Below are positions 1-64,000 of a stretch of 64,000 nt of DNA, piece by piece. The stretch covers positions 62,001 to 126,000 of the forward strand of contig CM039004.1 of the NCBI GenBank assembly GCA_017499595.2. Reading direction: 5' to 3'. Numbering within the stretch: the first letter of the stretch is position 1; each line of letters opens with the position of its first letter. Below the pieces are notes generated by a model. It saw nothing but the letters and a program-made list of their open reading frames with translations. It did not search any database and had not been told where the DNA came from. Position numbers and translations under genes: made by a program. Source of the DNA: Psilocybe cubensis (taxonomy: Eukaryota).

Positions 1-1
1 C

Positions 2-1651
2 GAGTTAGTTGGTGGAAAGTGGAAGTGGGATGAAAACAATCCAGTGAAGGTGCCTGTCTTTTACGGGATACCCAAAATTCACAAAACACCCGTAAAAATG
101 CGGCCTATTATACCGTGTCACTCCGCGATTCAAAATCCCGCGGCCAAATATTGTAGCAAAAAACTTAAACCGCTTATCAATGCGGCGCCATCCATTATAC
201 ATGGAACCAAAGACCTGGCGATAAAATTAAGTAAGCTCGAGTTGAATACGAGTCGTCAGTACTTTATTGTTACTGGCGATGTAGTTGCCTATTACCCGAA
301 TATACCAATCGATTCATGTCTACAAATTGTATCTGACATGTACGACGAGTACTATACGGCCGAAGAGAATAGAGCATGGGATGAAGATCCCGACTACGTC
401 CCGATTTCACCCGATGAACACGAACTGTTCAGACGATGCTTGAGATTCGGAAATACTCAGCTTATAGCACAGTTTCAAGATAAATTCTACTTGCAGAAAA
501 GAGGATTAGCGATGGGAGTCGCGTCTTCGCCGGATTTAGCCAATCTCTACGGCTGGCATTTCGAGCGCTCAAGTGGAATTATGAATCACCCGTCCGTAGC
601 TTTCTATGGCAGGTACATCGACGATTGTCTTGCAATTGTTTATGCTTCTTCAGAACTAGAAGCCGTAAACATTATGAAGACTTTAACATTCGCCGGCTGT
701 GTAATAGAATGGTCCGCTTCAAAGGCTCAGCCTTTCCTCGACATGCTTCTTTACATCGATTTTGCCAATAATCGACGTTTAGAACACATGCCGTACCGCA
801 AGAGCGGAAACCATCAGGAAAGAATTCCATTCGTTAGCCATCATCCCATGGACGTCAAAAGAGGCACGTTCATCGGCGAGATGAGTAGGATGGCCACCCT
901 CAGTAGTACTATAGTCCACTACCGAGATGCGATCAAACAACTTGTTGCTTTGTACATCGCGCGTGGTTATCCGAGCGGCTTGGTATCTAAATGGATGCGA
1001 GAAAACATCAAAGTACGATGGCAGAAACGGCTGAATGTCCCTGTCCGTGCGCACGAAGACGTGCTTGTTCTCAAATCAGAATTTAATACCGCATGGAATT
1101 GGTTTTCCGCGCAAGAGCTCAAAGACGTACTTGTGGGATATTGGCAGAACTATATGATAAAAGCTGCCAATGGGTCGTTCGATGATGAATACCCCATTTT
1201 GTCCCATCGTACTGGAAGCCTGGAAGGGCCGACCATTCCCTATGAGGTGCTTACGCAAATCAGAGTGAGTGATCTGCCTTCTCCTTTCCATATGGTGGAC
1301 ATCAGGAAAATTGATGTCCCACGAAGAAGAATTCTTGTGTCGCGGAAACGCACCAAGAATCTTTTCGACTATACAAGTCTTTGGAAAAAACTCGTCGTTG
1401 AGAAGCTCGACAAGGATGTTCTTAATCCTGACGACAACGCTAATACGGCGCACGATATTAACAACGCCTTGAACGATTCCCGCTCCGGTGGGTCTCTAGT
1501 AGGGCCGCGCGAAATTGTGTTGCCGGGCGAAGTCGACGATGCTCCGTCTCCCATGTCTATAAATCTTCACGCGGGAAGTGATGATCCCATGGAAGGCGAT
1601 TTGGAGTACGTCGAACGTCAAGATGTCCTTCTCGATAACTTATTCAGATAA
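2..1651 (+). CDS. Penelope-like reverse transcriptase (partial; frame open from window start), no GIY-YIG endonuclease
   Basis: Motifs FYGIPKIHK..MRPI, GDVVAYYPNIP, QKRGLAMG..SPDLANLY, RYIDD, FLD and SHHP. The protein ends after the RKRTKNLFD linker with no GIY-YIG motif. Confidence 0.92.
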   Translation, partial: ELVGGKWKWDENNPVKVPVFYGIPKIHKTPVKMRPIIPCHSAIQNPAAKYCSKKLKPLINAAPSIIHGTKDLAIKLSKLELNTSRQYFIVTGDVVAYYPNIPIDSCLQIVSDMYDEYYTAEENRAWDEDPDYVPISPDEHELFRRCLRFGNTQLIAQFQDKFYLQKRGLAMGVASSPDLANLYGWHFERSSGIMNHPSVAFYGRYIDDCLAIVYASSELEAVNIMKTLTFAGCVIEWSASKAQPFLDMLLYIDFANNRRLEHMPYRKSGNHQERIPFVSHHPMDVKRGTFIGEMSRMATLSSTIVHYRDAIKQLVALYIARGYPSGLVSKWMRENIKVRWQKRLNVPVRAHEDVLVLKSEFNTAWNWFSAQELKDVLVGYWQNYMIKAANGSFDDEYPILSHRTGSLEGPTIPYEVLTQIRVSDLPSPFHMVDIRKIDVPRRRILVSRKRTKNLFDYTSLWKKLVVEKLDKDVLNPDDNANTAHDINNALNDSRSGGSLVGPREIVLPGEVDDAPSPMSINLHAGSDDPMEGDLEYVERQDVLLDNLFR

Positions 1652-2145
1652 AGCAGCACACGCTTAGATGTGTAAGGGTCTACACATAGGCCTTCTGCGG
1701 CGTGTCTAAACTAGACGTTTAATGCTAAAACCTGGTAATTCCTCTTCTGTCGTCGTATGACTTCGTCGAGGTTCTGTCCTGCTAGTTTGGGAGTGTAATT
1801 AGATTTCCCTTGGGGTCGCCCATCTAGTAAAGATCAGGCAGTACGCTGGAAACAGCTGGTCTGGGCCTTAGGGTATCCAGTCAGTGACTGCTCCAACGTC
1901 CCGATTCCGAAAGGACAAAGGTGGTTCGACTCGTGAACGAATGAAAATACATTACTCTGATGGCTTGCCATAGCCGTAATGAATAAGTTCAGCACTCTTG
2001 CGTTATAATATTATTCCTAACGAAAACCTATATTTGTTTTCACAGGACTTACGGTCCAACCGCGCTCGTCGATGAGGGTATCGGCGAATATTCTTGGGAA
2101 GCGGTGTCCACATAACCAGTGGTAGAGAGTTTTTAACACATTCTA

Positions 2146-2269
2146 AAAAAACCCTAACCGTAAGTCGACTCGATTAATCTCGAGATACTTTGTTGTATTG
2201 ATTCTTCGGCGGTTTTGGCTTTAGCTAACCCTAAACCCTAAACCCTAAACCCTAAATGCCCTAACCCTA
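2146..2269 (+). repeat. Internal telomere-like tract of element A, interrupted by a putative 65-nt intron (2160-2224)
   Basis: AAAAAAACCCTAACC|GTAAGT...GGCTTTAG|CTAACCCTAAACCCTAAACCCTAAACCCTAAA. Confidence 0.8.
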
Positions 2270-2497
2270 CTAGCGTGGTAGGGTTGTCACATGACGTGAT
2301 GAGTCACGCGACCTAGTAAGTCACATGACTCGGCCGGCATTTCGGCGATCAAGCCGAAATTCAAGCGGAGTTTAAAATTCGGAGATATTACTAATCCTCG
2401 GAGAAATTGCCAAACTTCGGAACAACAAAGGTGAAAACTCGCTCCGAGGTTTCTTTAACTTCGGACCTCGGATTAATATAGGTAAAATGGCTATATA

Positions 2498-2567
2498 TGG
2501 ACCTGATGAGCCTTATAAAAAGGCGAAAAAGTGGAAGGGAGCTTCTCCAAGCCCCCACTTTTGTCCA
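2498..2567 (+). ncRNA. Type I hammerhead ribozyme (element A terminal region)
   Basis: Stem I TGGAC/GTCCA, core CTGATGA, stem II GCCTT-ATAAA-AAGGC, GAAA, stem III AAGTGG/CCACTT, UH = TT at 2561-2562. Confidence 0.9.
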
Positions 2568-2597
2568 CAAGCCTTAGGCCATCCAGCCTTTTCCTAA

Positions 2598-2632
2598 CCA
2601 ACTCGCAGCTCGCTTCGCTCGCTGCTCGTTGG
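2598..2632 (-). other. GAA-triloop hairpin with tandem GA/GA mismatches on the minus (cDNA) strand
   Basis: Minus strand reads CCAAC GA GCAGC GA GC GAA GC GA GCTGC GA GTTGG. Confidence 0.75.
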
Positions 2633-2635
2633 GCA

Positions 2636-2652
2636 CCCTAAAACCCTAACCC
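2636..2652 (+). repeat. Short telomeric junction capping 5'-truncated element B
   Basis: CCCTAAAACCCTAACCC is followed directly by GTCGACAACAAG, which corresponds to internal position ~42160 of full-length copy C. Confidence 0.8.
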
Positions 2653-2654
2653 GT

Positions 2655-5105
2655 CGACAACAAGAAGAAAGGGAAGGGGAGAGCTCCCGTCAAGAACGAT
2701 CCAAAGGGAAAGGGAAAGGCAAGAGCCTAAACGCGCGGTTTTCTGTTGCACCATTTACGTCGGTGAGACCCGCTTTCCCCAACTCTATTCCTGACGATAT
2801 ACTCACCATGACTAAAACAGACGCAGTTTCTTTTGTACACTTACATACGCCGATCTCATTCTTGTTGGCTGGCCAGTATCGTAGTAGTGTACATTGTAGT
2901 CCTGGTGTGGTGGTCCCTGTAGATATAGCAAACGATTTGTCGCTCGGACTTAATTATATGTTTTTTACTCTGCCTTCTCAAAGTCTGATCATGCAAGCAT
3001 GGAATGATTTTCAACGAAGAATAAGATGGCGTATCTATTTTTTGTTTAAGGAAGGCATGAATAAACCTTTTGATCCAGATTATGGAGTAAGTTCTAAGAA
3101 AAAAGAAAAACCTCCTGTATTACCGCAATTTATGGAACTTGGCCTTTCGATGGGACGTCGGTACGTGCAACGCACGATCGCAAGTATCCCGGAAGAAGCC
3201 CTTACGGAGATGCGAAAGCACGTGTTCTCTCCTAAAAGGGACAAGATCCGTAAGTTTCTTATCGATAACAACTATGTTATTACGATGACAGATAAGAATC
3301 TTGGCCTCGCGGTGTCTGAACGCAACTGGATATTAAGGAATGAGCTCAATCTTCTTGAAGATGAACGTAATTACGAAGAGTTAGAATTCGAAGTTGCGCA
3401 AGAAGTAATGAAGAGCAAAATGATCCAGATGCAAACTCTCGCACGTACCGTCGAAGATGAACATCTGTTTCTTTATGAACTTGGCTTAGCTCGATTTTTT
3501 CTATCAAATGTACCGGAAGACGGATCATCGTTCAAGTATCCTCAATTTCATGGTATACCTAAAATCCATAAGAAACCTACTGGATTTAGGCCCATAATTC
3601 CGTGTCATTCTGTAGTATTTAATCCTGCAGCCAAGTTTGTATCAAAAGAGCTTAAGCCGATTATTAAATCGACTCCTTCAATCATACACGGAACGAAGGA
3701 TCTCTTTACGAGATTAAGCCAATTGCGTATAGACTCCAAAAGACAATGGTATTTTGTCACTGGAGATGTAGTTGCTTTCTATCCCAATATCCCGTTGGAC
3801 TCGTGCATCGAAATCGTTTGTAGTATGTACGAGGAATGGTTACTCAACACTTCGGAAGAAAACACTGCATTAGCCCATATTAAACCAAATTCGTTAGAAA
3901 ATAACTTGATTAAATTGGGCATCTTTAAACGTGCTATCGAGATTGGCAATACGCAATTGATAACACAACATGGGTCTAGATATTTTAGACAAAAAAATGG
4001 CCTCGCAATGGGCGTCGCGGACTCTCCGGACCTTGCTAACCTCTTTGGAGCCCATTTTGAAATAAAGTCAAAAATCTTAGACCACCCGAATGTGGACTTC
4101 TATGGAAGGTACATCGACGATTGTTTCGCAATTGTTTACGCCAAGTCCGAAGCACTTGCACTTAATTTAATTAAAGAAACAATAAAGTTCGATGGTTGTG
4201 TTATCGAATGGGTTGTTTCCTCGTCGGGATGTCAATTTCTCGATGCTTTCATATTCAAGGAGTCTGGAAAACTTCATTGGAAGCCATTTGTCAAGACAGG
4301 AAACAACCGAGAACGAGTTCCATGGGTATCACATCATCCTTTGGACGTCAAACGTGGCGTCTACATTGGAGAGTTATCCAGGTTAGCCGTGCTATGTAGT
4401 ACCAAGGAAATCTACATCGGAGCAATTAGAGACCTTAACGCTCTCTATTTGATGCGCGGTTATCCCGAAAACCTAGTCATGTCTTGGTGTAAGAAGAATA
4501 TACAAGAACGTTGGGAAAAGCGATTCGCTTTACGAGTCGCAGAGCACGACGAATCCATTCTTGTACTTAAAACCAGGTTTGATCAGGTATGGAATTGGTT
4601 TTCAGCTGCTGAACTTGGAAAGACTGTTACCGAGTACTGGTCGGCATGGTATGAACATGCCGAGAAAGGTCTGTATAGTGCAGACTCGTCCAGACCCCTT
4701 ATCAAACCAGATCCAAATTACGTTCACGACCTCGATGATGTTCGCCCGGAGCTGTTCACACAGATCCTCGTGGACGGAGAAACTGAGTTCGTACCGGATT
4801 TGAGGAAGATAGGACTACTCGGAAGTCGTTGGATAGTATCGCGAAAACGCAATACTAATCTTTTCGACCTTGCAAATGTGTGGAAGAAAACAGTCTTTCG
4901 TAAACTGGATGAAGACATTGCTGAAAAAGGTGGTGTTGTTCCCGAAACTCAAAACGTTAATGAAACTTATCATTCTGCTTTAGTTGAAGCTGCTGAACAG
5001 ATAAGTATCGAAAGTGATAACGAGATAATACTTCATAGACGTTCAATCTCACAAGAGAGGGAACATCCAGAATTCGGCAGAATATCCAAATCTTACAACC
5101 GATGA
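2655..5105 (+). CDS. Penelope-like reverse transcriptase, intact frame but 5'-truncated, no endonuclease
   Basis: Motifs LSLGLNY, TDKNLGL, FHGIPKIHK, GDVVAFYPNIP, GLAMG, RYIDD, FLD and SHHP. The frame is open from the truncation point (ORF track starts it at 2763). Confidence 0.92.
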   Translation, partial: RQQEEREGESSRQERSKGKGKGKSLNARFSVAPFTSVRPAFPNSIPDDILTMTKTDAVSFVHLHTPISFLLAGQYRSSVHCSPGVVVPVDIANDLSLGLNYMFFTLPSQSLIMQAWNDFQRRIRWRIYFLFKEGMNKPFDPDYGVSSKKKEKPPVLPQFMELGLSMGRRYVQRTIASIPEEALTEMRKHVFSPKRDKIRKFLIDNNYVITMTDKNLGLAVSERNWILRNELNLLEDERNYEELEFEVAQEVMKSKMIQMQTLARTVEDEHLFLYELGLARFFLSNVPEDGSSFKYPQFHGIPKIHKKPTGFRPIIPCHSVVFNPAAKFVSKELKPIIKSTPSIIHGTKDLFTRLSQLRIDSKRQWYFVTGDVVAFYPNIPLDSCIEIVCSMYEEWLLNTSEENTALAHIKPNSLENNLIKLGIFKRAIEIGNTQLITQHGSRYFRQKNGLAMGVADSPDLANLFGAHFEIKSKILDHPNVDFYGRYIDDCFAIVYAKSEALALNLIKETIKFDGCVIEWVVSSSGCQFLDAFIFKESGKLHWKPFVKTGNNRERVPWVSHHPLDVKRGVYIGELSRLAVLCSTKEIYIGAIRDLNALYLMRGYPENLVMSWCKKNIQERWEKRFALRVAEHDESILVLKTRFDQVWNWFSAAELGKTVTEYWSAWYEHAEKGLYSADSSRPLIKPDPNYVHDLDDVRPELFTQILVDGETEFVPDLRKIGLLGSRWIVSRKRNTNLFDLANVWKKTVFRKLDEDIAEKGGVVPETQNVNETYHSALVEAAEQISIESDNEIILHRRSISQEREHPEFGRISKSYNR

Positions 5106-5139
5106 AAAGAATACTAGCGCGTAAGGCGTAAAGCATTAG

Positions 5140-5279
5140 AAAAAAACCCTAACCGTAAGTATTCCTTGCTACAAAGTAACAAACATCTACTTACAAGCAA
5201 CACATTGGATTAAATAGCTAAACCTAAACCTAAACCCTAAACCCTAAGCCCTAAGCCCTAACCTAACCCCAACCCTAAG
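5140..5279 (+). repeat. Internal degenerate telomere-like tract of element B, interrupted by a putative 63-nt intron (5155-5217)
   Basis: AAAAAAACCCTAACC|GTAAGT...TTAAATAG|CTAAACCTAAACCTAAACCCTAAACCCTAAGCCCTAAG. Confidence 0.8.
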
Positions 5280-5814
5280 CTAACTAAGTCTAACCTTAGT
5301 AGGAAGTAAGGTAGGCGTGTGAACTTCCGAACGGCATGTGATTGTGAAGGGCCGGATCTAATTTAGTACATGGGAAAAGTTACTTAGTACTTCGGGAAAA
5401 GTTCCTTAGTACCGTGGAAACATTTTTAATGGACCGGATCATGAACTGTCCAATTAAGATTCACAACAATCAATCAATTGATTGTTAGGTAAGGACCCAG
5501 GTAAGCTATTTATACTCTTGACATGAGAATATTCCCATGTCGCGGTTACTTGGAGCCACGTAACCAGAGTACTCTATATCCATGTGATTTACATCACAGT
5601 CAATAACCCACGATGTCAAAGAACAAAAGTGTTGGATCCACTTTTGACAGGTTACCATGTGCCACATCGACCCGTGACACTCTGTTCATCAGAGACCTGT
5701 CTAACTTGACAATAAACATTGACAGATTTGTGATAGTCGGTAAGATACATGACAGCTGCGCAGCTTCACTTCACGCGCTGTCATCGGATGTTCCAGAACA
5801 TTCCTTCTAAGAAT

Positions 5815-5879
5815 AGCCACTGAAGAGTCTATAAAGACGAAAGGGCTGGCTGCTGATAACAATCAACAGCCCTCTGGCT
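5815..5879 (+). ncRNA. Type I hammerhead ribozyme (element B terminal repeat), intact core
   Basis: Stem I AGCCA/TGGCT, core CTGAAGA, stem II GTCT-ATAA-AGAC, GAAA, stem III GGGCTG/CAGCCC, UH = TC at 5873-5874. Confidence 0.93.
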
Positions 5880-5909
5880 TCTTTCCATTTAACTCACAGT
5901 TTAAAACAA

Positions 5910-5944
5910 GTCGCTCGCACCTCGCTTCGCTCGGTGCTCGCTCC
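5910..5944 (-). other. GAA-triloop hairpin with three tandem GA/GA mismatches on the minus strand
   Basis: Minus strand reads G GA GC GA GCACC GA GC GAA GC GA GGTGC GA GC GA C. Copies at 41006-41040 and ~45417-45451. Confidence 0.75.
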
Positions 5945-5946
5945 CA

Positions 5947-5989
5947 CCCTAAACCCTAAACCCTAAACCCTAAAACATAACTAAACCCT
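5947..5989 (+). repeat. Buried telomeric tract (CCCTAAA)4 plus degenerate units; probable former chromosome end
   Basis: Direct reading. Lies exactly at the 3' end of element B. Confidence 0.85.
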
Positions 5990-6184
5990 TGTTGCCTTAC
6001 ATGTACAAGCCATTCCGAGACTGCCAGGCAGAGGTGGTGTTGCAGAGTGCCGATGTTAACGCAGGACAGGTGGGCGAGAAAAGGTGTGGATGAAGAGGGT
6101 GTCAGAGTGACATTCGTGAGTGTCATTGCAATACAACCCGATTGATTAACTCACCTAAGAAACTCATCGTCGCTGTCATTTACG

Positions 6185-6860
6185 GCGCCCTCCCGTCGCT
6201 CTGCCTTTGATCGCACACCCCAATTCCCTCACCATCGTGGTAGACAGCGACCGACGACCTACCAATTCACGTGTCGATGGTGACACTGTGAAACTTTCTG
6301 TCTTGTCGCATGTACCAGCCGTTTTGACATTCAGAAAGCAGACGCGTTTTAGCGGGTACTTGCATTGGTTCAGAGAGGGACGGGGGACGAGCGAGGGGAG
6401 GTGTAAATGAAGGAGATGTGAGGAAGACGCGAGACGCGAGACGAAAGTGGTGAGTGCCATTGAACAACACCCTCCCGTTGCCCTGCCTTTCACTTCCAGA
6501 CAATGACGGACACCCTGCTGATTGACGCATAGATGGAGAGCCCCACCTGTTTTGACACCCACAAAGCGGACGCGTTCCGTGGGTGCCTACGTTGGTGCAG
6601 AGAGGGATGGAGGGACAACGTTGCTGTCATCCACAACACCCTCCCGTCGCCCCCGCCTTTCACCCCACACCTCACTTCCCTTGCCATCGTTCCATACATC
6701 GACGGACAACCTGCTGATTGAGGCGGAGATGGAGAGCCCCAACCGTTTTGACACACAAAGCGGACGCGTTTCATGGGTGCAGAGAGGGACGGAGGGACAA
6801 GCGACGGAGGGGAGGAGGATGTGAGGGAGACGCGAGAAGGAAGCGGTGAGTGCGATTGCA
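6185..6860. repeat. Degenerate tandem repeats (about three units)
   Basis: CCTCCCGT(C/T)GC(T/C)C(T/C)GCCTTT recurs at ~6189, ~6471 and ~6640. GACGCGTT...CAGAGAGGGA recurs at ~6341, ~6570 and ~6763. Confidence 0.6.
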
Positions 6861-9085
6861 ATAGAAGCCAATCAATGGACGACTCACCTGACCAGATGGA
6901 GATGAGGGCAACTTGAGGGAGAGAACACGAGGCTGCAAAGGTCGGGACTCTGCTGGGCACCGCTCTGCGCCCCTCGCCCGACTCCTTGAGCGAATGGTCC
7001 ACCTCCTCCTTGCCATCATCATCATCGAACTCGTCAAAGTCGTCAAAGTTGTGCAGATCATGTGTGCCGCTGCTGCTTAGTGCGCCGGAGCTGTAGGACC
7101 GTGAAAGCGGGTGGTGGTACTTGCCGCTGCCAACGCCGCCCTATTGGTGGTGCGAGGAGGGCCGTGAAGAGGAGGTAAGGCTGTGCCCAAGCGACGAGGC
7201 CGATGCTAGCCGGCGGGTCAGGGGCGAGGGTGCGTATTCGTCTTCGCTGGAAAACATCGCAAAACTCATGAGCATTCAGAGGAAAATGAGAAAAAATGAA
7301 TGGAAAAAAAAAAAATGCACCTGTCGCTCCATCCCAACTACCACCGTGCAGCATCCTCCCATCGTGGTGCCTCACCCGGCGCATTGGCGTATCGCGCTCG
7401 TCTTTCATGATTCCAGACTTGGTCATCATTGAACCTGCATAACAAAAAAAACCACACACAACAAACATGCTTAGCACAAAACGGACAAAAAACCGCATGA
7501 TAAGAATATACATACCGTTGGACGCGACGCTCATGATACTCCCCGGCCGCCCATCAGGCACCATCGGCGTCGTCGCGTGCGACGCACCAGGTAGCAGCTT
7601 GGAGTGCGGTGAAAGCAGTTCATGGCGCACCATCAGATGTCTACCCATCCAAAAAAAACCCACCTCGTCAGAAAGAAACCCATAGCATAAACTCGCGGTA
7701 AAGCTCTGTGATCCAAACTCGAATCCGAGTCTTCATCGTCATATCCACGTCTTGCTCTTCCTCTCCTTCCTCCTACGCCTCCTCCGACGCCGCCATACAC
7801 TTCATCCTCGCTCCCCTGCCCCTCCAACACCCGCTCCATCTCCATCTCCATCTCATCATACTCGCCCTCAAATTCACCCTGCTCGCCCTGCGAATGCCCG
7901 CTCATCCTATCCATCGACCTCACCCTATCCATCCCCATCCCACCACTCGTACCAAACTTACGATCATCCCAAGAACTACTCAACTTGGACGACCCAACAG
8001 AAAGCCGGAGCGACGCAGCACCTGCACCTGCACCGCCCTCGCTGACGATGCGCTTGCCTGCCCCTGGCCCATACCGCCACCGCCACCAGCACCAGCACCA
8101 GCACCAGCACTAGCACCAGCACCGGAACGCACGCGCGTGCGCGGCGCCGACGATTGTATCCCCAGCCCTAGCCCAATCCTGACGCGAGAGCGTGTGCGCA
8201 ACTTTGACCGCTTGCGCGACGACGCGGATGTGTGCTGAGGTCTTCTTGGAGAGGGCTCCTGGAGCGGGATGTGCTGGAATTGGGTGACGAAGGCGAACCC
8301 ACGGTGTTTTGGGGCAGTGTTGTGGTGTATTACATTGAAGTGAAGGCGAATGACGGGTGGCAGCGCGTTTTTGAGGGGAGTGTGTAGGTAGGTAGGTGCG
8401 GTGGGTGGATGCGCAATTGGCAGGTTGAGCAGAAGAGGGTACGATGTGCATGCGAGAATGAGTGGAATAGTAGTGATGAATGGGAATGTACATGTGTTGG
8501 ATTGGGATGTGCAATTGGTCAGAATACAAGTGCCAATGAACTACAAAGGGATGTGTCTACTGACCATCTGGATCTAGGTTTTGGTGCTGATTTGCAGGCG
8601 GAGGGATCTGAACTTCGAGGATATCACCTGCATTGCCACATCGCATGGAAAGTCAGGAGGGGGAAGAGAGTATCATGCATCCAGAATCGTATAAATGCAA
8701 TGGTAGAATGTAGAATGTAGGAAGATATAGTAAAAGTGAAAAGTGGTGTTGATGCATTAGCACAAACGTCTCCACGAAATCTAGCAGGAAAATACGCACC
8801 GAATGTGGAGAAACTCTCATATAGCGCCGTCGTATCCATATCATCACTTATCCTCACTTATCCCACCCACAAACACCGTCTTCTTCGTCTTCGTGCCTTC
8901 TTCCATGTCGTTTAAATTAATGCAATATTGAGTGAGTTGAGTCAGGTATATATATGTATTGGCGCTCGGGCGTGTGGTATATTCGTATTCGTGTGTTCGT
9001 GTGCTTAGTGGTGTTAGTCAAAGTCGCCTTTGAGTTCCTTCGATTTGCCGTCGACTTCTCGGGGTGTGGGATGACGGGGTTACAG

Positions 9086-9450
9086 GCGAAGTGCATACCT
9101 TTAGCAATGTCAGTCTTCTCTCCCACCTAGACAGTGACCACACCCTGCTTCCCAACCTTCTCTGTAAGCTTAGCACTCAACCATGCGTCACTGTTTGCAG
9201 AGATGCTCTCAACCAGAGCAGTTGTGGCTGTTTTTGTGATGGTGTTGATGTGAGATGAGAGGGAAGAGACAACATGGTGGATAGCACCTTGTGATCCGCG
9301 GCACAGGCCCAACATGCTACAATGTTCTGGACACCTTTCGTGTAGGTGGGGATAGTGGCAGTTGTCATAGTCAACTGGAATCTCGTTTACTTTTGAGGCA
9401 ACGTCAGCAGCGTGGCGGCGAGTCCTTCAATCTCGTCGCTATTGGGCACT
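9086..9450 (-). pseudogene. HSP60: Degenerate chaperonin 60 (HSP60/GroEL family) fragment
   Basis: Frameshifted pieces DVASKVNEI, TTAT..YTKGVQNIVA, LCRGSQGAIHHVVSSLSSHINTITKT, ISANSD, EKVGKQGVVTV and IAKGMHF follow Cpn60 order. Confidence 0.8.
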
Positions 9451-9639
9451 AATAGGCACCTTGTTGTACCCTCGACCTCTCGTGGTAGGTAGGTGAGTCC
9501 ACCTATCGCATGGCAGCCTATGAATGCGGCAGGTTGGATGGACATGAGCTGCGACATCACATTGTCATGCTAATTCGATGTTACTCACCATAGTTTCCCC
9601 AGTCCTATATTCCTCCTTGTTTTGTGCGCCGTCGTCGTC

Positions 9640-11149
9640 AGGCTGGTCAACTTGCTGACTGTGAGGTGTCTTCAGAATGAACACGCTGCCCTCATACCTC
9701 GCATCCTCGAGCTCTCTATCGCATTGCCGTCACTGGGGAGTCCGTCTGGCGGCGAGTCGCATGGGCATGCTCCGTGCAGTCCCTCCTACTACGTGTTGTA
9801 CGGGCCGTCGTTGTCGGGCTGTTCAACGTTCAGACTGTAGGGTGAGTTCATACCGTCTCTTCACTGTCCACTGTTATCACTCTCGCCACTGTATATCCTG
9901 CAGCTCTTCCCTCACTCCCAACCTTCCCGTGTTGTGTGCGAGGTTGTCGTCGTCTGGTGAGCTTCCCAACGTTGAGACTGCGAGGTGCATTCATAATGAC
10001 TCTTTACTCACCACTGTCGTCCTACTCACCACTTTGTTCCTCCATCTATTCCTAGCAGAGTCATCCTGAGCGGCCAGCGACGTAGTCACTGATGTCAGGG
10101 TGGTTACTTTCACGGTCAGTCAGGCCATACAGCACGCTAAACGGGTTATACTCACCATGGTCGTCACCGCCATGTCAGTTGATGTGCGTATACACGGCAG
10201 GAGCGAGTGATACTTACCGCCTGTCTATCCAGGTGGTGATGAAACGAATTCACAGTCATGGAATGCGCATGGGGTGGCTTCTTTCAAGGTCAGTCAGTAT
10301 TACGAGCACGTTAAACAGGTTATGCTCACCATAGTCACCCGCAGGCATCTCGCCCTTCTGCATTCCTCCCACGTACGCGGTCACAGCGGCAGCAGGTTAG
10401 ACATAGACAGTGACATGGGCGTGGTTCCTTCCAAGGTCGGTCAGAATTATGAAGCGCGTCATCGTCACCCGCACCATCGGGCTTCTGTGTCAATGCCGTG
10501 TCAATTGAGCGCGCATACACGGCGGGAGCGAGCGGTACGTACCGGAGATTGAGACAGGTGGGAATGGACAGTCAGCAAGAAAGCTGCTCATACCCGTCAG
10601 CGCGGTTCTCGATGACGTGCACAATACTCACCAGGTGCTGCCTACCTTTGATTGAGCGCTTGCTCACTGTCCTGATGGCGCGCTGTCGATGGCGCGCTGT
10701 CAGACAGTCGATACATTGCCTCTGAGCATTCTGGGCTGAAAAAAAGGTAGAACAACTCCCTAACCCTGCAAAGTGATGTGCTTACCAACAAGTCACCCTC
10801 AATACGACACCAGCTGTCCATACAAATGCAAAAGTCAGTACAGTGATCAACACCAGATGTAAACTACATACCTTTCAGTCACCAAGCCTGTTTGCTCAAT
10901 GTTCACCGGCTGTCCAAATCTCAAATCGAACCCTGCAACGCATGGTCAGTACCGTGGAACTCTGATGACGGCTGAAAAACTTACCCATGGTGGTGGTTCA
11001 AAGTCAAAGTATGATGCGACGGCAGTGTCCATGTTTGGCATGGCCAAACAACGGATAGCGGTGGTGGAACATCCCCCCAGCATCAGGGCATAATGCACGG
11101 CTGGAATTCAGCAAATGTACTCCCTCTTTATACTTTTTTTTTGCCAAGG
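9640..11149. repeat. Segmental duplication, copy 1 (9640-9948 matches 23093-23400; 10708-11149 matches 24323-24770)
   Basis: Direct sequence identity, e.g. AGGCTGGTCAACTTGCTGACTGTGAGG and CTTACCAACAAGTCACCCTCAATACGACACC. The middle portions differ. Confidence 0.9.
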
Positions 11150-11339
11150 GTCGAGCCTCATACCATTTTCTCTAACTTCATCAATCGGACTAGTCTGCAC
11201 TTCGTTTCCTATGCTTACGAGGTCAGTAAATTTTTGTATTACAATGCCATAATTCGGGATCCTCACTGTTTGTTATTCTGCTTCTCATTTGCACCCTTTT
11301 CCAACCAATTCTATGCAACATACACAGTGTATACCTTTA

Positions 11340-12620
11340 ACTTGGTGGATGACCCAGGCTGACAGAGAGATTGAGGTGCGAGGGATTGGTGTTGATATGC
11401 CTTGACTGCGGCCTCGTACCATGGGGGTTGGTAAGGTTCTTGCCGGGTTCGTGTTGTTGAGGTTGAGATGATAATGAGAGTGGAAAGATGGGATGCCCGG
11501 ATGTTGTGGGGTGTTGTGGCTGTCTGTGTGAGTGTTCATTGTGGATATCGAGTGCTGGCTAACTGTGCAGTTGAAAGATTGATGACGGCAGACCTTTACC
11601 CCCTAATACCACGACGGCGCACTGAACGCTGCCCGTCAAATTTATGCTGACGTCGTCACTGGGTGGTATGTCAGCCTGCTGAATGTGCGTTTTAAAACAC
11701 AACGATGGGTCGCGGTGCTGAAGGGCATGTAGGTGCTATGGGTATCGTATGGGCAGTGTCTGCTGACAAGAGATGAAATGCAGGTCTGGGAAGCTTTGAA
11801 AACGATGTGACGTACATTTAACGCAGTCAATGTTGAGCAGTACGAGGCTGACAGAAGAATTGAGGTGCGAGGCGTTACAATAGTCAACAGTTGACGACTG
11901 GCGGTGTTTGTACCAAGAGGACGGGTGAGTTCCTTGTTGGGCACGATGTGACAGTTGGTAAACACGATGGCTAGTAAGCAATGTGCAACAATGGACCCAG
12001 TATGTGTTCGGAACAGGTCGAGTGAGAGCAAGTGTTGTGGGTATCGTATGAGAAGTGTCTCCAGCCGGGGGATGAGTTGGGCATCTAGAAATCCTTGAAT
12101 GACAACGGTACGTACCTTTTTCGCAGTCGATGTCGAGTACCAGGCTGAAAGCAAGGTTGAGGCGCAATGACTCGCTCTTGATCAGGCATTGTCCATCGGC
12201 GAGGTTGTACAACAAGGATCTCTGTTGTGGGCGGAGAGCTTGAGCCTGTACATAATGAATGGCGCTTGCGTTGGTGAGTTTTATACTTTTGTATGCCGAC
12301 AACGATGTTGAAACCGATGGGCAGCACGATGAGCAAGGTTGAGGTGCGAGGAAGATTGGTGGAATTGAGGTGGAGGCATGTTGTGGGGTAGCAGGTGGAG
12401 TGTCTGTTGACAGGGAATGAATTGGACACCTGGAAACCTTTGAATGACAGTACGTACCTTTATCACAATGGATGTTGAATACCAGGCTGACAGAAATAAA
12501 AAGGGTTGCTCATCATTGACCAGCGACCACAAAGACGGCTGTCGGTGGTGTCGAGGGTTGATGAGAGAGGGAGGGAAGTGTGCAATATGAGTTTTAGGTG
12601 AGTTTTCACGGTTGTACATG
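11340..12620. repeat. Degenerate dispersed/tandem repeats
   Basis: GGCTGA(C)AG...TTGAGGTGCGA motifs recur at ~11357, ~11846, ~12143, ~12335 and ~12485. CGTACCTTT recurs at ~12111 and ~12454. Confidence 0.5.
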
Positions 12621-13743
12621 GAAGGCCACATAGCGATGCACTAAAGTAACAAGGAGTGTAAGATGCAGATGGAGGGTATGGGTGACGAGTCACCTGTCTC
12701 AACGGGTGACGATGGAGAGGCGGTGGAGGGTGACCGGTGAAGAGCCAAGTGGGATAGACAATGACCATTGTATACAGTAAAATGATAAGGAATAATAGGA
12801 GAGTGGATAGAGATGATTCAAGCACAGCTATTCAATGAATGGGAATAGCAAGCGCTTCTTTCACGCACCTGTGCGCCCATCAAAAACACATTTCTTTCAT
12901 CCCGTCATCAAACTCTCCCTCACCCTGAGCTCACTGGCGCCGACTCACATTCTGGATCCCCACAGGACCATGCACCAGCGCACGCAAAAGTCTCGTTCCA
13001 GTCTGAGCAGCATGGAGCGCTTGTCCTGGGCCTTGTTTTCGACAGCGTGCCTCGAGGAGTGGGGATCAGGACAGACGTGTATGTGATTCTGATAGAGGTG
13101 TACCAGGTGATAGACTACGGACGACATATTCTCAGAGAGGCCTCAGCAATCGGATGAGGGTTGGTGGTTGTAGTGAGGGCTTGGAGATTGGTATAGAGAG
13201 ATAGAGGGTAAGACAATATTTACTCACTCATATCCATACACGCACACACTCGCCTTCTACAAAAAGCCCTCTTCATACCCCACACCTGCGCACGGGTGCA
13301 CGCACTAGGGGACCACTGCTCAATGGGCCCCGCCACACGCTGCGTCTACATGCCACTCGTCGTCGAATCCGTACTCGTCAATATCATGGCCGATGTGTTC
13401 ACGCGCATACAGTCCATCAGCATCAAGTTCAGGGAGCCTTGCAGGGGGCTCAAGCGGGAGCTCGGTTGGCAAGTGTGAATATTTCAATGAGCATCGACAA
13501 CCACATCGTGGCGGAGCGCGGAAGCTCCTCTCCTCTCCACAGTGAGTCCAATGGCCTTGTTTCCCTATCGAGCTCGCTGCTGGAATTGTCTTGAAAACAG
13601 GTGAGCTCGAGCTGTTGAATAGCGCGCAGTCACTTCCCACGTCGTTCTCAGCCACCCGACATGCTTCAAAGGTGAGTCGACACGCCCAGCGACCTCACCC
13701 TATCGTTGTAAACAACCCGCTACAGGTACAGACACAAACGTAA

Positions 13744-13896
13744 CCAACCCTAACCGGACTAATCTGTGCTTTTGTGGTATATCGAGTCCCAACCAACCCT
13801 AATGCTAAACCCTAAACCATCCTAATCTGTATTTTTGTGGTCACCACCAACCCTAAACTATAAACCCTAACCAATGCTAATATGTGCTTTGTGGTG
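13744..13896 (+). repeat. Telomere-like subtelomeric module, copy 1
   Basis: Three units of CCAACCCTAA...CTAAT(C/A)TGT...TTTGTGGT with embedded AAACCCTAAA. Second copy at ~33740-33926. Confidence 0.8.
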
Positions 13897-16800
13897 TAGG
13901 TGTTACAATTGTTGTCAGGTATGTTCACCTTGCATCCATCCACACGGATTACTTGCTTGATTCGCATAGCACCATCTCATATCTAGTGCAAATACCCTGT
14001 TAGACTAGCCTAGTGACATTTGAAACACACCTGCGAGTAATTCAATGCCCCATTTTCTCTGTGAGGCGAATGCAAAGTGGCACCACATACATCTCCTCCT
14101 GTCCCAAATCACAAAATACAATGATTCTGAACATTCTCTGCATCTACCTAGCATTCAAGCGTTACATAATGACACCGGGAGCCTCCGTCGTTAATATGTA
14201 AAGAAGCTGGATGTACTTGAATCAAAGTTGAACATGGATCAAAGCCACACACTCGGTTTCAACGTACCTGGGCAGTAAACGAAGGAATACAGTTGTTCCA
14301 TGAATATTCTGTGTATTAGCATACTATGGGCCGATGTGGAATATGTAATATAGAGAGAATCAAACACTCAGACGACATTTGGGTGAGAAATGAGAATGGC
14401 ATTTGTTAAGCGCCCAAACCAACAACCTTGTATATTTCAAACACAAAGAAGATATTTCTCGCACAATCGATTATCAAACGGTAATACAGAGTAAGGGACT
14501 ACATTACCAACATGATATGTCGAGACAGAACTGACTTGAATGAGATTTGCAAACAGGATGACGAGAACCAGTCGATGGATCTCATCCGGCCTCGTCCTCC
14601 AGCTCCAATTCCGCGTTTCTAGCGTGAAGGACGCCATTTCCTCGCATCTCATGCTGTCATTAATAAAAATACGCCGTGAGTACTAATGCGACATTAGCGG
14701 CGACATTTGGAAAGCGAGAATGCATTGAATGGACGGTACGGGAATCATATACCTCGTATTTCCCGTCCGTACTTTGCACGTATGGGGAGTAATGTCTGGA
14801 TTACATGCCTCTGACATATTACAAGTCTATGTCAATTGAGAATATGAGTATGTTCCATGAAATGAAAGTTCAATGGATACTCGCCATAATCACTCCTCCA
14901 CTCGTCATTTTCTAGATTTGTGTTAATAACACATTCAGGAGAGATAATTAAGAAGCATTTGATACCACTCACACATGGAATAGCAGTCCCATCCTACAAC
15001 CATAGTGGGACTCGAGACAAGAACCCTAAATGCCAAGTCAACTAACCAGCCTTCTCCTCCTGCCCTATTTCGCCGTTTCTCACCTTTTCAAACGCTGTTC
15101 CTTCTTGAACACATATGAGTATCTCTGCATTTCACCATATGTATCCGAGTGACATGAGTTGGGATGCTGTGTAGACGGTCAATTAGTGGACTTGACATTG
15201 AAAGCGAATGAAGGCACACATATGTTATCCTTGTTTTCTGGAACTCCAAGCGTGTTTGCATAATATTTTCTTGTTTGAGTGAGGCTGGGAGAATGTATCG
15301 TATATTGAATGATGTACAATGGCTGATAACGACCTCAGGAATTCTGCGAAAACTAATCGTCGTGATACGCACCTAATATCGGAGATTACATGATTTCCTA
15401 CGTACATACATTCTCGTGCGGCTGCCACGCGCCTTCCAAAATATCTAGGTATTCAATTCAGTGTATTGAGGTCGTATGAGAATGGGATTTCAAGTTGATA
15501 CACAACTCACTGGACTTGGATAACTGAATCTCGATTCCCAACCCTCCTCCATCCCCCATTCACCCTAGCTCTTGTTTGCAAACGATTGCTTCGCTTTCAG
15601 GTGTTTTAGATATTCCCATCGGTCCTAAACATGATTACGACACCTGTCAGTAGAGATGTAACTGAGAACCAAGAAAATTCCAACATAAATTTTTATGAGT
15701 GTGCGGAGAACCTGGACAGCGGTTCTGAATGGAGAACAGTGGTTATGGTTGTAATTGAGGTGTGGTGCGTGTTTGGCAGACTTTGGGGTTACGATCCCTT
15801 TATCCGGGTGGCATTTATGGGGAATCTAGAGCTAAGTGCAGTCGAAATTGAACCGACACCTGTTTGAAGTTGAAGCCCAATGCACAAGTAGGAAACTCCT
15901 AAAATACACGCAATTGACATAATATCCGTGCCAGAAGAACATAGCAGCACCGTCTAACAAGCAATAGTAAGAGTGCTTCGTCACTTGATACCACAAAGGA
16001 AACTCCAAGTCGTCAAGATACAAATGTGGAGAATGACATGCCAGTGCTCTTCCACCCCCAACTCGTCCATTTTCCGCGTTCCAAACGCTCGTTTCTCGCG
16101 CGGACCTGAGTTTCTTAAATGTGCGTGTCACATTTAGTGTGTTTTTTTGTCAACATAGACACAAATGCAGATATTAGGATATGCCAGCGCAGGTATGTAT
16201 GGAATTGTATAAAAGGAGGGTGGGGAGCTGACCGGGTTTCCCCATCCCCCGCTCCCATTCGCCCTCTACCTCTCCAGCTCCCTCATCCGCTATCTACCCG
16301 GAGACCTCGTGAGTTTGTACACCATTGGCCGCTGTATATGGACTAAGAAGATGTCGAGAGCAGGCTACGAGGCAGCGAGGTAAGCATCTTGTTGCTGTTG
16401 CACACATCACTACTCACCTGTGCTCTATCAGCCTCGACAATGCTCAACGAATCCACACACTGTGTTGCAGGTGCTTTAAAGAGGTCAGTAACGACATTCT
16501 GAAGCCATTTTCATACTCACTCACATTGTGTTCGACGCGCCGCCCCCTTTGGATGATACTTTGCACGGAAGGTCAATATTGTTGAAGGTCCTTGAGAAGG
16601 TTAGCAACCCTGTCAATCTCGTTTTAACACCGTACTCACCGACGTGTCCAGCCTGAATGCCTCATCTCACGTTGAACACGGCCCACCGACGCGTTCTCCA
16701 TCTATCCCAGCTCGCAAATGACCTGTTTCTCGGAGGGTGTCCGCACCACCATCCATCCCCGCACCCCCGCATGTTGTGCCGCCTCGAGAACGACATGTTT

Positions 16801-19639
16801 GGAGAACATGGAAGGTCCTGTCAATGGAACTCATCGTCGATCGTATGGCTATTAAACATTTGCACCCATCGCCGACGCCACTCTCCCTGATGCCTTCGAT
16901 GAGGTTGACAATACATGCGCTGACGATCAGCACAATGGGTTGAGATTGGTTGCTATTCGACTTGCGCATGAGGAGCGAGATGGTAAATTTGTTTTTTAAT
17001 GGCACATACTGCACCAGGTCTGGATGAAAAAAAAAAAATGGTTCAGCGAGAGAACGAGCAAAAAGGATTTGAATAAAAAGAGAAAGAAAACGAACCAGAA
17101 GCTGTTCTCCGTGATTCTCAGATCGGGTTTAAGTTCTATCTAGCGTTAACTTAACCTCCTAACCTGATCCCCTCCAATGTCCGCGCGCTCCCACCCTCCC
17201 TCATTGGTAAGATCCAAGTTCATTGGCGATTCGTTCATCTTGTAATACTGATTTTGTGCCACAGAATGTGATGGTGGGTAATGACCTTGTTGACCAACGC
17301 GCCATGAATCTTCTTGGTGCCCAGCGCGTGGCGCTCGAAGTCGACGACGATGTTACGCCCCTCAGTAAGTGCAATAATGCACACGGACCGCAACGATCCC
17401 ATCTGTTGATGAATTTATTGTTAATGGAGGTCGTGATGAAGGGAAGGAAATGGATGCGTTCATACTCGCCTGGGAGCGCGCATTCGAGTGGGGGTGATGT
17501 GCCAGTCAAGATGACGAACGGGTCTAGCTAACCCCAATAACAGTATGCAAGCTTGTCGCACTGCCCTTCTGTTAATCCTCAACCACTGTCGGCTGCATAT
17601 ACCCGTGCTTCGAGTCGTTGTCGTCGTTGTAGGATGGTGGTAGAAGAGAGAAATGAAAAAGTACCGTGGGCGTGTTTGTCCGTGTTGTGGACACGGCGGA
17701 AGCAAAACGCACTGGCAACTGGATGGATGGACGGATGGGCCGCGAAACCGAGAAAAGAACACAAAAAAAAAAAACACACACACAGTGAAACATAACATTA
17801 TACATTTCGTATGGATGTGGACGTACAGGGGTGGCTGAAGTATAAAAAGGACACCAACTATGAGGTTTTTTTCTTCATCCCCTCTCCTCTCCTCTCTTCT
17901 CATGTTCTCTCCTCTGCTCGCATCCTCTTTCTCTTCCCTCCGCTCAACGCCCTTCAGCACGCCCCTTTCAGCTATCCTACACACGCACCGACACAGCCGA
18001 TGGATGGAAGCGCACCGCGACGTGTCAACAAATGCACAGGAATACAATGCCGTGAATGTTACTTATCCCTCTTCCACTGCCCTCTGCTCAACACCCTTGG
18101 CAGCACGCCCCCTGGTCCGTCCTATGCTTTGCACCAACACCGCATATGGATGCAGAAGCGCCGCGCCGCAATATGGCCCACATCACCGTGAGTATCGTCC
18201 GCCCCCTCGCATTCTGAGCCGCTGCTAACCATCACCCTCGCAGGAACATTATTGCCGACGAGTGAAGGATCTGGGAGGTAGAGGTCGACGACAGACGACC
18301 AAGTGAGTCTACTCTGTCCTCGCATCCCTCTGCAACCTCACAACCATCATCCCATGTTTTGTTTGCCTGGGTCCACTCTTGAAGACCGCCCCATAAAAGT
18401 GTTGAATTGACCTGGAAGGCGACGCCGGCGACGGACAACGATACCTATGTAAGTAATTCAACGTGTGGTTTACTGTGAATCATACTGGACTGACCTTGAC
18501 ACGAGGATTCTCTGCACTAGAATGCAGCACACCCCGTGCCCCGCTCACCTCAACCGCCCCGCAGCAGAGAAGATTTGTAGCCGTTTCCAGCAGCGACTCG
18601 TGCTCAGATTTAACGTGTGGACCACGGATGGTAGGGGAGGGAGGGATGGTGCTGATGCCCTGGATGTGTGAGTACGCCGTGGGAAACAACAGGGCACCAG
18701 CTGGACACGTCGGAGAGAGTACGGGCCAGCGACGGCGTCGTTTCGCGTGATTTTGTAGTCGGGTGGGGGGAATACGGGTCTAGTTGACGGGCTTGAGGAT
18801 GGCGTTGCAGGGCAGGTAAGTTGACCCGTTGTCGACGCGAATCATACTAGACTGACCTGAAATACAGTAGCTGACATCCAACCACGCCCGCCTGTCCATC
18901 TTCTCTAGTGACATACACCCTGTCGGCACCTTGCAAGTCTACAGGCGCTCCCGCGCCAGCCCATATCGTATGACAAGGTGGTTTCGCATGGCTTTGGATG
19001 CGGTCATTTTCGAGTTGGATGAGTGAAGGCAAAGGGCTGGTGGTTGCGAGGTGAGATGCACTCGTCACAGCGGACTCACTAAATGTGTGTGCTCTTGGTC
19101 AACGTCGATGCAGAGCGGGAGGCAATAATTGTGAGAGGTTTGGGCGCTGAAATTGATGGTTTACATTGCAGGGATTGTTAATGCTCATTTAATAGTACGA
19201 CCGCGAGTGTGAATGTGAGTGTGAGAGTGTGTGTCGTGTGGTACGAAGACGGGATGGGACGGGACAGGTGGAGATGGGTGGGAGATAAATGCTGCCAAAA
19301 CTGAAGAAAACACACCTTAATGCATATAATATATGTGTGACAACAACCTCTGCTCATCGCCCCAATTCAGCCCTCATCCAATCGTAGTATAGTAATGACC
19401 GTCAGCGGAGCTTCGAAGATGGATGGAGGTGTTAACCAATGAAGAGGAGCCATGGAGGACAGCAGCAGGGTGAGGGGTAGAGCTGGATGCAACAATGATA
19501 CGAAGTGCATAATATGGTAACACGTCGCTGCAGTGCGCGTAAGGGTAAAAGGCGGAGTTTGAATGCAATGACAACAGCATGGACAAACAACTCGCCGTAC
19601 GTTGCCGTTGGGAAGGCGGCGCGGCGGCAGAGAGAGGCT

Positions 19640-20242
19640 GCAAATGGAGGCGGAGGCGGCAGCAACAGGCGGCGAGTGGAGGCGGTGGCAGCAGTAGCGG
19701 CCCGGGGGTGGCGGTGCAACGACACGCAGCAGAGTGCGTGTCGTGGTGGTTGGCGAGTGGACGCGACGGCGGGACGACAGCCGGCGAGGGGAGGCGGCAG
19801 CAGCAGCAGCAGCCCGGAGGTGGCAGTGCAAAGACATGCAGCGGCGAGCGCGAGTGTCGGGACAGCAAGCGCGAGTGTTGGGACAGCAAGCGCAGGCATT
19901 GGGACAGCGAGCGCAGGCGTCGGGGGCGGTGAGACAGGCGGGAGGCCGGCCTCCAGTGCCTGTCAAAAATTATTTTTAGACAGAGGCCGGCCTCCAGTGC
20001 CTGTCAAAAGTTATTTTTAGACGGAGGCCGGCCTCCAGTGGCCTCCATCAATTTGGAGGCCGGCCTCCATAAATTACACATTTAATTACGTAGCACCTCC
20101 GTATGTACAAAATAAAATATTTTGAAAGTGTATTTGGGGGTTTTTGGGGTCCAGGAATCCGAATCTGGCATCAGATTTCAGGAATTCTGAACAGGAGGCC
20201 CAATGCAACGAAGGCCCCCCCTTCGGGGGGGAATAAGCCTAG
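19640..20242 (+). mobile_element. Element X terminal block, copy X1 (left boundary approximate)
   Basis: GC-rich repeats, four GAGGCCGGCCTCC palindromes, AT-rich segment, CCCCCCC-TTC-GGGGGGG hairpin and AATAAGCCTAG end, shared with 23094, 40375 and 56417. Confidence 0.8.
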
Positions 20243-21519
20243 GAACCAGGCCCATCTGTTGAGGATGAAAATGCGGATGTTGAGATGACCACGGACGCGC
20301 CTGCCACGGATGTTGTGCAACCCCTGCCCATTACACCCGACAACGATATGGTCAGATGCCTGCGCCAATCCTATGGATACCTCCCTGGCACAACGACGAC
20401 AGCCTGCGCCGCGTCAGACTGGGATGAACTTGTCGAAACCTTTGGGTTTACAGAGTTACTTACCCCAGAAGTTGCCCTGGACGCTCGACAACATATCCAC
20501 ATGTTTTACATGGCTTCCATCGAGCCTGCGAGCACAGAAATGCCCGCCGCCCTCTCTGACCTCAATACGCACAGCCTGACATCCCTGTCTCGTCTGCTGG
20601 ACCTGTCGCAAATACACCGCCCTCACCAGAATCTTTTTGTTTTTTCAGAACCTCGTTCAGAGGAACACGAGTGGATGTTGGGTGTCGAAACGGCGGAGAT
20701 CGCCCTCTACGTGTGTCGGCTCAGGTTAGAGCACTCCTGGGCTCGCATCGACTCCCTCACAAAAATGCTGCTGGAGAGAGGTGTGCCCTGTCGCACTCTC
20801 ATGGGCATTGAAATGTCGGGTCGCTGCTCCACTGTCCAGGAGCCATACACCCCTCGATCTGTCCGCCCGTCAGCGTACAAATTTGGCGTTGATGACTTCG
20901 AAGCATACCGATTGCAATGCGAGAACATCATCAAACACCAACAACACGGTCGGGCTGCCTTGCTGAGGGGTGGATTGGTGGGTAGGATAGCCAGTGAGTT
21001 TCTGAGCGTCGACGATGGGCTGGCTGGCCCCTCTAAGGAAATCATTCAGAACCGGCAGGGGTTCATCGTGCCAGCTGGCGACACGACTTGGTGTTATTGC
21101 GACGACCAGCTCACGGAGAACGAGCTGTCCATTATATGCGGCACCTACACGCTGTACACAGGTATGTTTTCCTTGTTTATTCTCAATTTTATGCACTAAC
21201 AACATTTTTCTCAGCTACTAAAGGTCAAATAACTGTAAAATCGTGGTTCCCTCCCCCGAACCTGTGGCAGGTGCCCCCCAGCATGAACGGATCACAATGG
21301 GTGGAATGGACGCCTGCCAACGAGGCATGGTACCGTGAACGCGTAGAAGACATCCGCACTCGGCAGGCCCAGCCATTAACAAGAGTGCAATGGAAATCAA
21401 TATTGCGCGGCACTCCTCCCAGTAGGAAGCTTCTGGCGGCAGCGTCTCAACGAGCTCAGGCCTTTGTCAACGGGCACGTACCGGTGGTGCCAACTTATCG
21501 TGTTCGCCCAGGCCTGTAG
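20243..21519 (+). pseudogene. 5'-truncated copy of the X-associated hypothetical gene (intron 21162-21214)
   Basis: Protein nearly identical to the C-terminal part of 51740-55020; lacks the 5' ~2 kb. Confidence 0.85.
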
Positions 21520-21759
21520 TTACATTGTCAATGTAAGTGTTTTTTCATTTAAGAATAGCCCATTCTAACAAAAATATGTAGATATATGCGTGTTTTTTTG
21601 TTCAAAATGTCATATAAATTTATTTTTTGGTGTCTACACAAGAGAGCTCGCGTGAGATATATACAAGTTGATATCAGGGTAAGATGACTAGTTATAAAAA
21701 ATCTAACAAAATTACAGTACAGCAAGGCCGAGGTGTATCAAAGACAAAACAGCGAAATG

Positions 21760-22830
21760 GCAGCGACAGGAGGCGAGTAGAGGCAGCGCGGCGGCAGCGA
21801 CAGGCGGCGACGGCGGGACAACAGGCGGCGACGGCGGAATGACAGGCGGGGAGGGGAGGCGGCAGTGGCAGCGGCGGCCCGGTGTGGCGGCGCAACAACA
21901 CGCAGCAGAGTGCGTGTCGTGGTGGGCGGCGAGTGGACGCGACGGCGGGACGACGCGCGGTGACGTTGTGACGACAGGCGGCGACGGCGGGACGACAGGC
22001 GGCGACGGCGGGACGACAGGCGTTGACAGCGGAATGACAGGCGGCGAGGCAGGCGGCAGCGGCAGCGGCGGTCCGGTGTGACGGCGCAACAACATGCAGC
22101 AGAGTGCGTGTTGTGGTGGGCGGCGACTAGACGCGACGGCGGGACGACGCGCGGTGACGTCGTGACAACAGGCGGCGACGACGGGATGACACGCGGTGAC
22201 GGCTGAACGACAGACGGCGACGGCGGGACGACACGCGCTGACGGCGGAATGACAGGCGGCGAGGGAAGGCGGCAGTGGCAGCGGCGGTCCGGTGTGACGG
22301 CGCAACAACACGCAGCAGAGTGCGTGTTGTGGTGGGCGGCGAGTGGACGCGAAGGCGGGACGACAGGCGGCGACGGCGGGACGACACGCGCTGACGGCGG
22401 AATGACAGGCGGCGAGGGAAGGCGGCAGCGGCATGACAGGGGACGAGGAGAGGCGGCAGCAGCAGCAGCGGCACGGGTGTGGCGGCGCAACAACACGCAG
22501 CAGAGTGCGTGTTGTGGTGGGCGGCGACTAGACGCGACGGCGGGATGACGCGCGGTGACGTCGTGACGACAGGCGGCGACGGCGGGATGACACGCGGTGA
22601 CGGCTGAACGACAGGCGTCGAGTGGAGGTGGCGGCAGCAGCAGCGGCCCGGAGGTGGCAGCGCAACAACATGCAGCGGCAAGCGCAGGCGTCGGGCAGAC
22701 GGCGAGCGCAAGCGTTGGGACGGCGAGCGCTGGCGTTGGGACGGCGAGCGCAAGCTTTGGGACGGCGAGCGCTGGCGTTGGGACGGCGAGCGCAAGCTTT
22801 GGGACGGCGAGCGCTGGCATCGGGAGACAG
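21760..22830. repeat. GC-rich, strand-skewed degenerate tandem repeats of element X
   Basis: Recurring CGCAACAACACGCAGCAGAGTGCGTG units, GACAGGCGGCGACGGCGG subrepeats and 21-nt GGGACGGCGAGCGC units. Homologous to 55240-56110. Confidence 0.85.
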
Positions 22831-23092
22831 GCGGGAGGCCGGCCTCCAGTGCCTGTCAAAAGTTATTTTTAGACGGAGGCCGGCCTCCAGTGGCCTCCAT
22901 CAATTTGGAGGCCGGCCTCCATAAATTACACATTTAATTACGTAGCACCTCCGTATGTACAAAATAAAATATTTTGAAAGTGTATTTGGGGGTTTTTGGG
23001 GTCCAGGAATCCGAATCTGGCATCAGATTTCAGGAATTCTGAACAGGAGGCCCAATGCAACGAAGGCCCCCCCTTTGGGGGGGAATAAGCCT

Positions 23093-24770
23093 AGGCTGGT
23101 CAACTTGCTGACTGTGAGGTGTCTTCAGAATGAACACGCTGCCCTCATACCTCGCATCCTCGAGCTCTCTATCGCATCGCCGTCACCAGGGAGTCCGTCT
23201 GGCAGCGAGTCGGATGGGCATGCTCCGTGCAGTCCCTCCTACTACGTGTTGTACAGGCCGTCGTCATTGGGCTGTTCAACGTTCAGACTGTAGGGTGAGG
23301 TCATACCGTCTCTTCACTCTCCACTGTTGTCACTCTCGCCACTGTGTATCCTGCAGCTATTCCCTCACTCCTACACTTCCCGTGTTGTGTGCGAGGTTGT
23401 TGTCACTCGCATCCGCAACCATCGCAAGCGTCGTGATCGCCTGCTCCTGCACATACCGCCTCACCTGCGTCTGGTCACCGCCCGGATTCAACAACTTCAG
23501 CAGGCGCTTGACAATCGGGTCAAGATAGGAAAGGAGGGTATCACGCTTGATGCCCTCGCAGAAGTTGATAAGCGCCGACGCGGTGTGCGCGTGGACTCGT
23601 GGTTCGGGATCTTCGAGGGCGGGGATGAGGACAGCGAAGAGTTGGCGGTGGAAGCGGTGTTTGTAATTGCTGGGCATTGCAAACTTGGTGGTGGGAAGTT
23701 GATATGTCGCGTCAGAGCATTCAACAAGGTCAGAACGCATCAAAGATACCGCAAGTCGACGTGCTTATGCGGGAAGTCGCTATCTGACTTGTGTCGAGAA
23801 CGCGTTCAGACTAGCTACGTTGTGTCGGAGGAATGGCAGCACGTGTGGGCAGCGGGACACACATTTATTCTGGCTCATCGGACGGCCTTGAAGTCGATAT
23901 GTCGCGTCAGAGCACTCTGGCTACACAAACGAGGTCAGGACGCATGAAGAATACCGCAAATTGACGTACTTACCAACTCTCCTTTAATGTCTTCTAACAG
24001 GTCACCTCGCGTGAAGTCGATACATTGCATCCGAGCATTCAGACTATAGAATAAAAGTCAGAATGTGCCCAAAGCACTTACCATATCTTGATATACAAGT
24101 TGGGTAGAACTATAAAATAGCAGATGGACCGCTCGCGGGAAGTCGATACGTTGCGTCGGAGTATTCAGACTATAAAGTAAACGTCAGAAAGTGACCAAAG
24201 CACTCAAATTCAACTTACTTACCACTCAATGTACAAGTCGAGTAGATGGGCAACTCCCGGGAAATCGATACGTCGTGTCGGAGTATTCAGTCTTTAAAAG
24301 ACCCAATGGACCGCTCGCGGGAAGTCGATACATTGCCTCTGAGCACTCTGGGCTGAAAAAAAAGGTCAGAACAACTCCCAAACCCTGCAAAGTGATGTGC
24401 TTACCAACAAGTCACCCTCAATACGACACCAGCTGTCCACACAAATGCAAAAGTCAGTACAGTGATCAACACCAGATGTAAACTACATACCTTTCAGTCA
24501 CCAAGCCTCTTTGCTCAATGTTCACCGGCCGTCCAAATCTCAAATCAAACCCTGCAATGCATGGTCAGTACCGTGGAACTCTGATGACGGCTGAAAAACT
24601 TACCCATGGTGGTGGTGGTTCAAAGTCAAAGTGTGATGCGACGGCAGTGTCCATGTTTGGCATGGCCAAACAACGGATAGCGGTGGTGGAACATTCCCCC
24701 AGCATCAGGGCATAATGCACGGCTGGAATTCAGCAAATGTACTCCCTCTTTATCCTTTTTTCTGCCAAGG
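23093..24770. repeat. Segmental duplication, copy 2 (of 9640-11149), truncated on the left by X2
   Basis: Identity begins at the AGG shared with the X2 terminus. Confidence 0.88.
23405..23665 (-). pseudogene. Importin-5/Pse1 (Kap121)-like HEAT-repeat gene fragment
   Basis: HRQLFAVLIPALEDPEPRVHAHTASALINFCEG...YLDPIVKRLLKLL...YVQEQAITTLAMVADAS. Flanks are unrelated and the fragment is absent from the duplicate at 9640-11149. Confidence 0.82.
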
Positions 24771-24958
24771 GGTGTCGAAAGAACTGCGTTGAAATGGATA
24801 CATTGCACAAAAACTACGCAAAATACAATGACGTGGCACTCGAGTTCAGACAATTTGAACATCTACGAGGCGCAGACTGTACTGAAACCCTAAACCCTCT
24901 CAAATTTCGAGCTGGATTCATATCAGCCCTTAACTTATCAATTAGGTACTAGTAACAC

Positions 24959-25257
24959 TGTAAGCCTGGAGACTTACCACACACGCAAACACGCACCGCA
25001 GGCGGACGCGCACAACAAAACGGCGCACAAACGCGAGCCCAGATTGGGTCTCGCTAATCAACTTACAAAGATATTGAGACCGAAAGACAAAAGGGAAACA
25101 AATGACCTTCGTTGCTTGACTAGAACGCTACGCAACGAAGGTAAATATATTATAGTAATTTACTACACATCATGTATAGACTAGAACGCTACGCAACGAA
25201 GAGAGCGTTGTCCCTTCTGTTTCAGCGAGTGAGGCTGCCGATCCCGACAGCCTTCCA
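24959..25257 (+). repeat. 5' LTR
   Basis: TGTAAGCCTGGAG...AGCCTTCCA. No differences from the 3' LTR seen by eye. Confidence 0.95.
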
Positions 25258-25314
25258 CTTTTTTTTTGAAGCCGACTACGTACCACCGCCGCACACTGTT
25301 ACCGTTACCGTAAA

Positions 25315-26976
25315 TTGCCCACACTGTATACCGAATCGTCGCGGACCACTCGAGCGTCGACCCAACGACGAGAAGAGCTTGGATTACCCTCAGAGCTTGT
25401 TCCAGGCCTTACTGTTTTCCGCAAACCACGAACTGAACCCCAAGGTCCACCGCCGTCACCGTCTGCCTCATCAGTGAATCTCAGCTTCTCAGATTCAGCG
25501 ACCTCTAACTCAGAGGACGAAGACCATACCGACACACACACTCCCACCGCGATCAGCAATCCGATCAGAGATCGACGCAATCGCCGCAACCCTAGGTATC
25601 CCACCGTTGTCAGAGTCAAGATGCCAAACGATGACGATAAACCGCTCGCTACGGTTGTCCAAAATAAGATGAAGGACGTACCGATTCTCACACCAGGGAA
25701 GATTGATCCTCTGGTAATGCAGCAGTGGGCGGTTGCTTGCCGCAAATACATGAAGCATGCAGCGAAGTCGCCAAAAGAAGTTGTGAAGTTTGTGGCCGAT
25801 GGAATGCAAGAACCAAGACTGGTGGCTTGGTATCAAGCAGATTCCACACGGATTGATGAACTGCCGCTGGAGAAATATCTGGAGGAGCTTCAAGTGCTCG
25901 TGTTGGAGAAGAAGTGGGCTCACAAAGTCCGTGAACAGATCCTAACGTCCTATCAGGGCGACCGTATTTTCATCGACTGGAAGATCGAAATGGAGAATTT
26001 GAATGCGATCTTGAAGACGATGGCACCAGAGGGGTACGCCTTCCCCAATGAAGCATTGAAGATACAGCTCGAGTCACACTTGAACCAGGAGCTTCGTGAG
26101 TCGCTCGGATTCGAGCCAGTCAAGGCCACCGAATTAGCCGCCTGGTCACTGGAAGTAAAGGACCGTGACGACCGCCTTCGTGAGGAACGTGCACGCACCC
26201 AACGTCAAATCGATGCGAGCTACGCAACACGAGTGGCTGCACGCAGGCTTGACAAGAAATCCTTGTTATTGCGTCTCTCGGATAGTCCAAATCCCAACCC
26301 TCGACCATCAAACAGCGAGTTCGATAATGGGGTGCGAAGGCCACTGTTACCTAAAATCACAGCAGAAGAACGTACATTACTCGACAATCACAATGGCTGT
26401 ACCAAATGCCGTCGATTTTACGTCAACCACCGCGCAAGGAACTGCCCAAATGGATGGCCAACAGCAAACGGATACAAGACCCTTACAGAAGAGATGGCAT
26501 TAAAGGCACAACGTGAGAAGGATGCCAAAGAGCAGGGCACTAGGAAGTCCTTGCCCGTGGGGCAAATCAATGCTTCCTCCTCATATACCGTGCATGACGA
26601 GGAGACAGATTCTGATTCGTACGTCCCTACCATGTCTATGACCGTTCCGCACCTCTTTCCAGTTATGGAGATTGAGGGGCCAGCGGTTGTGGATTTTCCT
26701 CTTCGCATTCGACCAATGCTTGATACGGGATCTCCTTCCACAGTGATTGACGAGACACTCGTCACCCAGCTCGGCCTCCCCCGATATCCACTACCACCCG
26801 CCGAGGACAATTTGTCATCGATTGACAATACACCGCTAGAATGCAGGGAGTATGTTAAGATTCGGGTTGCATCAGGAAACGGGAGCTGGATATCACGGAC
26901 ACATAAAGCAAAGATTCATCAAAACCTATCTATACCGCTGCTACTTGGATTGTCATTTCTTTCCCAGAAAATATAG
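25315..26976 (+). CDS. gag: Gag plus aspartic protease (start codon uncertain)
   Basis: Zinc knuckle CTKCRRFYVNHRARNC and protease motif MLDTGS. Ends at a frameshift within the protease C-terminus. Confidence 0.85.
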   Translation: MPTLYTESSRTTRASTQRREELGLPSELVPGLTVFRKPRTEPQGPPPSPSASSVNLSFSDSATSNSEDEDHTDTHTPTAISNPIRDRRNRRNPRYPTVVRVKMPNDDDKPLATVVQNKMKDVPILTPGKIDPLVMQQWAVACRKYMKHAAKSPKEVVKFVADGMQEPRLVAWYQADSTRIDELPLEKYLEELQVLVLEKKWAHKVREQILTSYQGDRIFIDWKIEMENLNAILKTMAPEGYAFPNEALKIQLESHLNQELRESLGFEPVKATELAAWSLEVKDRDDRLREERARTQRQIDASYATRVAARRLDKKSLLLRLSDSPNPNPRPSNSEFDNGVRRPLLPKITAEERTLLDNHNGCTKCRRFYVNHRARNCPNGWPTANGYKTLTEEMALKAQREKDAKEQGTRKSLPVGQINASSSYTVHDEETDSDSYVPTMSMTVPHLFPVMEIEGPAVVDFPLRIRPMLDTGSPSTVIDETLVTQLGLPRYPLPPAEDNLSSIDNTPLECREYVKIRVASGNGSWISRTHKAKIHQNLSIPLLLGLSFLSQKI

Positions 26977-27029
26977 TCATTGATACTCGGAAACGAACGG
27001 CTATTGATAAGCGTTCTGGATATGATTTA

Positions 27030-30000
27030 ATGAATCCACCAACAAGAGATACTCTTGCTGCAAAGAGCACTGCTATCTGTGAGGGATTAAAGACGGACGC
27101 AGGGATAGATCAGGACAAACAGAGAAGATCGGCCATGGCAAAGGAACAACATCTGCGATCACAGGTCGAACCAGAGCGTGCAAAACAGTTGGTAGCAGCG
27201 ATTAATGAGCAAATCAGCAACATTCAATTTCAGCAGAAGCTATTGCGCATGGACAAAGAAATGAAAGAGAAATATCGAGATCGCTTTCCTGACCGCCTAC
27301 CAGACAACGTAGATATTCCTGATCACATATATCACCGGATACGATTGGTGGACAAAGACAAGATACATGCGGGTCGAGGATACGCTGCTCCAAAGAAATA
27401 TCACGATGCATGGAAGAAGCTTCTTGACGAGCATCTGGCCGCGGGACGTATCCGACCATCCTCATCTGAATATGCATCGCCAGCATTCTGCATTCCAAAG
27501 TATAAAAACGGAGTACCTGACCTGTCAGTACCACCACGATGGGTAAACGATTATCGGGAGATCAATAAGAACACTATATCTGACAAATTTCCACTTCCAC
27601 GAGTAGATGACATTCTTGCAGACTGTGGAAAAGGCAAATTCTTTGCAAAATTAGACATGACCAACAGTTTCTTCCAAACACGAGTACACCCAGACGACAT
27701 TCACTTGACAGCTGTGCGTACACCATGGGGCCTATACGAATGGGTTGTGATGCCAATGGGCGGGAAGAATGCGCCAGCTACACATCAACGGCGAATGACA
27801 GATGCATTACGGGAACTCATTGCACAAGTATGTCACGTCTATCTAGACGATATTGTGATCTGGGCAGACACCTTGGAACAACTATCAGAACGAGTAGAAA
27901 AGGTCTTGAAAGCGCTTCGGAAAGCGGGACTTTATTGTAATGCGAAGAAATCAGTCCTTTTTGCAACTGAAATTATCTTTCTGGGACATGTTATTTCCGC
28001 AAACGGCATTCACGCAGACCCTGCAAAGACAGACCGAATCAAGAAATGGCCACGACCAACAAACGCAACAAATGTACGTGGATTTCTAGGACTCACAAGA
28101 TATCTGGCTGTCTTTCTCCCTGCGCTCGCGGAACATACTAGCATCTTATCACCACTGACAAGCAAAGAATGCGATCGCGACTTCCCCAAATGGACCGCCG
28201 ATCATGATCGAGCCTTTAACGCAATCAAGGAACTGGTTACAGGGGCGGAATGCCTCACTGTCATTGATTACGATGACCCTGAAGGGAAGATCTACGTGAC
28301 AACAGATGCAAGCGATAGGCGAACAGGTGCAGTCTTGAGTTTTGGAAAAGATTGGGAATCAGCAAGACCAGTTGCATACGATTCATATCAGCTGAAAGAC
28401 GCAGAAAAGAACTATCCAACACACGAAAAAGAACTCCTGGCAATTGTGAAAGCATTGAAAAAGTGGCGCAGCAGTCTTTTAGGGGTCAAATTTGAAGTCT
28501 ACACTGACCACCGAACATTGGAATATTTTCAGGCGCAGAAAGAGATGTCACGTCGGCAGATGAGATGGTCGATGTACATGGCAGATTTCGATTTCGAGAT
28601 ATGTTACATCCGAGGGGAGGAAAATGTAGCAGCAGATGCCCTATCAAGGATGCCGGACGAAGAGCCAAATTCAAGATTTGCAGCCTGTGCATTGGCCTAT
28701 ACACGGAACCCTAATCGCGCCCCAAGAGGATTTGTGGGATCAGTGTTATCTATTGAAATTGACCAGGAGTTTGTACAGGCAATAAAGGATGGGTATGATG
28801 CCGATCCGTTTGTTAAGCAATTTCGAGATGGAATGCAAAAGCACAGTCTAACAGGAGCACGAGAAGAAGAAGGGCTGATTTATCTTGGACAAAGACTAGT
28901 AATCCCAAACGATAGGAAGATCCGAGAACGACTGTATTATCTGGCTCACGATGTTTTGGGTCATTTTGGATTTGACAAATCGTATGAAGCATTACACGGG
29001 TCGTACTACTGGCCTAACATGCGAAGAGATCTCGAAAAGGCATATATTCCTTCGTGCACGGAATGTCAGCGAAACAAAGACCGAACAACCAAACCTACAG
29101 GACCACTTCACCCACTTCCTGTCCCAGACAAACGACTCACGTCAGTTGCATTGGACTTTATTGGACCATTGCCCGAGGAGAAGGAACGCGACACAATACT
29201 CACGATGACTTGCCGTTTAGGTACTGATATACAACTGATTGCAACTCACTCCTCATGGACCACAGAACAAATTGCGCACAAAGTTGTTGACCACTGGATT
29301 TGCGAAAATGGATTGATGGAAGAATTAATCTGTGATCGCGACACAATCTTTACATCAGATCTATGGACTGCAATATGCAAGATTTTGAATGTAAAGATCA
29401 AGATGTCGACCGCCTATCATCCAGAAACCGATGGAGCGAGCGAGAGAACAAATAAAACCGTCAATCAAGCAATACGATACTATGTGGATAGAAACCAAAA
29501 AGGCTGGTTAGACAAGCTCCCTCGCATTCGGTTCGCAATGATGAACACAGTAAATGCATCGACAGGATACTCGGGTTTCCAACTGAAGACAGGTCGATCT
29601 CCACGGATTATTCCTACAATGGCAAAGGCAAACAAGGATGCACCAATGGTGGAAACATCAGCAAGAGAGATCATTCGGAAAATTGAGATCGATGTGAAGG
29701 AAGCGCAGGATGCCTTACATACAGCCAAGATCCGACAAGCAGCTCAGGCAAATGAGCAGCGAGGTAACGAGATCGTGTACCAACCAGGCGATATGGTAAT
29801 GCTCTCTACAAAGAACCGGCGACGCAACTACAAACGGAAGGGGAAGAAAAGGGTGGCAAAGTTCATGCCACGGTTTGATGGACCGTACGTTGTAGAGGCT
29901 GCCTTCCCCGAACGATCAGAATATACACTGAGGTTACCAAACAACCCAAAGACGTTCCCGGGGTTCCATGCCAGCCTTTTAAAACCATTCGTGCCGAATG

Positions 30001-30248
30001 ATCCAGAGAAATTTCCGGACAGAGAATTGGTACGACCACCAACAGTGATAACCGAGGACGGGGTGGAAGAGACAGTGATAGAGAAAATTGTGGATGCGAG
30101 AAAACGTGGTAGAGGGATGCAATATCTGGTACGATGGGCTGGATTTGGGAAGGAGCATGATGAGTGGCTTCCAGGGCGTATGCTTGAAGAGAATGAAGCA
30201 CTGGATAGATGGGAAGAGGAAGAGGCCGAGGACAAAGAAGACGAATAA
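27030..30248 (+). CDS. pol: Pol: RT, RNase H, integrase, chromodomain
   Basis: RT YLDD, RNase H TDAS and YTDH, integrase HHCC (H..GH..C..C) and D..D..E core, GPY motif, chromodomain YLVRWAGFGKEHDEW. Confidence 0.95.
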   Translation: MNPPTRDTLAAKSTAICEGLKTDAGIDQDKQRRSAMAKEQHLRSQVEPERAKQLVAAINEQISNIQFQQKLLRMDKEMKEKYRDRFPDRLPDNVDIPDHIYHRIRLVDKDKIHAGRGYAAPKKYHDAWKKLLDEHLAAGRIRPSSSEYASPAFCIPKYKNGVPDLSVPPRWVNDYREINKNTISDKFPLPRVDDILADCGKGKFFAKLDMTNSFFQTRVHPDDIHLTAVRTPWGLYEWVVMPMGGKNAPATHQRRMTDALRELIAQVCHVYLDDIVIWADTLEQLSERVEKVLKALRKAGLYCNAKKSVLFATEIIFLGHVISANGIHADPAKTDRIKKWPRPTNATNVRGFLGLTRYLAVFLPALAEHTSILSPLTSKECDRDFPKWTADHDRAFNAIKELVTGAECLTVIDYDDPEGKIYVTTDASDRRTGAVLSFGKDWESARPVAYDSYQLKDAEKNYPTHEKELLAIVKALKKWRSSLLGVKFEVYTDHRTLEYFQAQKEMSRRQMRWSMYMADFDFEICYIRGEENVAADALSRMPDEEPNSRFAACALAYTRNPNRAPRGFVGSVLSIEIDQEFVQAIKDGYDADPFVKQFRDGMQKHSLTGAREEEGLIYLGQRLVIPNDRKIRERLYYLAHDVLGHFGFDKSYEALHGSYYWPNMRRDLEKAYIPSCTECQRNKDRTTKPTGPLHPLPVPDKRLTSVALDFIGPLPEEKERDTILTMTCRLGTDIQLIATHSSWTTEQIAHKVVDHWICENGLMEELICDRDTIFTSDLWTAICKILNVKIKMSTAYHPETDGASERTNKTVNQAIRYYVDRNQKGWLDKLPRIRFAMMNTVNASTGYSGFQLKTGRSPRIIPTMAKANKDAPMVETSAREIIRKIEIDVKEAQDALHTAKIRQAAQANEQRGNEIVYQPGDMVMLSTKNRRRNYKRKGKKRVAKFMPRFDGPYVVEAAFPERSEYTLRLPNNPKTFPGFHASLLKPFVPNDPEKFPDRELVRPPTVITEDGVEETVIEKIVDARKRGRGMQYLVRWAGFGKEHDEWLPGRMLEENEALDRWEEEEAEDKEDE

Positions 30249-30300
30249 CGCCATAGAGAACAGACCCTTTCACGATGGAATTCTTCAGAGGGGGGAGGGG

Positions 30301-30599
30301 TGTAAGCCTGGAGACTTACCACACACGCAAACACGCACCGCAGGCGGACGCGCACAACAAAACGGCGCACAAACGCGAGCCCAGATTGGGTCTCGCTAAT
30401 CAACTTACAAAGATATTGAGACCGAAAGACAAAAGGGAAACAAATGACCTTCGTTGCTTGACTAGAACGCTACGCAACGAAGGTAAATATATTATAGTAA
30501 TTTACTACACATCATGTATAGACTAGAACGCTACGCAACGAAGAGAGCGTTGTCCCTTCTGTTTCAGCGAGTGAGGCTGCCGATCCCGACAGCCTTCCA
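30301..30599 (+). repeat. 3' LTR
   Basis: Copy of 24959-25257, preceded by the PPT and followed by the TSD. Confidence 0.95.
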
Positions 30600-33500
30600 A
30601 ACACTCACGTAGTACGTAGTCTCATAATTTTCAAGTTGCAACATGAAATTTTTTATCCATCCCCGGAGAACACCACTCAATGAATGCAACAATACAATGC
30701 TAGAGCAAAAAGCAACGTACAAGCAGTAGCCTAGTCATACATTGAATCCATCCTAGTCCCTTCCGGATGCTCAGAACCGGCTCCAAGTTTGAACTTTTGC
30801 AACACAACTCACCAAGTACATGACATGAACGGGATACGACACTACCACACCTTCCCCATCCCAATCTTCCAAAATAACGCGGTTTTAATTGTCTGGAAAT
30901 TAGGTCGTCAGGGTCCTATTTGGGTGATGTATTGTCAACGTCAGGTCTAGCGGCGTCTTGAAAAACAGTTTGAGCAGAAAGGTGATGTTGGATATCCTGG
31001 AATTGAATGAATTAGTTTGTTTCCATTGAAAATGACAATGTACGTAGCTTTCTAACGCCATGGGACTAGGAATCCAGATGTCCAGAGTGAAGTAGTAGGT
31101 ATCCAGTACAGAGTTGCAGGCGCGTTGAGAACGGTTTGATTTGACCTCGCACAAAACATTGAAATTCACTTGAAAACCACACTCTGAATGTTGAAAGAAA
31201 CTTGAAAAGAAGTATATTTGGAATCTACAGACATACAGGAGTCTAAAACACAGAAGCACAGTGTACATACACTCGGCTAACGCTCGGTTAGTCCTCAAAT
31301 CATCTGTTGATCCCAAAATTGAACCCTGAAAACAGCACGGTACAACCCAAAAATGCATAGCGTAGTGGGCGTACGTACAGCAGCATGTTTGGGGACTATA
31401 AAAGGGCACTTTTTCTCATCCCGCTCCTCCTCCTCTGCCCAGCTCCGGGGTCTCTCCTCTCTCTCCTCTCCTCTTCAATTTTCTCCTGTTCGCTCCGCCT
31501 CCAGGTAAGCTAACACTGAGCTGGGGGTTTGCTGCCGCGACTGACGACTTTTTTTTGTTGTTTGAATGCCAGGTCATCACCTGTGAAGACCCAAGGTAAG
31601 CAAACCAGCACAGACCCGTCCAGCAACTCACCTTGACACCCACACAGGCCCCTCGACACGAACAATAGCGGTGTCTGCAACGATGTAGAATATAGATGGC
31701 ATACGACGTGAGCAGGTCATATCTGCACCCCAAAATAAAGCTTGAGGCATTATGTGCGTGTTTCTCTTCCTTCGTACTATCCATTCATTGACTTTGCCAT
31801 GGTAACGACCTGCACAGACTGACGAATAATTGTAACCATGTTCCGCCCAGAATCAGCATGGAGACCCCGTCGCGAAAGACATGTTTTGGCAGGAAGGGAT
31901 GTTAGATGCGGTGTGCGGTGAGCACCTTTCTTTTCTCAATGCAAAACCCCCATCGAAGGACGCGGCCCACAACACCCACACTTCCCTTGAAACCCGCGAG
32001 AAGGCGCAATAATTGGGCTGGTGAGCGTATTACTTAAAGACTCTTGCCTTGCTGTGTCCCACCACTTATCAACATGGGGAACATGTCATGAAACTTATAA
32101 ACGTCTTTTTTCAGTTTTGTAGCAGTAGGTTACTTGGTTATTGCGGGTATTCAGGATCCAGATATAAGCAACGCACCGGCGCAGCAGCACAGAAACGGGT
32201 CAGATAGTATTTTGGAGATGGCGAGGCGGACTGGCCAAGGGATATGCGAGACGATGAGGTGTGTGGATCTATTTTTGGATGTGCTGTGTTGTAAGCATGT
32301 GGGATGACACACGAGCAGAGTCTACAGCGAGTGTGGAGCAAAAGATGACGGGACGGAGGGTAGTTCTTGCCTGTAAAACAGTTTTGCACTGCATATATAC
32401 TTTTTCACAAGTCGTTTATGAGATGTTATTCTGTGAAACGATACAGGTGCTGTTTTCTCGCTCTATTTGTATAAAGACATTCTTAGGATCTCATCACATA
32501 GTTACTATATTGCGGCTTTGTAGCAGGGTTCAAAAACGCGCTTGATGCACTGTGAGCAACCCACCACCTTCCTCTGACACCCATTTCCTGGCCCCCATCC
32601 GCGCTGAGCAATAGGCCTGGTCACCTTAGATGCTAACGATGCGGGGTGACGTGCCGCTGTCTTGTTTACTGATCCTCGCTAACAATCGTTTGGTGTGGAC
32701 ACGGCAGTGACCTCAATCGCCATCCTACATACGCTCTGATGACGACGAGATGGGCACGAGCGGCGAGCGCGGAGGCCCTCTACAGCACCCTAATTCATCT
32801 CATTTATGCGGATTTGTCCAACTGAGGTCTCAGGTGAGAGGTATAGGTAATCATCAACACAGCGCCACGGAACTGAGGCATCAAAGCGCACGTAATCTTG
32901 TCAAACACCCAAGTGGTGCAGAATGTCATGCACTGCAACCGTGTTTGCGAGCTTACATTGGAGTTTCACTGAGAGTGGTGTAGAACAAGGGGTGGAAGAT
33001 TGAAATGAGGGCGCGGAAGTGGAAGAGAGGGATTCGCTCAAGGTGTGTTAAGACGCGTGAGGGTGATTTGCATGTATGAAATCAACGCAGTTAGTTGCCA
33101 GCAAGATATCTCGCTCTTCCTTTCGCGTTGTTCTTGATTGAACAGATACAGTGGGTATAGTGACTGGGCCTTGAAAATGGTGAAAGGCTGGCAGGTGAGT
33201 GATGCATAGATTCATGGTGTTGGTACATACTTTCCCCGCCACGCAACAGCAGAAGAGAGCGTCGGGGAGAACGGGGGTCTATACGCACCCTGGAGTTAAT
33301 TGAAGACGGCTGCTAGCTATTGGAAGGCGATACATGGCAGCGGTGTATATGTGGACGATGCGGGGCTGCGGGTACTTGATATGTAGCGAAATTTCGGGGT
33401 ACGACATGAACAACAAAGAGGTTTTGTGGGACAGGGTGCTGGCCAAGGGATGCCCATGCACAGCGCCAGAGTCCTGGGGCGCAGCGCATCTGCATACCTT

Positions 33501-33739
33501 TCTCACCTGCTTTTACCCGCTTGCTGGATTCTGTGGTTATTTCGCTGCTTGTGAGTGATTATTACTGCTTATCCCGCTTCTTTCTTTTTTCAATGTCTGC
33601 AACATTCTGTGGTAAGTTTGAAGCACTGAATAGATAGAATAGTATTTATAGTACTTGATTGAATGTGAAAATGAAGTTCTGAGGTGTTGAGGAAAGTCGG
33701 ACATGTCAAAAATTGTGGATACATTGGTACATACACACC

Positions 33740-33926
33740 AACCCTAATCTGCTACATATATAATTGTATTTACCAACCCTAACCAGCCTAATCTGTGCTT
33801 TTATGGTATTATCAAATCCCAACCAGCCCTAAAACCTAAACCCTAAACCATCCTAATCTGTATTTTTGTGGTCACCACCAACCCTAAACCATAAACCCTA
33901 ACCAACGCTAATATGTGTTTTGTGGT
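33740..33926 (+). repeat. Telomere-like subtelomeric module, copy 2
   Basis: Homologous to 13744-13896 (CCATCCTAATCTGTATTTTTGTGGTCACCACCAACCCTAAAC is shared). Confidence 0.8.
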
Positions 33927-34679
33927 GACAACATTAAGCGCCTGACAAAGAAACAAGGAATAGGATTGAAAACCATGAAATACAAAGACATAGTACAGGA
34001 CAGGGTTACCCAATGAGTGCATGCTAATCCCTCTTTACAGTCATATCGACCCACACGGGTCAAATTTTTCAACAAGCTCACCAACAATTGCACCTATGCA
34101 CCTATGCACATCCTCCCCGCCTCCCGATTCGCGATTCGAGCCCATCCCAATCGCCTTCATTCCACACGGCACATCCCGCTCTTAGCACCTAACTACTCGG
34201 CTCCGCTAGCGAGCTTTAAATTTTTTTTTTCTTCAAATCCCTAGAAGATTTGTGAAATGAGAAACAACGACACTCGTTGCAGCATGCTACGTACGTGGAA
34301 TGTGGTTCTGCACTGTTCTCGGGGATTAGAGGGGTGGGGCGTTTTGGATGGTGCATTTGAGTGGGTGTGGATAGGAGATTTCGGTGTGGATGTGGGGTTG
34401 GTGTAGTGTAGAAGAGATGCGGGTGTCTTGTACATGCCCTCATCGTCTAATCGACACTCTTACTCCAATATGCTGATGTTCAGGAGCCCCTGAGGGATGT
34501 TGTTTGCTTGATTCAGTCTGTGAGTGAGTGTAAAGTTGTACTGCAGCTGCTAATCCATTGTGGAAATCAATATTGTGGAGTTGGATGAAGTTAAGCGCCG
34601 AAATGAACGAGCTCTATATACATATAACTGAATGCAACACCACCACTCCCACTCCCCAACCTCGTAACAGGCTGCAACT

Positions 34680-35790
34680 TCCTCTTCACATCCCTCAACA
34701 CGCCCGTCCTCGGTGCCCACTCTCCAAACGCCCTTTTAAGCCTCTCAAACTCCTCTCTAAACAATCACCCAATCCGCTCGTCCGTAATCACATCCCTCAG
34801 CGCCCACGGGATCTCATAATCGTTCTGCTCCTGTGCCGCGTTGAACGGATCGACTGTTAGCGGTGGGTGGGTGTATGTGTAGGGCGGTAAATCAGGATCA
34901 GGGTTGGTATCAGGGTTGCCATATCCGTCGACAGCACGAATAGTAGAAGAAGCACACGTCAAAACCACCTGCACACTCCGCCCGTCATCAGCCAAAAAGA
35001 CATAATCCATTGCGAGCCTATAATACGCCTCCTCCTCATACGCCGTCGAATGTCCGATCCCGCTCAGACTCCCCGCCGTCGCTTCCGAGAGATGCGCGAG
35101 CGGCCCCGAGTCCGGTAATCCCGCGTTGCGGATATGCAGTAGGAGGATGAGGAGTGCGCAGAGGAAGTCTGATGATCTGTGTGTGCATACAAGAGGGAGA
35201 GAGAGAGAGGTGTTAGAAAAAAGCTTCTTTGAGAGAGTGGTTATAAAAAAAACGTACTAATATGCATCCCCATCGATATACAATGTATGTAAAATAAGCG
35301 GATAGTTTGCAGCAGTAAACAACCCCGAATAAATCGGTACAACTTGATCATTCAACGACGCGATATAGACCACTTTCGTCTATGCACCCACAAAGCACGT
35401 TAATAGCAACACACAAACACAGACACACACAGAGTGTGTGTGCGTGAAATGGAGTAAAGGATGTACACCATGATCCAAAACCCTAGTCAGCGCACTCACA
35501 TACGCCTTCGACACCGCGCTCTTCGTGTTTTATTTACCCATTCATCATCATTGTCAGGTTCATCCACGCATATCACCAAAGAACACAAACGCGCCTGGAA
35601 TTCAAACAGCTCCCTAGCAGCCATCGACTCAAAATACTGCAAATACGGTCCCACGAGCGTGCTCGAGCTCAAGTACCTCAACAGGCCCAGATGGATGCCG
35701 CACATCGCGAGGAGACATATACGCTGTGGTGTTCTTCCTTTGCGTGGTGGGGGTGGTACACCAACAGCAGATGCACCGGGGTCTACAACG
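34680..35790 (-). pseudogene. Intron-containing C-terminal fragment of a conserved fungal protein resembling the yeast YML020W family
   Basis: Exons read ICLLAMCGIHLG...YFESMAARELFEFQ, TKVVYIASLNDQVVPIYSGLF...LYIDGDAY, DFLCALL..IRNAG...GHSTAYEE..YRLAMDY and NDYEIPWALR. Family recalled from memory; the 5' part is not evident. Confidence 0.55.
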
Positions 35791-38589
35791 CCCAACGCGC
35801 TGTGCATCACTCCAGAAAGGACAAAACGTGAGCAAGAGTGCAATGCCAGCTGCATATGTAACTTACAAGTGCTTGCAGTTCGTTACGTTGCTCCCGTGGC
35901 CCCGCCTGTGTCGTTGATCTTAAAGAAGGAATGCCTTCCCAACAAGGCGCATTGTGTACAATGAGACGATTCGTCAAGTCGGGATCGTGTTTTGTTGCCA
36001 GAGCTGGCACCCCGGCATCAGCTAGTATACAAACGAAGGTAAGTGAGCAAAAAAGAGAAAGGGTCTTACTCACATGACACTGTTGTCCAAGATCTTTCCC
36101 GCGGTTTGAACTCTCATCGCAGCGCCGCCGTCTCGAGCCCAAGGTGCAATTGGCTGGTAACAACACAAGGGCGAAGCGAGGGATTGGAGGATGTTGGAAG
36201 GATGGGAAAAGAATGGTGAGTAACAGGGTGCAGTGCATGCTGTTTGAATGACTGACCCCCCTCCAGTGGTTGTGCACCACCCTCCCCATCCAAGTCGTTT
36301 GGAGTTGAGAGAGGACGTGGATGCTGGTGCGTTGTTTGATGCAGAGGTGACTCCGTAACGGTGAGTGGCACCCACCCAACAACGCGCTGCTACTCACTCC
36401 ACTTCTCGCTGCACAGACAAGGCGTGATTTCCGTGAGTCAGGGCTCCTATGATACGCAGACCGCTGACGACGCACCTTGACAGGATGTCCTTTAGACCCA
36501 TCCACCATGACAACTGACAGCGTGTGGGGTTGATACGAAGGTTGCTGGAAATGTTCAAGACAGTGTTGACACGTCAAATGATGGTAAGTAGCAGAATAAT
36601 AACTGTCATAGTCTTTACTGACATACCTTGGAAGTGGATTCCCCACCCGCCTCTCTCACCGCAAGTTGGATCGACCGGACTATGGGGGACAAAACATGTG
36701 TCCTAAATCCGCTCCTGATGTCTGTGCCACGGTGAGTGTTGAGAGCAAGTGACGGTGTGAGCTGGTTGATAAGAGACTTGCTGGACAAGTTGAGAACAAC
36801 GACGATGACGGTAAGCAACTGCATGATGACTGGCATAAGCTATACTGACACACCTTGAATGTGAATGCTCCATCCGTGATGTTCCCTGCTAGTTGGATCC
36901 ACCGGGTTACAAGGGAAAAAATACAATCTTAACGACATCCCGCACCTCTGCCACGGTGCGTTGAAGGAAACTGACGGCGGGTGGTTATTGATCTGATGCT
37001 GGCTGGATAGAGTGGCAACACAATGAAGACGGTAAGCAGCTGCCCGATAACTGTCATGAAATTTACTGAAGCGCACCCTCCAGTTCTCCATCGAGTTCTG
37101 AGACTACCATGACGGGATTGATGCAATGATAGGGGTAGACTGCGATGGTAAGTTGCAACCGCTCATCGACGGACAGATGCTAACGTCTGAAGGCGTTGTC
37201 AAAGTGGATACGATGCGCGGAACTGCGGAGGATGCTAGGCGGTGGAGAGTGTTGACGCTGAGCGGGAGGGTTGATGAGTATTGGGCGGGAATAGTGATAT
37301 AGGAGGGGCACATTGAAGGGACTGGAGACACAATGAGCAACGGTAAGCATCACAGTGAGCATGATTGACGCACCTTGGAAGTGCACCGATGCTATCCCGC
37401 TTCCACAGATGTCGAGTCAACGACGCGCCAACGCCGACGCTTGCTTGTCGCTGCGCAGAGAGGCAAGTCGGGCCCTACACGACGTGCCGGATAAGTGAGG
37501 ATGGAAGGGGGAATGCATGGCAAGTGAAAGGAGAGGAGATAGCGGTATTAAAAAAAGAGGAGGCAGGTGTAAAAGAACCGAACTACGACTCAACAATCTC
37601 GATGAATTGGGTGAAAATGCTGAGCGTGTTGAGGAAGAGGTCGGCAGCAATTGCGGTGATTCGAGCCGCCTCCTTCGTCGATGAGTATTGGTAGTGGCGG
37701 TAAGATGTTATGAGATGAGGTAATGAAAAAAGAACAATGGAGGAAAAGACGCACTTTTCTGTCTGAGCATGTTGGTGTGATAACCGCATTATGATTAATG
37801 AAAATCCCAATGCGCATAATCGTGAGGTGCAAACCCAGGCATCTTCTCCACCGAGAGCCTTTGCAATATCAACAATTTTGCCTGTACATCCCGCAAATAT
37901 CCATTAATATTGCACAAATCCACACACAGCCTTGGAAGCAGCGACAGTGGCACGTACATTGTCAAATCGTTCGCGCTATGATACGGCCCATCCGACCAGG
38001 GAGTGGGGCATGGTTTGGGTCATGAAGGGGAGCAGGCATCAGCGGGTGGTGTTGCGCAATACATCCCTCGCACGCTATTCCAACGACAAACTCAACGGTA
38101 GGCTGGGTAAATTAAGAGGTGCGAAAGTGAGGAAGAGTTCATGTGACGTTTGAGGTGCATCAATACCTTATTTCATTTTGTTCAAAATCATCCATTGAAA
38201 ACAAAGAAACGAGGGCGCATCCAGCTGGACACGGAATACAAAAAAAAAAAAAAAAAAGAAAGACAAAAAAAAGACACACAGGCGGCGCACTAACCAACAA
38301 CACCCGACTCCTCCTCACCAACACATCGTAGATCTCCTCAAACGACATCTGGTTCGCCTCCCCTCCTGCTCCTATACCTGTATCCGCACCCTCGGCAGAT
38401 GTGGAAGAGGCAGAGGAAGGCGCAGGAGCACGTACAAACCCAATTTTGAGCGTGATAGTCCCCTGCGACGGTGTTGACGTGCGTGTCGAAACAAGCGGGA
38501 TCGTAAATGGCTACATTCCCCCAAAAAAAGATGAAAAAAAGAAAGAAAGAAAGAAAAAGAGTCAAAGAGATTCAGAAATAAAGAAGAAG

Positions 38590-39510
38590 TGACGTACGAC
38601 GTTCCCTTCCTCGTCAAACCCAAACGCCCTCTTCCACCCTGCCCCCCTGCGCAACACCAACACAAAACCACTCCCCCACACCAACAGCCACCTCCCCCAA
38701 ATACTCCTTCCCAACCAAATGCTGATCCCACACAACACCCTCCACACTCCCCATGCCTACTCTGTGGCAACGCTCATGTAGGGAGGCAGGTCGAAGGTTG
38801 ATTGAGGGGCGGGGAAGGTGGGTGAGGTTGTGCGTTTGATTGTGGGTGTTGCGTGTTTGTTGATTGATTTGGATTTGGATGGTTTGGAGGGCGAGGGCGA
38901 GGGTTGGGAGGTTGGGAGGGAGAGGAGGACGAAGCTGGATTTGACAATGTTAGTTGAGCGGTTGAAATGAGAATGGGAATGTAGTGGAAATAGAGCAGCA
39001 ATGTTTCAACCACCCTCCACCCGCTCAAACCCACCCCAAAAGACGAAAACACATAAAATTAAAAAGCAAAAAGAAAGAGAAAGAGACATTCACAAATCAC
39101 TGCTCGTCCCGCCCCGATCCTTGCCCAACAAATTATCACACCCAACAACTCTAACACGGAGAAGCACAATCGGGGTCGTTTGGGTGCTCGGGGTGGTGGT
39201 GTTTGGGCTCGAGGGTGCGGTTAAAGCTGTTGTGTTTGGGCTTGAAGTGGTGGTGGCGGTGGTGGTACCATGATACCCTGGCGTAGGTGTACTCGTCATA
39301 GGCGGTGTGAAACCCAACCCATCCGCATCTCCATCTCCATCCGTATCTGTTGCCGTCGTCGTCGTTGATGTTGTAGAGGACGCTGAGGCGATGGATGTGG
39401 TGGATATTGTTGAGCCGGATGTGTCTGAGTGGTGTAGTGGTGGGCGGGGGGAGCAGTGTTGCGTGTGGTGTTGCGGTTGGTTGGGGTTAGGTGGTGTGTT
39501 GGACATGATG
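38590..39510 (-). pseudogene. PSD2: N-terminal C2-domain fragment resembling phosphatidylserine decarboxylase 2, frameshifted
   Basis: PIVLLRVRVVGCDNLLGKDRGGTSSD, an intron, FVLLSL...HATPTIKRTTSPTF..STFDLP, then in a shifted frame VVWDQHLVGKEYLGEVAV..W and FGFDE. No catalytic domain follows. Confidence 0.65.
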
Positions 39511-39744
39511 TGTGTCAGAGGGTGTGCTTGTCATTGTTTGCGACGATGACGTGGTTGTGGTTGTGGTTGTGGACAACGAGCAATGTGGCAGATACGAGTG
39601 AGACTGTAAATGTGGCGGTGTTGTCGATGGCGCCGTCAATGTCAAGTCGAAGCTAAAGCCAAAGTTAAAGTGGTGGTGGTAGTGACGGTTCAAATGTGAC
39701 AAACAGTGACAAAGGTGTTTATGGCACAATGAAAGGCTGCGGCA

Positions 39745-40375
39745 CGGGGGTGACGGCGCAATGACACGCAGCAGAATGCATGTCGTGGTGGACGGCGAGT
39801 GGACGCGACGGCGGGACGGCAGCCGGCGAGGGAAGACGGCGCGGCGGCAGCAACAGGTGTTGAGTGGAGGCGGCAGCAGCAGCAGCGGCCCGGAGGTGGC
39901 AGCGCGACGACACGCAGCGGCGAGCGAAGGCGTCGGGCAGGTGGCGAGCACAAGTGTCGGGATGGCAAGCGCAAGCGTCGGGAACAGGCAGGAGGCCGGC
40001 CTCCACTTGCACGTACGACGCGCATACAAATCGAGGCTGGCCTCAGGTGGCCTCGACGCGTTTATTTTAAGACGGAGGCCGGCCTCCAGTGCCTGTCAAA
40101 ATTTATTTTTAGTCGGAGGCCGGCCTCCAGTGCCTGTCAAAAGTTATTTTTAGACGGAGGCCGGCCTCCAGTGGCCTCCATCAATTTGGAGGCCGGCCTC
40201 CATAAATTACATATTTAATTATGTAGCACCTCCGTATGTACAAAATAAATTATTTTAAAAGTGGATTTGGGGGTTTTCGGGGTTGAGGAATCCGAATCTG
40301 GCATCAGATTTCCAGAATTCTAAACAGGAGGCGCAATGCAACGAAGGCCCCCCCTTTGGGGGGGAATAAGCTTAG
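39745..40375 (+). mobile_element. Element X terminal block, copy X3 (more diverged; left boundary approximate)
   Basis: Five GGAGGCCGGCCTCC palindromes, hairpin and AATAAGCTTAG end, joined to the terminal repeat of PLE C. Confidence 0.8.
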
Positions 40376-40910
40376 CTAACTAAGTCTAACCTTAGTAGGA
40401 AGTAAGGTAGGCGTGTGAACTTCCGAACGGCATGTGATTGTGAAGGGCCGGATCTAATTTAGTACATGGGAAAAGTTACTTAGTACTTCGGGAAAAGTTC
40501 CTTAGTACCGTGGAAACATTTTTGATGGACCGGATCATGAACTGTCCAATTAAGATTCACAACAATCAATCAACTGATTGTTAGGTAAGGACCCAGGTAA
40601 GCTATTTATACTCTAGACATGTGAATATTCCCATGTCACGGTTACTCGGAGCCACGTAACCAGAGTACGCTATATCCATGTGATTCACATCACAGTCAAT
40701 AACCCACGATGTCAAAAGAACAAAAGTGTTGGATCCACTTTTGACAGGTTACCATGTGCCACATCGACCCGTGACACTCTGTTCATCAGAAACCTGTCTA
40801 ACTTGACAATAAACATTGACAGATTTGTGATAGTTGGTAAGATACATGACAGCTGCGCAGCATCACTTCACGCGCTGTCATCGGATGTCTAGAACATTCC
40901 TTCTAAGAAT

Positions 40911-40974
40911 AGCCACTGAAGAGTCTATAAAGACAAAAGGGCTGGTTGTGAACAACAGTTCACAGTCCTCTGGC
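40911..40974 (+). ncRNA. Hammerhead ribozyme, mutated core (GAAA to AAAA)
   Basis: AGCCA CTGAAGA GTCT-ATAA-AGAC AAAA GGGCTG...CAGTCC TC TGGC. Confidence 0.8.
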
Positions 40975-41081
40975 CTTCTTTCCATTTAACTCACAGTTTA
41001 AACAAGTCGCTCGCACCTCGCTTCGCTCGGTGCTCGCTCCCACCCTAAACCCCTCAACTTTGCTATTACCCAACAGCTACT

Positions 41082-42237
41082 ATGTCTTCCACCTACTCTG
41101 CTGCATTCTCTCGTGCCATGTCCCCCACCCTGGACGCACTCACCCAGGCTGTCGTCAACAATACAGTCTTTGGCGTCAACGACGAAGCTGGCCGCCACAA
41201 CGCCCTCATCGACGAGTTAGCCACTGTCGTCATCAAAAAAATAGCTGAGTGCCGCTCCATTGACCAGATCATAGACTGCGTCTTTTTTGACTATTGTGCT
41301 GCCCTTAGGGAGTTTCTCCTCAACCTCGCATCGTGGTGCGACAAGAGGGAAACAGTCAAGGCAAGCCTCGAGCGCCTTGAACTTGCCGTCAGTGCAGGCA
41401 ACACCCCCAATCGCCTTCGGGTGAAGGCTCCCGAGTTCCAACTCACGAAGGAATTCGCGGATGCCGGGTCAGCGGAGGCTCTTCGAGTCTCCTCTACGTT
41501 CTCCACCACTCGTGACGTCTTCCAAAAGGCGATCAACGACGGCGCCATCCAGGCGAAAAAGGACGAACTGGCCTTTTGGGATGATAAATGCGCACTCAAT
41601 AACTGTTATGAAGCTGCTGCCCTCATTGTTAAGACAACTTACGATGATCGCAAATCCAGCTATAAGCTCCCCGTTTTCTCTACAGACAACAAGGGAGTTC
41701 GTCGAATAACAGATTGGGTAGTGTCACCGCAGAAGAAGGCTGAATGCAGCGCATTGCAAACTATTTTGCCAGCCATCTTCTCTCATATCAAACAGATTGT
41801 CAACTTGCGCCACCGCGCTTTGGCAATCAAGATTGAGAAAAAGCGGTCGACTGCGGCAACAGCCGATGTCGAGATGGCCGACGCGACCAAACCAGGTCCG
41901 TCGATTCAATCCCTTATTGATAAGGGCTTGAATGCACGTCTCAAAAAGCTCAACCTTGGATCTGTGGGCAAGAAGGCAAGTTTTCGTAACCCTTCACCCA
42001 TAATTTTGGATACTAATTACTACTCTAATTATCCAGACTTTGTCTGGCCAGAATTCGTCCAAGGCTCCTCAACCTCAGGCCAAGAAAGCTGGCCCTTCAA
42101 AATTCAAACCCTTGTCGACACCTTCGCAGAAGAAGCCCCAAACCAAGGTTTCCAACAAGGTCGACAACAAGAAGAAAGGGAAGAGGAGAGCTCCCGTCAA
42201 GAACAATCCAAAGGGAAAGGGAGAGGCAAGAGCCTAG
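41082..42237 (+). CDS. PLE ORF1 (predicted 364 aa if the GC-AG intron 41976-42036 is spliced), with a basic C-terminal tail
   Basis: ATG 41082, AAG|GCAAGT donor, CTAAT branch, CCAG acceptor. Exon 2 reads TLSGQNSSK...KKKGKRRAPVK...ARA*. The stop position is conserved in copy B (TAA 2727-2729). Confidence 0.65.
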
Positions 42238-44609
42238 ACGCGCGGTCTAATGTAGTATCACTTACGTCGGTAAGACCCGCCTTCCCCAACTCTATTCCTG
42301 ACGATATACTCACCATGACTAAAACAGACGCAGTTTCTTTCGTACACTTACATACTCCAATATCATTCTTGTTGGCTGGCCAGTATCGTAGTAGTGTACA
42401 TTGTAGTCCTGGTGTTTCTGTCCCTGTTAATGTAGCAAACGATCTCTCTCTCGGACTTAATTATATGTTTTTCACTCTGCCTTCTAAAAGTCTGATCATG
42501 CAAGCATGGAATGATTTTCAACGAAGAATAAGATGGCGTATCTATTTTTTGTTTAAAGAAGGCATGAATAAACCTTTTGATCCAGATTATGGAGTAAGTT
42601 CTAAGAAAAAAGAAAAACCTCCTGTATTACCGCAATTTATGGAACTTGGCCTTTCGATGGGACGTCGGTACGTGCAACGCACGATCGCAAGTATCCCGGA
42701 AGAAGCCCTTACGGAGATGCGAAAGCACGCGTTCTCTCCTAAAAGGGACAAGATCTGTAAGTTTCTTATCGATAACAACTATGTTATTACGATGACAGAT
42801 AAGAATCTTGGCCTCGCGGTGTCTGAACGCGACTGGATACTAAGGAATGAGCTCAATCTTCTTGAAGATGAATGTAACTATGAAGAGTTAGAATTCGAAG
42901 TTGCGCAAGAAGTTATGAAGAGCAAAATGATTCAGATGCAAACTCTCGCACGTACCGTCGAAGATGAACATCTGTTTCTATTTGAACTTGGGTTATCTCG
43001 ATTCTTTCTATCGAATGTACCGGAAGACGGATCATTGTTCAAGTATCCTCAATTTCATGGTATACCTAAAATCCACAAGAAACCTACTGGATTTAGGCCC
43101 ATAATTCCGTGTCACTCTGTAGTTTTTAATCCTGCAGCCAAGTTTGTATCAAAAGAGCTTAAGCCGATTATTAAATCGACTCCTTCAATCATTCACGGAA
43201 CAAAGGATCTCTTTACGAGATTAAGCCAATTGCGTATAGACTCCAAAAGACAATGGTATTTTGTCACTGGAGATGTAGTTGCTTTCTATCCCAATATCCC
43301 GTTGGACTTGTGCATCGAAATCGTTTGTAGTATGTACGAGGAATGGTTACTCAACACTTCGGAAGAAAATACTGCATTAGCCCATATTAAACCAAATTCG
43401 TTAGAAAATAACTTGATTAAATTGGGCATCTTTAAACGTGCCATCGAGATTGGCAATACGCAATTGATAACACAACATGGGTCTAGATATTTTAGACAAA
43501 AAAATGGCCTCGCAATGGGCGTCGCGGATTCTCCGGACCTTGCTAACCTCTTTGGAGCCCATTTTGAAATAAAGTCAAAAATCTTAGACCACCCGAATGT
43601 GGACTTCTATGGAAGGTACATTGACAATTGTTTCGCAATTGTTTACGCCGAGTCCGAAGCACTTGCACTTAATCTTATTAAAGAAACAATAAAGTTCGAT
43701 GGTTGTGTTATCGAATGGGCTGTTTCCTCGTCGGGATGTCAATTTCTCGATGCTTTTATATTCAAGGAGTCTGGAAAACTTCATTGGAAGCCATTTGTCA
43801 AGACAGGAAACAACCGAGAATGAGTTCCATGGGTATCACATCATCCTTTGGACGTCAAACGTGGCGTCTACATTGGAGAGTTATCCAGGTTAGCCGTGCT
43901 ATGTAGTACCAAGGAAATCTACATCGGAGCAATTAGAGACCTTAACGCTCTCTATTTGATGCGCGGTTATCCCGAAAACCTAGTCATGTCTTGGTGTAAG
44001 AAGAATATACAAGAACGTTGGGAAAAGCGATTTGCTTTACGAGTCGCAGAGCACGACGAATCCATTCTTGTACTTAAAACCAGGTTTGATCAGGTATGGA
44101 ATTGGTTTTCAGCTGCTGAACTTGGAAAGACTATTACCGAGTACTGGTTGGCATGGTATGAACATGCCGAGAAAGGTCTGTATAGTGCAGACTCGTCCAG
44201 ACCCCTTATCAAACCAGATCCAAATTACGTTCACGACCTCGATGATGTCCGCCCGGAGCTGTTCACACAGATCCTCGTGGACGGAGAAACTGAGTTCGTA
44301 CCGGATTTGAGGAAGATAGGACTACTCGGAAGTCGTTGGATAGTATCGCAAAAACGCAATACTAATCTTTTCGACCTTGCAAATGTGTGGAAGAAAACAG
44401 TTTTTTGTAAACTGGATGAAGACATTGCTGAAAAAGGTGGTGTTGTTCCCGAAACTCAAAACGTCAATGAAACTTATCATTCTGCTCTAGTTGAAGCTGC
44501 TGAACAGATAAGTATCGAAAGTGATAACGAGATAATACTTCATAGACGTTCAATCTCACAAGAGAGGGAACATCCAGAATTTGGCAGAATATCCAAATCT
44601 TACAACTGA
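41082..44609 (+). pseudogene. ORF1-RT read-through frame of PLE C, disrupted
   Basis: Single frame from 41082. Relative to copy B it has CGA to TGA at 43821-43823 and catalytic YIDD changed to YIDN. Confidence 0.88.
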
Positions 44610-44646
44610 TGAAAAGAATACTAGCGCGTAAGGCGTAAAGCATTAG

Positions 44647-44786
44647 AAAAAAACCCTAACCTTAAGTATTCCTTGCTATAAAGTAACAAACATCTACTTA
44701 CAAGCAACACATTGGATTAAATAGCTAAACCTAAACCTAAACCCTAAACCCTAAACCCTAAGCCCTAACCTAACCCCAACCCTAAG
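44647..44786 (+). repeat. Internal telomere-like tract of element C; the putative intron 44662-44724 has a mutated donor (TTAAGT)
   Basis: Homologous to 5140-5279. Confidence 0.78.
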
Positions 44787-45321
44787 CTAACTAAGTCTAA
44801 CCTTAGTAGGAAGTAAGGTAGGCGTGTGAACTTCCGAACGGCATGTGATTGTGAAGGGCCGGATCTAATTTAGTACATGGGAAAAGTTACTTAGTACTTC
44901 GGGAAAAGTTCCTTAGTACCGTGGAAACATTTTTGATGGACCGGATCATGAACTGTCCAATTAAGATTCACAACAATCAATCAACTGATTGTTAGGTAAA
45001 GACCCAGGTAAGCTATTTATACTCTAGACATGTGAATATTCCCATGTCGTGGTTACTCGGAGCCACGTAACCAGAGTACGCTATATCCATGTGATTCACA
45101 TCACAGTCAATAACCCACAATGTCAAAAGAACAAAAGTGTTGGATCCACTTTTGACAGGTTACCATGTGCCACATTGACCCGTGACACTCTGTTCATCAG
45201 AAACCTGTCTAACTTGACAATAAACATTGACAGATTTGTGATAGTTGGTAAGATACATGACAGCTGCGCAGCATCACTTCACGCGCTGTCATCGGATGTC
45301 TAGAACATTCCTTCTAAGAAT

Positions 45322-45385
45322 AGCCACTGAAGAGTCTATAAAGACAAAAGGGCTGGTTGTGAACAACAGTTCACAGTCCTCTGGC
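45322..45385 (+). ncRNA. Hammerhead ribozyme, mutated core (GAAA to AAAA)
   Basis: Same sequence as 40911-40974. Confidence 0.8.
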
Positions 45386-45453
45386 CTTCTTTCCATTTAA
45401 CTCACAGTTTAAACAAGTTGCTCGCACCTCGCTTCGCTTGGTGCTCGCTCCCA

Positions 45454-45490
45454 CCCTAAACCCTAAACCCTAAACCCTAAACCCTAAACC
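45454..45490 (+). repeat. Buried telomere (CCCTAAA)5CC; probable healed break
   Basis: Perfect repeats abut the predicted third exon of the minus-strand zinc-finger gene. Confidence 0.9.
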
Positions 45491-47024
45491 TTGTTGGACG
45501 ACATATTGCTTCTACCGTGTGGGGTTAATATCAGCGTTGTTTTAATGGAAATAAACTCACGATTGATTGAACTGAGCAATATTATGTGTCATCCCGAACG
45601 TATGGTGTTCGTTCACCAGTAGCTGTACACTGGCCAGTGTGCGATGGGCTGCGAGCTGGAGTTGTTTGCCCCATGGCTCGGTCTTGGCGTCTGGTAGCCT
45701 AGTAACCTCCTGGATGTCGACAGGGGTCAACCCTTTCACTGCGTCAAGCCATCCTTCGCGGAAGAGAAACAAGGACAGATTTTGCGGGTCCTCAATGTTT
45801 TGGATGGGCAACTGTGTGTAATCGGGTGGAGGCGGCATTGTTGTTCCAAAAACAGTCGAGTATGCAAAGGGAATGTCCTGGCAAAGTGAGAGGCAAGAGG
45901 TGTCCACTGGAAAATACCGCTTGCTTGGGCCTTTTGTAAGTATCTGCCCGTACATCGTGTAGCAAGCGCGCTGCGTGATAGGCACTTGGCAACGCTGCCC
46001 GTTAGACTGGTGACCCTGCAGGCTCAACAACGAGTTGTAGCCACGGTGGCATTTGGAACAAAAATGGAGCTGATCAGCCTCGATAGGAATCCCAAAAATC
46101 AGACGGATTGGTCCAGCGCTGTAGGCTATCTCAGCCAGCGACACAATCCCGTATTTCCGCCGAAGATCTTCGAGCAATGTGGGGCCTGGTGTATAGTGTG
46201 CATTGTGCTGCTTGACGTGTGCGCACACCAACGCCGGCTCAATCGCTTCCTTACATTCTATGCAGATAACAATCTTGAGAAAAGTGTTGATAACAATTCC
46301 AAGGGCCGGAAGATTGTGCGTGTCGTCGTAGATCATTGTGTGGTCATCGGGTACAATGTCGTAGAGCGAAACATCTACTTCCATCGCAGTGGTGGGCGTG
46401 GCGCAAATAGGCGGTGGCTGATGCATGCCCGGAGGTGGCGGTGTCATCCTCTGCGCAGATACGTTGCGCAGTGGTGCAGGAGAAACGGGCCCAGGTATCA
46501 TCGTTGGGGGCGATCCTGGGCTCGAGACCAACGGACGCGGCGACCCCTGGCTGCTGATAGCGCGCGGGCCAAGAAACGTGCGCGTAGATGGCCAACTTGC
46601 CGCAGGGGTTACCGGCGCAGGAATCATTGTTGGGGGCGATCCTGCCCTCGAGCCCAAGGGACGCGGCGACACTTGCCTGCTGGGAGCGTGCGGGATAAGA
46701 AACAAGCGCGTAGATGGCTGATGAAGCTGTGAAGCGGAAGGTGCGGCTCTTGTAGGAGGTGCAGCTCCCCAAGATGGGCGAGGGAGCTGTGATGAAAACA
46801 TGGGCGCCGGCGACGGTGGAGATAATGATCGCTCGTTGTCTGAGGTCTGCTGGGAAACCTCCAACGATGGTTCTGCGTGTGAATCAGCAAAGTGCCGCTG
46901 TAGTATGGATTTAGCATGAAATATCAAAACACATCGGAAACTAGCTCACCTGTAAACTGTAGGGCGTACTGTACGCCTTGCGGCAGTGTGTGCATGGAAA
47001 TTTCATGTCGGCGTTGCGTGGCAT
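45491..47024 (-). pseudogene. N-terminus of a probable telomere-linked RecQ-helicase (TLH)-type gene (C2H2 finger plus DUF3505/OrsD-like domain), 3'-truncated
   Basis: Exons 47024-46950, 46897-45561 and 45511-45491. Motifs CTHC..AYSTPYSLQ|RHFADSH and IVICIECKEAI..HVKQH...CSKC..Y..LQGH...RYFPV. The helicase domain itself is not in the window, so the family call is inferred. Confidence 0.6.
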
Positions 47025-47095
47025 GACAGTATCGCCTACTGTGACCAATCGCTGGTTGTCTTTTCGCCTTGCACGACCTTCGTGTCCGAGTGGTA

Positions 47096-49849
47096 CCTAC
47101 CATCTTTTTGATAAAACAATAGCAAGTGTTAGCACACTCTTTTTATAACTGTTGATGGTTTTATCACAAAGCAAAATAATGAGAAGACTGGTCTATTTCT
47201 CATAAGTTTACTTCGCTTTTTCAAAGCCTTTTTCATTAGATAATACCCTTCTTTCTCATTATCTTTAGGGCGCTTTTTCATTACCTTTTGATTAGATACT
47301 AGCCTGGTTATTTGATAAGATTGTTCTACATCAATATATCTTATCTTTGCTTGGTCATTTCTGATGCCATGCCATCAAATCAGGAACACTGTGGGTACTT
47401 CTAGGCCATGTCTATCAATCCATCAAAGCTATTATTAAATAAACTTTTCTCTCCTCGGCCCCTTGGTCTATAAATAGTGCTCATCCTATGCTACTTTTGT
47501 GCATTGCTGGCAATGCATTGGGCGCTTTTGGGGGCATTTCTGGACCGTTTCCCTTGGTATTTTTTGGTATACCTATAGTTTTAAGGTGTCCCAATTTGAA
47601 TCTGAAATCAGAATTGCAATATCTTTACTCATTATTGTGCAATTAAGCGTACGATGTTTTGATCAAAAAGCGCACCTTGAATAGCACCATCCAGGGGCTG
47701 GTATGCACCATTTTGACTATGCAATTATTTTTTATTTATAATAGACGGAGTACATGCCAAGTTTCAGATCAATTGGAGCAGTGGAACCTATTGAACTAGC
47801 ATATGCATCCTACCTCTCCTCCTACCCCTTGTATGAATACCTTCCTGATCAGATAAATTCAAGCCTAACTGGGATAAAATAGGAGCTTATTATACCAATT
47901 TTTAGAGCCCAAAATCTTGGTGTAATTCTAAGATTTAAGGGTACTACCCCCCATCCTCTCCAGAATTTGTATATTTTATTATGGGGTAGAATGGCCATTC
48001 CCAGCACATATAGGTATTTAAATCTGCTCTATATAGTACCACAAACGCAATACATATGTTTGAAACATTCTGGATGAAGTAGAACACCTTGGTTATGAGG
48101 CTAATAAGAAGGTATTAGATGTGCAATATAATATGACCATATCACCGCTTATACTTCACCAAAATGCACATATCTTACATTCCCAGATAGCTACCAAAGT
48201 CCTCTACATATTATATTAATGGTGCCAAATAGCCAGAACGCTTAACAAGATGGTACAAGAAGAATAAGCATTATTGTTCAAAAATGGAGGAAAAGCGAAA
48301 TATGATGTGGAAGACAACACTTATAAAATACATAAACTATACGGCTGTGTAGCCCTAAATGACACCTATCTGTGGTATATAGACTCATGGAAATCCGATG
48401 AGTATGAGCTGAGATATGTCAAAATGTATCTCGGAGAAAGGCCAAAGAGGTGACCACAAACAAAGCATAAATAAAGGCCAATATCCATCCGGGTCTCTGA
48501 TGGGTTCTTCAACACCTTTCTTTCCATATCTCAACACCCACTGGTCCGATGCACAACATCCTTAATGTTCTGGAAAGCTACATTTTGGGGCTATACTATC
48601 CTGCTTTTATATTTCCTGATCTTGAATGTTTATATATGGTAAATGCGAAAATACTGTGCATTTTGATGAAGATTGGTATTCTCTCTGCAGTGTCTCATCT
48701 AATGGATGGATCTTTTTGAACCTTGAGAATAATATTTAGTAGGGACCTGTAGGTATTTGTAGACGTCAAGAATATGATTTATGACAATGTATTTGTAGAG
48801 ATATGGCCTGATCAATAACCTACCATACCTATCCTCATACCCCCCCTTAAATCAGTATGTTCCCTTGTTGAAGAGGGCTTTCAAGGGTAAATTTTGGACT
48901 CTATGTACTGTTAGTAGTGGATCTACATGTCTTTCAATGGTCTGAGAGCCCATCCTATCCCATAATAAAATACACAAGTTCTGGAGGGAGTAGGGGGTAG
49001 TACCCTTAAATCTTAAAGTTTCACCAATTTTTTAGGCTTTAAAAATTGGTATAATAAGCGCCTACTTTATTCCAGTTGGGCTTGAATTTATCTGATCAGG
49101 AAGGTATTCATACAAGGGGTAGGAGGAGAGGTAGGATGCATATGCTAGTTCAATAGGTTCCACTGCTCCAATTGATCTGAAACTTGGCATGTACTCTGTC
49201 TATTATAAATAAAAAATAATTGCATAGTCAAAATGGTGCATACCAGCCCCTGGATGGTGCTATTCAAGGTGCGCTTTTTGATCAAAACATCGTACGCTTA
49301 ATTGCACAATAATGAGTAAAGATATTGCAATTCTGATTTCAGATTCAAATTGGGACACCTTAAAACTATAGGTCTACCAAAAAATACCAAGGGAAACGGT
49401 CCAGAAATGCCCCCAAAAGCGCCCAATGCATTGCCAGCAATGCACAAAAGTAGCATAGGATGAGCACTATTTATAGACCAAGGGGCCGAGGAGAGAAAAG
49501 TTTATTTAATAATAGCTTTGATGGATTGATAGACATGGCCTAGAAGTACCCACAGTGTTCCTGATTTGATGGCATGGCATCAGAAATGACCAAGCAAAGA
49601 TAAGATATATTGATGTAGAACAATCTTATCAAATAACCAGGCTAGTATCTAATCAAAAGGTAATGAAAAAGCGCCCTAAAGATAATGAGAAAGAAGGGTA
49701 TTATCTAATGAAAAAGGCTTTGAAAAAGCGAAGTAAACTTATGAGAAATAGACCAGTCTTCTCATTATTTTGCTTTGTGATAAAACCATCAACAGTTATA
49801 AAAAGAGTGTGCTAACACTTGCTATTGTTTTATCATAAAAAGTGGTAGG
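47096..49849. repeat. Long inverted repeat: arms ~47096-47993 and ~48950-49849, spacer ~950 bp, AT-rich
   Basis: Arms are reverse complements with very few mismatches over ~47110-47867 and are more diverged at both edges. No TSD or ORF seen. Confidence 0.92.
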
Positions 49850-50328
49850 GACTAGTGCGTGTCCACCATCGTCTTCTGTTTCCCTCCTGCGTCGCTTCGC
49901 TGGTTCAGATGGATCTGGAATCAAACGGTTAGTACATGTAACCGCTATAAAACACCCTACTGACCTTCCATCCCCGTTTTTTGTTGGAAAATGCTTGGAA
50001 GTTTGGTGTCTGGGTGAGGGAAGGGAACAGGATAGGCCCACAAACAACGCTGGGGGTGGAAGGGGTTTATATCTGAGAACGACGCCCTACGCTCTGCGAT
50101 GGAAGGCGAGAATATTTGCCCTCCAGAAGACGTATAGGGGTGTAAAGAAGAGATCGATAGTTAATTGACTGTCGTTCCGATAAGAGGAAAGGGCTGAATT
50201 AATCAGACGCCTGAGTGCACGACAGTCCGAAGGCGTCCCAATCAAAAATCGCCCCCGACACAATAGACGGCGGCAAGGCGTTGTGCGCAAGCATATTGGG
50301 AGGCCAGGTCGTGTGTAACGCGCACAAA

Positions 50329-50952
50329 CCAGAGAGCTCTGGTTGCACAATAACGCAACAGCCCACGACCAGAGATCTCTGGAGGCAGGTATATCGATAC
50401 GCGATCACAGAATCAGGGTAGGAGGTCGAGTGGAACACTTATACCAGGCCGACGGAATCCTTGGACGAAGTGGAGTCAAACCAAAGAGCTTTGGTTTGTA
50501 GCGTTGGGGGGAACCACGACCAGAGAGCTCTGGAGGCGGATGGATATGTGGGGGTGCATTGACAGGAGCAAGCTCTTGAAGATCGAAGCGCCGTGAGGTG
50601 TGGTGCGACACGGAGAAGGATGGACAAGGCAGTACCAAAGAGCTTTGGTACTGACGGCCCACGATCCACAACCAAAGAGCTTTGGAGGTGGACAGAACCC
50701 GCTATCTCTTGAAGATTGAAGTGCCGTGAGGGGGGGTGCGACATGGAGGAGGATGGACTAACCAGTACCAAAGAGCTTTGGTACTGACGGCCCACGATCC
50801 ACGACCAAAGAGCTTTGGAGGTGGACAGAACCCGCTATCTCTTGAAGATCGAAGTGCCGTGAGGGGGGGTGCGACACGGAGGAGGATGGACTAACCAGTA
50901 CCAAAGAGCTTTGGTACTGTTTGCCCACGATCCACGACCAAAGAGCTTTGGA
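50329..50952. repeat. Array of ten quasi-palindromes CCA(A/G)AGAGCT(T/C)TGG, partly within ~133-bp tandem units
   Basis: Copies at ~50329, 50369, 50481, 50520, 50635, 50672, 50768, 50805, 50901 and 50938. Confidence 0.85.
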
Positions 50953-51093
50953 GGTGGATGGAGAACAGGAACACTCTGGGGTTGCGATCAACAGGGCCCG
51001 CGAGCGGTCACGTGATTAATTGAAACTCCGCTCTGGGCGTTTTTTCAACCTTCCAATGCTAAGTCCACTTCCTTCTTTAGCACGCACGCACAC

Positions 51094-51610
51094 TACAGAA
51101 GCTCTTCTGTAGCACGCCGCGTCTGCCATCCCAGAAAGGTTACAGAAGCTCTTCTGTAGCCACTCTGGTTCTTCCCTGCCCCGACGTTTGACACTTCATG
51201 TCAGCCGTCCGAGATTCGTTACAGAAGCTCTTCTGTAGCCAGCCTCGTTCTTCCCTCCACCCCCATTTTTGACTTCACGTCTGTCATCCGAGATAGGCTA
51301 CAGAAGCTCTTCTGTAGCCGCCCTCACTCTTTCCTCCGCCCTTGTTTCCAAACGCATCCACCAACACCCACGGCCCCGACCTCTGAGAACTACAGAAGAT
51401 CTTCTGTAGCGATCTGAGGGCACTGCAGAAGCTCTTCTGCAGGCATCTGGATCCATCCCGATCATCCCAACTGTTCTGCTTGTAGCCACCCTCGCTCTCT
51501 CCTCCGCCCTTGTTGCCAGACGCGTCCACCAACACCAACACCCCCGACCTCTGAAAACTACAGAAGATCTTCTGTAGCGATCTGAGGCGACTGCAGAAGC
51601 TCTTCTGCAG
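51094..51610. repeat. Array of eight quasi-palindromes CT(A/G)CAGAAG(C/A)TCTTCTG(T/C)AG
   Basis: Copies at ~51094, 51141, 51220, 51298, 51389, 51423, 51558 and 51591. Confidence 0.85.
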
Positions 51611-51739
51611 CCATCTAAGGCCATCGCCATCGTCCCGATCCTTCTTCTCTGCGCCCACAACACATACCTGAAGCGCCGTTCCTCACCGTAAGTGTTCGCG
51701 TTCGTTGCCCACATATGCTTGTTACTTACTCTGCTGCAG

Positions 51740-54700
51740 ATGTCCCAGCAAACCCACGTCGATTGGGCCCAAGGGTCCGCGTTTGTCCAGAAGGGCACCA
51801 TATACGTGTCCCCCAACTGCAAGCGTGTCGTCATCATCCCACCCGCTGAAGTCGACGTCACCAACCCCTTCGAACAAAAGACAACACCAGCAGCACCTCG
51901 GCGACGAGACCTGGATTTAGAGGCCCTCAAGCAGCCAGTGCGCTGGCACGATCAGTACGGATGGATCGCCTTCATACCCTTGGCGCCATCCTTCGTGTCC
52001 TTGCCGTTTAATTTTTTGTGCTGGTCTCCAAAGATTTTGCGCAATAAACCGCACAAGTCTCTGGCCACGTATGAAATGGAGTGGCACAGTGTGAAAGAAT
52101 GGCGCCAATTGGATGAAAACATCACCCTTCTGTGCGAAAAGATCCGCTTATGGTGTCGCGTTCCTGGAACCCCACCTCCTAGCCCCAAAAGCTTCGGTTA
52201 CGATCTCAGGTATAGCTCTGAAGCAGACGCGCAAAGGAGCTTTGAGGCCACCCGAAACGCATTTATCCTGTGGATGGGCTACCTGTCGTATCTCGTCGCC
52301 CAAAGTCGTCGCGAGATCTATTCAAAGCACATCAAGCACGATCCCAAAAGCCCCGTCCCTGCATGGCATGAACGCCTCCGCGCTAAGCATCCTGACATCT
52401 CAGAAGTATGGCTGGATGGCTTGTATCATTCCAACGCGTTTTTGTTTAACGCCAGGACCCCTTGTGTCGGCATGGTCTACAAGTTGAGCAGCACCCACGC
52501 GACACGCCCTCCCATCGAATGGCTTCTGGAACACCATGTTCCAGTGTATTATCCGTGGCGGATGCGGGAAGAGGAGATCTTCCTCACTCATAAAATACTC
52601 AATCTTGAACTTCGCCCCCCCCCCCCGCGCGACTTGTTGGCGGCAACACTTACCGACCTATTCAAGTCGATGGACGTGTCTCTTGCAGCCGCCTTTGCGC
52701 GCAAATTTTTCAATAAATCTCATTCGACGGAGGGCCTCACGATGAAGTCGCTGGGAGATGAGTACTCCACTACTTTGGTGTATTCTATCCTCAGTAACGA
52801 TTTCGCCCACAACTCAGAGGCATTGGATCAGCACATGTCCCAGCCATATGAAGAATTGGAAAAAAAGCTCCAAAAGAGAGACGAGGAACAGCGTCAGCTC
52901 GCCATTGACAGCGCCAACCTGCCTACGCTGCGCATGATCGAACTGGCGAATGAAAACCACAAGTTGCTGACCTCTGTGCACAATGACTGGGACGCTTACT
53001 GGGCTGCAAGGGTGGAAGAACGACGACAGATTCTGGCCAAAGAGACGCCAGAAGCTAGACAGGCTCGGCTGAACCAAGAGAACAACCCATCGGTGGTACG
53101 TAGCAAAGTATTTGTCTGGAAAACGCTGGTGTCCACAGAGGGAGCCAGTGTTTACATGCGCGAACACATCGCAACGTCACAAAACAGCATTGAGGAGGCC
53201 AAACTTCGCCCACACCGCAAGGTCTACAACGGTGTGACAGACAAATGGGATCTCTGTCGAGATTTGGAACCACCAGCCGAGTTGGCAGGCGCATCCGCAA
53301 TGTTGGAGCAGCGCAATCAGGCACAGACAAGGCCTGCTAGAGGCCAGCATCGCCGCGGTAGAGGTGCACGTCCCGCAAAACAACCCAGGCAGCACCCAAA
53401 ACCAGCACCTGCCGAGGAAGAGTGGGAAGGCGAACCCTGGTACAATACCATTGAACCTGACCCCGATGCGCCGGTGGCCTCAACGTCGGCCCTTCCCCCC
53501 GCTTGTGATCCATCCCCGCCCCCTTTGCCTCCTGACATCCCGACACCCTCATCATCGCGAGACAGACCCCGCCGCGCACCCACGACACCCCCTCGCCCCA
53601 CGCTAGGACGGCGCCTGCGCAGTCGCTCGCCAACACCGCCAGAGGTTGCAATGCACTCTCGCCCACAAGCATGTCGTTCCCCAGAAAGCGAGTCGTGGGT
53701 CCAACAGAGCCCCCCTGCCGTCGTCGAAGATTTCGAGATGGAGGAACCAGGCCCATCTGTTGAGGATGAAAATGCGGATGTTGAGATGACCATGGACGCG
53801 CCTGCCACGGATGTTGTGCAACCCCAGCCCATTACACCCGACAACGATATGGTCAGATGCCTGCGCCAATCCTATGGATACCTCCCTGGCACAACGACGA
53901 CAGCCTGCGCCGCGTCAGACTGGGATGAACTTGTCAAAACCTTTGGGTTTACAGAGTTACTTACCCCAGAAGTTGCCCTGGATGCTCAACAACAGATCAA
54001 ACAGTTTTATCTGGCTTGCATTGAACCCACAAGCACAGAAATGCCGGCCGCCCTCTCTGACCTCAACACGCACAGCCTGACATCCCTGTCTCGTCTGCTG
54101 GACCTCTTGCAAATACACCGCCCTCACCAAGATCTTTTTGTTTTTTCAAAACCTCGTTCAGAGGAACACGAGTGGATGTTGGGTGTTGAAACAGCGGAGA
54201 TCGCCCTTTACGTGTGTCGGCTCAGGTTAGAGCACTCCTGGGCTCGCATCGACTCTCTGACAAAAATGCTGCTGGAGAGAGGTGTGCCCTGTCGCACTCT
54301 CATGGGCATTGAAATGTCGGGTCGCTGCTCCACTGTCCAGGAGCCGTACACCCCTCGATCTGTCCGCCCGTCAGCGTATAAATTTGGTGTTGATGACTTT
54401 GAAGCATACCGATTGCAGTGCGAGAACATCATCAAACACCAACACCACGGTCGGGCTGCCTTGCTGAGGGGTGGATTGGTTGGCAGGATAGCCAGTGAAT
54501 ATCTGAGCGTCGACGATGGCCTGGCTGGGCCCTCTAAGGAAATTATTCAGAACCGGCAGGGGTTCATCGTACCAGCTGGCGACACGACTTGGTGTTATTG
54601 CGACGACCAGCTCACGGAAAACGAGCTGTCCATTATATGCGGCACCTACACGCTGTACACAGGTATGTTTTCCTTGTTTATTCTCAATTTTATGCACTAA

Positions 54701-55020
54701 CAACATTTTTCTCAGCTACTAAAGGTCAAATAACAGTAAAATTGTGGTTCCCTCCCCCAAACCTGTGGCAGGTGCCCCCCAGCATGAGCGGATCACAATG
54801 GGTGGAATGGACGCCTGCCAACGAGGCATGGTACCGTGAACGCGTAGAAGACATCCGCACTCGCCAGGCCCAGCCATTGACAAGAGTGCAATGGAAATCA
54901 ATATTGCGCGGCACTCCTCCCAGTAGGAAGCTTCTGGCGGCAGCGTCTCAACAAGCTCAGGCCTTTGTCAACGGGCACGTACCGGTGGTGCCAACTTATC
55001 GAGTTCGCCCAGGGCTGTAG
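51740..55020 (+). CDS. Large hypothetical protein (~1075 aa; exons 51740-54662 and 54716-55020) carried by element X
   Basis: Long open frame with a GT-AG intron at 54663-54715 that is conserved in copy X2. C-terminal motifs RAALLRGG, DDQLTENELSIICGTY, WFP and EAWYRER resemble a repetitive agaricomycete family of unknown function. Confidence 0.8.
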
Positions 55021-55239
55021 TTACTTTGTTAATGTAAGTGTTTTTCCATGTAAGAATAGCCAATTCTAACAAAAATATGTAGATATATGCGTGTTTTTTT
55101 GTTCAAAATGTCATATAAATTTGTTTTTTGGCGTCTACACAACAGAGCTCCCGTGAGATATTTACAAATGGATGTACAGGTAAGATGAGTAGTCTAAAAT
55201 ATGCTGACAGAATTATACTACAGCAAGGCCAACGCGTGA

Positions 55240-56417
55240 CGCAACCAAAACAGCAAACCAGCAGCGACAGGAGGCAAGCGGAGGCGACGGCGGGGCGACA
55301 GGCGTCGAGTCGAGGCAGCGGCAGCAGCAGCGTGGGTGTAGCGGCGCAACAACATGCAGCAGAGTGCGTGTCGTTGTGGCAGCGAGTGGACGCGGAGGCG
55401 CGACGACAGGCGGCGGCGGGGCGACAGGCGGCGACGGCGGGGCGACAGGCGGCGACGGCGGGACGACAGGCGCTGATGACAGAATGACAAGCGCTGACGG
55501 CGGAATGACAGGCGGCAAGGGGAGGGCAGCAGCGGCAGCGGCGGCCCGGTGTTGCGGCGCAACAACACGCAGCAGAGTGCGTGTCATGGTGGGCGGCGAG
55601 TAGACGCGACGGCGGGACGACACGCGGTGACGGCGGGACAACAGGCGGCGATGGCAGGATGACAGGCGGCGACAGCGGGTTGTGGGCGGCAAGTGGACGC
55701 GAAGGCGCGACGATAGGCGGCAACGGCGGGACGACACGCGTTGACAGTGGAACGACAGGCGGCGAGAGGAGGCGGTAGCGGCAGCGGCCGCCCGGTGTTG
55801 CGGCGCAACAACACGCAGCAGAGTGCGTGTCATGGCGGGCGGCGAGTAGACGCGACGGCGGGACGACACGCGGGTGACGGCGGGACGACAGGCGGCGATG
55901 GCAGGATGACACGCGGGGTGACGGGCTGAACGACATGCGTCGAGTGGGAGGCGGCGGCAACAGCAGCGGCCCGGAGGTGGCAGCGCAACAACATGCAGCG
56001 GCAAGCGCAGGCGTCGGGCAGACGGCGAGTGCAAGCATTGGGACGGCGAGCGCTGGCGTTGGGACGGCGAGCGCAAGCTTTGGGACGGCGAGCGCTGGCA
56101 TCGGGAGACAGGCGGGAGGCCGGCCTCCAGTGCCTGTCAAAAATTTATTTTTAGACGGAGGCCGGCCTCCAGTGCCTGTCAAAAGTTATTTTTAGACGGA
56201 GGCCGGCCTCCAGTGGCCTCCATCAATTTGGAGGCCGGCCTCCGTAAATTACACATTTAATTATGTAGCACCTCCGTATGTACAAAATAAAATATTTTGA
56301 AAGTGTATTTGGGGGTTTTTGGGGTCCAGGAATCTGAATCTGCCATCAGATTTCAGGATTTCTGAACAGGAGTCCCAATGCAACAAAGGCCCCCCCTTCG
56401 GGGGGGAATAAGCCTAG
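55240..56417 (+). mobile_element. Element X terminal region, copy X4 (element extends left through the 51740-55020 gene, possibly to 45491)
   Basis: GC-rich repeats, four GGAGGCCGGCCTCC palindromes (56115, 56157, 56198, 56230), hairpin and AATAAGCCTAG ending at 56417. Confidence 0.82.
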
Positions 56418-56994
56418 GAGACTGGTGGTACATTGCGAAATGGTTAGAGGTGCGTAATCACTACTGCATCTGCATCTCGGACTCCTAATGATTCGTTTAG
56501 TCACCAGATTCCTGCTCAGTCCTCGCCTTCACCCACCGTCGGCTACCGCTCCGTCCCCATGAAACGATTCTGTAACATTCCACCTACTGAACGCAAGCAA
56601 TAAAACGAGTGTGAGGCGTCTAATCACGAAAAGGACAGGGAAAATACACCCTTAGTAAGTGTACTGTTGGATTTACCATGTCTTGTAACCTTCTCGTGCA
56701 TTGAAATGATTTCTCTCGAACTCTACCCTCAGTATCACTTCCACCCGCTGCCCATATTCCTGGTGTGCGCTTTAGCAATGAAAGGTTTTTGGTATGTCGC
56801 ATGGTGCTGTTGCAATTTAACATTAATATCTCCCCAGGGCCCAGAAACATTCACACTCCCGCATATAATCGCCCCACCTTGTCATTCAGATTCATTCAAA
56901 GTCCGGCCGTTTTGGTTCGACTCTATGAGCTTGAAAGCGCTTGGAGAGTACAGAAATAGTACACTGATTTCTCGCACATTACCCACAGGGATTA

Positions 56995-58189
56995 TGGCGT
57001 GTCAAGTGCACTTTTATTATCGAGCCGCGCCACTTTAGGTTAGACACTCATTTTACGTCAGATTTGGTGTCTAAGGGTCCATCAAAACGTGGGTCGATTT
57101 TTATCTTATCGAGCTCCTTTTCATGACAGAGCTTCTTATTTTTAATTACCGAGAGAGCCTTTTCGGTGAGCGAGCCTTTTTTTTGTCGAACGAGAGCTTT
57201 TTTCGATAGGCAGAGCCACATTAGGATCTGAATTCTTTCAGAGAGAGACTTTCAATGTTGATGACTTGTGAACTGCGGAGTGCTGCCAAAGTGAATTAAA
57301 AGTTATACATTACATTTCAATCCTTATACGAAAATGCACGTCATTCTAATTCTACTTTGCCAATAGCAAAGAGTATATAACTCTGTAAAGTACAATAATA
57401 CATACCTACCTGAGTTACTTGTGGCATAGCTAACTCATTTCGACTTCCCTCCATTTCTCGTCAATTAGATTCAAAACTGCTACTCTTATTGCCAAGTCAC
57501 GGTTTCTCCAAGGCTCCAGTACCTCGCTCTAACTTGTGGGCTTAACGGCTTGCTCTTACAGAGTATAGTGTCGATATATAGTTTGTTTTCCATTTGATCA
57601 CACTTGTGCATTAATATTTTCCTATTTATTCTCGTTTTAATCAGACCCTTCTATCATTAATCAACTTTCCGCATTTACCATTCTTACACACTAGTAATAA
57701 CAACTTTCTACCTTGTATAACATGTCATATATCCTTCATTTGTTGCCGCTTAGTTTTACCAACCAGCCCATGTCCGTAACTTATATCTACAAATATATTC
57801 GGTTAATTTGTAAACAGTTCTCTGATAGATGGCACAACATACATCTATTACTCTCCTATCAGGTTGATTTGTTCTTCCGACAGCCTTGACTTGTTCACAT
57901 TGTTGCTGCAATACATAAGTCATCAAAGTTGAAAGGCTCTCTCTGAAAGAATTTAGATACTGATGTGGCTCTGCCTATCAAAAAAAGCTCTCGTTCGACA
58001 AAAAAAAGGCTCGCTCACCGAAAAGGCTCTCTCGGTAATTAAAAATAAGAAGCTCTGTCATGAAAAGGAGCTCGATAAGATAAAAATCGACCCACGTTTT
58101 GATGGACCCTTAGACACCAAATCTGACGTAAAATGAGTGTCTAACCTAAAGTGGCGCGGCTCGATAATAAAAGTGCACTTGACACGCCA
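56995..58189. mobile_element. Non-autonomous TIR element (MITE-like), ~1.2 kb
   Basis: Inverted arms ~56995-57270 and ~57916-58189 (TGGCGTGTCAAGTGCAC...), flanked by TA on both sides. No ORF. Confidence 0.72.
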
Positions 58190-58631
58190 TATCCGATTGC
58201 TCATTGAAGAGCTTAAAAATAATGTGGAGTGCTCAGCAGGGTGGGATTCGAGTAGGTCAGAGTAGGTAGATTTGACGAGGGGTCTGTTCTCACTATTTGA
58301 TTCCAACAAATCAGTGATTTTCCTTTGCCTTATTTTCGTTTGTTTATTTCTTCCGAGTCTAGATCTACCTCTTCGTCGAACACTCCACCGACGCTACTAC
58401 ACCCCCCGAGCTCTCCACAACGCCTCTTTTTCTGTCCAAATTACCCCTACTGCCGCCAACTCTCATTGCCACGTTCCCATACTTCCAAACCTTTGATGTC
58501 TATGAGGTGGACAACTGTGAATGGATATGTATATGTTTTCTGGTCACTGGAGTATTGATCAGGATGAAATGGACAAAGGGAGCACGTCGGGAACTGGAGC
58601 ATTACCGCAGGTGTGGTGCATTCGACGAATT

Positions 58632-59897
58632 TTACTGATTTAAACCTGTGTGATCCTGTGGTCTCAACATCATATCAACATGCTCTGTCCCAATAGCGAG
58701 CGTATTTGAGTTGATAGAAGTGTCAAAATCTACACCATGGAGATATGTTGATATGTTAGGCGCCGAGGCGGCAGTATCGGTTTTGTTTGCAACTGCAAGA
58801 CGCAGTACCATGATGGTCGGCGCAAGTCCCTGCCAAGTTATTGAGAATATAGTGCCATACAATAAGCCAGCCAAATACATACCGAGGCAAGGTATAAAGC
58901 CATAACAGTGTAATCAGGCACTTGTGACCATCGCGATTGAATGTCATAGAATATATGACTGAATGTAGATATGGCTACAAAGAGTAGAATTAGCGCATAT
59001 ATTACAGATGATTCAACCATGGTGGTAAATATGCGCGCGTATCTTGATGTGAATCGGTTGGTGTTGTTAGAAGCAGTGTAAATTCTGTATCCTATAAGAA
59101 ATGTGGTGGAGAACGTAGTGGCCAGACACGTGAATAAGAAAGCTGCATTGACGTGGTTGATTAAATTTTCCTGTGCTTGAGTGGTGACTATAGTAGTCAA
59201 TGAATTAATTACTGTAGCAGTGATAATCAGGGCTATTATGCAATCGGTTTAGCCTTTGACTTAAGAACATAAATACGACGCACCAGACTCTACAAATAAC
59301 AATAGCAGTAAAACCGCTACAATCTTCAACGATTGACCCCATACGTGGTAGCATCTCCAAATCTATGGCAAAACTTAACTTCTATCCAGACCCGGATTGA
59401 TGCACAAACCAAAAGGCCATCAGCAATGATAAGACACAAGTTCTGGCAGGCGTTGATTGTTTCAACAAACCAAAAAGGATATTCAAAGTAAGTCCAGAAT
59501 ATGGAATTTTTTGTGTCTCCGTGGGCGACATAAGACCATTTGATAAAATACCACTGGATATAACAATTTAAAAGGCTCAAGCAATAGAGAGCGGTTATTG
59601 TTGCCAAAACAATTTTTTGGCTCCGGCTCATAGGTGTTGATCCTTTGTCAACTTTTGGAGGAATATGAGTGTCTTTTTAGGATGTTCTCTCTGACATGAG
59701 TCACATACCGTAAATATACACAGTAGCACCATAGATCATTGTATAAATCCCTATCCAAGTATAAGTCATATGATTTTTGCTGGTGGTTAAAGGCAACGCT
59801 CACCCATGAGGAAATTTTGTAGCATAGAAGTATTCAGAAGTGGACTGATTATGTCATTTTCAACGTATGCCGAAAGTGTTGTGTTGAAGATGACCAT
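58632..59897 (-). CDS. Multi-exon integral membrane protein (agaricomycete-type multi-pass, GPCR-like family)
   Basis: Hydrophobic exons with IIADGLL(IWRC-like), TTFLIGYRI, MVESSVIY and GLAPTIMVLRLA, separated by short introns. ATG at 59897. Confidence 0.75.
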
Positions 59898-62800
59898 ATT
59901 CAAACGATCCCAGATGATAGCGATAGAACCATAAATCAGACCGAGCAACCCCTACTTATATCTTTTGAATCCCCGAGTGATGCGATGCCAATATAGATTG
60001 TGTGATACATCTATTTTTGATACTCAAGTTCTTGATTCGAAGCATCCAGAAAATCACTACGGTGACCTCTATATCACTGCCTGTAACGTTTTATGAATGA
60101 AGAAAATTTAGCACATTTCACATCAAATCCTGGGACAGTGGAGTGTATACAGCGAGATATTTAATATGTCCATCACGTGTATTCTGTAAACGACGAATTA
60201 TTTAATTGCCATGTCAATAATACTCGCCATAAACCCTACAGACCTGTCATTTGGTGGGCAAAAGCGGCACGAGAAGCAATCACATCACTATATTAATCCT
60301 TGTCATGTGTGTGCGGAATCTGTAAGAGCATTTGAGACGACTTAAACCAGAGAGGAGCCACAGAGAAGTAGATTTAGGTAGTCAAGACGAAGAACACGGG
60401 TTTAGGGTGGGAATACGATGCGAAATAGGACAGAATGGATTGCCATCTGATTGTTGAGTCACGGAAACAATCGGGCCTCACTTTATCTCGCACGAATTCG
60501 GGTATAAATACACCTCGTAAAACGTTGGTTTTCATAGTTACCTTTCAAAGAAAAGACATGTAAGCCAACAACGGGAGCTCTCACCAAGAGAGAGGAATAT
60601 TAAAACGCAGTTGGATACTCCCTAAACTCACTTTATAACCCACAGATCTTGCATGGGCTCCACACTCTCCCAGGATGGTCGCCATATAGAGGATTTCCAC
60701 GGTACCAACCGGGTCTCCATCCATCCACTCATCCCTTTCCCCGAAAAGGTCTGATTTCACGGTCACCCGACCCTCACAGGTATGCACTTTTGTTTCTACC
60801 CCGAATCATACCTCCCAGTATCCGCCATATAGTTGTATGACACAGATTGAGGGAAAAGGGGGTTCGGGATGAGTCTTATTGGCGACGGGGATGCGGATCA
60901 AGTCAAAGATTAATGAAGTTGTTAAATGACCTACAGGAAGCCCCCGAACGTTGATTGGAATCGGAAGGTTATATGCGCAGATATCATTGCGCATATATCC
61001 TGTCGCAACGACATAGGCGGACCGTGCCCGTCCGCATTTATACGGTTATATTGATTGTCTGGGATGTCAACTCACCTTCTATTATCCTCTACATCACACA
61101 CAACTCAGCAATGTACATATGAGTCATCGCACAAGCTCAGCATGGATGCCATGGAACAACGCACCAAACCAAAGGTCGAGGTACACATCAAAAGGTATCG
61201 CAACTCATGGACGACAACCGCGCAGGTGACGGCAAGCAAAGAACATCTTTAGTTAACCAGTCAATTACAATCCAGTCCCATACGCATACGTCGACAAATC
61301 ACAAATACCTGGGAAAACTCCCAAAAAAACGTATGAAGGGGTAAACACTAGAATGTTTGGAACAATGGTATCGGTTTGCACGGCTTAACAGGTTGGGTAA
61401 TGAGTCCCTTGGAGTAACCGATGAAGGAGTGAATTGTGAGTTGAACTTTAAGCCTGACGGCATGAGTGAATGTACTATCCATCACCACCCCAGTCTATTC
61501 AGGAAAAATATCCTAATCCTAACACGCACCCGCCATGTATAAACGCTGCAATAACACCCCGTATCCATCGTTGCTAGTGTACAATAGAGATCATGGGATA
61601 AGGGAGGTCGATCGGACGGGTGGAGTGGATTTTTGATGGGAATGTGGATAGGTATGGGGATGGGAATGAAGGTAGACAGTGAGATTATATACATCTGCTT
61701 TGATGTTTCAAATGTTTCATTGCACAACCCCATCATGATGGAATTGCGGAGAGGATCGGAGAGAAAAAAAAGAGACTGAGGAGAAGGAGGTAGTCCCTAT
61801 CTAGTTTAGAAAAGCCAACCTGATATCAAACGGCCCCGGACCAGCAAAGAGTGACGTACCGGGACAATTTTAGATTAAATCCATCTCTGAAGGTATGCCA
61901 ACTCATCAATACAGTCACGAAAATAAAGAAAAATATAAAAAATCCCTGCTCAAACACCTGAACAGCTATGATACAACCGATTCACATACGCGATTACGAA
62001 TGTCTTCTGAACTCCCCATTGCCGTCATCGCCTTTGCATAAAAGGAGACCGGGAAGTAAGGTTCAAATGTAGGCGTATGTAATACGTTCGGTCTTATTTC
62101 AAGTTGTCGTGTTTGGGAATATTGCGATTTCAGATATTTTTGGATTGTGTAGTGGTTTGGGTGATGGATGCGACCGCCTTTGATTGAGCTGATGCGGTTG
62201 ATTTCGGATATCGCCGGCTGATACATCCCCTGCTTCGTTTCCGGGGGTCTCCGTCTTTCTGCCACTCCTCTGAAAGCACTCGGAATATCCACACAATACA
62301 CCTCTCGTCAATACTCCAATCGTTTGGAACACGCAGTCAAATATGTGCAGTTCAATGTAACGGTTTCTCGTTTCTCGCCTGACAGACTGCGTTTGTGATG
62401 GGGTTGGGATAATGGGAGGAAGCACAACGAGGTAGAACAGGTGATGTATTCACATTTATGTTTTCTCGAGACGCGCCATGTGCACAAATTGATTTTGTCT
62501 TTCTCTGCATGAGCCAGCCGAGCTATGCCTATCGTGGTTCTCACTGTTCCTGTCAACTCACCTGATCCCCTTTATGTTCGCTATACCCCAACAGAATCAC
62601 CATCCCCGTGTCCTCTCCTACACACCACACCCTCATCGTGTAAATTGGGATAGGAAATTGCTTACAGGAACTGTACCTTCACCACACCGACTCACATCCA
62701 CCCATTCGGTTATGCAGCTGATCTTCGTATGGTTAAGCATACTCTCCTTTGAAAATGCTTACTTATCCCGGACTTTCTACTGGCTGTGCAATGCTACGCT

Positions 62801-63301
62801 CATACTGTTGGCTCTTCGCGCTTCTATCTTTCTGCTATGTCTTGTCTCCTGCACCGAATTACTGACCTATTTCGCTTAGACATGTTGTAACGGACCCTCG
62901 TGTTATAACCGTTCATCCTCCCCAACCTAAATACGCTCATATCTGCTAACCAGTAACCCGCGTTTCCAACGGCGCTTTTATAGCGATTGAAGTCTAGTCA
63001 ACGAGAAGTGGTCACCTGCATCCACACGTGTATGCGTATAGGGTCTTGTCCGTGATATCGTGTCGAACCTCGACGCAGACTTGGACACGGACCACAGCCA
63101 CGGGAACCTGCAGTGAGTCATTGTCCTTGTCCACTTCTTTCTCTCCGCTTTCCATTTCTCTAGCCAACCTCTCCGCTTTCCATTTCTCTAGCCAACCGTA
63201 AAGTATATCACATTGCTTCCCATTGACCTTCCCGCTACTTTCGTTGTTTGTTGTAAAGTATCTAGTACAAGACCTCCAGGAGCTGGTGGGACTATCCAAC
63301 G

Positions 63302-64000
63302 CTAGTTCCTACTGTTGACCGCTAACCTCGAATGCTGGATTTTTGATTCGTTTGAGAGGATTAGCGACGGGTTAGTTATCGAATATGCATCCGTGTCATC
63401 CGTTCCTGATATAGTAATGCGGGCAACGAGAATTGTTGGTGCAATTGCCTGCAGGCCTCAAACAGCTTAGTACAATCAAAAGTTGTTAACTTATCAACAT
63501 TTGATTACGCACCGCAATAAATATGACAAATCTCTCTGCATACAAAAGGTATTCCTGCTCTACGCAAGACATTCTTACTAGTATATGCTCGATATTCACT
63601 ACCTGATGTTGATATATGCTGTCATCTTCACCGTTAAATAGGACTGCTCGTATAGCCGTTAAAATTGCATAGAAAAGTAAGGAAGCTGCATGTAGAAAGC
63701 TTGACTCCAAAACAACTCGGAGGATATGGGATAGACGTGTTTCATGTTTTCGGAAACTGACTCTGGAGACCATATGAATTCTGTAAGCGATGAGGGATGA
63801 TACGATGACCGTGGCTATAAAGGAAATGTATATAGAAATCAATAACCAGATAATGGCCGTTGTCGCAGATCCAATTGAGAATAATACTGCATATGAAAGG
63901 TTGAGAGACTTAGAGTGCATATGATTTAAAACCTACCGATTTCCAGAACCACTAGCACAAAGGGTAAAGCAATAACACGTTTGGACATTCCCCAAATATA
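63302..64000 (-). CDS. C-terminal part of a second membrane protein of the same family (5' end outside window)
   Basis: SSLIAYRI, RVVLESSFLH, an intron, then AIAPTILVARI. Stop at 63302-63304. Confidence 0.7.

Follow-up and report, generated by a model that had tools for sequence, protein, structure and literature searches.

Organization of the units in the window

In the window, by which we mean the whole 64,000-nt stretch of DNA analysed, one copy of an element A and two copies of an element B (B1 and B2) lie on the plus strand as head-to-tail units, with C-strand telomeric repeats between them and with 5' truncation. The order within a unit is reverse transcriptase (RT) ORF, 3' untranslated region, a short word resembling telomere repeats, CCCTAACC, an insert resembling an intron, an internal C-strand telomere tract and a module of 0.4-0.7 kb termed C. 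Module C contains a type-I hammerhead along with a terminal hairpin that is conserved, and is followed by a terminal telomere tract through which the unit is attached to older DNA.

The RT ORF of element A (2-1651 in the ORF list), cut by the window edge on its 5' side, is followed by the 3' untranslated region (1652-2144), an upstream-exon end at 2145-2159 made up of seven A residues (2145-2151) and CCCTAACC (2152-2159), the insert (2160-2224), the internal telomere-like tract (2225-2270, direct read) and module C (2271-2635). Within the latter lie the hammerhead (2498-2567, predicted cleavage after 2562) and the terminal hairpin (2605-2625) with the loop TCGCTTCGCTC. The terminal telomeric tract of unit A (2636-2652) abuts the start of B1, whose body (2653-5105, RT ORF 2763-5105) is 5'-truncated relative to B2 according to the ORF list and self-BLAST. 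B1 continues with its own A-run (5140-5146) and CCCTAACC (5147-5154), together 5140-5154, the insert (5155-5217), a degenerate internal telomere-like tract (5218-5279, direct read), a module C (5280-5946) with hammerhead (5815-5879, predicted cleavage after 5874) and terminal hairpin (5917-5937), and a terminal tract of (CCCTAAA)x4 (5947-5974), beyond which the DNA is unrelated. B2 consists of a full-length but decayed ORF (41082-44609, in-frame stop at 43821-43823), a directly read insert copy in which the first base is altered (44662-44724, TTAAGT) and, at 44725-45490 (self-BLAST and direct read), an internal tract followed by a C module and a terminal tract of (CCCTAAA)x5. Upstream of it, a solo, pLTR-like C module without the intron (40371-41052) starts exactly at the internal-tract end. 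The distance from ORF stop to tract is about 50 nt in B and about 500 nt in A.

By self-BLAST, the repeated B unit at 2653-5974 matches 42160-45481 at 96.8%, so that the repeat unit extends about 700 nt beyond the insert and the tract is internal. The initial annotation had taken this tract as the 3' end of the element, which has to be revised, because a 0.4-0.7 kb module with hammerhead, terminal hairpin and a second telomeric tract follows it.

The RTs of A and B are 48% identical over 512 aa. Pfam RVT_1 scored 27 bits against B, below the cut-off of 29.6, and gave no match to A; the A product had no Pfam match at E<=0.01, and no GIY-YIG endonuclease domain was matched at E<=0.01 in the product of either B (780 aa) or A (549 aa). 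Among 477 RT relatives, the best were Psilocybe cubensis proteins, either unnamed or annotated 'reverse transcriptase domain', and no relative was found in viral contigs. Protein identities of 97-98% point to P. cubensis as the host. The absence of an endonuclease domain and the arrangement of the units fit endonuclease-less, telomere-attaching Penelope-like elements (PLEs), putatively of the Coprina kind.

Further copies came from 80 soil-metagenome loci that had been picked by RT similarity alone. The hammerhead descriptor matched 33 of these on the plus strand, none on the minus strand and none in 5 shuffles. Rfam gave no match at gathering thresholds in the window, and its sub-threshold hammerhead matches fall at the same two window sites as those of the descriptor. 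In each family the ORF is followed by a C module particular to that family, and the position of the C module of A between A and B1 indicates that C is copied together with the body. The block of tract plus C is also found alone, either upstream of an ORF (pLTR-like) or in tandem (C modules in L039, L042, L012, L022 and L011). In B2, L025, L080, L076 and L061, such pLTR or solo copies begin at the tract or beyond it. Since the intron is never included in this repeatable block, it sits at the border of coding body and repeatable tail.

Inserts within the telomere-like tract and their recurrence

Direct reading of the window gave a pattern common to A and B1, A7-CCCTAACC|GTAAGT...TAG|CTAA. The insert of A runs from GT at 2160-2161 to AG at 2223-2224 (GTAAGT...TTTAG) and is followed by CTAACCCTAAACCCTAAACCC, and that of B1 runs from GT at 5155-5156 to AG at 5216-5217 (GTAAGT...AATAG) and is followed by CTAAACCTAAACC. 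In both elements the flanks join in register once the insert is removed. The 14-mer CCCTAACCGTAAGT is present in two exact copies in the window and in a third with one mismatch at 44654, while 0.01 copies are expected from shuffles. The mismatched site belongs to B2, in which the ORF and the hammerheads are mutated and the G of the GT is lost too; this would be expected were the G under constraint in live copies alone. Self-BLAST detected no similarity between A and B in either the 3' untranslated regions or the inserts. These results bear out the initial annotation, which had placed inserts of 65 and 63 nt at the same point of a telomeric-repeat tract in two elements with unrelated 3' untranslated regions and different insert interiors. 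Contigs from runs X11, X12 and X13 span the B1 insert without a joint. No run recorded as RNA was among those listed for positions 1-6100. Run X15, which is only guessed to be RNA, yielded three contigs (4092-4252, 4391-4626 and 5239-5390), none of which spans a junction. Motifs for a putative alternative acceptor, whose use would delete the tract, are present downstream in the window sequence.

The initial annotation had staked its reading on conservation of GT and AG in other family members, and the two dinucleotides prove to be conserved there. A GT...AG insert between telomere-like flanks was found in 54 of the 80 loci, a count that combines an automatic list (44 sites, of which 33 are distinct, from 41 of 83 sequences) with a remainder read by eye. 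An analysis of the boundaries that was blind to GT and AG, and that used maximal boundaries because sliding inside long tracts otherwise yields every dinucleotide pair, returned 61 spacers, 39 of them distinct, with GT-AG in 21 of the 39 against about 0.15 expected. Spacers numbered 109 on the plus strand versus 2 on the reverse strand. All 39 distinct introns listed begin with GT. In the automatic list, the 5' hexamers (GTAAGT 13, GTGAGT 7, GTACGT 4, GTATGT 3, and others) follow the fungal GTRNGT spectrum. Among its 33 distinct sites, the insert lengths range from 49 to 99 nt, and 20 have a CTNAY motif at a distance of 8-45 nt upstream of the AG; the branch-to-AG spacing looks ordinary. Such lengths and branch-like motifs fit short basidiomycete introns, as judged by general values for that group. 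The interiors of the inserts are unrelated between families. Removal of the insert restores the repeat register, as had been claimed for A and B, in 23 of 26 testable cases across six junction phases, whereas sliding the downstream flank by 2-4 nt leaves only 2-3 of the 26 in register.

The insert occurs in nearly all clades of the RT tree, a FastTree reconstruction with several long branches and an unsure deep order. In L027 and L043 the region is present with no recognisable intron, and none was seen in the most distant clade (L071-L080, 7 tree rows). The same arrangement in dozens of distant relatives marks the insert as a real conserved feature.

The intron of A contains a hairpin (2169-2184, stem CTCGA/TCGAG, loop TTAATC) of a type common to relatives. 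A hairpin of this type, whose loop YTAATC is invariant, lies 13-17 nt downstream of the GT in 11 distinct introns, and its stems of 4-7 bp covary. Of the cells scored, 91.7% pair versus 50% in shuffles, for sequences that were chosen for having a stem. The background is low, a stem of at least 4 bp flanking YTAATC at 19 of 274 sites, the intron sites included; a shuffle control set at a stem of at least 4 bp (24 of 39 introns versus 16.9 +/- 2.6 in shuffles) is not discriminating. The B-type clade (16 tree rows, insert in all) is without the hairpin. A search for a kissing partner of the loop found no consistent complementary site near the hammerhead. In the A-type clade, this conserved intron hairpin with its YUAAUC loop may bind a protein or tune splicing.

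Proposed splicing, template RNA and alternative explanations

In our assessment, with a probability of roughly 0.55, the inserts are genuine U2-type spliceosomal introns and form an ancient, position-conserved part of Coprina-kind elements. The initial annotation spoke of an apparent intron, and the insert does bear all the sequence marks of a spliceosomal one. The intron and the downstream module are kept in every DNA copy examined, namely A, B1, B2, the contigs of runs X11-X13 and the 54 loci. Because the DNA copies keep the intron, the RNA copied into DNA keeps it as well, and the copies thus show that the template RNA retains the intron. A fraction of the transcripts would be spliced, which would fuse two telomere-like half-sites in register. 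The most likely role of the intron would be to sort the RNA into two pools, a spliced one serving as well-expressed messenger and an unspliced one that would be kept in the nucleus as template, with a usable telomere-complementary tract in both forms. Basidiomycetes are known to need introns for mRNA accumulation. If unspliced RNA alone is copied, however, preservation of the register of the spliced product is hard to account for, which counts against this explanation. C-strand telomere repeats themselves resemble splice signals, CTAAC being the branch consensus and CTAACC being three changes away from GTAAGT, so part of the splice signal could be inherited from the repeats.

A chance similarity, or misassembly of a subtelomere rich in repeats, might be suspected behind the inserts, as GT...AG alone carries little information and subtelomeres are hard to assemble. 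This was refuted by the independent contigs of X11-X13, the 54 of 80 independent loci selected by RT similarity and the blind boundary analysis; the motif count against shuffles also speaks against it, and we give it practically no weight. Another idea is that the insert is an unspliced, structured cis-element, for example a binding site for the element's RT beside a priming tract, whose splice-like ends are leftovers of degenerate telomere repeats. The covarying stems in 11 distinct introns, the comparable hairpin-then-tract order that ends the whole unit and the resemblance of telomere repeats to branch and splice motifs all speak for it. But the B-type clade, which is without the hairpin, still has GT and AG precisely at the boundaries of the tract, along with a branch-like motif, and the variants at the 5' end (GTAAGT, GTGAGT, GTATGT and GTACGT) are ones that 5' splice sites tolerate. 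The lengths, moreover, cluster at short-intron size, and the register is obtained only after exact GT..AG removal, 65 and 63 nt not being common multiples of a repeat. We therefore regard a cis-element as unlikely. The insert could also be a counterpart of the 5'-UTR intron in the pLTR of Penelope and Chlamys, with transcription of the next unit starting upstream of it, so that the intron would lie in the leader of that unit and overlap a promoter. In the account of PMC8557442, Penelope and Chlamys-3_cRei start transcription in the pLTR and have an intron in the 5' UTR, and a block of intron, tract and C does lie upstream of an ORF in tandem or collapsed contigs (e.g., L005, L020, L029 and L039). 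However, all five upstream repeats that can be delimited (B2, L025, L080, L076 and L061) exclude the intron, and such a leader would be severed by the hammerhead that separates the intron from the following ORF, which makes this explanation improbable.

Just as improbable, in our view, is that the spliceosome carries out only its first step, in the style of fission-yeast telomerase RNA, and so releases an RNA whose end, ...AAACCCUAACC-3'OH, would pair with the G-overhang and template insertions. The 5' splice site does follow directly after a telomere-complementary word in nearly all families, elements without an endonuclease must use chromosome ends, and several telomerase RNAs of fungi, namely S. 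pombe TER1 and the TERs of Neurospora and Aspergillus, obtain their 3' ends by spliceosomal cleavage. Yet an RNA ending at CCCUAACC would give copies without intron and module C, and there are none among the copies seen; C is instead copied with the body, each family having a C module of its own. In telomerase RNAs the reaction is stalled by a non-G first base or an unusual branch-AG arrangement. Here, the canonical GT in 39 of 39 listed introns, the ordinary branch-AG spacing and the lack of a U-rich Sm-like word before the site, where the flank is A-rich or telomere-like, mean that such second-step-blocking features are not seen. First-step cleavage as a route to new copies, which the initial annotation had put forward, is therefore not supported, as all copies seen have intron and tail and the 5' splice site is canonical in the introns listed. 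In a broader form, the spliceosome would be a built-in processing step of a telomere-targeting retroelement, either by a cut at the 5' splice site that would expose CCCUAACC-3'OH or by splicing and reverse splicing within the repeat tract that would set how the RNA pairs with the chromosome G-overhang. We consider this quite unlikely; if true, it would parallel, in a retroelement, the way in which telomerase RNAs acquire their 3' ends, and it would account for an intron that shifts among six repeat phases with the register always kept.

Comparison with known systems

The spliceosomal introns that we favor share with fungal telomerase RNAs a telomere-related RNA in which a 5' splice site comes directly after the functional end. 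Unlike in those RNAs, no second-step block and no upstream Sm site were seen, and the template RNA reads through.

Endonuclease-deficient PLEs of the Coprina and Athena type are known from Gladyshev and Arkhipova 2007 and, as Terminons, from Arkhipova et al. 2017, here as presented in PMC8557442 and PMC6431247. Like them, the present elements are RT-only, are arranged head-to-tail at chromosome ends, with a sense strand that points away from the telomere toward the centromere, have short reverse-complement telomeric repeats at or near the 3' end with an adjoining hammerhead, and occur as 5'-truncated copies capped by repeats. The descriptions of Coprina and Athena used for this comparison mention no tract-splitting intron, no in-register flanks, no intronic YUAAUC hairpin and no terminal hairpin with the loop UCGCUUCGCUC. 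In the present elements, moreover, some 60-70 nt separate the hammerhead from the terminal tract downstream of it, whereas in Coprina and Athena the two adjoin directly. A search of full-text literature found no description of a tract intron; the 2007 and 2017 papers and the supplements lay outside its scope, and either paper could already show one. The hammerhead part is already known, since PMC4209133 (Cervera and De la Pena 2014) reports type-I hammerheads in the terminal repeats of fungal PLEs, and ours are likewise monomeric type-I with a long helix III in a terminal repeat, with no notable difference from what is given there.

Introns of 75 bp in Penelope and 398 bp in Chlamys-3_cRei are located in the 5' UTR within the pLTR (PMC8557442, PMC4209133). 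As in these elements, genomic retroelement copies retain an intron in an untranslated region, here a probable spliceosomal one. The present intron lies instead downstream of the ORF, outside the pLTR-like repeat and within telomere-like repeats, and while the Penelope intron end touches the hammerhead in these accounts, the two are at least 270 nt apart here. The retention of introns by PLEs through an RNA intermediate has been a puzzle since 2003, and PMC8557442 gives its significance as unknown. The elements described here offer a sharply defined, ancient and easily assayed case, in which an intron of about 60 nt sits at the seam of coding body and telomere-pairing tail. Selection apparently keeps the flanks of this intron able to rejoin in register, and within a large clade the intron contains a conserved hairpin as well. 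A spliceosome that shapes telomere-complementary RNA would bear on how telomerase-like reverse transcriptases adopted chromosome ends.

Intron-like inserts within telomere-like tracts

Elements A and B1, two adjacent Penelope-like elements (PLEs), share a junction 3' of their RT ORFs. In A, a run of seven A residues (2145-2151) is followed by CCCTAACC (2152-2159) and then GTAAGT, which opens a 65-nt insert (2160-2224) terminating in TTTAG at 2224 with CTAACCCTAAACCCTAAACCC directly downstream. The 20 letters A7-CCCTAACC-GTAAG recur identically in B1 at 5140-5159, where the 63-nt insert (5155-5217) ends in AATAG and is directly followed by CTAAACCTAAACC. The initial annotation had read both junctions and both lengths in this way, and direct reading agrees. 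The 14-mer CCCTAACCGTAAGT has two exact sites and one one-mismatch site in the window vs. 0.01 expected; the one-mismatch site (44654) is part of B2, a decayed second copy of B whose insert starts with TTAAGT, whose ORF has an in-frame stop and whose hammerheads are mutated. The RT products of A and B are 48% identical across 512 residues, and self-BLAST found neither their 3' UTRs nor their inserts to be similar, as the earlier description of unrelated 3' UTRs and unlike insert interiors had it.

Related soil metagenome loci (L001-L080) were selected on RT similarity and nothing else: of 259 matching stretches, 139 could be confirmed, and from these the top 80 (33-73% identity to B) were retained. 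The layout that recurs 3' of the RT is a telomere-like word, GT, ~50-90 family-specific nt, AG and a telomere-like tract. A strict automatic list, limited to GT..AG segments 45-99 nt long and flanked on each side by 8 letters of which 7 or more are telomere-like, holds 44 sites (33 distinct) in 41 of 83 sequences. Together with imperfect-flank cases judged by eye, the insert is present in 54 of the 80 RT-selected loci, and GT/AG is thus conserved in other family members. Among the 26 loci without a counted insert, L027 and L043 have the region and no recognisable insert, L041 and L045 show GTGAGT after a telomere-like word with no clear end, and no insert was found in the distant clade L071-L080; the other contigs end before the region, as judged from the distance between stop codon and contig end. 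On a FastTree phylogeny of 81 RT rows, in which several meeting long branches leave the deep order uncertain, the insert occurs in nearly every clade, basal ones included (16 of 16 rows in the B-type clade); the one clade that lacks it has 7 rows and a long branch.

Spacers were also defined blind to GT and AG: two successive blocks of exact telomere-like 8-mers had to enclose 40-130 nt of non-telomeric sequence. This yielded 61 spacers, 39 of them distinct at ≤75% likeness, and 21 of these 39 start with GT and end with AG, vs. ~0.15 expected; among the other 18 are several inserts of this structure in which one flank is imperfect (L001, L016, L028, L029, L031, L053, L070 and B2). The 5' hexamers at the 33 distinct sites are GTAAGT (13), GTGAGT (7), GTACGT (4), GTATGT (3), GTAAGC (2) and four singletons. 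Insert lengths range from 49 to 99 nt (49-71 nt in 31/33), and a CTNAY word lies 8-45 nt upstream of AG in 20/33. Measured against the general features of fungal introns, the inserts appear to carry the 5' site, branch and 3' site signals and the size of short fungal introns. We put the probability that the insert is a real intron at roughly 0.85. Just past the telomere-like stretch after the tract, four loci (L001 at 3145-3175, L031, L037 and L070) carry CCCTAACAG/GTAAGG or CTAACAGGTAAC, an acceptor/donor-like junction that hints at further splice sites in the tail.

The claim that insert removal restores in-register repeats held for 23 of the 26 distinct inserts flanked on both sides by perfect 5-nt telomere words, the joined flanks forming a perfect repeat 10-mer. 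When the downstream flank was slid by 2, 3 or 4 nt, only 2-3 of 26 were in register; slides of 1 nt (18/26) and 5 nt (12/26) score high because the test is lenient, allowing 5-, 6- and 7-nt units. Six junction phases occur (TAACC/CTAAC or CTAAA, ACCCT/AAACC, AACCC/TAAAC, CTAAC/CCTAA, CCCTA/ACCCC and TAACC/TAACC), in flanks of CCCTAA, CCCTAAA or CCTAA type. Since the lengths of 65 and 63 nt in A and B are no common multiple of the unit, register comes from removing exactly GT..AG rather than from a longer tract having decayed in place. The window, from a mushroom, has tracts of the 7-nt CCCTAAA type (2225-2255, 5947-5974 and 45454-45490), as have L036, L055, L057 and L060; those of L056 are of the CCTAA type. 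The three repeat types among relatives, with both intron flanks matching the local type, suggest hosts with different telomere repeats.

Architecture of the unit and its tail

The repeated B unit (2653-5974) matches 42160-45481 at 96.8% over 3325 nt in self-BLAST and therefore reaches ~700 nt past the insert, so that the internal tract is not the 3' end. Between this tract and the terminal telomeric tract lies a tail segment, module C. In B1 it spans 5275-5956, and an additional solo copy (40371-41052) lies upstream of the full-length B2; the C copies on either side of B2 are 98.8% alike, resembling the repeats of an LTR-type structure. Terminal tracts are (CCCTAAA)x4 at 5947-5974 and x5 at 45454-45490, with unrelated DNA beyond each. 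Module C of A (2271-2635) differs from that of B, resemblance being confined to the last 50 nt (2602-2652 vs. 5914-5963, 84.6%), and the terminal tract of A (2636-2652) adjoins the 5'-truncated start of B1. As A's copy lies between A and B1, module C is part of the unit and copied together with it. Three other DNA runs yielded contigs in which B, insert, tract and C follow one another without interruption, as in the window; one contig, of 4429 nt, is the unit in circularly permuted form. The two modules flanking B2 (40371-41052 and 44782-45463) have the same hammerhead-core change, CGAAA to CAAAA; both seem to come from one event in which the template ribozyme core was already altered, the alternative being later homogenisation.

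In the five contigs with delimitable upstream repeats (B2, L025, L080, L076 and L061), these start at or just 3' of the tract and lack the insert in every case (5/5). Solo tandem copies of tract plus C follow a full unit in L039 (6360-7850), L042 (4882-6327), L012, L022 and L011. As the upstream and solo repeats exclude the insert, it marks where the coding body joins a repeatable tail of tract plus C. The tandem arrays resemble a small hammerhead-bearing satellite or retrozyme-type array.

Other repeats in the window include a Ty3/gypsy chromodomain retrotransposon (24959-30599; ORFs 25315-26976 and 27030-30248), whose second ORF product matches RT, RNase H, integrase zinc-binding and chromo domains, and which is a young insertion since its flanking 299-bp direct repeats are 100% identical. 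At 33760-33930 and 13743-13896, two places 91.7% alike, interstitial runs consist of degenerate telomere-like words and a CTAATCTG-type word in alternation. Another repeat family with internal tandem units occupies 19600-23100, 39700-40375 and 53742-56420; one copy adjoins the upstream C module of B2 without telomeric repeats between, and a 1002-aa ORF alongside the family (51692-54700) had no Pfam match.

Hairpins and hammerheads

A hairpin with hexaloop YTAATC lies 13-17 nt after GT within the inserts of the A-type clade and of L055 and L060 (2169-2184 in A; also L016, L018, L023, L025, L028, L029, L035, L038 and L053). There are 19 distinct YTAATC sites following a telomere-flanked GT, 11 of them with a closing stem of 4-7 bp; stems of at least 4 pairs occur at only 19 of the 274 YTAATC sites in the full data, intron sites included. 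In 12 aligned intronic hairpins, 91.7% of cells are paired vs. 50% in shuffles, a figure inflated by choosing these hairpins for possessing a stem, and both sides vary at all six pairs. Inserts of the B-type clade have no YTAATC hairpin, and a search near the hammerhead for a complementary partner site for the loop found no consistent one.

A type-I hammerhead descriptor (CUGANGA and GAAA cores, three helices, non-G cleavage base) gave one match per live module, at 2498-2567 and 5815-5879 in the window; among the related loci it matched 33/80, always on the plus strand, and it had no minus-strand match and no match in five shuffles. Rfam had no match at gathering thresholds; below them, its hammerhead families hit both window sites, with scores of 26.8 and 19.7 bits (E 0.21 and 0.25). 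Between hammerhead and terminal tract, ~13-18 nt from the tract in the listed cases, lies a terminal hairpin with an invariant 11-nt loop, TCGCTTCGCTC (window 2605-2625, 5917-5937 and 41013-41033; L008, L009, L026, L041, L045, L061, L066, L075 and others). It has 24 distinct sites, 13 of which have a closing stem of at least 4 bp and differing sequence; stems are 4-8 bp and quite different in sequence, with 16 bp in L075. This hairpin may be the site at which the RT engages the template, and is reminiscent of a template-boundary helix.

Fate of the insert in RNA and comparison with known elements

Every DNA copy examined keeps insert and tail; the RNA template for these copies was therefore unspliced and extended to the terminal tract. 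The spliceosome would remove the insert from part of the transcripts, and our best guess is that splicing would serve to sort the RNA, the spliced form acting as messenger and the unspliced form as nuclear template; we give this role even odds. Its messenger half builds on the need of basidiomycetes for introns in mRNA accumulation. The initial annotation had also offered first-step spliceosomal cleavage, leaving an RNA that ends at CCCUAACC. This is not supported: 39 of 39 listed inserts start with canonical GT, the spacing of splice signals is ordinary, and no copy has the form expected from such an RNA. As a side reaction, such cleavage is possible. More speculatively, the spliced product could keep its register, although spliced RNA is not what is copied, if introns were reverse-spliced into a continuous tract and the product then reverse-transcribed; this would preserve register automatically and could let the intron shift phase.

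Judging by the Pfam result, the hammerheads and a head-to-tail arrangement of units with C-strand repeats in between, the elements appear to fit the endonuclease-less, telomere-attaching Coprina kind of PLE described in PMC8557442 and PMC6431247. Pfam gave the B product a sub-threshold RVT_1 match only and found no endonuclease domain in the element products. Proteins labelled as Psilocybe cubensis share 97-98% identity with the B RT, which has 477 relatives (E≤0.001) out of 7999 scored candidates.

Telomeric repeats near element 3' ends, hammerheads (type I in fungal PLE terminal repeats, PMC4209133), pLTR-like repeats and PLE intron retention (PMC8557442) are already known. For the in-register tract-splitting intron and the intronic and terminal hairpins, we found no description in full-text searches or in passages of PMC8557442, PMC6431247, PMC4209133, PMC13159263, PMC7473861 and a 2026 bioRxiv preprint; within this scope, all three may be new. 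In Penelope and Chlamys, an intron lies in the 5' UTR within the pLTR (PMC8557442); the position of our insert outside the upstream repeats argues against its being that intron. In the ascomycete Ascochyta lentis, the 3' direct repeat of Coprina-1_Alen carries a 104-bp segment missing in most 5' repeats (PMC13159263), and this difference between the two repeats is intron-sized.

Follow-up and report, generated by a model that had tools for sequence, protein, structure and literature searches.

A conserved, covarying hairpin next to the telomere-complementary tract of endonuclease-less Penelope-like elements, with strand-biased stem mismatches

Stacked elements, hammerhead motifs and hairpins in the window

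Judged from its sequence, the window, by which we mean the whole stretch of 64,000 nucleotides that was analysed, consists of endonuclease-less Penelope-like elements (PLEs), putatively of the Coprina type, stacked head to tail in a subtelomeric region. The reverse transcriptases (RTs) of the two families in the window, A and B, are 48% identical. The RT open reading frame (ORF) has hundreds of homologs, the best named of which is a Psilocybe cubensis 'reverse transcriptase domain-containing protein' at 97–98% identity, and the Pfam RVT_1 matches in the PLE ORFs of the window are weak (26.8 and 21.7 bits, under the cutoff of 29.6 bits). RVT_1 is the only Pfam domain in the 835-, 924- and 261-residue ORFs at E ≤ 0.01, and a GIY-YIG endonuclease domain is absent from them; a Pfam RNase H domain is likewise absent from the PLE ORFs of the window. 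All 25 CCCTAAA-type matches in the window lie on the plus strand. Short telomeric tracts mark the junctions of the stacked copies and truncated copies are capped by telomeric repeats; the 5'-truncated B copy spanning 2653–5974 aligns to the full copy at 42160–45481 over 3325 bp with 96.8% identity. The tract 3' of the hairpin described below comprises 1.5, 4 or 5 repeats depending on the copy, as is expected if each insertion was primed at the tract. A tail-only unit carrying both hammerhead and hairpin is found at 40371–41052, and such units appear to have been mobilised on their own.

Table 1. Positions of hairpins, hammerhead motifs and telomere-like tracts in the window.
Feature	Position	Strand	Description
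Putative hammerhead, family A	2499–2566	+	GGAC CUGAUGA ... CGAAA; helix III AAAGUGG/CCACUUU; helix I 3' strand GUCC; read by eye; predicted cleavage after U2562
Hairpin, family A	2598–2632	+	CCAAC tc GCAGC tc GC ttc GC tc GCTGC tc GTTGG; minimum-energy fold on both strands; covariance model 43.8 bits
Telomere-complementary tract	2633–2652	+	gCACCCTAAAACCCTAACCC; joins element A to the 5'-truncated element B copy beginning at 2653
Internal degenerate telomere-like tract	5218–5280	+	Template-encoded; between ORF and tail of ~650 nt (hammerhead and hairpin); inside the 3325-bp, 96.8% alignment
Homologues of the 5218–5280 tract	44728–44780; family A 2225–2268
Putative hammerhead, family B copy 1	5815–5879	+	AGCCA CUGAAGAG ... 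CGAAA; helix III GGGCUG/CAGCCC, then UGGCU; read by eye; predicted cleavage after C5874
Hairpin, family B copy 1	5910–5944	+	G tc GC tc GCACC tc GC ttc GC tc GGTGC tc GC tc C; covariance model 46.8 bits
Telomeric junction, B copy 1	5945–5975	+	CA + (CCCTAAA)4
Hammerhead-like motif, 5' pseudo-LTR of full-length B copy	40911–40975	+	Core CAAAA, against CGAAA in copy 1
Hairpin, family B copy 2	41006–41040	+	Sequence as copy 1; in 5' pseudo-LTR; followed by CACCCTAAACCCC (41041–41053); ORF start ATG 41082
Hammerhead-like motif, 3' pseudo-LTR of full-length B copy	45322–45386	+	Same CAAAA core change
Hairpin, family B copy 3	45417–45451	+	Covariance model 42.3 bits
Telomeric junction, B copy 3	45452–45490	+	CA + (CCCTAAA)5

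The core CUGAnGA...GAAA, helices I–III and the NUH site of the hammerhead motifs are legible by eye, and at the Rfam gathering score there is no hammerhead match in the window. When Rfam was used in E-value mode the family A motif scored 19.7 bits as Hammerhead_HH9, below the gathering score of 52, and that of B copy 1 gave sub-threshold matches to RAGATH-1-hammerhead (26.8 bits) and Hammerhead_3 (19.5 bits). In the full-length B copy, the 5' pseudo-LTR motif carries a core G to A change and is therefore probably inactive.

Four copies of the hairpin are present in the window, one in family A and three in family B. The initial annotation had reported a symmetric motif between the hammerhead and the terminal telomeric sequence, and the three copies it listed lie exactly where it put them, the fourth (B copy 3) having been overlooked. 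Each copy follows a hammerhead core, about 30 nt downstream of the predicted cleavage site, and ends 3–5 nt upstream of CACCCTAAA. The distance from cleavage site to telomeric repeats is 60–75 nt, and the hairpin occupies about half of it. Families A and B are distinguished by their outer stems and by a single compensatory change, G-C to C-G, in the inner stem. The TC/TC mismatches and TTC loop, described initially as invariant, are so in three of the four copies; B copy 3 has two C to T changes at CpG (45419 and 45439), one of which leaves an inner TC/TC block as TC/TT, and the ORF of the element to which it belongs is interrupted by an in-frame stop.

Searching the window for the 12-mer TCGCTTCGCTCG with at most one mismatch gave five matches where 0.17 are expected, a number reached in none of 100 shuffles; the match at 49892 has no relation to the hairpin. 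A covariance model of the hairpin finds four matches in the window, all on the plus strand with E values of 5e-10 to 6e-11, three of the four having been in its training set. A hairpin with one telomere-like repeat also occurs 30–40 nt upstream of the ORF start, in the window and in many related loci.

Recurrence and covariation in related loci

The same kind of hairpin occupies the same place in 35 of 80 related metagenome loci, whose RTs are 33–72% identical to those of the window. On the RNA-sense strand, hairpins with a C-TNC-G loop lie 1–21 nt (median 6, n = 32) 5' of a telomere-like word and 59–97 nt (median 84, n = 26) 3' of the hammerhead core, a geometry that agrees with the placement next to the telomere priming site first proposed from the window. 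The covariance model across PLE termini that had been suggested at that stage was built and run, and all 39 of its matches fall on the RT-sense strand. When hairpins of the C-TNC-G type were counted independently of the loop-selected set, 98 were found on the sense strand and 24 on the antisense strand, and among those adjoining telomere-like words the counts were 41 and 0.

The stems of different loci can be fully different in sequence yet still complementary. For 20 distinct sequences, 71.8% of cells are paired against 50.4 ± 2.2% after shuffling (0 of 500 shuffles reaching the observed value), the covariation score is 0.449 against 0.149 (again 0 of 500), and registers slid along the arms score only 0.04–0.14. 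Twelve of 14 stem pairs change on both sides in this set. The covariation of stems, first noticed as the single compensatory change within the window, is thus confirmed across loci.

Stem length ranges from 7 to 26 positions per arm, and the number of TC/TC blocks from 0 to 5 per lineage, with differing positions. The suggestion that such blocks are general holds for many of the related loci and fails for a second apex class, (A)CC-TTC-GG(C), in which the inner block is missing (10 of 35 loci). A few lineages carry other hairpins at the same place, namely GCGCU-GAAG-AGCGC in L009, GUGUU-GAAAA-AACAC in L017 and L019, UGUAGU...ACUACA in L018 and GCAC-UUUU-GUGC in L002 and L047; these show no T·C/A·C bias, or have purine loops on the plus strand.

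Strand asymmetry and predicted stability

To read the mismatches by strand, 33 distinct hairpins were compared whose limits were fixed by a strand-neutral score. Their 405 stem cells, which are not independent events, comprise 308 Watson-Crick pairs, 80 T·C or C·T, 13 A·C or C·A (estimated to come from about 9–11 separate lineages) and 4 others, and on the plus strand there is not one G·T or G·A cell among them. Each of the 93 interpretable non-Watson-Crick cells reads T·C or A·C on the plus strand and hence G·A or G·T when the minus strand is read. Tandem blocks are TC/TC in 35 of 38 cases, and 68 of 72 block contexts read Y-TC-R (minus strand Y-GA-R). Of the T-N-C loops, 27 have T as the middle base, 4 have G and 2 have A. 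Read on the minus strand, all 33 hairpins, a set selected for this loop, have G-N-A, always closed by a C-G pair. The description of the minus strand as GA/GA tandems with a GAA loop therefore stands, with variation at the central loop position.

Neither of the two controls shows this one-sidedness. The out-of-register background of the same arms contains 135 A·C against 216 G·T cells and 350 pyrimidine-pyrimidine (Y·Y) against 161 purine-purine (R·R) cells, and helix III of the hammerhead, a plus-strand RNA structure from the same loci, contains 5 A·C against 5 G·T and 9 Y·Y against 14 R·R. The hairpin differs from helix III with Fisher p values of 0.0075 for A·C/G·T and 1e-11 for Y·Y/R·R. 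As the mismatch cells are one-sided in the hairpin and in neither control, the minus strand likely bears the selected fold, and this strand is most likely the first-made cDNA. The pattern usual for RNA stems, in which G·U is tolerated and A·C avoided, is not what the 405 cells contain.

Folding with RNA parameters gives this hairpin as the minimum-energy structure, and in 28 of 30 cases, with two ties, it is more stable on the minus strand (mean −16.0 kcal/mol against −11.7 kcal/mol for the plus strand; minus-strand range −10 to −23 kcal/mol). With DNA parameters the minus strand is again the more stable in all five cases examined, the margin being only 0.4–1.6 kcal/mol and whole hairpins folding at −3.7 to −9.7 kcal/mol (ViennaRNA). 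One locus, L064, separates the strands sharply under RNA folding (plus z −0.02, no better than shuffles; minus z −2.74), and with DNA parameters neither of its strands beats shuffles (z +0.98). The early claim that the mismatches destabilise the RNA is borne out by the comparison of strands, with the reservation that for most plus-strand RNAs the hairpin is nonetheless predicted as the fold of lowest energy (z −1.8 to −4.2 in four of five), so that a role at the RNA level is conceivable.

The case for high stability as DNA is argued from published measurements on similar, not identical, sequences, and the Tm values for the mini-hairpin were obtained with short model oligos. Passages of PMC13037366 give melting temperatures of 76.5 °C for d(GCGAAGC) and 39 °C for r(GCGAAAGC), describe the mini-hairpin motif as surviving 7 M urea, resisting nucleases and binding SSB poorly, and name CCGAAGG as part of the ssiA priming signal. 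Hairpins of d(CGAG)n, built from blocks of C:G, sheared G:A, A:G and G:C, melt at 50–77 °C according to passages of PMC10085684, where the pyrimidine-GA-purine context is also noted. The stability in single-stranded DNA that had been attributed to d(GCGAAGC) and to sheared tandem G-A pairs is accordingly documented in the portions of these two sources.

A proposed fold on first-strand cDNA and its alternatives

The hairpin exists as an element of fixed position whose stems covary and whose mismatches are strand-biased. We lean, with modest confidence, towards the reading that it is a conserved cis-element of telomere-attaching endonuclease-less PLEs, in which the fold kept by selection is that of the minus strand, made first as cDNA. 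Its formation in vivo and its role on the cDNA we infer from sequence. A telomeric G-overhang would prime on the CCCUAAA tract, and the first 30–60 nt of cDNA would form a purine-rich hairpin; since it lies 1–21 nt 5' of the tract, this would be the first structured stretch of telomere-primed cDNA. The minus-strand apex, C-GNA-G and usually GC-GAA-GC or CC-GAA-GG, would correspond to the DNA mini-hairpin, and the stem would consist of Watson-Crick pairs set among Y-GA-R/Y-GA-R tandems (CGAG blocks with sheared G·A) and a few G·T wobbles. In RNA the mismatches are U·C/C·U and A·C and the hairpin should be much weaker, so that the template could be read through and the cDNA product could lock. 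Once off the pyrimidine-rich RNA, the nascent cDNA might snap into a fold resistant to nucleases and to single-strand-binding proteins and able to stabilise or mark the new telomere-cDNA junction. The fold may also be read as a signal in single-stranded DNA, such as one for priming of the complementary strand, the part that mini-hairpins play at the phage G4 and ssiA origins. As a counterpoint, the fold needs the RNA:DNA hybrid to be removed first, and the ORFs lack a Pfam RNase H domain.

A more specific proposal, by analogy with these systems, is one we put forward only tentatively and consider rather doubtful. According to it, the retroelement encodes in its first cDNA a functional structure of mini-hairpin and CGAG blocks that is stable on the DNA product and purposely weak on the RNA template, and this would act either as a single-strand DNA signal at the chromosome end (for instance by excluding RPA and nucleases and by recruiting or positioning the priming of the complementary strand, as do the ssi signals of phage G4 and plasmid origins) or as a ratchet on the product side, releasing the template once initiation has been primed at the telomere.

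Endonuclease-less PLEs are the closest retroelement relatives of telomerase, and the hairpin bears on how they begin copying at the chromosome end and complete insertion. The element is deeply conserved, abuts the priming site and has a sequence logic that points to the DNA product and not to the RNA template; it thereby offers a concrete handle for mutation. It would also give the GNA mini-hairpin and CGAG blocks, two DNA motifs studied mainly in biophysics, a natural use in a eukaryote. More generally, the A·C versus G·U and Y·Y versus R·R asymmetry of covarying stems can reveal on which strand a retroelement structure is selected.

The stack resembles the endonuclease-deficient Athena, Coprina and Terminon elements, in which, as described in parts of PMC6431247 and PMC8557442, a hammerhead is followed by reverse-complement telomeric repeats. 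Shared features are a putative type-I hammerhead with long helix III followed by C-rich telomere-complementary repeats, head-to-tail stacks at the chromosome end, telomere-capped 5' truncations and the lack of an endonuclease domain. The portions of those descriptions compared here differ in placing the repeats 'immediately downstream' of the hammerhead and naming no further element. In the text portions of PMC8557442, PMC4209133 and PMC13159263 the word 'hairpin' does not occur, and in that of PMC6431247 it is used for Helitrons only; Gladyshev & Arkhipova 2007 and Arkhipova et al. 2017 lie outside this comparison, and a figure there might show the hairpin.

The minus strand reads GC-GAA-GC (with GCA and GTA variants) or CC-GAA-GG, with the closing pair 5'C/3'G, as in the d(GCGNAGC)/d(GCGNNAGC) mini-hairpins of the phage G4 complementary-strand origin and of ssiA (CCGAAGG), which passages of PMC13037366 likewise place on a DNA strand that is single-stranded before duplex conversion. 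Unlike the phage and plasmid examples, this apex would belong to a eukaryotic retroelement cDNA, and it caps a long stem. CGAG-block hairpins have been found in the AUTS2 promoter, and 68 of the 72 minus-strand contexts fit the repeating unit given in the portion of PMC10085684 concerned; the PLE blocks differ in alternating with ordinary Watson-Crick stems that covary, and a sheared geometry is presumed for them on the basis of sequence. HIV-1 cTAR, like the fold proposed here, is a hairpin of early minus-strand cDNA with its own role (PMC2709575). It differs in being the plain complement of a functional RNA hairpin and in serving strand transfer; it has no purine-mismatch asymmetry and does not lie at a telomere junction.

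The main alternative, which we regard as possible though not probable, is that a plus-strand RNA stem-loop binds or positions the RT of the element beside an internal initiation site, with the U·C/C·U loops and the UNC loop as protein contacts; its counterparts would be the initiation stem-loop of the Anolis Poseidon PLE, the 3' stem-loops of stringent LINEs or a boundary helix like that of telomerase RNA. In the Anolis element PAc, the only PLE studied in vitro, reverse transcription starts inside an AC-rich RNA stem-loop just 3' of the hammerhead, at the pseudo-LTR/ORF junction (PMC11167929). The order hammerhead, then stem-loop and initiation site, is the same here, the hairpin lying about 84 nt 3' of the core. 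This explanation is further favoured by the plus-strand RNA hairpin being the predicted minimum-energy fold, by the mobilisation of tail-only units with hammerhead and hairpin, and by the lineages without TC blocks, which still have some hairpin there. Because the alternative hairpins of those lineages lack the bias, the general requirement could be for an RNA stem-loop. However, PAc initiates inside a loop that is non-homologous to the target, whereas the primer of the present elements should pair with the CCCUAAA tract beside the hairpin, and the stem bias points to the DNA copy and not to RNA. Zero G·U against 13 A·C cells is the opposite of what RNA stems tolerate, the varying number and position of TC/TC blocks suit pair-equivalents better than a fixed protein contact, and in L064 the RNA folds no better than a shuffled sequence.

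Telomerase RNA, likewise copied by a TERT-related RT, has a boundary helix a few nucleotides 5' of its telomere-complementary template. The hairpin has the same placement relative to its tract. A boundary element should halt the RT, yet every insertion includes the hairpin and all upstream sequence. A template boundary of this type was considered and rejected, since the four window copies and the related loci carry both within the inserted DNA, which implies that the RT reads through the hairpin.

It is very unlikely, in our estimate, that the fold serves as minus-strand RNA, for instance as a silencing or regulatory signal in a TERRA-like or antisense transcript from the telomeric tract. Its energies with RNA parameters (−10 to −23 kcal/mol, better than the plus strand in 28 of 30) would suit such a transcript; against this, no antisense transcript is known or came up in this analysis, the retroelement cycle makes the minus strand as DNA, and C-GNA-G is far more stable as DNA in the measurements excerpted from PMC13037366 (Tm 76.5 °C against 39 °C, tetraloop relative). 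Least likely of all, and largely refuted by the covariation among the 20 distinct sequences, which far exceeds the shuffled and slid controls, is the absence of any structural function: the core does read as TCGC repeats, and as GC is self-complementary a microsatellite-like (TCGC)n/(CGAG)n by-product would mimic a hairpin with TC/TC 'mismatches', but the spacers between blocks are complementary and not repeated (AC/GT, ACC/GGT, GCAC/GTGC, AAAAAATC/GATTTTTT and AACAAATCC/GGATTTGTT), and an imperfect palindrome bound on double-stranded DNA by a dimeric protein would conserve its sequence and not let both half-sites change together.

Hairpin copies and element architecture

The two families of Penelope-like elements (PLEs) in the window, A and B, share one architecture: an ORF, an internal degenerate telomere-like tract, a tail, a hammerhead, a hairpin and a telomere-complementary tract. 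This layout matches that of known endonuclease-less PLEs priming on telomeric overhangs, as described in two reports (PMC6431247, PMC8557442). The initial annotation had listed three copies of the hairpin, and the sequence reads as claimed at all three; a fourth copy was absent from that list. CCCTAAA repeats begin 3-5 nt 3' of each window hairpin and a hammerhead-like motif lies 5' of every one. An Rfam search of the window at gathering score gave no match, and in E-value mode the hammerhead matches were all sub-threshold. All 25 CCCTAAA-type matches in the window are on the + strand. The 12-mer core of the hairpin, with at most one mismatch, has five matches in the window against 0.17 expected, a number reached in none of 100 shuffles; of these five, the match at 49892 is unrelated.

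The ORFs adjoining the hairpins give weak RVT_1 matches, no endonuclease domain was found in them, and their closest named relatives are Psilocybe cubensis proteins of 97-98% identity. The family A RT is 48% identical to that of family B. The ~680-bp tails on either side of the full B element, 98.8% identical to each other and 96.2% to the other copy, form a pseudo-LTR arrangement. Contigs from sequencing runs show the element to be multi-copy in related genomes; they extend across the hairpin-CACCCTAAACCC junction as far as the start of the ORF, with loose ends at 5955/5956. The hammerhead core of the full B element is changed from CGAAA to CAAAA in both pseudo-LTR copies, and helix III has a C>T that, on the RNA strand, makes a G·U pair. 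With its CAAAA cores and in-frame stop, this element looks inactive.

Coordinates of features in the window
Feature	Positions	Strand	Sequence or remark
Hairpin, family A	2598-2632	+	CCAAC tc GCAGC tc GC ttc GC tc GCTGC tc GTTGG
Hairpin, family B	5910-5944 and 41006-41040	+	G tc GC tc GCACC tc GC ttc GC tc GGTGC tc GC tc C
Hairpin, fourth copy	45417-45451		two C>T at CpG, one making inner TC into TT
Hammerhead cleavage sites	after 2562; after 5874		predicted by eye; ~30 nt 5' of hairpin
Family A ORF	2-1651		tail to 2632
Full B element	~41053-45481
5'-truncated copy of full B element	2653-5974		96.8% over 3325 bp (self-comparison)
Tails flanking full B element	40371-41052; 44782-45463
CAAAA cores, full B element	40930-40939; 45341-45350
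In-frame stop, full B element	43821-43823
GTAAGT...AG stretch	~2160-2224; ~5155-5217; ~44661-44727		63-65 nt
Tail-only units	40371-41052; 5275-5956; 44782-45463		also metagenome locus L025, at 5585 and 6292
CCCTAAA (TTTAGGG) 7-mer repeats, examples	2229-2256; 5947-5975; 45454-45488		telomere-type repeat of the window
Ty3/gypsy chromovirus	24959-30599
155-bp repeat	13743-13896; 33772-33927		91.7% identical
900-bp inverted repeat	47096-47994 / 48950-49849		arms 97.4% identical

In both families a stretch with GTAAGT and AG at its ends separates A7CCCTAACC from the internal (CCCTAAA)n tract; were it an intron, its removal would make a single uninterrupted telomere-like tract of the two halves. 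Tail-only units, consisting of tail, hammerhead, hairpin and telomere tract, start exactly where the internal telomere-like tract ends, which suggests that cDNAs ending inside this tract, with a ready-made TTTAGGG 3' end, are preferentially recovered; such units can also form tandem stacks.

Hairpin classes and covariation among relatives

A 41-RT alignment led to 80 loci, all on metagenome contigs and mostly on ones of 4-6 kb; their RTs share 33-72% identity with those of the window. The TC-block class (TC GC TNC GC TC) was found in 25 of the 80 loci and a second apex, (A)CC TTC GG(C), in 10 further ones, and hairpins of both classes directly precede a telomere-like word in all 35. A different hairpin, or none recognisable, occupies the site in 18 loci (L010 being placed among them solely by its near-identity to L047), and 27 others are unclassified. 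The CC-TTC-GG class was found by reading the post-hammerhead regions and by strand-neutral hairpin scans; covariance model R1 re-found its own class, duplicates and a few new copies included, and did not recover this one. Rows in which automatic picking had chosen another small hairpin (e.g. window 2593, L025, L051), because the telomere-word pattern fired too early, were discarded. In an RT tree (FastTree, 77 rows) the TC-block class requires at least 7-8 changes; it is found on either side of the midpoint root and intermingled with the second class, so that the feature is either old or repeatedly exchanged.

The hairpin arms are of unrelated sequence yet complementary (GCACGAC/GTCGTGC, ACAAACT/AGTTTGT, AAAAAATC/GATTTTTT, AACAAATCC/GGATTTGTT, CACTGC/GCAGTG), and extra TC/TC blocks occur at shifting positions, up to five of them in L064 (||yy||yy|||||yy||yy||yy||). 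Covariation was measured on 20 distinct hairpins, aligned over 45 columns without gaps; both sides change in 12 of 14 pairs. Paired cells amounted to 71.8%, against 50.4±2.2% in shuffled alignments (0/500) and 19.3-37.9% in slid registers; the covariation score was 0.449, against 0.149 (0/500) and 0.04-0.14, respectively. Covariance model R1, built from this alignment, was run over both strands of 428,043 nt and gave 39 matches with E<=1, all of them on the RT-sense strand and 34 with E<=5.3e-6; most of the 39 are training sequences or their duplicates.

Among the metagenome loci, junction repeats are of both CCCTAA and CCCTAAA type. Five unit-length contigs of 4.1-5.1 kb (L017, L027, L057, L018, L011) have a hammerhead at both ends, a redundancy expected from tandem arrays, pseudo-LTR arrangements or circular templates.

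Strand bias of the mismatches and the probable folding strand

Hairpin limits were set by a strand-neutral score (+1 for Watson-Crick, -1 for all else), and the cells of 33 hairpins were compared with an out-of-register background and with hammerhead helix III, a plus-strand RNA structure of the same loci. The 33 include L041 (437), whose hairpin follows a telomere tract and not a hammerhead; it counts neither among the 35 loci nor in the energy set of 30 hairpins or the distance table.

Stem cells by type, read on the + strand
Cell type	33 hairpins	Background	Helix III
Watson-Crick	308	531	212
T·C / C·T	80	350	9
G·A	0	161	14
A·C / C·A	13	135	5
G·T	0	216	5
Other	4	647	9

Fisher tests gave p = 0.0075 for A·C versus G·T and 1e-11 for Y·Y versus R·R, the counts being of cells and not of independent events. 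The A·C cells are spread over about 9-11 separate lineages, and an A·C adjoining CC-TTC-GG is kept in four separate clades. No such one-sided bias is present in helix III, a comparison used for this absence only, as its stem finder over-extends into loops and its non-Watson-Crick cells are partly noise. The 38 tandem blocks comprise 35 TC/TC, two TC/TT and one CA/CA; Y-tc-R is read at 68 of the 72 flanking contexts, and the central base of the T-N-C loop is T in 27 hairpins, G in four and A in two. On the minus strand these features become tandem G·A cells flanked as Y-GA-R, G·T wobbles, and G-N-A triloops whose closing pair is C-G. Composition is not the cause of the bias, because G·T exceeds A·C in the background, and neither is a simple G>A error bias, since L064/L066 and L022/L023 differ by T/C on the + strand.

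Parts of this kind are known from single-stranded DNA. In a review (PMC13037366), d(GCGAAGC) is given a Tm of 76.5 °C and the RNA counterpart of the tetraloop form one of 39 °C; the mini-hairpin motif is said to remain folded in 7 M urea, to withstand nucleases and to be a poor binder of SSB, nuclease resistance is described as absent from TTC-loop hairpins, and the motif, CCGAAGG included, occurs at single-strand priming signals (phage G4, ssiA/RepB'). Hairpins of d(CGAG)n, with Tm of 50-77 °C, are built of 'CGAG blocks' of C:G, sheared G:A, A:G and G:C pairs according to PMC10085684, and for GNA loops the orientation of the closing C-G matters (PMC3201870). The minus strand of the PLE hairpin is composed of exactly these mini-hairpin and CGAG parts. 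A literature search, which covered main texts of papers other than the two primary ones on these elements, found no earlier description of the PLE hairpin.

The minimum-energy fold is the same hairpin on either strand. With RNA parameters 28 of 30 hairpins are more stable on the minus strand, with two ties (mean -16.0 versus -11.7 kcal/mol); with DNA parameters all five hairpins tested likewise favour that strand, by 0.4-1.6 kcal/mol only, and the DNA nearest-neighbour parameters fall short of the stability claimed in the literature.

The hairpin might instead serve a general need for an RNA stem-loop beside the RT start site. The one PLE that has been studied in vitro begins reverse transcription within an RNA stem-loop 3' of the hammerhead, ribozyme cleavage being dispensable (PMC11167929), and other lineages among the metagenome loci carry other kinds of hairpin in the corresponding position, a few of them having purine loops on the + strand, so that such a need is plausible; the plus-strand RNA hairpin is also predicted to fold in four of five cases tested. 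RNA as the sole level of action, however, accords poorly with the complete absence of G·U beside 13 A·C, with the varying number and position of the TC/TC blocks, and with an L064 RNA fold no better than that of shuffled sequence. We lean slightly towards a selected fold on the cDNA, working as DNA. Three further readings were rejected: a template boundary element, as inserted copies contain the hairpin and upstream sequence; a double-stranded palindrome, as both half-sites change together; and a microsatellite artefact, as the arms are complementary and covariation exceeds the shuffled and slid controls.

Possible action on the cDNA, and other features of the window

As is established for these elements, the telomeric G-overhang pairs with their C-rich tract and is then extended by the RT, so that the complement of the hairpin constitutes the first 30-60 nt of cDNA. 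The hairpin lies 1-21 nt (median 6) 5' of the telomere-complementary tract and 59-97 nt 3' of the hammerhead core, and the length of the telomere tract varies by copy (1.5, 4 and 5 repeats), which fits priming at that tract. For a fold acting at the DNA level, we propose that the purine-rich cDNA would fold once freed from its pyrimidine-rich template; it might then provide a stable, protected junction, a product-side ratchet, or a single-strand signal from which the complementary strand is made. Full-length copies carry the hairpin, with one telomere-like repeat, also 30-40 nt 5' of the ORF start, and the same fold would thus lie near the 3' end of full-length cDNA too, where a priming signal would be useful.

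The chromovirus in the window encodes protease, RT, RNase H, integrase and a chromodomain, and its 299-bp LTRs are 100% identical, so its insertion into the subtelomere was very recent. The 155-bp repeat consists of degenerate telomere-like words (CCAACCCTAA...CTAATCTGT...) and bears no relation to the PLE tails. The window also contains a 900-bp inverted repeat.

Follow-up and report, generated by a model that had tools for sequence, protein, structure and literature searches.

The question raised by this locus is what kind of element, here called X, ends four times at the same sharp terminus and in the same orientation, and whether such an element has replaced chromosome ends, as the initial annotation proposed. 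The DNA analysed (the window, 64,000 nucleotides of Psilocybe cubensis) contains four X 3' ends, all on the + strand, at 20242, 23094, 40375 and 56417, each of the form C7-TTY-G7 followed by AATAAGCYTAG. The hairpin sequence CCCCCCCTTYGGGGGGG occurs at these four places only, on the + strand (Table 1), and not once in 100 shuffles. The tail directly 3' of the hairpin is AATAAGCCTAG in three copies and AATAAGCTTAG at 40375, and when the four window copies are aligned, their likeness stops right after this tail. A search with GGGAATAAGCCTAG on both strands of the window, allowing up to two mismatches, returns only the four known sites and none on the - strand. These searches confirm the common sharp end, the single orientation and, for the window, the lack of an inverted partner end. 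The same 3' module terminates three unrelated bodies (X4 type, W_A and W_B), and satellite and palindrome arrays precede the end. The last seven nucleotides of X, GCCTAGG, are similar to one CCCTAAA unit, as read from the sequence. A 24-nt X end motif has no exact match among the metagenome contigs, and an Rfam search with the 3' module gives chance-level hairpin matches only, none to a ribozyme.

Table 1. Positions of X copies, neighbouring elements and their parts in the window.
Feature	Positions	Strand	Details
RT-element relative (54% amino-acid identity)	1-2228	+	(CCCTAAA)n tail 2229-2265
Y, 5'-cut	2266-5222	+	followed by telomere-like tract, U 5280-5946, (CCCTAAA)4
W_A, ends in X1	5990-20242	+	left bound (CCCTAAA)4 at 5947-5975
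W_A patches common to W_B	9642-9951, 10706-11150, 13743-13896, 19690-20242		
X1, X 3' module closing W_A	19690-20242	+	hairpin 20215-20231, end ...AATAAGCCTAG; 200-bp unit; 21-bp and 41-bp repeats carrying GGAGGCCGGCCTCC palindrome
X2, X4-type body, 5' side cut inside gene	20243-23094	+	matches 53744-56417 (87%); own 3' module and end; hairpin 23067-23083
W_B, ends in X3	23095-40375	+	X3 3' module 39735-40375, hairpin 40348-40364, end ...GCTTAG
W_B patches common to W_A	23095-23404, 24323-24771, 33772-33927, 39735-40375		
Gypsy element within W_B	24959-30599		
Coprina-like retroelement between X3 and X4	40376-45488	+	U 40376-41042; CCCTAA; RT ORFs Y 41049-44606; telomere-like tract 44730-44786; U 44787-45453; (CCCTAAA)5
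X4, left part	45489-47088	+	cut at 45489; cap (CCCTAAA)5 at 45454-45488
ORF in X4 left part	45560-46945	-	resembles OrsD zinc-finger proteins
F, DNA transposon	47089-49860		~900-bp inverted ends; edges accurate to a few bases
X4, right part	49861-56417	+	hairpin 56390-56406, end 56417; 3' module, G-rich tandem repeats
Palindrome arrays in X4 right part	50329-51607		
Gene in X4 right part	51740-55020		ATG 51740, intron 54662-54714, stop 55018-55020

The X end is of a recognised kind, in that it conforms to the usual criteria by which Helitron 3' ends are searched for. The HelSearch rule asks for at least six stem pairs, a loop of 2-4 nt and 5-8 nt to CTRR (PMC4289320), and X has a 7-bp stem, a 3-nt loop and a 7-nt spacer to CTAG in three of four copies, with TTAG in the fourth. 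The canonical Helitron1 arrangement, a hairpin of 16-20 nt about 10-12 nt before a 3' CTRR at the exact boundary, is also seen, with 11 nt after the stem. Counted on both strands, the window holds 19 HelSearch-type motifs compared with a mean of 5.65 in 20 shuffles, so that finding the motif exactly on the repeat boundary is far from chance. Helitrons have no inverted repeats and make no target duplication, and a Helitron-type end therefore also accounts for the missing inverted partner of X. The flanks and the contents of X are less typical. Canonical Helitrons and the Pleurotus families use an A|T target, with a host T after CTRR (PMC4289320), whereas the base following the X end in the window is G, G, C and G; among the listed loose-end reads of two other runs (X11 and X12), G follows the X end in 52% and the remainder have consensus A. 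The hairpin does not exceed shuffled versions of its 60-nt stretch in stability (z -0.98), no 5' end (TC) is identified, X4 being cut at 45489 and X2 at 20243, and the Rep (HUH) plus PIF1-type helicase protein of autonomous Helitrons was not found among the 39 window ORFs scanned against Pfam. We tentatively read X as the 3' terminator end of a Helitron-like rolling-circle family, of which the window copies would be non-autonomous or cut members.

The gene in X4, the single confirmed gene in X, belongs to an unnamed Agaricomycete family (1422 representatives at E up to 0.001) and gives a confident predicted model (pLDDT 80.5), for which there is no Foldseek match at E up to 0.001 (best VIA Z 4.8); the gene has no Pfam match. 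X shows no sign of a recombinase, nuclease or transposase domain, and no RT is found in X4, X2, W_A or W_B. At 13 metagenome loci of relatives of this gene there is no X-like hairpin end, no telomere repeat and no DNA likeness to X4 beyond the gene, and the gene may therefore be cargo or flank. The transposon F was considered as a further one-ended join at 49861 and rejected: the DNA on its left (47055-47084) matches the sequence that precedes 49861 in other copies, with 5 differences in 30, and F is a simple insertion into X4, outside X. Also rejected is the view of W_A and W_B as simple duplicates. Their likeness is limited to four patches in the same order, and the DNA between these patches aligns no better than shuffles (0.419 versus 0.40-0.41, 0.401 versus 0.41-0.42 and 0.448 versus 0.40-0.43). 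This mosaic is left unexplained by the reading that is preferred below.

Judging from repeat polarity, the window is likely to be a chromosome-end region: CCCTAA occurs 50 times and TTAGGG five times, and the X copies, the RT elements and the telomere blocks all share one polarity. There is no terminal telomere within the window. All four X ends lie on the CCCTAA-bearing strand, an absolute orientation in which, given a terminal position, the 3' end would face the chromosome centre. CCCTAAA blocks cap the cut 5' ends of X4 (45489), W_A (5990) and Y (2266), three healing scars in all. Coprina-like RT elements with telomere-repeat tails sit between the X copies. Their RT gives weak RVT_1 matches (E 5e-6 and 2e-4), the TDKNLG motif is invariant in 26 of 26 aligned relatives, and these Y/U elements carry CCCTAAA tails; no endonuclease domain is found in them. 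The Hammerhead_3 match near Y/U is weak (15.8 bits, with a cut-off of 48.5), and PDB sequence searches with Y and the Y family profile return nothing useful.

The right-hand neighbours of X at three joins (X1 to X2, X2 to W_B and X3 to U, referred to as joins 1, 2 and 3) have paralogues in the window, at 53744 for join 1 (87% over 2314 bp), at 9642 for join 2 (94% over 310 bp) and at 44787 and 5280 for join 3 (99% and 96% over ~680 bp). X and its neighbour overlap by AGG, AGG and AG, respectively, and the chance of sharing at least two bases at three of three joins is about (1/16)^3. The initial annotation had described joining at a common AG or AGG, with the left part of the target not beside the copy, and both observations hold: the overlap is found at all three joins, each of them one-sided, and neither 51692-53743 nor the DNA left of 9642 has a second copy within the window. 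Its intact neighbour versions are indeed represented by the paralogues just listed, but the site at 44785 is not an undisturbed target, being a further copy of the 667-bp retroelement repeat unit U after telomere-like repeats. Join 3 is at the 5' edge of U, where the other two U copies bear such repeats. At two of the three joins the neighbour is itself an X-ended segment, as expected with layering at one end and unlikely with random insertion. It is possible that the left edge of Zp1 (9642) is the true 5' end of W, and join 2 could then be a tandem placement and not a cut.

Join 1, which was checked in the raw reads of the other runs, has independent support there (19 reads in X11, 14 reads in X12). 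Depth to the right of 53742 rises by ~0.6 single copy in both runs, the copy number of join 1 is about one or lower, and a retained donor copy is not visible. The last 270 bp of X have 13-17 times the flank depth in both runs, and the X body has ~2-2.5 times. The loose-end reads at the X end (442 in X11, 378 in X12) run into many different right flanks, with an agreement of 0.41-0.43. These data bear on the suggestion that there is no mobile element, and that break-induced or microhomology-mediated copying between subtelomeres preferentially switches at the X end, at a hairpin, so that the duplicated blocks would have a common proximal edge. Microhomology at the joins and subtelomeric blocks in two to three copies agree with such copying. 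However, it varies at the donor point, whereas the X donor point is base-exact in all four window copies, a precision beyond that of a 2-3-nt overlap, and the raised depth of the X end in the two runs also speaks against it; we consider this explanation highly improbable.

Alternatively, an X RNA ending just past the hairpin could be reverse-transcribed onto a chromosome end, primed via AG(G), with the RT possibly supplied by the neighbouring Coprina-like elements. RT elements that attach to chromosome ends are present in the same stack (PMC8557442), and the combination of a defined 3' end, a variable 5' extent and an overlap at the join is the signature of end-primed reverse transcription; the similarity of the GCCTAGG terminus to the telomere unit also fits. 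Against this, poly(A) and telomere-repeat tails are absent at all four X ends (~20 nt of degenerate CTAAC/TAAG words follow join 3 alone), X2, although a cut copy, still carries the 53-nt intron of the X gene (21161-21213), the 3' module lacks a ribozyme match, the segments are 10-14 kb long, and the end resembles a DNA-transposon terminator. There is only a slim chance that the joins were made in this way.

The reading that we tentatively prefer is that X belongs to a Helitron-like family and that microhomology served to join its 3' end to whatever DNA formed the chromosome end at that time. The chromosome-end region would have been built outward in layers, with telomere-tailed retroelements and X-ended segments placed head to tail in telomere polarity. 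Each X join would be one-sided: a linear or single-stranded copy would pair its free 3' end, through two or three bases (AG or AGG), with the current chromosome-end DNA, and that 3' end would then be copied or ligated on. The receiving end may have been eroded, or it may have been the 5' end of the last-added element, and the distal half of the neighbour would have been lost before the join and not exchanged by X. Counted against this reading are the G or C in place of T after CTAG, the missing 5' end and Rep/helicase, the X gene product with no recognisable fold and the ordinary hairpin stability, and we know of no experiment in which a chromosome end captured a Helitron copy on one side only.

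The initial annotation proposed one recombining end, with the telomere as the other end and a new distal segment swapped in at each event; in its strict form this model would make X a new class of element that has its own recombinase, cuts a target and exchanges the whole distal chromosome segment. What stands of this interpretation is the sharp end, the one orientation, the one-sided joins with their AG bias and the missing distal halves, all of which such a swap would produce; the swap by recombination is not supported. Nothing in the window shows recombination, no domain suited to it is seen in X, the X end belongs to a known type, join 3 falls on the edge of an element and not within a target, and the telomere-capped cut 5' ends point to erosion and healing, which can explain the lost halves. 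The addition of X to eroded ends gives the same picture, and so do nested Helitrons cut by terminal deletion. Thus, the one-ended look of X is real, replacement of chromosome ends by X is not shown, and the swap model in its strict form is improbable.

The main rival to one-sided joining is that X belongs to ordinary two-ended Helitrons, which either nested in one orientation or bypassed an end, and then suffered one terminal deletion. In the nesting version, W_B inserted next to U and then received an X4-type element, which in turn received W_A; in the bypass version, an element read through its own terminator and halted at the next downstream X end, taking the right-hand part of its host only. 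A deletion inside W_A, healed at 5990, would then have removed all left halves. The X end is equally of Helitron type here, the literature describes both the capture of 3' flanks when termination is missed and tandem arrays of cut Helitrons (PMC5148889; PMC11934779), the right-hand neighbour at each of joins 1-3 continues to another X end, and the window documents three cases of terminal breakage followed by healing. However, two successive insertions into members of the same family are required, in the one orientation that is also that of the telomere, and the copy-and-paste donor of a bypass product should persist, in conflict with the copy number of join 1. Furthermore, the flanks of W_A (R at 9641 and X2 at 20243) do not together make up any one known sequence, and the A|T rule does not hold. 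We rate this history as rather unlikely.

The preferred reading of one-sided joining has a bolder form, which we regard as possible but somewhat doubtful: in a mushroom that has telomerase, chromosome ends would be patched with the DNA of a Helitron-type element. A terminator-ended strand would be captured through two or three paired bases by an eroded or freshly extended end and copied, and rolling-circle elements and endonuclease-deficient Penelope-like retroelements would alternate in building the subtelomere. Helitron integration is understood as two-ended and as occurring at an A|T site, and to our knowledge one-ended integration has not been seen at the bench. The Helitron-type end itself is known; one-sided joining of a terminator to chromosome ends would be a new mode of Helitron integration and a second, DNA-based way of chromosome-end extension, alongside telomerase and terminal retroelements. 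The telomere-capping Helitrons reported from ciliates in 2026 would also gain a fungal counterpart, in a tractable species of which many strains have been sequenced, so that new end events could be looked for. If the ordinary reading is right, the window is a clear fungal subtelomere of Coprina-like elements, healing scars and nested Helitrons.

Several known systems share parts of this picture. The one-ended transposition of the bacterial rolling-circle elements IS91 and ISCR likewise requires a single end, and its target word is similar to the word cleaved at the end of the element. There, the origin end is the one that cannot be spared and the terminator end can be, whereas the constant end of X is terminator-like. 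Drosophila HeT-A/TART and endonuclease-independent LINE-1 at uncapped telomeres have one orientation, cut 5' ends and microhomology, but they are RNA-mediated and leave oligo(A) at the join, which X does not. HELPO1 and HELPO2 of Pleurotus ostreatus, also a basidiomycete, share with X a GC hairpin near the end, with CT[A/T]G a few bases beyond it marking the exact 3' boundary, and a 3' end common to different bodies; such canonical Helitrons have comparable lengths of 1.5-13.7 kb and lack inverted repeats (PMC4289320), and the window holds no inverted partner of the X end. In addition to its flanking bases and contents, X differs from them in the missing left halves of its neighbours and in the co-orientation of all copies with the telomere. 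The endonuclease-deficient Penelope-like elements (Coprina, Athena and Terminons) form head-to-tail terminal stacks with cut 5' ends and attach to chromosome ends (PMC8557442). Members of this group combine an RT bearing a DKG-type motif with a telomere-repeat tail and a nearby hammerhead motif, and have no GIY-YIG endonuclease. Putative elements of this kind, Y/U, are present between the X copies, with an RT that has the invariant DKN motif, CCCTAAA tails and a weak hammerhead-like stretch, whereas X itself has no RT, no telomere-repeat tail and no hammerhead motif.

The closest comparison is with the telomere-capping Helitrons reported in 2026 from Paramecium aurelia, which lie at chromosome ends only, the 5' end being invariably on the distal and the 3' end on the proximal side; they have telomere repeats at both ends, those after the 3' end being of the same polarity, and are proposed to insert in the normal way into the C-rich strand (PMC13085455). 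In X, none of the four 3' ends is followed by telomere repeats, X adjoins neighbouring elements, cut or complete, through the AG(G) overlap, and the giant 9-10-kb transposase ORF of the Paramecium type (PMC13085455) is not seen in the window. We found no description of telomere-restricted Helitrons in basidiomycetes in the literature; the Paramecium elements make the idea less isolated than was first thought (PMC13085455). They share with the X window the confinement to chromosome ends (probable for X), the absolute orientation, internal telomere blocks of one polarity, rich satellites between the ORF and the ends, and an excess of ORF-less derivatives over full copies (PMC13085455).

The four copies of the repeat family X (X1 to X4, ending at 20242, 23094, 40375 and 56417) are nearly identical through the final G of their 3' end and unrelated beyond it. 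The hairpin CCCCCCC-TTY-GGGGGGG occurs four times in the window, always on the + strand, and in none of 100 shuffles, and it is followed by AATAAGCCTAG in three X copies and by AATAAGCTTAG in the third copy. When the end word was sought on both strands, only these four sites were matched, so the window is without an inverted partner of the X end; the shared terminus, the single orientation and the lack of a partner end described in the initial annotation are borne out within the window. The part common to the copies (~620 bp) comprises a 200-bp unit with an ACACGCA...TGCGTGT palindrome, 21-bp G-rich repeats, three to five 41-bp repeats bearing GGAGGCCGGCCTCC (16 sites in the window, every one within X), and an AT-rich stretch, then the hairpin and end.

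As described for Pleurotus (PMC4289320), Helitrons of 1.5-13.7 kb finish in CT[A/T]G behind a subterminal hairpin and make no target duplication; the rule used to recover them asks for a stem of 6 pairs or more, a loop of 2-4 nt and a spacer of 5-8 nt to CTRR. Compared with this rule, the X end shows a 7-pair stem, a 3-nt loop and a 7-nt spacer to CTAG. Scanning the window with the rule gives 19 sites, among them three of the four X ends, against a mean of 5.65 in 20 shuffles, so the motif by itself is not rare; what is rare is that it coincides exactly with a repeat-family boundary. Helitrons are without inverted repeats and target duplications; they are difficult to delimit at the 5' side, and their families are defined by the 3' end, with varied bodies. 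Much of the single-ended look of X follows from these traits. Three findings speak against membership: CTAG is followed by a base other than T, no 5' end of X was found, and none of the 39 ORFs scanned in the window has a Rep or helicase domain. A Helitron-type family is the most probable identity of X, ahead of a new class of element.

Features of the window and their coordinates
Feature	Position	Strand	Remarks
X4	45489-56417	+	interrupted by F
F	47089-49860		DNA transposon unrelated to X, inverted ends ~900 bp; sits in X4
X4 gene	51740-55020	+	
1002-codon frame	51692-54700		
Palindrome arrays	50329-51607		upstream of X4 gene
ORF in left X4	45560-46945	-	truncated by healed break at 45489
X2	20243-23094	+	X4-type body cut inside gene; intron kept
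W_A	5990-20242	+	long segment closed by X1
W_B	23095-40375	+	long segment closed by X3
155-bp unit	13743-13896, 33772-33927		three 55-bp repeats with AACCCTAA words
Gypsy retrotransposon	24959-30599		in W_B
Neighbour at join 1	20243		cut X2
Neighbour at join 2	23095		W_B, alike to W_A from 9642
Neighbour at join 3	40376		U (667 bp), also at 5280 and 44787
CCCTAAA block	2229-2265		directly left of cut Y (2266)
CCCTAAA block	5947-5975		directly left of cut W_A (5990)
CCCTAAA block	45454-45488		directly left of cut X4 (45489)
Hammerhead-like stretch	45306-45355	+	equivalent position within the U copies 5280-5946 and 40376-41042
Small element	56993-58191		284-bp inverted ends; 576 bp right of last X end

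The bodies in front of the X end differ widely. The 1002-codon frame of X4 matches a Psilocybe cubensis protein at 100% identity, and the gene, including a 53-nt intron, encodes a 1075-residue product. The protein family is very large, with 1422 representatives at E up to 0.001, and the local Pfam copy has no name for it. The AlphaFold model of the product has two domains and is confident (pLDDT 80.5); it could be tied to a solved fold neither by Foldseek, which gave no match at E up to 0.001, nor by VIA, where the best Z was 4.8. In the arrays upstream, perfect palindromes stand at 10 sites (CCARAGAGCTYTGG) and 8 sites (ACAGAAGMTCTTCTG); they are absent from the rest of the window and look like repeated protein-binding sites. 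The protein atlas neighbours of the truncated ORF are OrsD-type zinc-finger proteins (score 0.97), an affinity that is a lead only. The likeness of X1 and X3 to X4 is confined to the 3' module. W_A and W_B have four similar patches in the same order and otherwise nothing in common, the stretches between patches aligning no better than shuffled sequence, and tblastn with 157 proteins, which matched two regions only, found no relatives of the X4 gene in W_A or W_B. The 155-bp unit is 92% alike between W_A and W_B, has unrelated flanks on both sides and may be an old telomere-associated repeat. The chromodomain Gypsy element is bounded by two LTRs of 299 bp that are identical to each other, has a target duplication of 5 bp (AACAC) and looks recently inserted. 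Addition of X by an RNA route is improbable when considering the intron kept in X2, the lack of an A tail at the X ends and the failure to find a ribozyme in the X 3' module.

At the joins, the X end and its right-hand neighbour overlap by AGG (join 1), AGG (join 2) and AG (join 3), as initially noted; chance alone would give two or more shared bases at all three joins in roughly 1 of 4000 trials. The window lacks any second copy of the sequence to the left of 53744 or 9642, in agreement with the earlier remark that the telomere-side half of the target is missing beside the copy. Paralogues of the neighbours do exist, but the one at 44785 had been taken for an intact target: U at 44787 and 5280 directly follows a degenerate telomere-like tract and a reverse transcriptase (RT) element, so it is a sister copy and not an undisturbed target.

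Raw Illumina reads of two runs with the same species label (X11 and X12), plus contigs of two other runs, were placed on 49500-57500 at 85% likeness.

Read evidence at the X4 end
Quantity	X11	X12
Depth, last 270 bp of X	787	691
Depth, next flank bin	47	55
Last 270 bp : flank	~17	~13
Preceding 270 bp : flank	~6	~4
X body : flank	~2.5	~2
Reads diverging after 56417	213	183
Reads diverging after 56418	229	195
Agreement among diverging reads	0.41	0.41-0.43
Reads with join 1 (56415 back to 53742)	19	14

The low agreement among the diverging reads means that the X end has many different right flanks; the base after CTAG is G in 52% of the diverging reads among those listed. The reads with join 1, together with a depth rise of ~0.6 of single copy right of 53742, show that this junction, first proposed from the window, is real and occurs in other strains, and the initial observation is sound. 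The same rise indicates that the left half of X2 is absent elsewhere at 85% likeness. Coverage by X11 and X12 reads drops to 0 by 57243-57500, so those strains either lack this stretch or carry a very different sequence there. A small element lies in this region. The DNA directly left of F matches the sequence preceding 49861 in other X copies (5 differences in 30), and F is thus a plain insertion; its site is empty in other runs and copies, and its depth is ~11 times the flank in two other runs. One run has a contig that extends 9.1 kb leftward from 49861.

In the surroundings CCCTAA outnumbers TTAGGG by 50 to 5, and there are three clean (CCCTAAA)4-5 blocks. From right to left the window reads flank, X4, telomere tail, U-Y-U, W_B with X3, X2, W_A with X1, telomere tail, U-Y, telomere tail and a relative of Y, all layers being in a single orientation. 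The RT element Y has a weak RVT_1 match, no endonuclease domain was found in it, and it belongs to a large family with proteins of ~1170 residues, in which TDKNLG is invariant in all 26 aligned members. The diagnostic feature of Penelope-like elements is a DKG-type motif whose third residue varies, and endonuclease-deficient ones (Coprina, Athena) attach to chromosome ends (PMC8557442). A telomere-like tract, U and the CCCTAAA tail come after Y, and a second U comes before it, pseudo-LTR-like. The hammerhead type III match in U is weak (15.8 bits, cut-off 48.5); it retains the CUGA.GAG core and helix II, with AAAA replacing GAAA, and lies ~100 bp before the tail, the same place, ahead of the telomere tail, as the hammerhead motifs of Penelope-like elements. 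The Y/U arrangement has the build of Coprina and Athena, which makes Y/U a candidate member of that group.

It is possible, and on balance preferred, that released X copies were joined terminally, assuming a rolling-circle family. The X end of such a copy would base-pair over 2-3 nt with whatever DNA formed the chromosome end at that time, after which it would be copied or ligated on. Stacking in one orientation, X ends against cut X-ended segments, a join placed at the 5' margin of the retroelement added last, the microhomology and the missing distal halves would all follow automatically. To our knowledge, terminal joining of this type has no bench precedent. Under the same assumption, ordinary insertion of each element into the preceding one, or terminator read-through to the next X end downstream, with the left halves lost by a single terminal deletion inside W_A, is ranked lower and considered rather unlikely. 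The three healed breaks visible in the window speak for it, as do 3'-flank capture and tandem runs of cut Helitrons described in two reports (PMC5148889, PMC11934779), but it requires repeated insertion into members of the same family, always in the orientation of the telomere, no persistent donor copy of join 1 is seen, and the two flanks of W_A do not belong together. A recombinase-driven form of the initial annotation's model, in which single-ended X swaps chromosome ends, has little probability, and pure template switching slightly less. One-sided joins in an apparent chromosome-end region stand as first described; the replacement of chromosome ends by X events stays a proposal.

No X-like element of basidiomycetes was found described in the literature searched, most subscription journals lying outside its coverage, in line with the initial annotation. 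Helitron-like repeats accumulate in cnidarian subtelomeres (PMC11934779). The nearest described case, in a 2026 report (PMC13085455), is that of Paramecium, whose germline chromosomes are capped by Helitrons. These invariably have the 3' end toward the chromosome centre and the 5' end away from it; their internal telomere blocks share a single polarity, satellites abound ahead of the ends, and derivatives lacking an ORF are numerous. Unlike these Helitrons, X has no telomere repeats past its 3' end; in orientation, satellites and context it resembles them.

Follow-up and report, generated by a model that had tools for sequence, protein, structure and literature searches.

A probable facultative-intron switch between ORF1 and an ORF1-RT polyprotein in an endonuclease-less Penelope-like element of Psilocybe cubensis

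Penelope-like elements are related to telomerase and, unusually for retroelements, keep introns. Endonuclease-deficient members, forming the Coprina and Athena clades, were reportedly set out by Gladyshev and Arkhipova in 2007. The significance of the introns was called unknown in a 2021 paper (PMC8557442), and the explanations that have been discussed for their retention include antisense templates and unspliced sense RNA (PMC3846280). Coprina elements typically carry a single ORF and Athena elements two (PMC13159263).

Judged by its layout, the closest functional analogue of the arrangement described below is the facultative 104-nt intron at the end of gag in BARE1, a Ty1/Copia element of barley (Chang et al. 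2013, PMC3735527). Splicing also separates structural from enzymatic products in the Ty1/Copia elements of Arabidopsis, where it yields the shGAG RNA for the structural protein while the unspliced RNA serves both as the source of the polyprotein and as the template (Oberlin et al. 2017, PMC5580714). The same splicing principle applies to copia of Drosophila, as cited in PMC3735527. Retroviruses and LTR retrotransposons can instead rely on -1 or +1 ribosomal frameshifting between gag and pol, with overlapping frames at the structural-enzymatic junction and the reverse transcriptase (RT) in the -1 frame.

The locus considered here lies in a stretch of 64,000 nucleotides from Psilocybe cubensis (GCA_017499595.2 CM039004.1:62001-126000), hereafter the window, and all coordinates are counted from its first letter. 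The element at 40371-45490 (copy A) is an endonuclease-less Penelope-like element of the Coprina/Athena type, placed by features matched to published descriptions (Table 1). With Coprina and Athena it shares an RT that carries the DKN motif, a name taken from PMC13159263, and lacks an endonuclease, together with pseudo-LTRs in direct orientation, of the kind that a partial tandem arrangement produces (Craig et al. 2021, PMC8557442; PMC13159263). Further shared features are reverse-complement telomeric repeats at the ends, 5'-truncated head-to-tail copies, a candidate intron in genomic copies and a fungal host, and perhaps also a hammerhead motif adjoining the repeats (Coprina-1_Alen, PMC13159263).

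Table 1. Features of the element (copy A) and of the related copy B in the window.
Feature	Coordinates	Strand	Remarks
Upstream pseudo-LTR (direct repeat)	40371-41052	+	682 bp; ends in CCCTAAACCCC just 5' of the 5' UTR
Hammerhead-ribozyme core remnant, CTGAAGAG-stem-CAAAA	40916-40938	+	CGAAA in relatives and in copy B
ORF1 exon 1	41082-41975	+	298 aa, mainly helical; ends ...GKK
Conserved ORF1 motif ADVEMADATKPGPSIQSLIDK near the end of exon 1	41865-41882 (DVEMAD)	+	
Facultative intron (predicted)	41976-42036	+	stop-free in the read-through frame, encoding ASFRNPSPIILDTNYYSNYP
Dual-coding overlap, +1 frame	42037-42237	+	66-aa Lys/Ser/Pro-rich tail ending ...NPKGKGEARA, then TAG at 42235-42237
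Dual-coding overlap, read-through frame	42037-42237	+	Glu/Arg/Gln-rich linker into the RT
RT part of the read-through polyprotein	42238-44609	+	no endonuclease domain
RT motif TDKNLG (DKN motif)	42795-42812		
RT motif PKIHK	43065-43079		
RT motif YIDN	43617-43628		replaces YIDD
Premature TGA in the RT	43821-43823		same frame continues beyond it to 44609
3' UTR	44610-44781	+	ends in a degenerate telomere-like tract, 44725-44781
Downstream pseudo-LTR	44782-45463	+	98.8% identical to 40371-41052
Second hammerhead core remnant, also CAAAA	45327-45349		in the downstream pseudo-LTR
(CCCTAAA)n tract closing the element	45453-45490	+	about 5 units
Copy B, same family	2653-5994	+	5'-truncated inside the overlap

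The element had initially been taken for a LINE-like ORF1/ORF2 element. This assignment did not hold: the pseudo-LTRs, the telomere-like tracts, the DKN motif and the lack of an endonuclease place it among the Penelope-like elements. A DIRS/Ngaro-type affiliation, suggested by the direct repeats, was dropped given the telomeric tracts and the DKN motif. The TDKNLG sequence (Thr572-Asp573-Lys574-Asn575-Leu576-Gly577) is invariant across 22 aligned proteins. Pfam RVT_1 matches the RT weakly, with 26.8 bits for copy B and 29.7 bits for the relative P0041 against a cut-off of 29.6. No GIY-YIG or other Pfam domain apart from RVT_1 was detected in copy A, copy B, P0041 or P0051 (E <= 0.01-0.1), the one exception in that search being a chance-level SopD row with E = 0.095. 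For ORF1, the nearest proteins in the search were hypothetical ones from P. cubensis, with 94% identity.

In soil metagenomes 277 relatives were found, and 80 loci were kept. Telomere-like tracts of at least three units occur in 12 of 81 sources, and the window holds further CCCTAAA tracts at 5948-5975 and 2228-2265. The copies in the window are interstitial, sitting among other transposons and away from the chromosome end. In a motif scan the hammerhead core CTGANGAG-stem-CGAAA was picked up in 45 of the 81 sources, and in the four loci holding both it lies about 100-125 nt 5' of the telomeric repeats. Searches with Rfam gave no hammerhead in the window at the gathering score, no match in 40000-45700 at E <= 5 and none in 15 loci at E <= 0.5; a search with the copy A pseudo-LTR returned a weak Hammerhead_3 match (E = 1.5). 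The diverged neighbouring element upstream of copy B contains a hammerhead-like motif at 2486-2582 (HH9, E = 0.034, 19.7 bits; gathering score 52) that folds as a three-way junction.

The frame that starts at ATG 41082 comprises 913 codons up to the premature TGA and is thus read without interruption from ORF1 into the RT. Within it, a candidate intron of 61 nt and phase 0 follows the last codons of exon 1, AAG AAG. It starts with GCAAGT, contains CTAAT at 42013-42017 and again at 42025-42029, and ends with CCAG. Joining 41975 to 42037 in silico gives a product of 364 aa, of which the last 66 form the tail. Removal of the intron therefore shifts the frame by +1, and its retention keeps the same frame straight into the RT. 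A crude splice score for this junction is 9.0, which is above all nine control windows of the same element. Three claims of the preliminary description are borne out here: the unspliced frame from ATG 41082 runs into the RT, removal of the AAG/GCAAGT...CTAAT...CCAG intron would shift the frame into a Lys-rich tail that stops at 42237, and the approximately 200 nt 3' of the intron are open in both frames.

In its layout this junction resembles that of BARE1, where there is likewise a single long ORF and a small intron whose removal shifts the frame to give an RNA for the structural protein only, and where control of the structural to enzymatic ratio without ribosomal frameshifting has likewise been proposed (PMC3735527). 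In BARE1 the stop codon follows three codons after the splice, whereas here a conserved basic tail of 51-99 aa is overprinted on the linker (PMC3735527). Splicing of BARE1 has been shown experimentally while that of the present intron is predicted from sequence, and the two elements differ in class, replication mode and host kingdom (PMC3735527). For shGAG and copia, the part spliced out comprises the protease or most of pol and the splicing goes together with early termination, in contrast to the 46-76 nt that would be removed here (PMC5580714). Overlapping frames with the RT at -1 recall gag-pol frameshifting; unlike gag-pol, ORF1 and RT share one genomic frame, the offset is created by the intron, and there is no conserved slippery heptamer. 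The present case departs from these systems in its element class, in having a long and conserved tail that is overprinted on the linker, and possibly in a link to intron retention. The sections of the Coprina and Athena accounts that were available (PMC8557442, PMC13159263) describe neither a spliced isoform coding for ORF1 only nor a dual-coding tail. A switch of this kind in Penelope-like elements was not found in the portion of the literature searched; the Coprina intron itself may have been mentioned before.

The junction was compared across 40 sources, consisting of 39 soil-metagenome loci and the window, each containing the ORF1 motif and TDKNLG at a distance of 200-450 aa. As a measure of their independence, they fall into 25 clusters when grouped at 80% RT identity and into 8 when grouped at 60%. 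In all 40 sources the two motifs share one frame, without an intervening stop in 39. A candidate intron of phase 0 and with a length of 1 mod 3 is present at the junction in 40/40; phase and length class were imposed by the curated choice of intron, and all 40 sources offered such a candidate. When the scan was made free of any frame condition, about 34 of the 40 sources had a top candidate with both phase 0 and a length of 1 mod 3, where chance would give about 1/9. The curated introns measure 46-76 nt, with 38 of them between 49 and 61 nt. This comparison agrees with the expectation that the intron is conserved and that its read-through frame is free of stops across copies, both of which are seen in 40/40. 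Families that look intact include L006 and L014.

The donor is GT in 39 of the 40 sources and GC in the window only. A G occupies donor position +5 in 36 sources and the full GTRAGT is present in 21, while the acceptor is YAG in all 40 and TAG in 19. The donor, branch-point and YAG signals stay at one position even in families with only about 30% ORF1 identity. Of the GC-AG intron that was originally put forward, the intron at this site is thus retained, while the GC donor as a general feature is not; it is a lineage-specific variant of the GT donor. Splice scores of at least 9 are reached by 28/40 junctions versus 34/337 control windows inside ORFs, and the junction outscores all of its own control windows in 24 of the 40 sources. 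Because the score is crude and is reached by those 34 control windows, the splice signals on their own are suggestive rather than decisive.

No intron-less copy was seen among 53 junctions, made up of the 40 sources and 13 further loci with ORF1-RT matches that span the junction, although metagenome contigs may be collapsed consensus sequences in which rare intron-less copies could be hidden. The junction search was seeded on RT motifs and is therefore unbiased against such copies. In a DNA run of the species, one contig is listed as bridging the intron. It has no indel, and its four substitutions within the intron (42006, 42011, 42020 and 42032) are all synonymous in the read-through frame. 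Among the sequencing runs found to contain this stretch none was RNA; three runs presumed to be RNA (X1, X5 and X6) did not cover the intron, and neither these nor the DNA-like run X2 showed a spliced join. From X1 came two small pieces, at 43599-43756 and 43898-44132, and the outcome is uninformative on expression.

A search with the junction region gave 243 representative proteins at E <= 0.001, and many of these are 1070-1250 aa long and span ORF1, the intron-encoded stretch, the linker and the RT in one piece. After the ADVEMAD...SIQSLIDKA...K segment, read-through proteins usually continue with Val-Ser or Val-Arg, which is the in-frame reading of AAG/GTAAGT-like donors; the Ala-Ser of the window and of P. 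cyanescens corresponds to GCAAGT. A count of Val-Ser or Val-Arg after the ORF1 motif (32 of 34 motif-bearing sequences among 37 proteins) was discarded because the conserved KAVS itself contributes false matches. The annotated gene models, by contrast, measure about 335-400 aa and finish with the Lys-rich tail (...KGKGK...), and models spliced into this frame are found in Psilocybe, Hypholoma, Trametes, Mycena, Plicaturopsis, Athelia, Phlebopus, Paxillus and Piloderma. These tail-bearing models are predictions, and the GC donor is not among the splice sites used in those of P. cubensis and P. cyanescens. A preference of gene finders for GT donors may be the reason why Psilocybe models avoid it.

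The ORF calls from raw contigs (ENA, Logan) are all of the read-through form, and no spliced, cDNA-like contig was seen among them. Protein searches for intron-less, cDNA-like ORFs using exon 1 of the window and of L014 returned tail-bearing gene models only. An AlphaFold model of ORF1 exon 1 consists of long helices with a mean pLDDT of 79.6. Foldseek found no match for it in the PDB at E <= 0.001, Pfam gave no family for ORF1, and a phmmer search of PDB sequences with the ORF of copy B was negative at E <= 1.

Next, the two reading frames were examined separately. The RT frame is open through the intron and the overlap in 40/40 sources, and synonymous shuffling of the tail codons gives P values of 0.000-0.029 per source; the read-through frame is therefore actively kept open. 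For the window, none of 2000 such shuffles left the RT frame open across the tail. The intron is stop-free in 34-84% of intron shuffles across sources, with an unremarkable 0.43 for the window. The strong evidence comes from the relatives rather than from the window by itself. Substitutions were counted by codon position in nine independent sister pairs. The reference counts are 85/62/279 for ORF1 in its own frame (p = 3.5e-44) and, in the RT frame, 151/98/454 for the RT (p = 4.2e-69) and 64/44/107 for the linker after the tail stop (p = 5.2e-07). For the intron, counts in the read-through frame are 24/17/40 (p = 0.006), and it evolves partly as coding sequence in that frame.

These observations bear on the possibility that the intron is always spliced, that the RT is produced by -1 ribosomal frameshifting from the tail frame and that unspliced RNA is a template only. 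The geometry would allow it, as the offset of the RT from the tail frame is exactly -1 and AAAGGGA-type runs close to the tail stop encode KGKG in either frame. There is also a parallel in animal Penelope-like elements, for which PMC8557442 states in a figure legend that a frameshift accompanied by a pseudoknot can set ORF1 apart. However, a canonical X_XXY_YYZ heptamer (Y = A or T, Z not G) is found in the tail frame of 3/40 sources, and 20/40 contain no X_XXY_YYZ heptamer of any kind. Moreover, -1 frameshifting needs the RT frame to be open only 3' of the slip site, whereas it is open from the donor onwards in 40/40 (P <= 0.03), and the coding periodicity of the intron in the read-through frame also speaks against it. 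We consider this explanation unlikely.

Counted in the +1 frame, substitutions in the overlap are distributed as 55/62/146 (p = 2e-13), and the third position of the RT frame, which is position 2 of the tail, is not enriched. It follows that the +1 tail evolves as protein. The tail frame is selected at the amino-acid level, with the RT frame only kept stop-free. Tail motifs are common across orders, with a Y[IV]PKPGRK-like sequence in many families and the KGKGK end, whereas translating that DNA in the RT frame gives no conserved sequence. The +1 frame holds a Lys-rich open stretch in 40/40 sources and the +2 frame lacks one in 39; the exception, L075, has 11 Lys in +2 compared with 23 in +1.

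It could nevertheless be argued that there is no splicing at all, that a single ORF1-RT polyprotein is made and that a purine-rich composition has left the +1 frame open and Lys-rich as a side effect. The one ORF described for Coprina elements (PMC13159263) and the uniform read-through form of the raw-contig ORF calls are in line with this. So is the reverse of the shuffling test, a weak test, in which the +1 frame stays open given the RT-frame peptide with P of 0.05-1.0 across sources (5-100% of synonymous shuffles; 0.52 for the window). Composition does not account for substitutions in the overlap that track the +1 and not the RT frame, nor for tail motifs conserved across orders, and splice signals fixed at one position despite low ORF1 identity together with an intron length of 1 mod 3 point the same way. 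This view is slightly less probable still than frameshifting into the RT.

In 35/40 sources a +1-frame stop lies inside the intron, and the TAG acceptor, where present, sits in the +1 frame immediately 5' of the tail. The tail is therefore closed to ribosomes arriving from upstream in those sources, and removal of the intron is the one simple route to it. Programmed +1 frameshifting or other recoding of unspliced RNA into the tail is thus highly improbable, since it would also leave the canonical splice signals without a role, even if a few sources (e.g. L001, L002 and L004) have a +1 frame that is already open at the intron start or further upstream.

Copy A itself is inactive, as it carries the premature TGA, YIDN in place of YIDD and CAAAA in place of CGAAA in both pseudo-LTRs. 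Copy B is 96.6% identical to copy A (2653-5994 versus 42160-45496) and is joined via CCCTAAAACCCTAACCC to the pseudo-LTR end of the diverged upstream element. It has an intact YIDD, its frame is open through the site of the copy A stop, and its hammerhead core is intact with CGAAA at 5820-5842; the window contains three core matches, the other two being the CAAAA sites of copy A. That copy B preserves both frames of the overlap and the tail stop, as TAA instead of TAG, was confirmed, with the correction that the TAA occupies 2728-2730 and so ends one base beyond the 2729 given in the preliminary description. As copy B begins inside the overlap, it is uninformative on the intron.

Taken together, we favour a facultative-intron switch between ORF1 and ORF1-RT at this junction, with a probability of roughly three in four. 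The locus is the ORF1-RT junction of an endonuclease-less Penelope-like element (Coprina/Athena type) of an agaric fungus. When the intron is retained, ORF1, the intron and the following approximately 200 nt would be read in one frame to give an ORF1-RT polyprotein, predicted to be about 1175 aa in intact relatives. When it is removed, the +1 frame would add a Lys/Arg-rich tail of 51-99 aa (66 aa here) to ORF1, and no RT would be made. The original proposal that spliced RNA gives ORF1 and intron-retaining RNA gives the RT is upheld in part, the conserved 1-mod-3 intron, the open read-through frame and the coding periodicity being comparative evidence in its favour.

Several consequences may follow from a facultative-intron switch. 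The splicing ratio would set the ORF1:RT ratio, in the way that gag:pol frameshifting does elsewhere, and the basic tail would bind nucleic acid. As unspliced RNA alone would encode the RT, an RT acting in cis would copy intron-bearing RNA only, and the intron would be kept. The absence of intron-less copies among the 53 junctions is consistent with such a cis preference, short of proving it. With its 3' UTR of about 2.4 kb, the spliced mRNA might become a target of nonsense-mediated decay. More tentatively, and with the odds somewhat against it, the intron could be a self-selection device throughout one clade of Penelope-like elements, one that at the same time fixes the ORF1:RT ratio and gives access to an overprinted tail that binds nucleic acid.

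The intron is conserved in position, phase and length class across all 25 clusters at 80% RT identity. If its splicing is confirmed, many fungal 'hypothetical proteins' of about 335-400 aa would be this ORF1 isoform and their annotation could be corrected, and gene finders that accept GT donors only would be seen to mis-model the Psilocybe copies. Splicing-based control of the structural to enzymatic ratio would then extend from the Copia elements of plants and insects to another class of retroelements, in fungi, and there would be a testable reason for intron retention. Should the self-selection reading be true, it would provide the first functional reason for introns in Penelope-like elements.

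Close to the stop codon of the tail, the Lys-rich +1-frame end of spliced ORF1 that overlaps the RT read-through frame, the stretch AAAGGGAAAGGGA (42205-42225) encodes K-G-K-G in either of the two overlapping frames. Several relatives have similar AAAGGG/GGGAAA runs, located 19-28 nt ahead of the stop codon of the tail. These runs are not canonical slippery sites, and the only explanation that we offer for them is that the tail has a conserved KGKGK terminus.

A near-perfect GC-rich palindrome (40147-40207, arms GGAGGCCGGCCUCC) is located directly upstream of copy A, the endonuclease-less Penelope-like element. It sits within another repeat family, with further occurrences at 19941-20242, 22834-23094 and 56115-56417. 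The window also contains a Ty3/Gypsy chromovirus with protease, RT, RNase H, integrase and chromodomain, of which the two 299 bp LTRs are 100% identical, suggesting a very recent insertion. The arms of a 903 bp inverted repeat are 97% identical and are separated by about 950 bp. The two copies of an approximately 2.9 kb repeat family are 85% identical and contain tandem sub-repeats. Neither of the two long ORFs listed with this family has a Pfam match.

Coordinates of repeats, ORFs and telomere-like tracts in the window
Feature	Position	Strand	Remark
Third Penelope-like element	2-2647
ORF of third element	end near 1651
CCCTAAA tracts, third element	2228-2265
Telomere-like tract, copy B	5948-5975
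Telomere-like tract, copy A	45453-45490
Chromovirus	24959-30599
Inverted repeat	47093-47994, 48950-49852
~2.9 kb repeat family	20241-23095, 53742-56418
Long ORF	51692-54700		1002 aa
Long ORF	45557-46945	(-)	462 aa

The third Penelope-like element is of the same kind as copy A and is diverged, the C-terminal part of its RT being 54% identical to that of copy A. Its end carries the 5'-truncated copy B, joined head-to-tail, and a hammerhead-like motif is present at 2486-2582 (Rfam family HH9, E = 0.034). The telomere-like tracts of all three elements consist mostly of 7-mers (CCCTAAA) and not of the 6-mer CCCTAA, the usual telomere repeat of agarics.

The hammerhead core of copy B (5820-5842) is intact, whereas both pseudo-LTRs of copy A (40916-40938 and 45327-45349) have the same G-to-A change in the core, from CGAAA to CAAAA. 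Judged from the sequence, this common change is consistent with a single template for the two repeats.

Follow-up and report, generated by a model that had tools for sequence, protein, structure and literature searches.

The segment 45491–56417 of the window analysed here (64,000 nt of Psilocybe cubensis contig CM039004.1) is one damaged copy of a repeat unit found at the chromosome ends of this fungus. Taken as a whole, it is best explained, with roughly even confidence, as the centromere-side remnant of a TLH-type subtelomeric unit at a former chromosome end, a unit that would spread through joins made at its terminus. The overall reading is that of a Y'-like or TLH-type subtelomeric unit capturing eroded ends, possibly by means of its own recombinase-like helicase. 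The initial annotation had described a contiguous, autonomous unit of ~11 kb with a TLH-like gene, a long inverted repeat, palindrome arrays, a gene of ~1075 aa and a fixed end. All of these features are present in the block. It is, however, not one intact unit: position 45491 is a telomere addition, and the inverted repeat is a separate transposon. Nor is this copy autonomous: its TLH gene has been cut off after the N-terminal third and carries an insertion besides.

Results

A truncated and interrupted TLH gene

The TLH pseudogene in the window retains the N-terminal third of TLH, and its main part lies on the minus strand at 45491–47087 (tblastn with P0007). The query, P0007, is a full-length paralog of 1634 aa named ‘ATP-dependent DNA helicase tlh1’, and the window ORF at 45557–46945 is 95% identical to its N-terminus, which bears out the TLH-like assignment. 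Residues 49–511 of P0007 align to 46939–45560, and residues 20–65 to 47087–46950. The last retained codons (45511–45491, minus strand) lie distal to a 49-nt intron at 45512–45560, and the exon on its other side continues to 47087. At about codon 519 of 1634, the reading frame gives way directly to telomere repeats (...SNMSSN, then GGTTTAGGG). Position 45491 is a de novo telomere addition point within TLH coding sequence, not an element end. The RecQ helicase part is absent from this copy (tblastn with P0007), and so is the recombinase-like segment, which had indeed been described as lost here.

Upstream, TLH exon 1 resumes at 49862–49915 on the minus strand, where P0007 residues 3–20 match with 100% identity (tblastn); the P0163 and P0167 models give a further, weaker match at 50294–49965. 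The exon is split by a foldback-type transposon, a non-autonomous inverted-repeat element that measures 2771 bp (47088–49858) and has arms of ~900 bp, so that P0007 residues 3–20 fall at 49915–49862 and residues 20–65 at 47087–46950. Its arms (47105–48039 and 48905–49839) are 95% complementary over 935 nt, or 97% over 903 nt by blastn, and its flanks are a 6-bp direct repeat, GTGTCC, at 47082–47087 and 49859–49864. No ORF longer than 81 aa lies wholly inside the transposon. The long inverted repeat is thus real, but it is a 2.77-kb insertion in TLH exon 1 rather than a structural part of the unit.

Intergenic arrays, partner gene and structured tail

The two divergent genes are separated by repeat arrays at 50573–51621, which a repeat and palindrome search resolved into a 133-bp repeat (×2.9, 50573–50958) containing ACCAAAGAGCTTTGGT palindromes and a set of 79-, 168- and 33-bp repeats that carry eight TACAGAAGCTCTTCTGTA-type palindromes (51094–51620). 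The palindrome arrays reported earlier are therefore accounted for.

The partner (‘X’) gene at 51740–55020 on the plus strand is intact and encodes 1075 aa, as had been predicted, in two exons (51740–54664 and 54703–55017, followed by the stop). The exons are 99.9% and 97% identical to P0001 by tblastn; in the protein search, the ORF matches P0001 with 100% identity over 97% of its length. The family is very large, with 2151 representative clusters at E≤1e-3. The structure model of the partner is confident (pLDDT 81.1) and matched no known fold. PF28437 is listed as a precomputed domain on P0001, P0002, P0004 and P0006, and our Pfam search of P0001, P0004, P0006 and 16 further family members gave no match. 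Behind the gene follows a structured tail (55261–56243, plus strand), consisting of 21-bp GC-rich repeat arrays (55261–56106) and 41-bp repeats with one GGAGGCCGGCCTCC palindrome each (56115–56243). The RNA fold of 56100–56418 has a z-score of −9.15.

From these features and from full-length relatives, an intact unit would probably read, from the telomere side, TLH, palindromic arrays, 1075-aa partner gene, 1.4-kb structured tail and discrete terminus, its left end being deduced; TLH would be transcribed toward the telomere and the partner gene toward the centromere.

A discrete terminus joined to four different flanks

The inner terminus (56388–56418, plus strand) consists of a hairpin, GGCCCCCCC-TTC-GGGGGGG, followed by AATAAGCCTAGG, and its last AGG (56416–56418) is common to the flank. 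That the unit has a fixed end is confirmed: the same terminus ends at 20243, 23095, 40375 and 56417/8, and the sequence that follows differs each time. One join partner is the interior of the unit's own ORF (an X|X join) and another is a sequence with a paralog at 9640, to the left of which lies non-X DNA; both share AGG with the terminus. In the third join, the terminus meets a 680-bp retroelement tail precisely at the 5' edge of that tail, with AG shared; elsewhere this tail follows a telomere-like tract, the retroelement piece being telomere-primed. The fourth is unique DNA. Joining at a short shared AG, as first proposed, applies to the third join, the first two sharing AGG. The bases after the four termini are G, G, C and G, and none of the four junctions carries a poly(A) or telomere-repeat tract. 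Right of the terminus (beyond 56418), where putatively host-like sequence had been noted, none of eight ORFs has a Pfam match.

Within the window, blastn finds only 53742–56418 repeated. The second copy (20241–23095, plus strand) is truncated distally and starts inside the partner-gene ORF, directly behind the X terminus at 20243; shorter X tails lie at 19627–20243 and 39736–40375. The truncations fall at the equivalents of 53742, ~55261 and ~55320, so that three of the four copies lack their telomere-side part and are bordered there by no further X-like sequence. These three copies are not accounted for by simple site-specific integration: either extra erosion events are needed, or an RNA-copy model fits better. 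All four copies have the orientation of the telomere-primed retroelements. Segmental duplications of 77–100% identity are abundant in the window.

The minus strand of the terminus region corresponds to the C-terminal 53–55 aa of P0168, a TLH paralog, whose residues 1751–1805 map to all four X termini at 83–94% identity. Tandem head-to-tail units therefore appear to exist. The P0168 frame that crosses the junction may be gene-prediction read-through; the window copy has a stop there.

Telomere tracts and the flanking retroelement

The plus strand of the window holds five (CCCTAAA)n tracts, against none expected by chance; TTTAGGG telomeres are described in a related genus (PMC8874372). One tract, (CCCTAAA)5 at 45454–45490, ends a Coprina-like, endonuclease-less Penelope-type retroelement (41049–45490, plus strand; RT ORF 41049–43823) that abuts the block and is not part of the unit. 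A paralog at 2653–5974, with 96.8% identity, has telomere repeats at its end as well; the sense strand of these elements points toward the centromere, with the telomere repeats 3'. The assignment to Coprina comes from anatomy and literature: RVT_1 matches in the RT ORFs stay below the Pfam cut-off (E 5e-6 and 1.9e-4, the latter for 41049–43823), and no PDB sequence matched the RT protein. RT-bearing elements and X copies are interleaved in one array.

Full-length TLH relatives

Outside the window, full-length TLH proteins carry the RecQ helicase that had been anticipated: P0007 has DEAD and Helicase_C domains and matches RECQ1, BLM and RECQ5 at E 2e-19 to 1e-13, RECQ1 being the best (E 2e-19). 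At the N-terminus, CxxC...H...H patterns are visible. Matches to zf-C2H2 (E 0.006–0.008) and OrsD (E 0.03–0.04; 0.04 for the weak match of the window TLH) in the window TLH and P0007 are all below the Pfam cut-offs; in the TLH homolog P0162, OrsD reaches E 3.7e-8. Members of the TLH family are recognized by a ‘TLH domain’ of ~250 aa that lies upstream of the helicase and is said to have been defined in a 2009 paper. A conserved block at P0007 ~700–1044 sits at the position expected for it.

The initial annotation proposed a tyrosine-recombinase-like segment in such proteins, and this claim survives in part. The modelled middle domain has fold matches resembling recombinases and topoisomerase IB (pLDDT 62.8, weak over the putative catalytic loops). 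Conserved R, E, K, R, H and Y columns were found among ten TLH proteins: in P0007 numbering, R850, K884 and R973 are present in all ten, H1003 in nine and Y1012 in eight, the two misses being gapped or broken models, and nine residues separate H from Y. The histidine of the HxxR motif is not conserved, so the set would be a topoisomerase-IB-like R-K-R-H-Y pentad. We regard it as a putative catalytic-type pentad on the grounds of column conservation, rather than residue-by-residue superposition. Against the claim, Pfam gave no recombinase family in any of the ten proteins at E≤10, hhalign against six bacterial and phage recombinases returned a probability of 0.2, and Foldseek found nothing; among the best 60 of 254 matches in a PDB profile search with TLH, there were only helicases. 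Nevertheless, the medium-confidence model and the conserved columns suggest that intact TLH copies carry a domain resembling a DNA-cutting recombinase, and the full protein would be ordered as zinc-finger/OrsD region, putative tyrosine-recombinase/topoisomerase-IB-like domain and RecQ helicase. A prior statement of such a domain in TLH was not found in the literature searched, which left out most subscription journals; the word ‘recombinase’ has no occurrence in the M. oryzae TLH paper (PMC1635262) or in the F. oxysporum TLH preprint.

Linkage of TLH and partner genes

The proposed linkage is borne out at the level of gene order: all five accessioned members of the TLH cluster adjoin a partner-cluster member, as read from accession and locus-tag order rather than from DNA. 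Partner genes recur at every fourth locus tag (0013484, 0013488, 0013492; also 0011177, 0011181), and the gaps between tags match contig sizes, which would place the TLH-cluster genes at contig ends, again by tag order and not DNA. The 90% TLH cluster has eight members, seven of them fungal. In the window, telomere repeats abut the truncated TLH ORF, and the gene is multi-copy and subtelomeric, as expected of the TLH family.

Discussion

The unit shares features with several known systems. The closest description is that of TLH regions I and II of Magnaporthe oryzae, in which TLH is also transcribed toward the telomere, tandem repeat blocks (helicase-associated repeats) lie upstream as the arrays do here, a discrete inner boundary to chromosome-unique DNA falls at a short motif, and copies are truncated by end loss and interrupted by transposons (PMC1635262). 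Beyond this, the Psilocybe unit includes a hairpin terminus as well as the conserved partner gene of 1075 aa; its joins have AG/AGG overlaps, and among them one leads into the ORF of the unit itself and another meets the edge of a retroelement; and Coprina elements are stacked on its healed end. The Y' elements of Saccharomyces cerevisiae perhaps began as a mobile element, and telomere repeats separate Y' copies, unlike at the one X|X join seen in Psilocybe, which has none. Y' is likewise a helicase-encoding subtelomeric unit of several kb found in tandem at ends, a likeness drawn from descriptions and not sequences (PMC1635262).

With Cryptons and the ‘captain’ elements of Starships, the TLH middle domain appears to share a recombinase-like fold and the conserved R, K, R, H and Y, as judged from the model and the alignment. 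Cryptons are tyrosine-recombinase DNA elements of fungi; like them and Starships, the unit itself has neither terminal inverted repeats nor target-site duplication, joins at short shared bases and bears its candidate enzyme gene at one extreme end. Unlike in Cryptons, a RecQ helicase is joined to the domain, which has no Pfam recombinase match; the unit keeps to chromosome ends and to one orientation, its copies are truncated, and no circular form was seen. Co-oriented, head-to-tail, 5'-truncated end additions are also made by endonuclease-less Penelope-like elements (Coprina, Athena) and Drosophila HeT-A/TART (PMC8557442). The block is flanked by Coprina-like copies that bear telomere repeats at the 3' end, whereas the X unit lacks an RT gene and has neither poly(A) nor telomere repeats at its end.

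The latter systems lead to a different explanation, which we regard as unlikely: a HeT-A-like, RNA-mediated terminal addition, in which the terminus is the end of the partner transcript, and an RT that the neighbouring Coprina-type elements or telomerase provide in trans copies this RNA onto free chromosome ends, TLH being a passenger. It would account for the fixed 3' end with variable truncation on the other side (53742, ~55261 and ~55320 equivalents), the head-to-tail X|X join, the orientation shared with the sense strand of telomere-primed retroelements, the 2–3-nt overlaps, the join exactly on the 5' edge of a retroelement piece, the strongly structured 3' tail (z = −9.15) and the RT-bearing elements in the same array. 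Yet all four junctions lack poly(A) or telomere repeats, the unit has genes for neither an RT nor a Gag-like protein, and Rfam gave no ribozyme that could make the precise end. Moreover, TLH is antisense in the full unit, and there seem to be tandem arrays of full units, so one mRNA could not serve as the template for copies of the whole unit. A passive subtelomeric duplicon, made of host genes copied by break-induced replication and ectopic recombination, with the terminus as a boundary element or hot spot, is in our estimate quite improbable. Segmental duplications of 77–100% identity throughout the window agree with it, and M. oryzae TLH regions are presented as subtelomere domains with discrete boundaries, that paper making no transposition claim for them and describing S. 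pombe TLH as expressed only at telomere crisis (PMC1635262). Recombination, however, would copy a junction together with its flank, while here the same nucleotide joins four unrelated flanks, the unit's own ORF included, which requires either that the molecule had a defined end or that it was cut site-specifically; the conserved R-K-R-H-Y recombinase-like domain of the linked protein would also go unexplained.

A hairpin shortly before the end brings to mind rolling-circle transposons: a GC hairpin ~11 nt before a CTAG end is the classic Helitron 3' end. The terminus has GGCCCCCCCTTCGGGGGGG, then AATAAGC, then CTAG, that is, a 3' hairpin with CTRR 10–12 nt on, the hairpin standing 11 nt from the end and CTAG following it after 7 nt. 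The lack of target-site duplication and the fixed end with variable upstream extent are likewise Helitron-like. That the terminus is a Helitron 3' end, with the partner gene captured, is nonetheless very improbable. The T expected after the terminus, as part of the A|T target, occurs at none of the four copies (G, G, C, G); scans of 5, 11 and 51 window ORFs gave no RepHel domain, Rep or PIF1-type protein; all copies have one orientation relative to the telomere tracts, fixed at chromosome ends; one join lies where a chromosome once ended; and the unit is linked to TLH at probable contig ends.

Returning to the TLH-type subtelomeric unit, we reconstruct the history of this end as follows, from steps that the sequence itself shows, while their order and what caused the shortening are conjectural. 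The end was lost as far as TLH, a new telomere formed at 45491, and Coprina-type retroelements joined this telomere; a foldback transposon entered TLH exon 1. The unit would later have re-captured the chromosome end. The unit may spread by attachment of its terminus, at a 2–3-nt overlap (AG or AGG), to chromosome ends that are eroded or broken; the joined copies would then be amplified into head-to-tail arrays and exchanged among ends through recombination. For the cut-and-join at the terminus, the likeliest catalyst would be the unit's own TLH, through its putative nicking-joining domain and helicase, so that the mobilising role first suggested for this protein is possibly correct. A bolder generalization, which we put forward as doubtful, is that TLHs, more than host genes of the subtelomere, are transposase-like enzymes of a class of chromosome-end-seeking DNA elements, with a nicking-joining domain and a RecQ helicase that cut the hairpin terminus and join it to uncapped ends; the Rep-helicase of Helitrons would be the functional analogue of this pairing.

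For more than two decades, fungal chromosome ends have been known to carry TLH genes, whose function is stated as unknown in the sources consulted (PMC1635262; F. oxysporum TLH preprint). If true, the transposase-like role would account for the presence of TLH genes, and perhaps of yeast Y' elements, at chromosome ends across fungi. The window can be viewed as a record of one chromosome end, through loss, telomere healing, Coprina additions and re-capture by the unit. Why TLH genes are at ends now becomes a testable question, namely, whether TLH cuts and joins the terminus of its own unit, given a predicted recombinase/topoisomerase-IB-like domain with a putative catalytic-type pentad beside the helicase, a partner gene, tightly linked to TLH, whose very large family matches no known fold, and a discrete terminus joined to at least four different DNA ends.

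Results

Protein names returned by the searches identify the source of the window as Psilocybe cubensis. Five CCCTAAA tracts lie on the plus strand, at 2229-2256, 5947-5974, ~33827, 44735-44762 and 45454-45488 (0 matches in shuffled sequence); TTTAGGG telomeres are reported for the related genus Stropharia (PMC8874372). Because the C-rich telomere strand is the plus strand, the window has the chromosome end on its left. Two long ORFs, at 2598-5105 and 41049-43823, match the reverse-transcriptase (RT) family RVT_1 weakly and below the Pfam cut-off (E 5e-6 and 1.9e-4, respectively), and each is trailed by a telomere-repeat tract. By anatomy, these would be endonuclease-less Penelope-like (Coprina-type) elements, which prime on telomeric overhangs (PMC13159263; PMC8557442). 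The window thus appears to be a pile of additions at a chromosome end.

The two Coprina-like elements (2598-5974 and 41049-45490) are 96.8% identical, and in both an internal telomere-like tract (e.g. 44722-44790) is followed by a 680-bp tail and then by terminal CCCTAAA repeats. The tail is also found solitary at 40371-41052, separated from the next element by only ~1.3 telomere units, and may represent a short terminal-addition element in its own right. Other residents include a complete Ty3/Gypsy chromovirus at 24959-30599 (protease, RT, RNase H, integrase and chromodomain ORFs at 25270-30248), the insertion of which is probably recent since its 299-bp LTRs are 100% identical. The segments 13743-13896 and 33772-33927 are 91.7% identical paralogs consisting of degenerate telomere-like units (CCCTAA, CCTAAAC) with an interspersed ~35-bp motif, possibly the decayed relics of old telomere or junction tracts. 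A 257-aa minus-strand ORF at 11739-12509 gave sub-threshold AID/APOBEC-like deaminase matches (SNAD4 E 0.024, NAD1 E 0.031), too weak for naming.

The initial annotation described the block 45491..56417 as a candidate autonomous unit comprising a gene resembling those of telomere-linked RecQ helicases (TLH), a long inverted repeat, palindrome arrays, a divergently oriented ~1075-aa gene (here called the partner gene) and a fixed end. The parts were correctly listed; their autonomy was a misreading, as TLH is cut and its exon 1 is interrupted. The minus-strand ORF at 45557-46945 shares 95% identity with the N-terminal part of the paralog P0007 ('ATP-dependent DNA helicase tlh1', 1634 aa), whose residues 49–511, 20–65 and 3–20 correspond by tblastn to 46939-45560, 47087-46950 and 49915-49862. 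Beyond a 49-nt GT..AG intron at 45512-45560, the coding sequence reads S-N-M-S-S-N and runs directly into GGTTTAGGG. Judged from this sequence, TLH was cut at ~codon 519 and the break was capped directly with telomere repeats. Position 45491 is a healed chromosome end within the TLH coding sequence and not an element boundary.

The long inverted repeat, for its part, is the 2.77-kb stretch 47088-49858 (~900-bp arms, 95–97% identity), which is missing from the intact TLH paralog, carries a GTGTCC direct repeat on either side, and in an ORF scan showed no ORF >81 aa wholly within it. Rather than a component of the unit's architecture, it is a separate, non-autonomous foldback-type transposon inserted in TLH exon 1. 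An unrelated inverted-repeat element just right of the terminus, at 56989-58194 (~285-bp arms, 96% identity, 631 bp apart), is probably a small foldback or MITE-type transposon.

Within the window, only 53742-56418 of the block is repeated, and therefore the window alone cannot show that TLH belongs to the unit. Linkage was assessed indirectly, on a genome-wide scale, from cluster membership lists and accession/locus-tag order, using the TLH 90% cluster with its five accessioned members. All five have a partner-cluster member at the neighbouring accession: KAH9477263 beside KAH9477262 (0011181), KAH9477259 beside KAH9477258 (0011177), KAH9485931 (0002848) beside KAH9485930 (0002847), KAH9479027 (0007601) beside KAH9479028 (0007602), and KAH9478125 (0008578) beside KAH9478126 (0008579). 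Partner genes recur at each fourth locus tag (0013484, 0013488, 0013492; also 0011177, 0011181), as expected of tandem multi-gene units. Locus-tag gaps between TLH/partner loci (976, 886, 893 and 817) fit contig sizes of 3.52, 3.34 and 3.08 Mb; from this numbering, not from DNA, we infer that the pairs are first or last on contigs, with TLH always outer. Partner entries 0013484, 0013488, 0013492 and 0010360 and the fragments 0007593, 0009465 and 0009467 have no listed TLH neighbour, and TLH genes beside them could be in other clusters; a further fragment, 0002846, adjoins 0002847. The TLH 90% cluster also holds P0164, a fragment of 57 aa listed as a Klebsiella 'acyltransferase family protein', whose presence there is almost certainly due to contamination or a clustering error.

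Direct evidence comes, in addition, from P0168, a TLH paralog of 1805 aa, whose last 53–55 residues match the minus strand of 4/4 termini at 83–94% identity. It reads ...HRADWETHHHDDC followed immediately by PKLIPPRRGG..., the latter being the terminus on the reverse strand. The TLH coding end there would therefore abut the terminus of the next telomere-side unit, giving full units arranged head-to-tail as [TLH 3' end ... TLH 5' end, repeat arrays, partner gene, tail, terminus]. The left end of the unit is placed through this single protein model, and translation of its 53 codons beyond the junction is doubtful because the window copy has a stop there. Together with the five accession neighbours, this junction-spanning model supports the initial proposal that TLH, partner gene and fixed end form one unit.

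The terminus, ...GGCCCCCCCTT(C/T)GGGGGGGAATAAGCCTAGG, ends at 20243, 23095, 40375 and 56418, with a different right-hand partner each time. At 20243, it is joined to a point inside the partner-gene ORF itself (53742 equivalent), with AGG common to both sides; at 23095, AGG is shared with a sequence whose 9640 paralog runs on leftward as unrelated DNA; at 40375, AG is shared with the exact 5' edge of the 680-bp retroelement tail; and at 56418 the partner is unique DNA. In the other two copies of this tail, a telomere-like tract stands just before that edge. The 40375 join is the most informative, since its partner edge probably formed the physical end of the chromosome at one time. It appears, therefore, that the terminus was joined to DNA ends and not inserted internally. 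All four copies of this inner end share one orientation, matching the telomere-primed retroelements, and three lack their telomere-side part, being cut at positions equivalent to 53742, ~55261 and ~55320. Nothing resembling the unit or TLH was seen in the window beyond the two short tails (19627-20243 and 39736-40375), the 5' boundaries of which gave a highly repetitive alignment when compared. The last 319 nt of the unit have strong predicted structure (z = −9.15); an Rfam search of 40000-58000 returned no ribozyme and two sub-threshold miRNA-model matches only. The sequence right of the 23095 terminus (23093-24771) is duplicated nearer the telomere at 9640-11150, in two blocks of 94–96% identity with no such unit on the left, which shows that inner subtelomeric DNA was later copied to a site further out.

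Regarding the TLH protein, the initial suggestion of a tyrosine-recombinase-like segment is upheld in part. Residues ~1140–1510 of P0007 match RECQ1, BLM, RECQ5, RecQ and WRN (E 2e-19 to ~1e-8). Residues 512–1140 had no Pfam or PDB-sequence match, and a PDB profile search gave helicases only among the best 60 of 254 matches. No recombinase signal was obtained for this middle domain by Pfam (10 proteins), Foldseek or hhalign against six bacterial/phage recombinases, and the Atlas returned unnamed fungal clusters only. Supporting the suggestion, however, are a predicted recombinase-like fold and an alignment of P0007 with nine homologs (19–43% identity), in which R in RG(S/T)E, K in DKTSH, R in WR(S/N), H in MHS and, nine residues on, Y stand in a familiar order and are invariant or nearly so. 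The first R, the E, the K and the second R are each present in 10/10 sequences, H in 9/10 and Y in 8/10; of the two sequences without Y, one has a gap and the other is a visibly broken gene model. TLH proteins are described as C2H2 motifs, a 'TLH domain' and RecQ motifs, with function unknown (PMC1635262; F. oxysporum TLH preprint), and the word 'recombinase' occurs 0 times in both the M. oryzae paper (PMC1635262) and the preprint.

The partner gene (plus strand, exons 51740-54664 and 54703-55017) encodes the 1075-aa P0001, whose two domains span residues 1–533 and 695–1075. With a six-sequence profile, its family reaches 2151 representative clusters when the cut-off is E<=1e-3, and 358 when it is E<=1e-30. 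Eight members were looked up, and all five that bear a name are listed as hypothetical proteins, either from Agaricales (Psilocybe, Coprinopsis, Hebeloma) or as unnamed 'hypothetical protein' records; four members carry the precomputed Pfam label PF28437. Among metagenome loci with relatives 24–40% identical, tblastn found TLH in 0/13, with >8 kb upstream in three loci only. In the pairs L008/L010 and L009/L011, homology stops 300–480 bp past the gene and no hairpin-CTAG is present. Two copies of a relative in L009 sit in perfectly complementary 3415-nt inverted arms (1-3415 and 8997-12411, 5.6 kb between), which may be a true palindromic duplication or an assembly artefact. In the window, the intergenic region 50573-51621 holds two palindrome types, ACCAAAGAGCTTTGGT and TACAGAAGCTCTTCTGTA, sharing an AGCT centre; these are candidate protein-binding sites, or a candidate bidirectional promoter driving both TLH and the partner gene.

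Discussion

We propose that the terminus is a defined molecular end that would be attached to eroded chromosome ends, after which recombination would amplify and exchange the units. Cutting and joining assisted by TLH is the favoured explanation, and we give the account as a whole about an even chance. It is favoured because the enzyme gene would occupy the outermost position in the unit, like integrase genes, and because known rolling-circle transposases are built on the same principle of a helicase with a fused nicking-joining domain.

The main rival, which we consider unlikely, is copying from RNA by the RT of the neighbouring retroelements. This would be the simpler account of the distal truncations, but it leaves the antisense TLH within tandem full units unexplained, and the joins carry no tail. 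Slightly less probable again is a passive duplicon, for which four different partners meeting one nucleotide have no explanation. A Helitron seems very improbable: although the hairpin-CTAG end fits, a target split between A and T is seen at 0/4 termini, and the window ORFs scanned gave no Rep-helicase.

Among described systems, the TLH region of Magnaporthe oryzae comes closest. To that system, the current work adds the partner gene with its very large family, a hairpin terminus that meets four different partners at microhomology joins, a junction-spanning TLH model, and a predicted recombinase-like fold.
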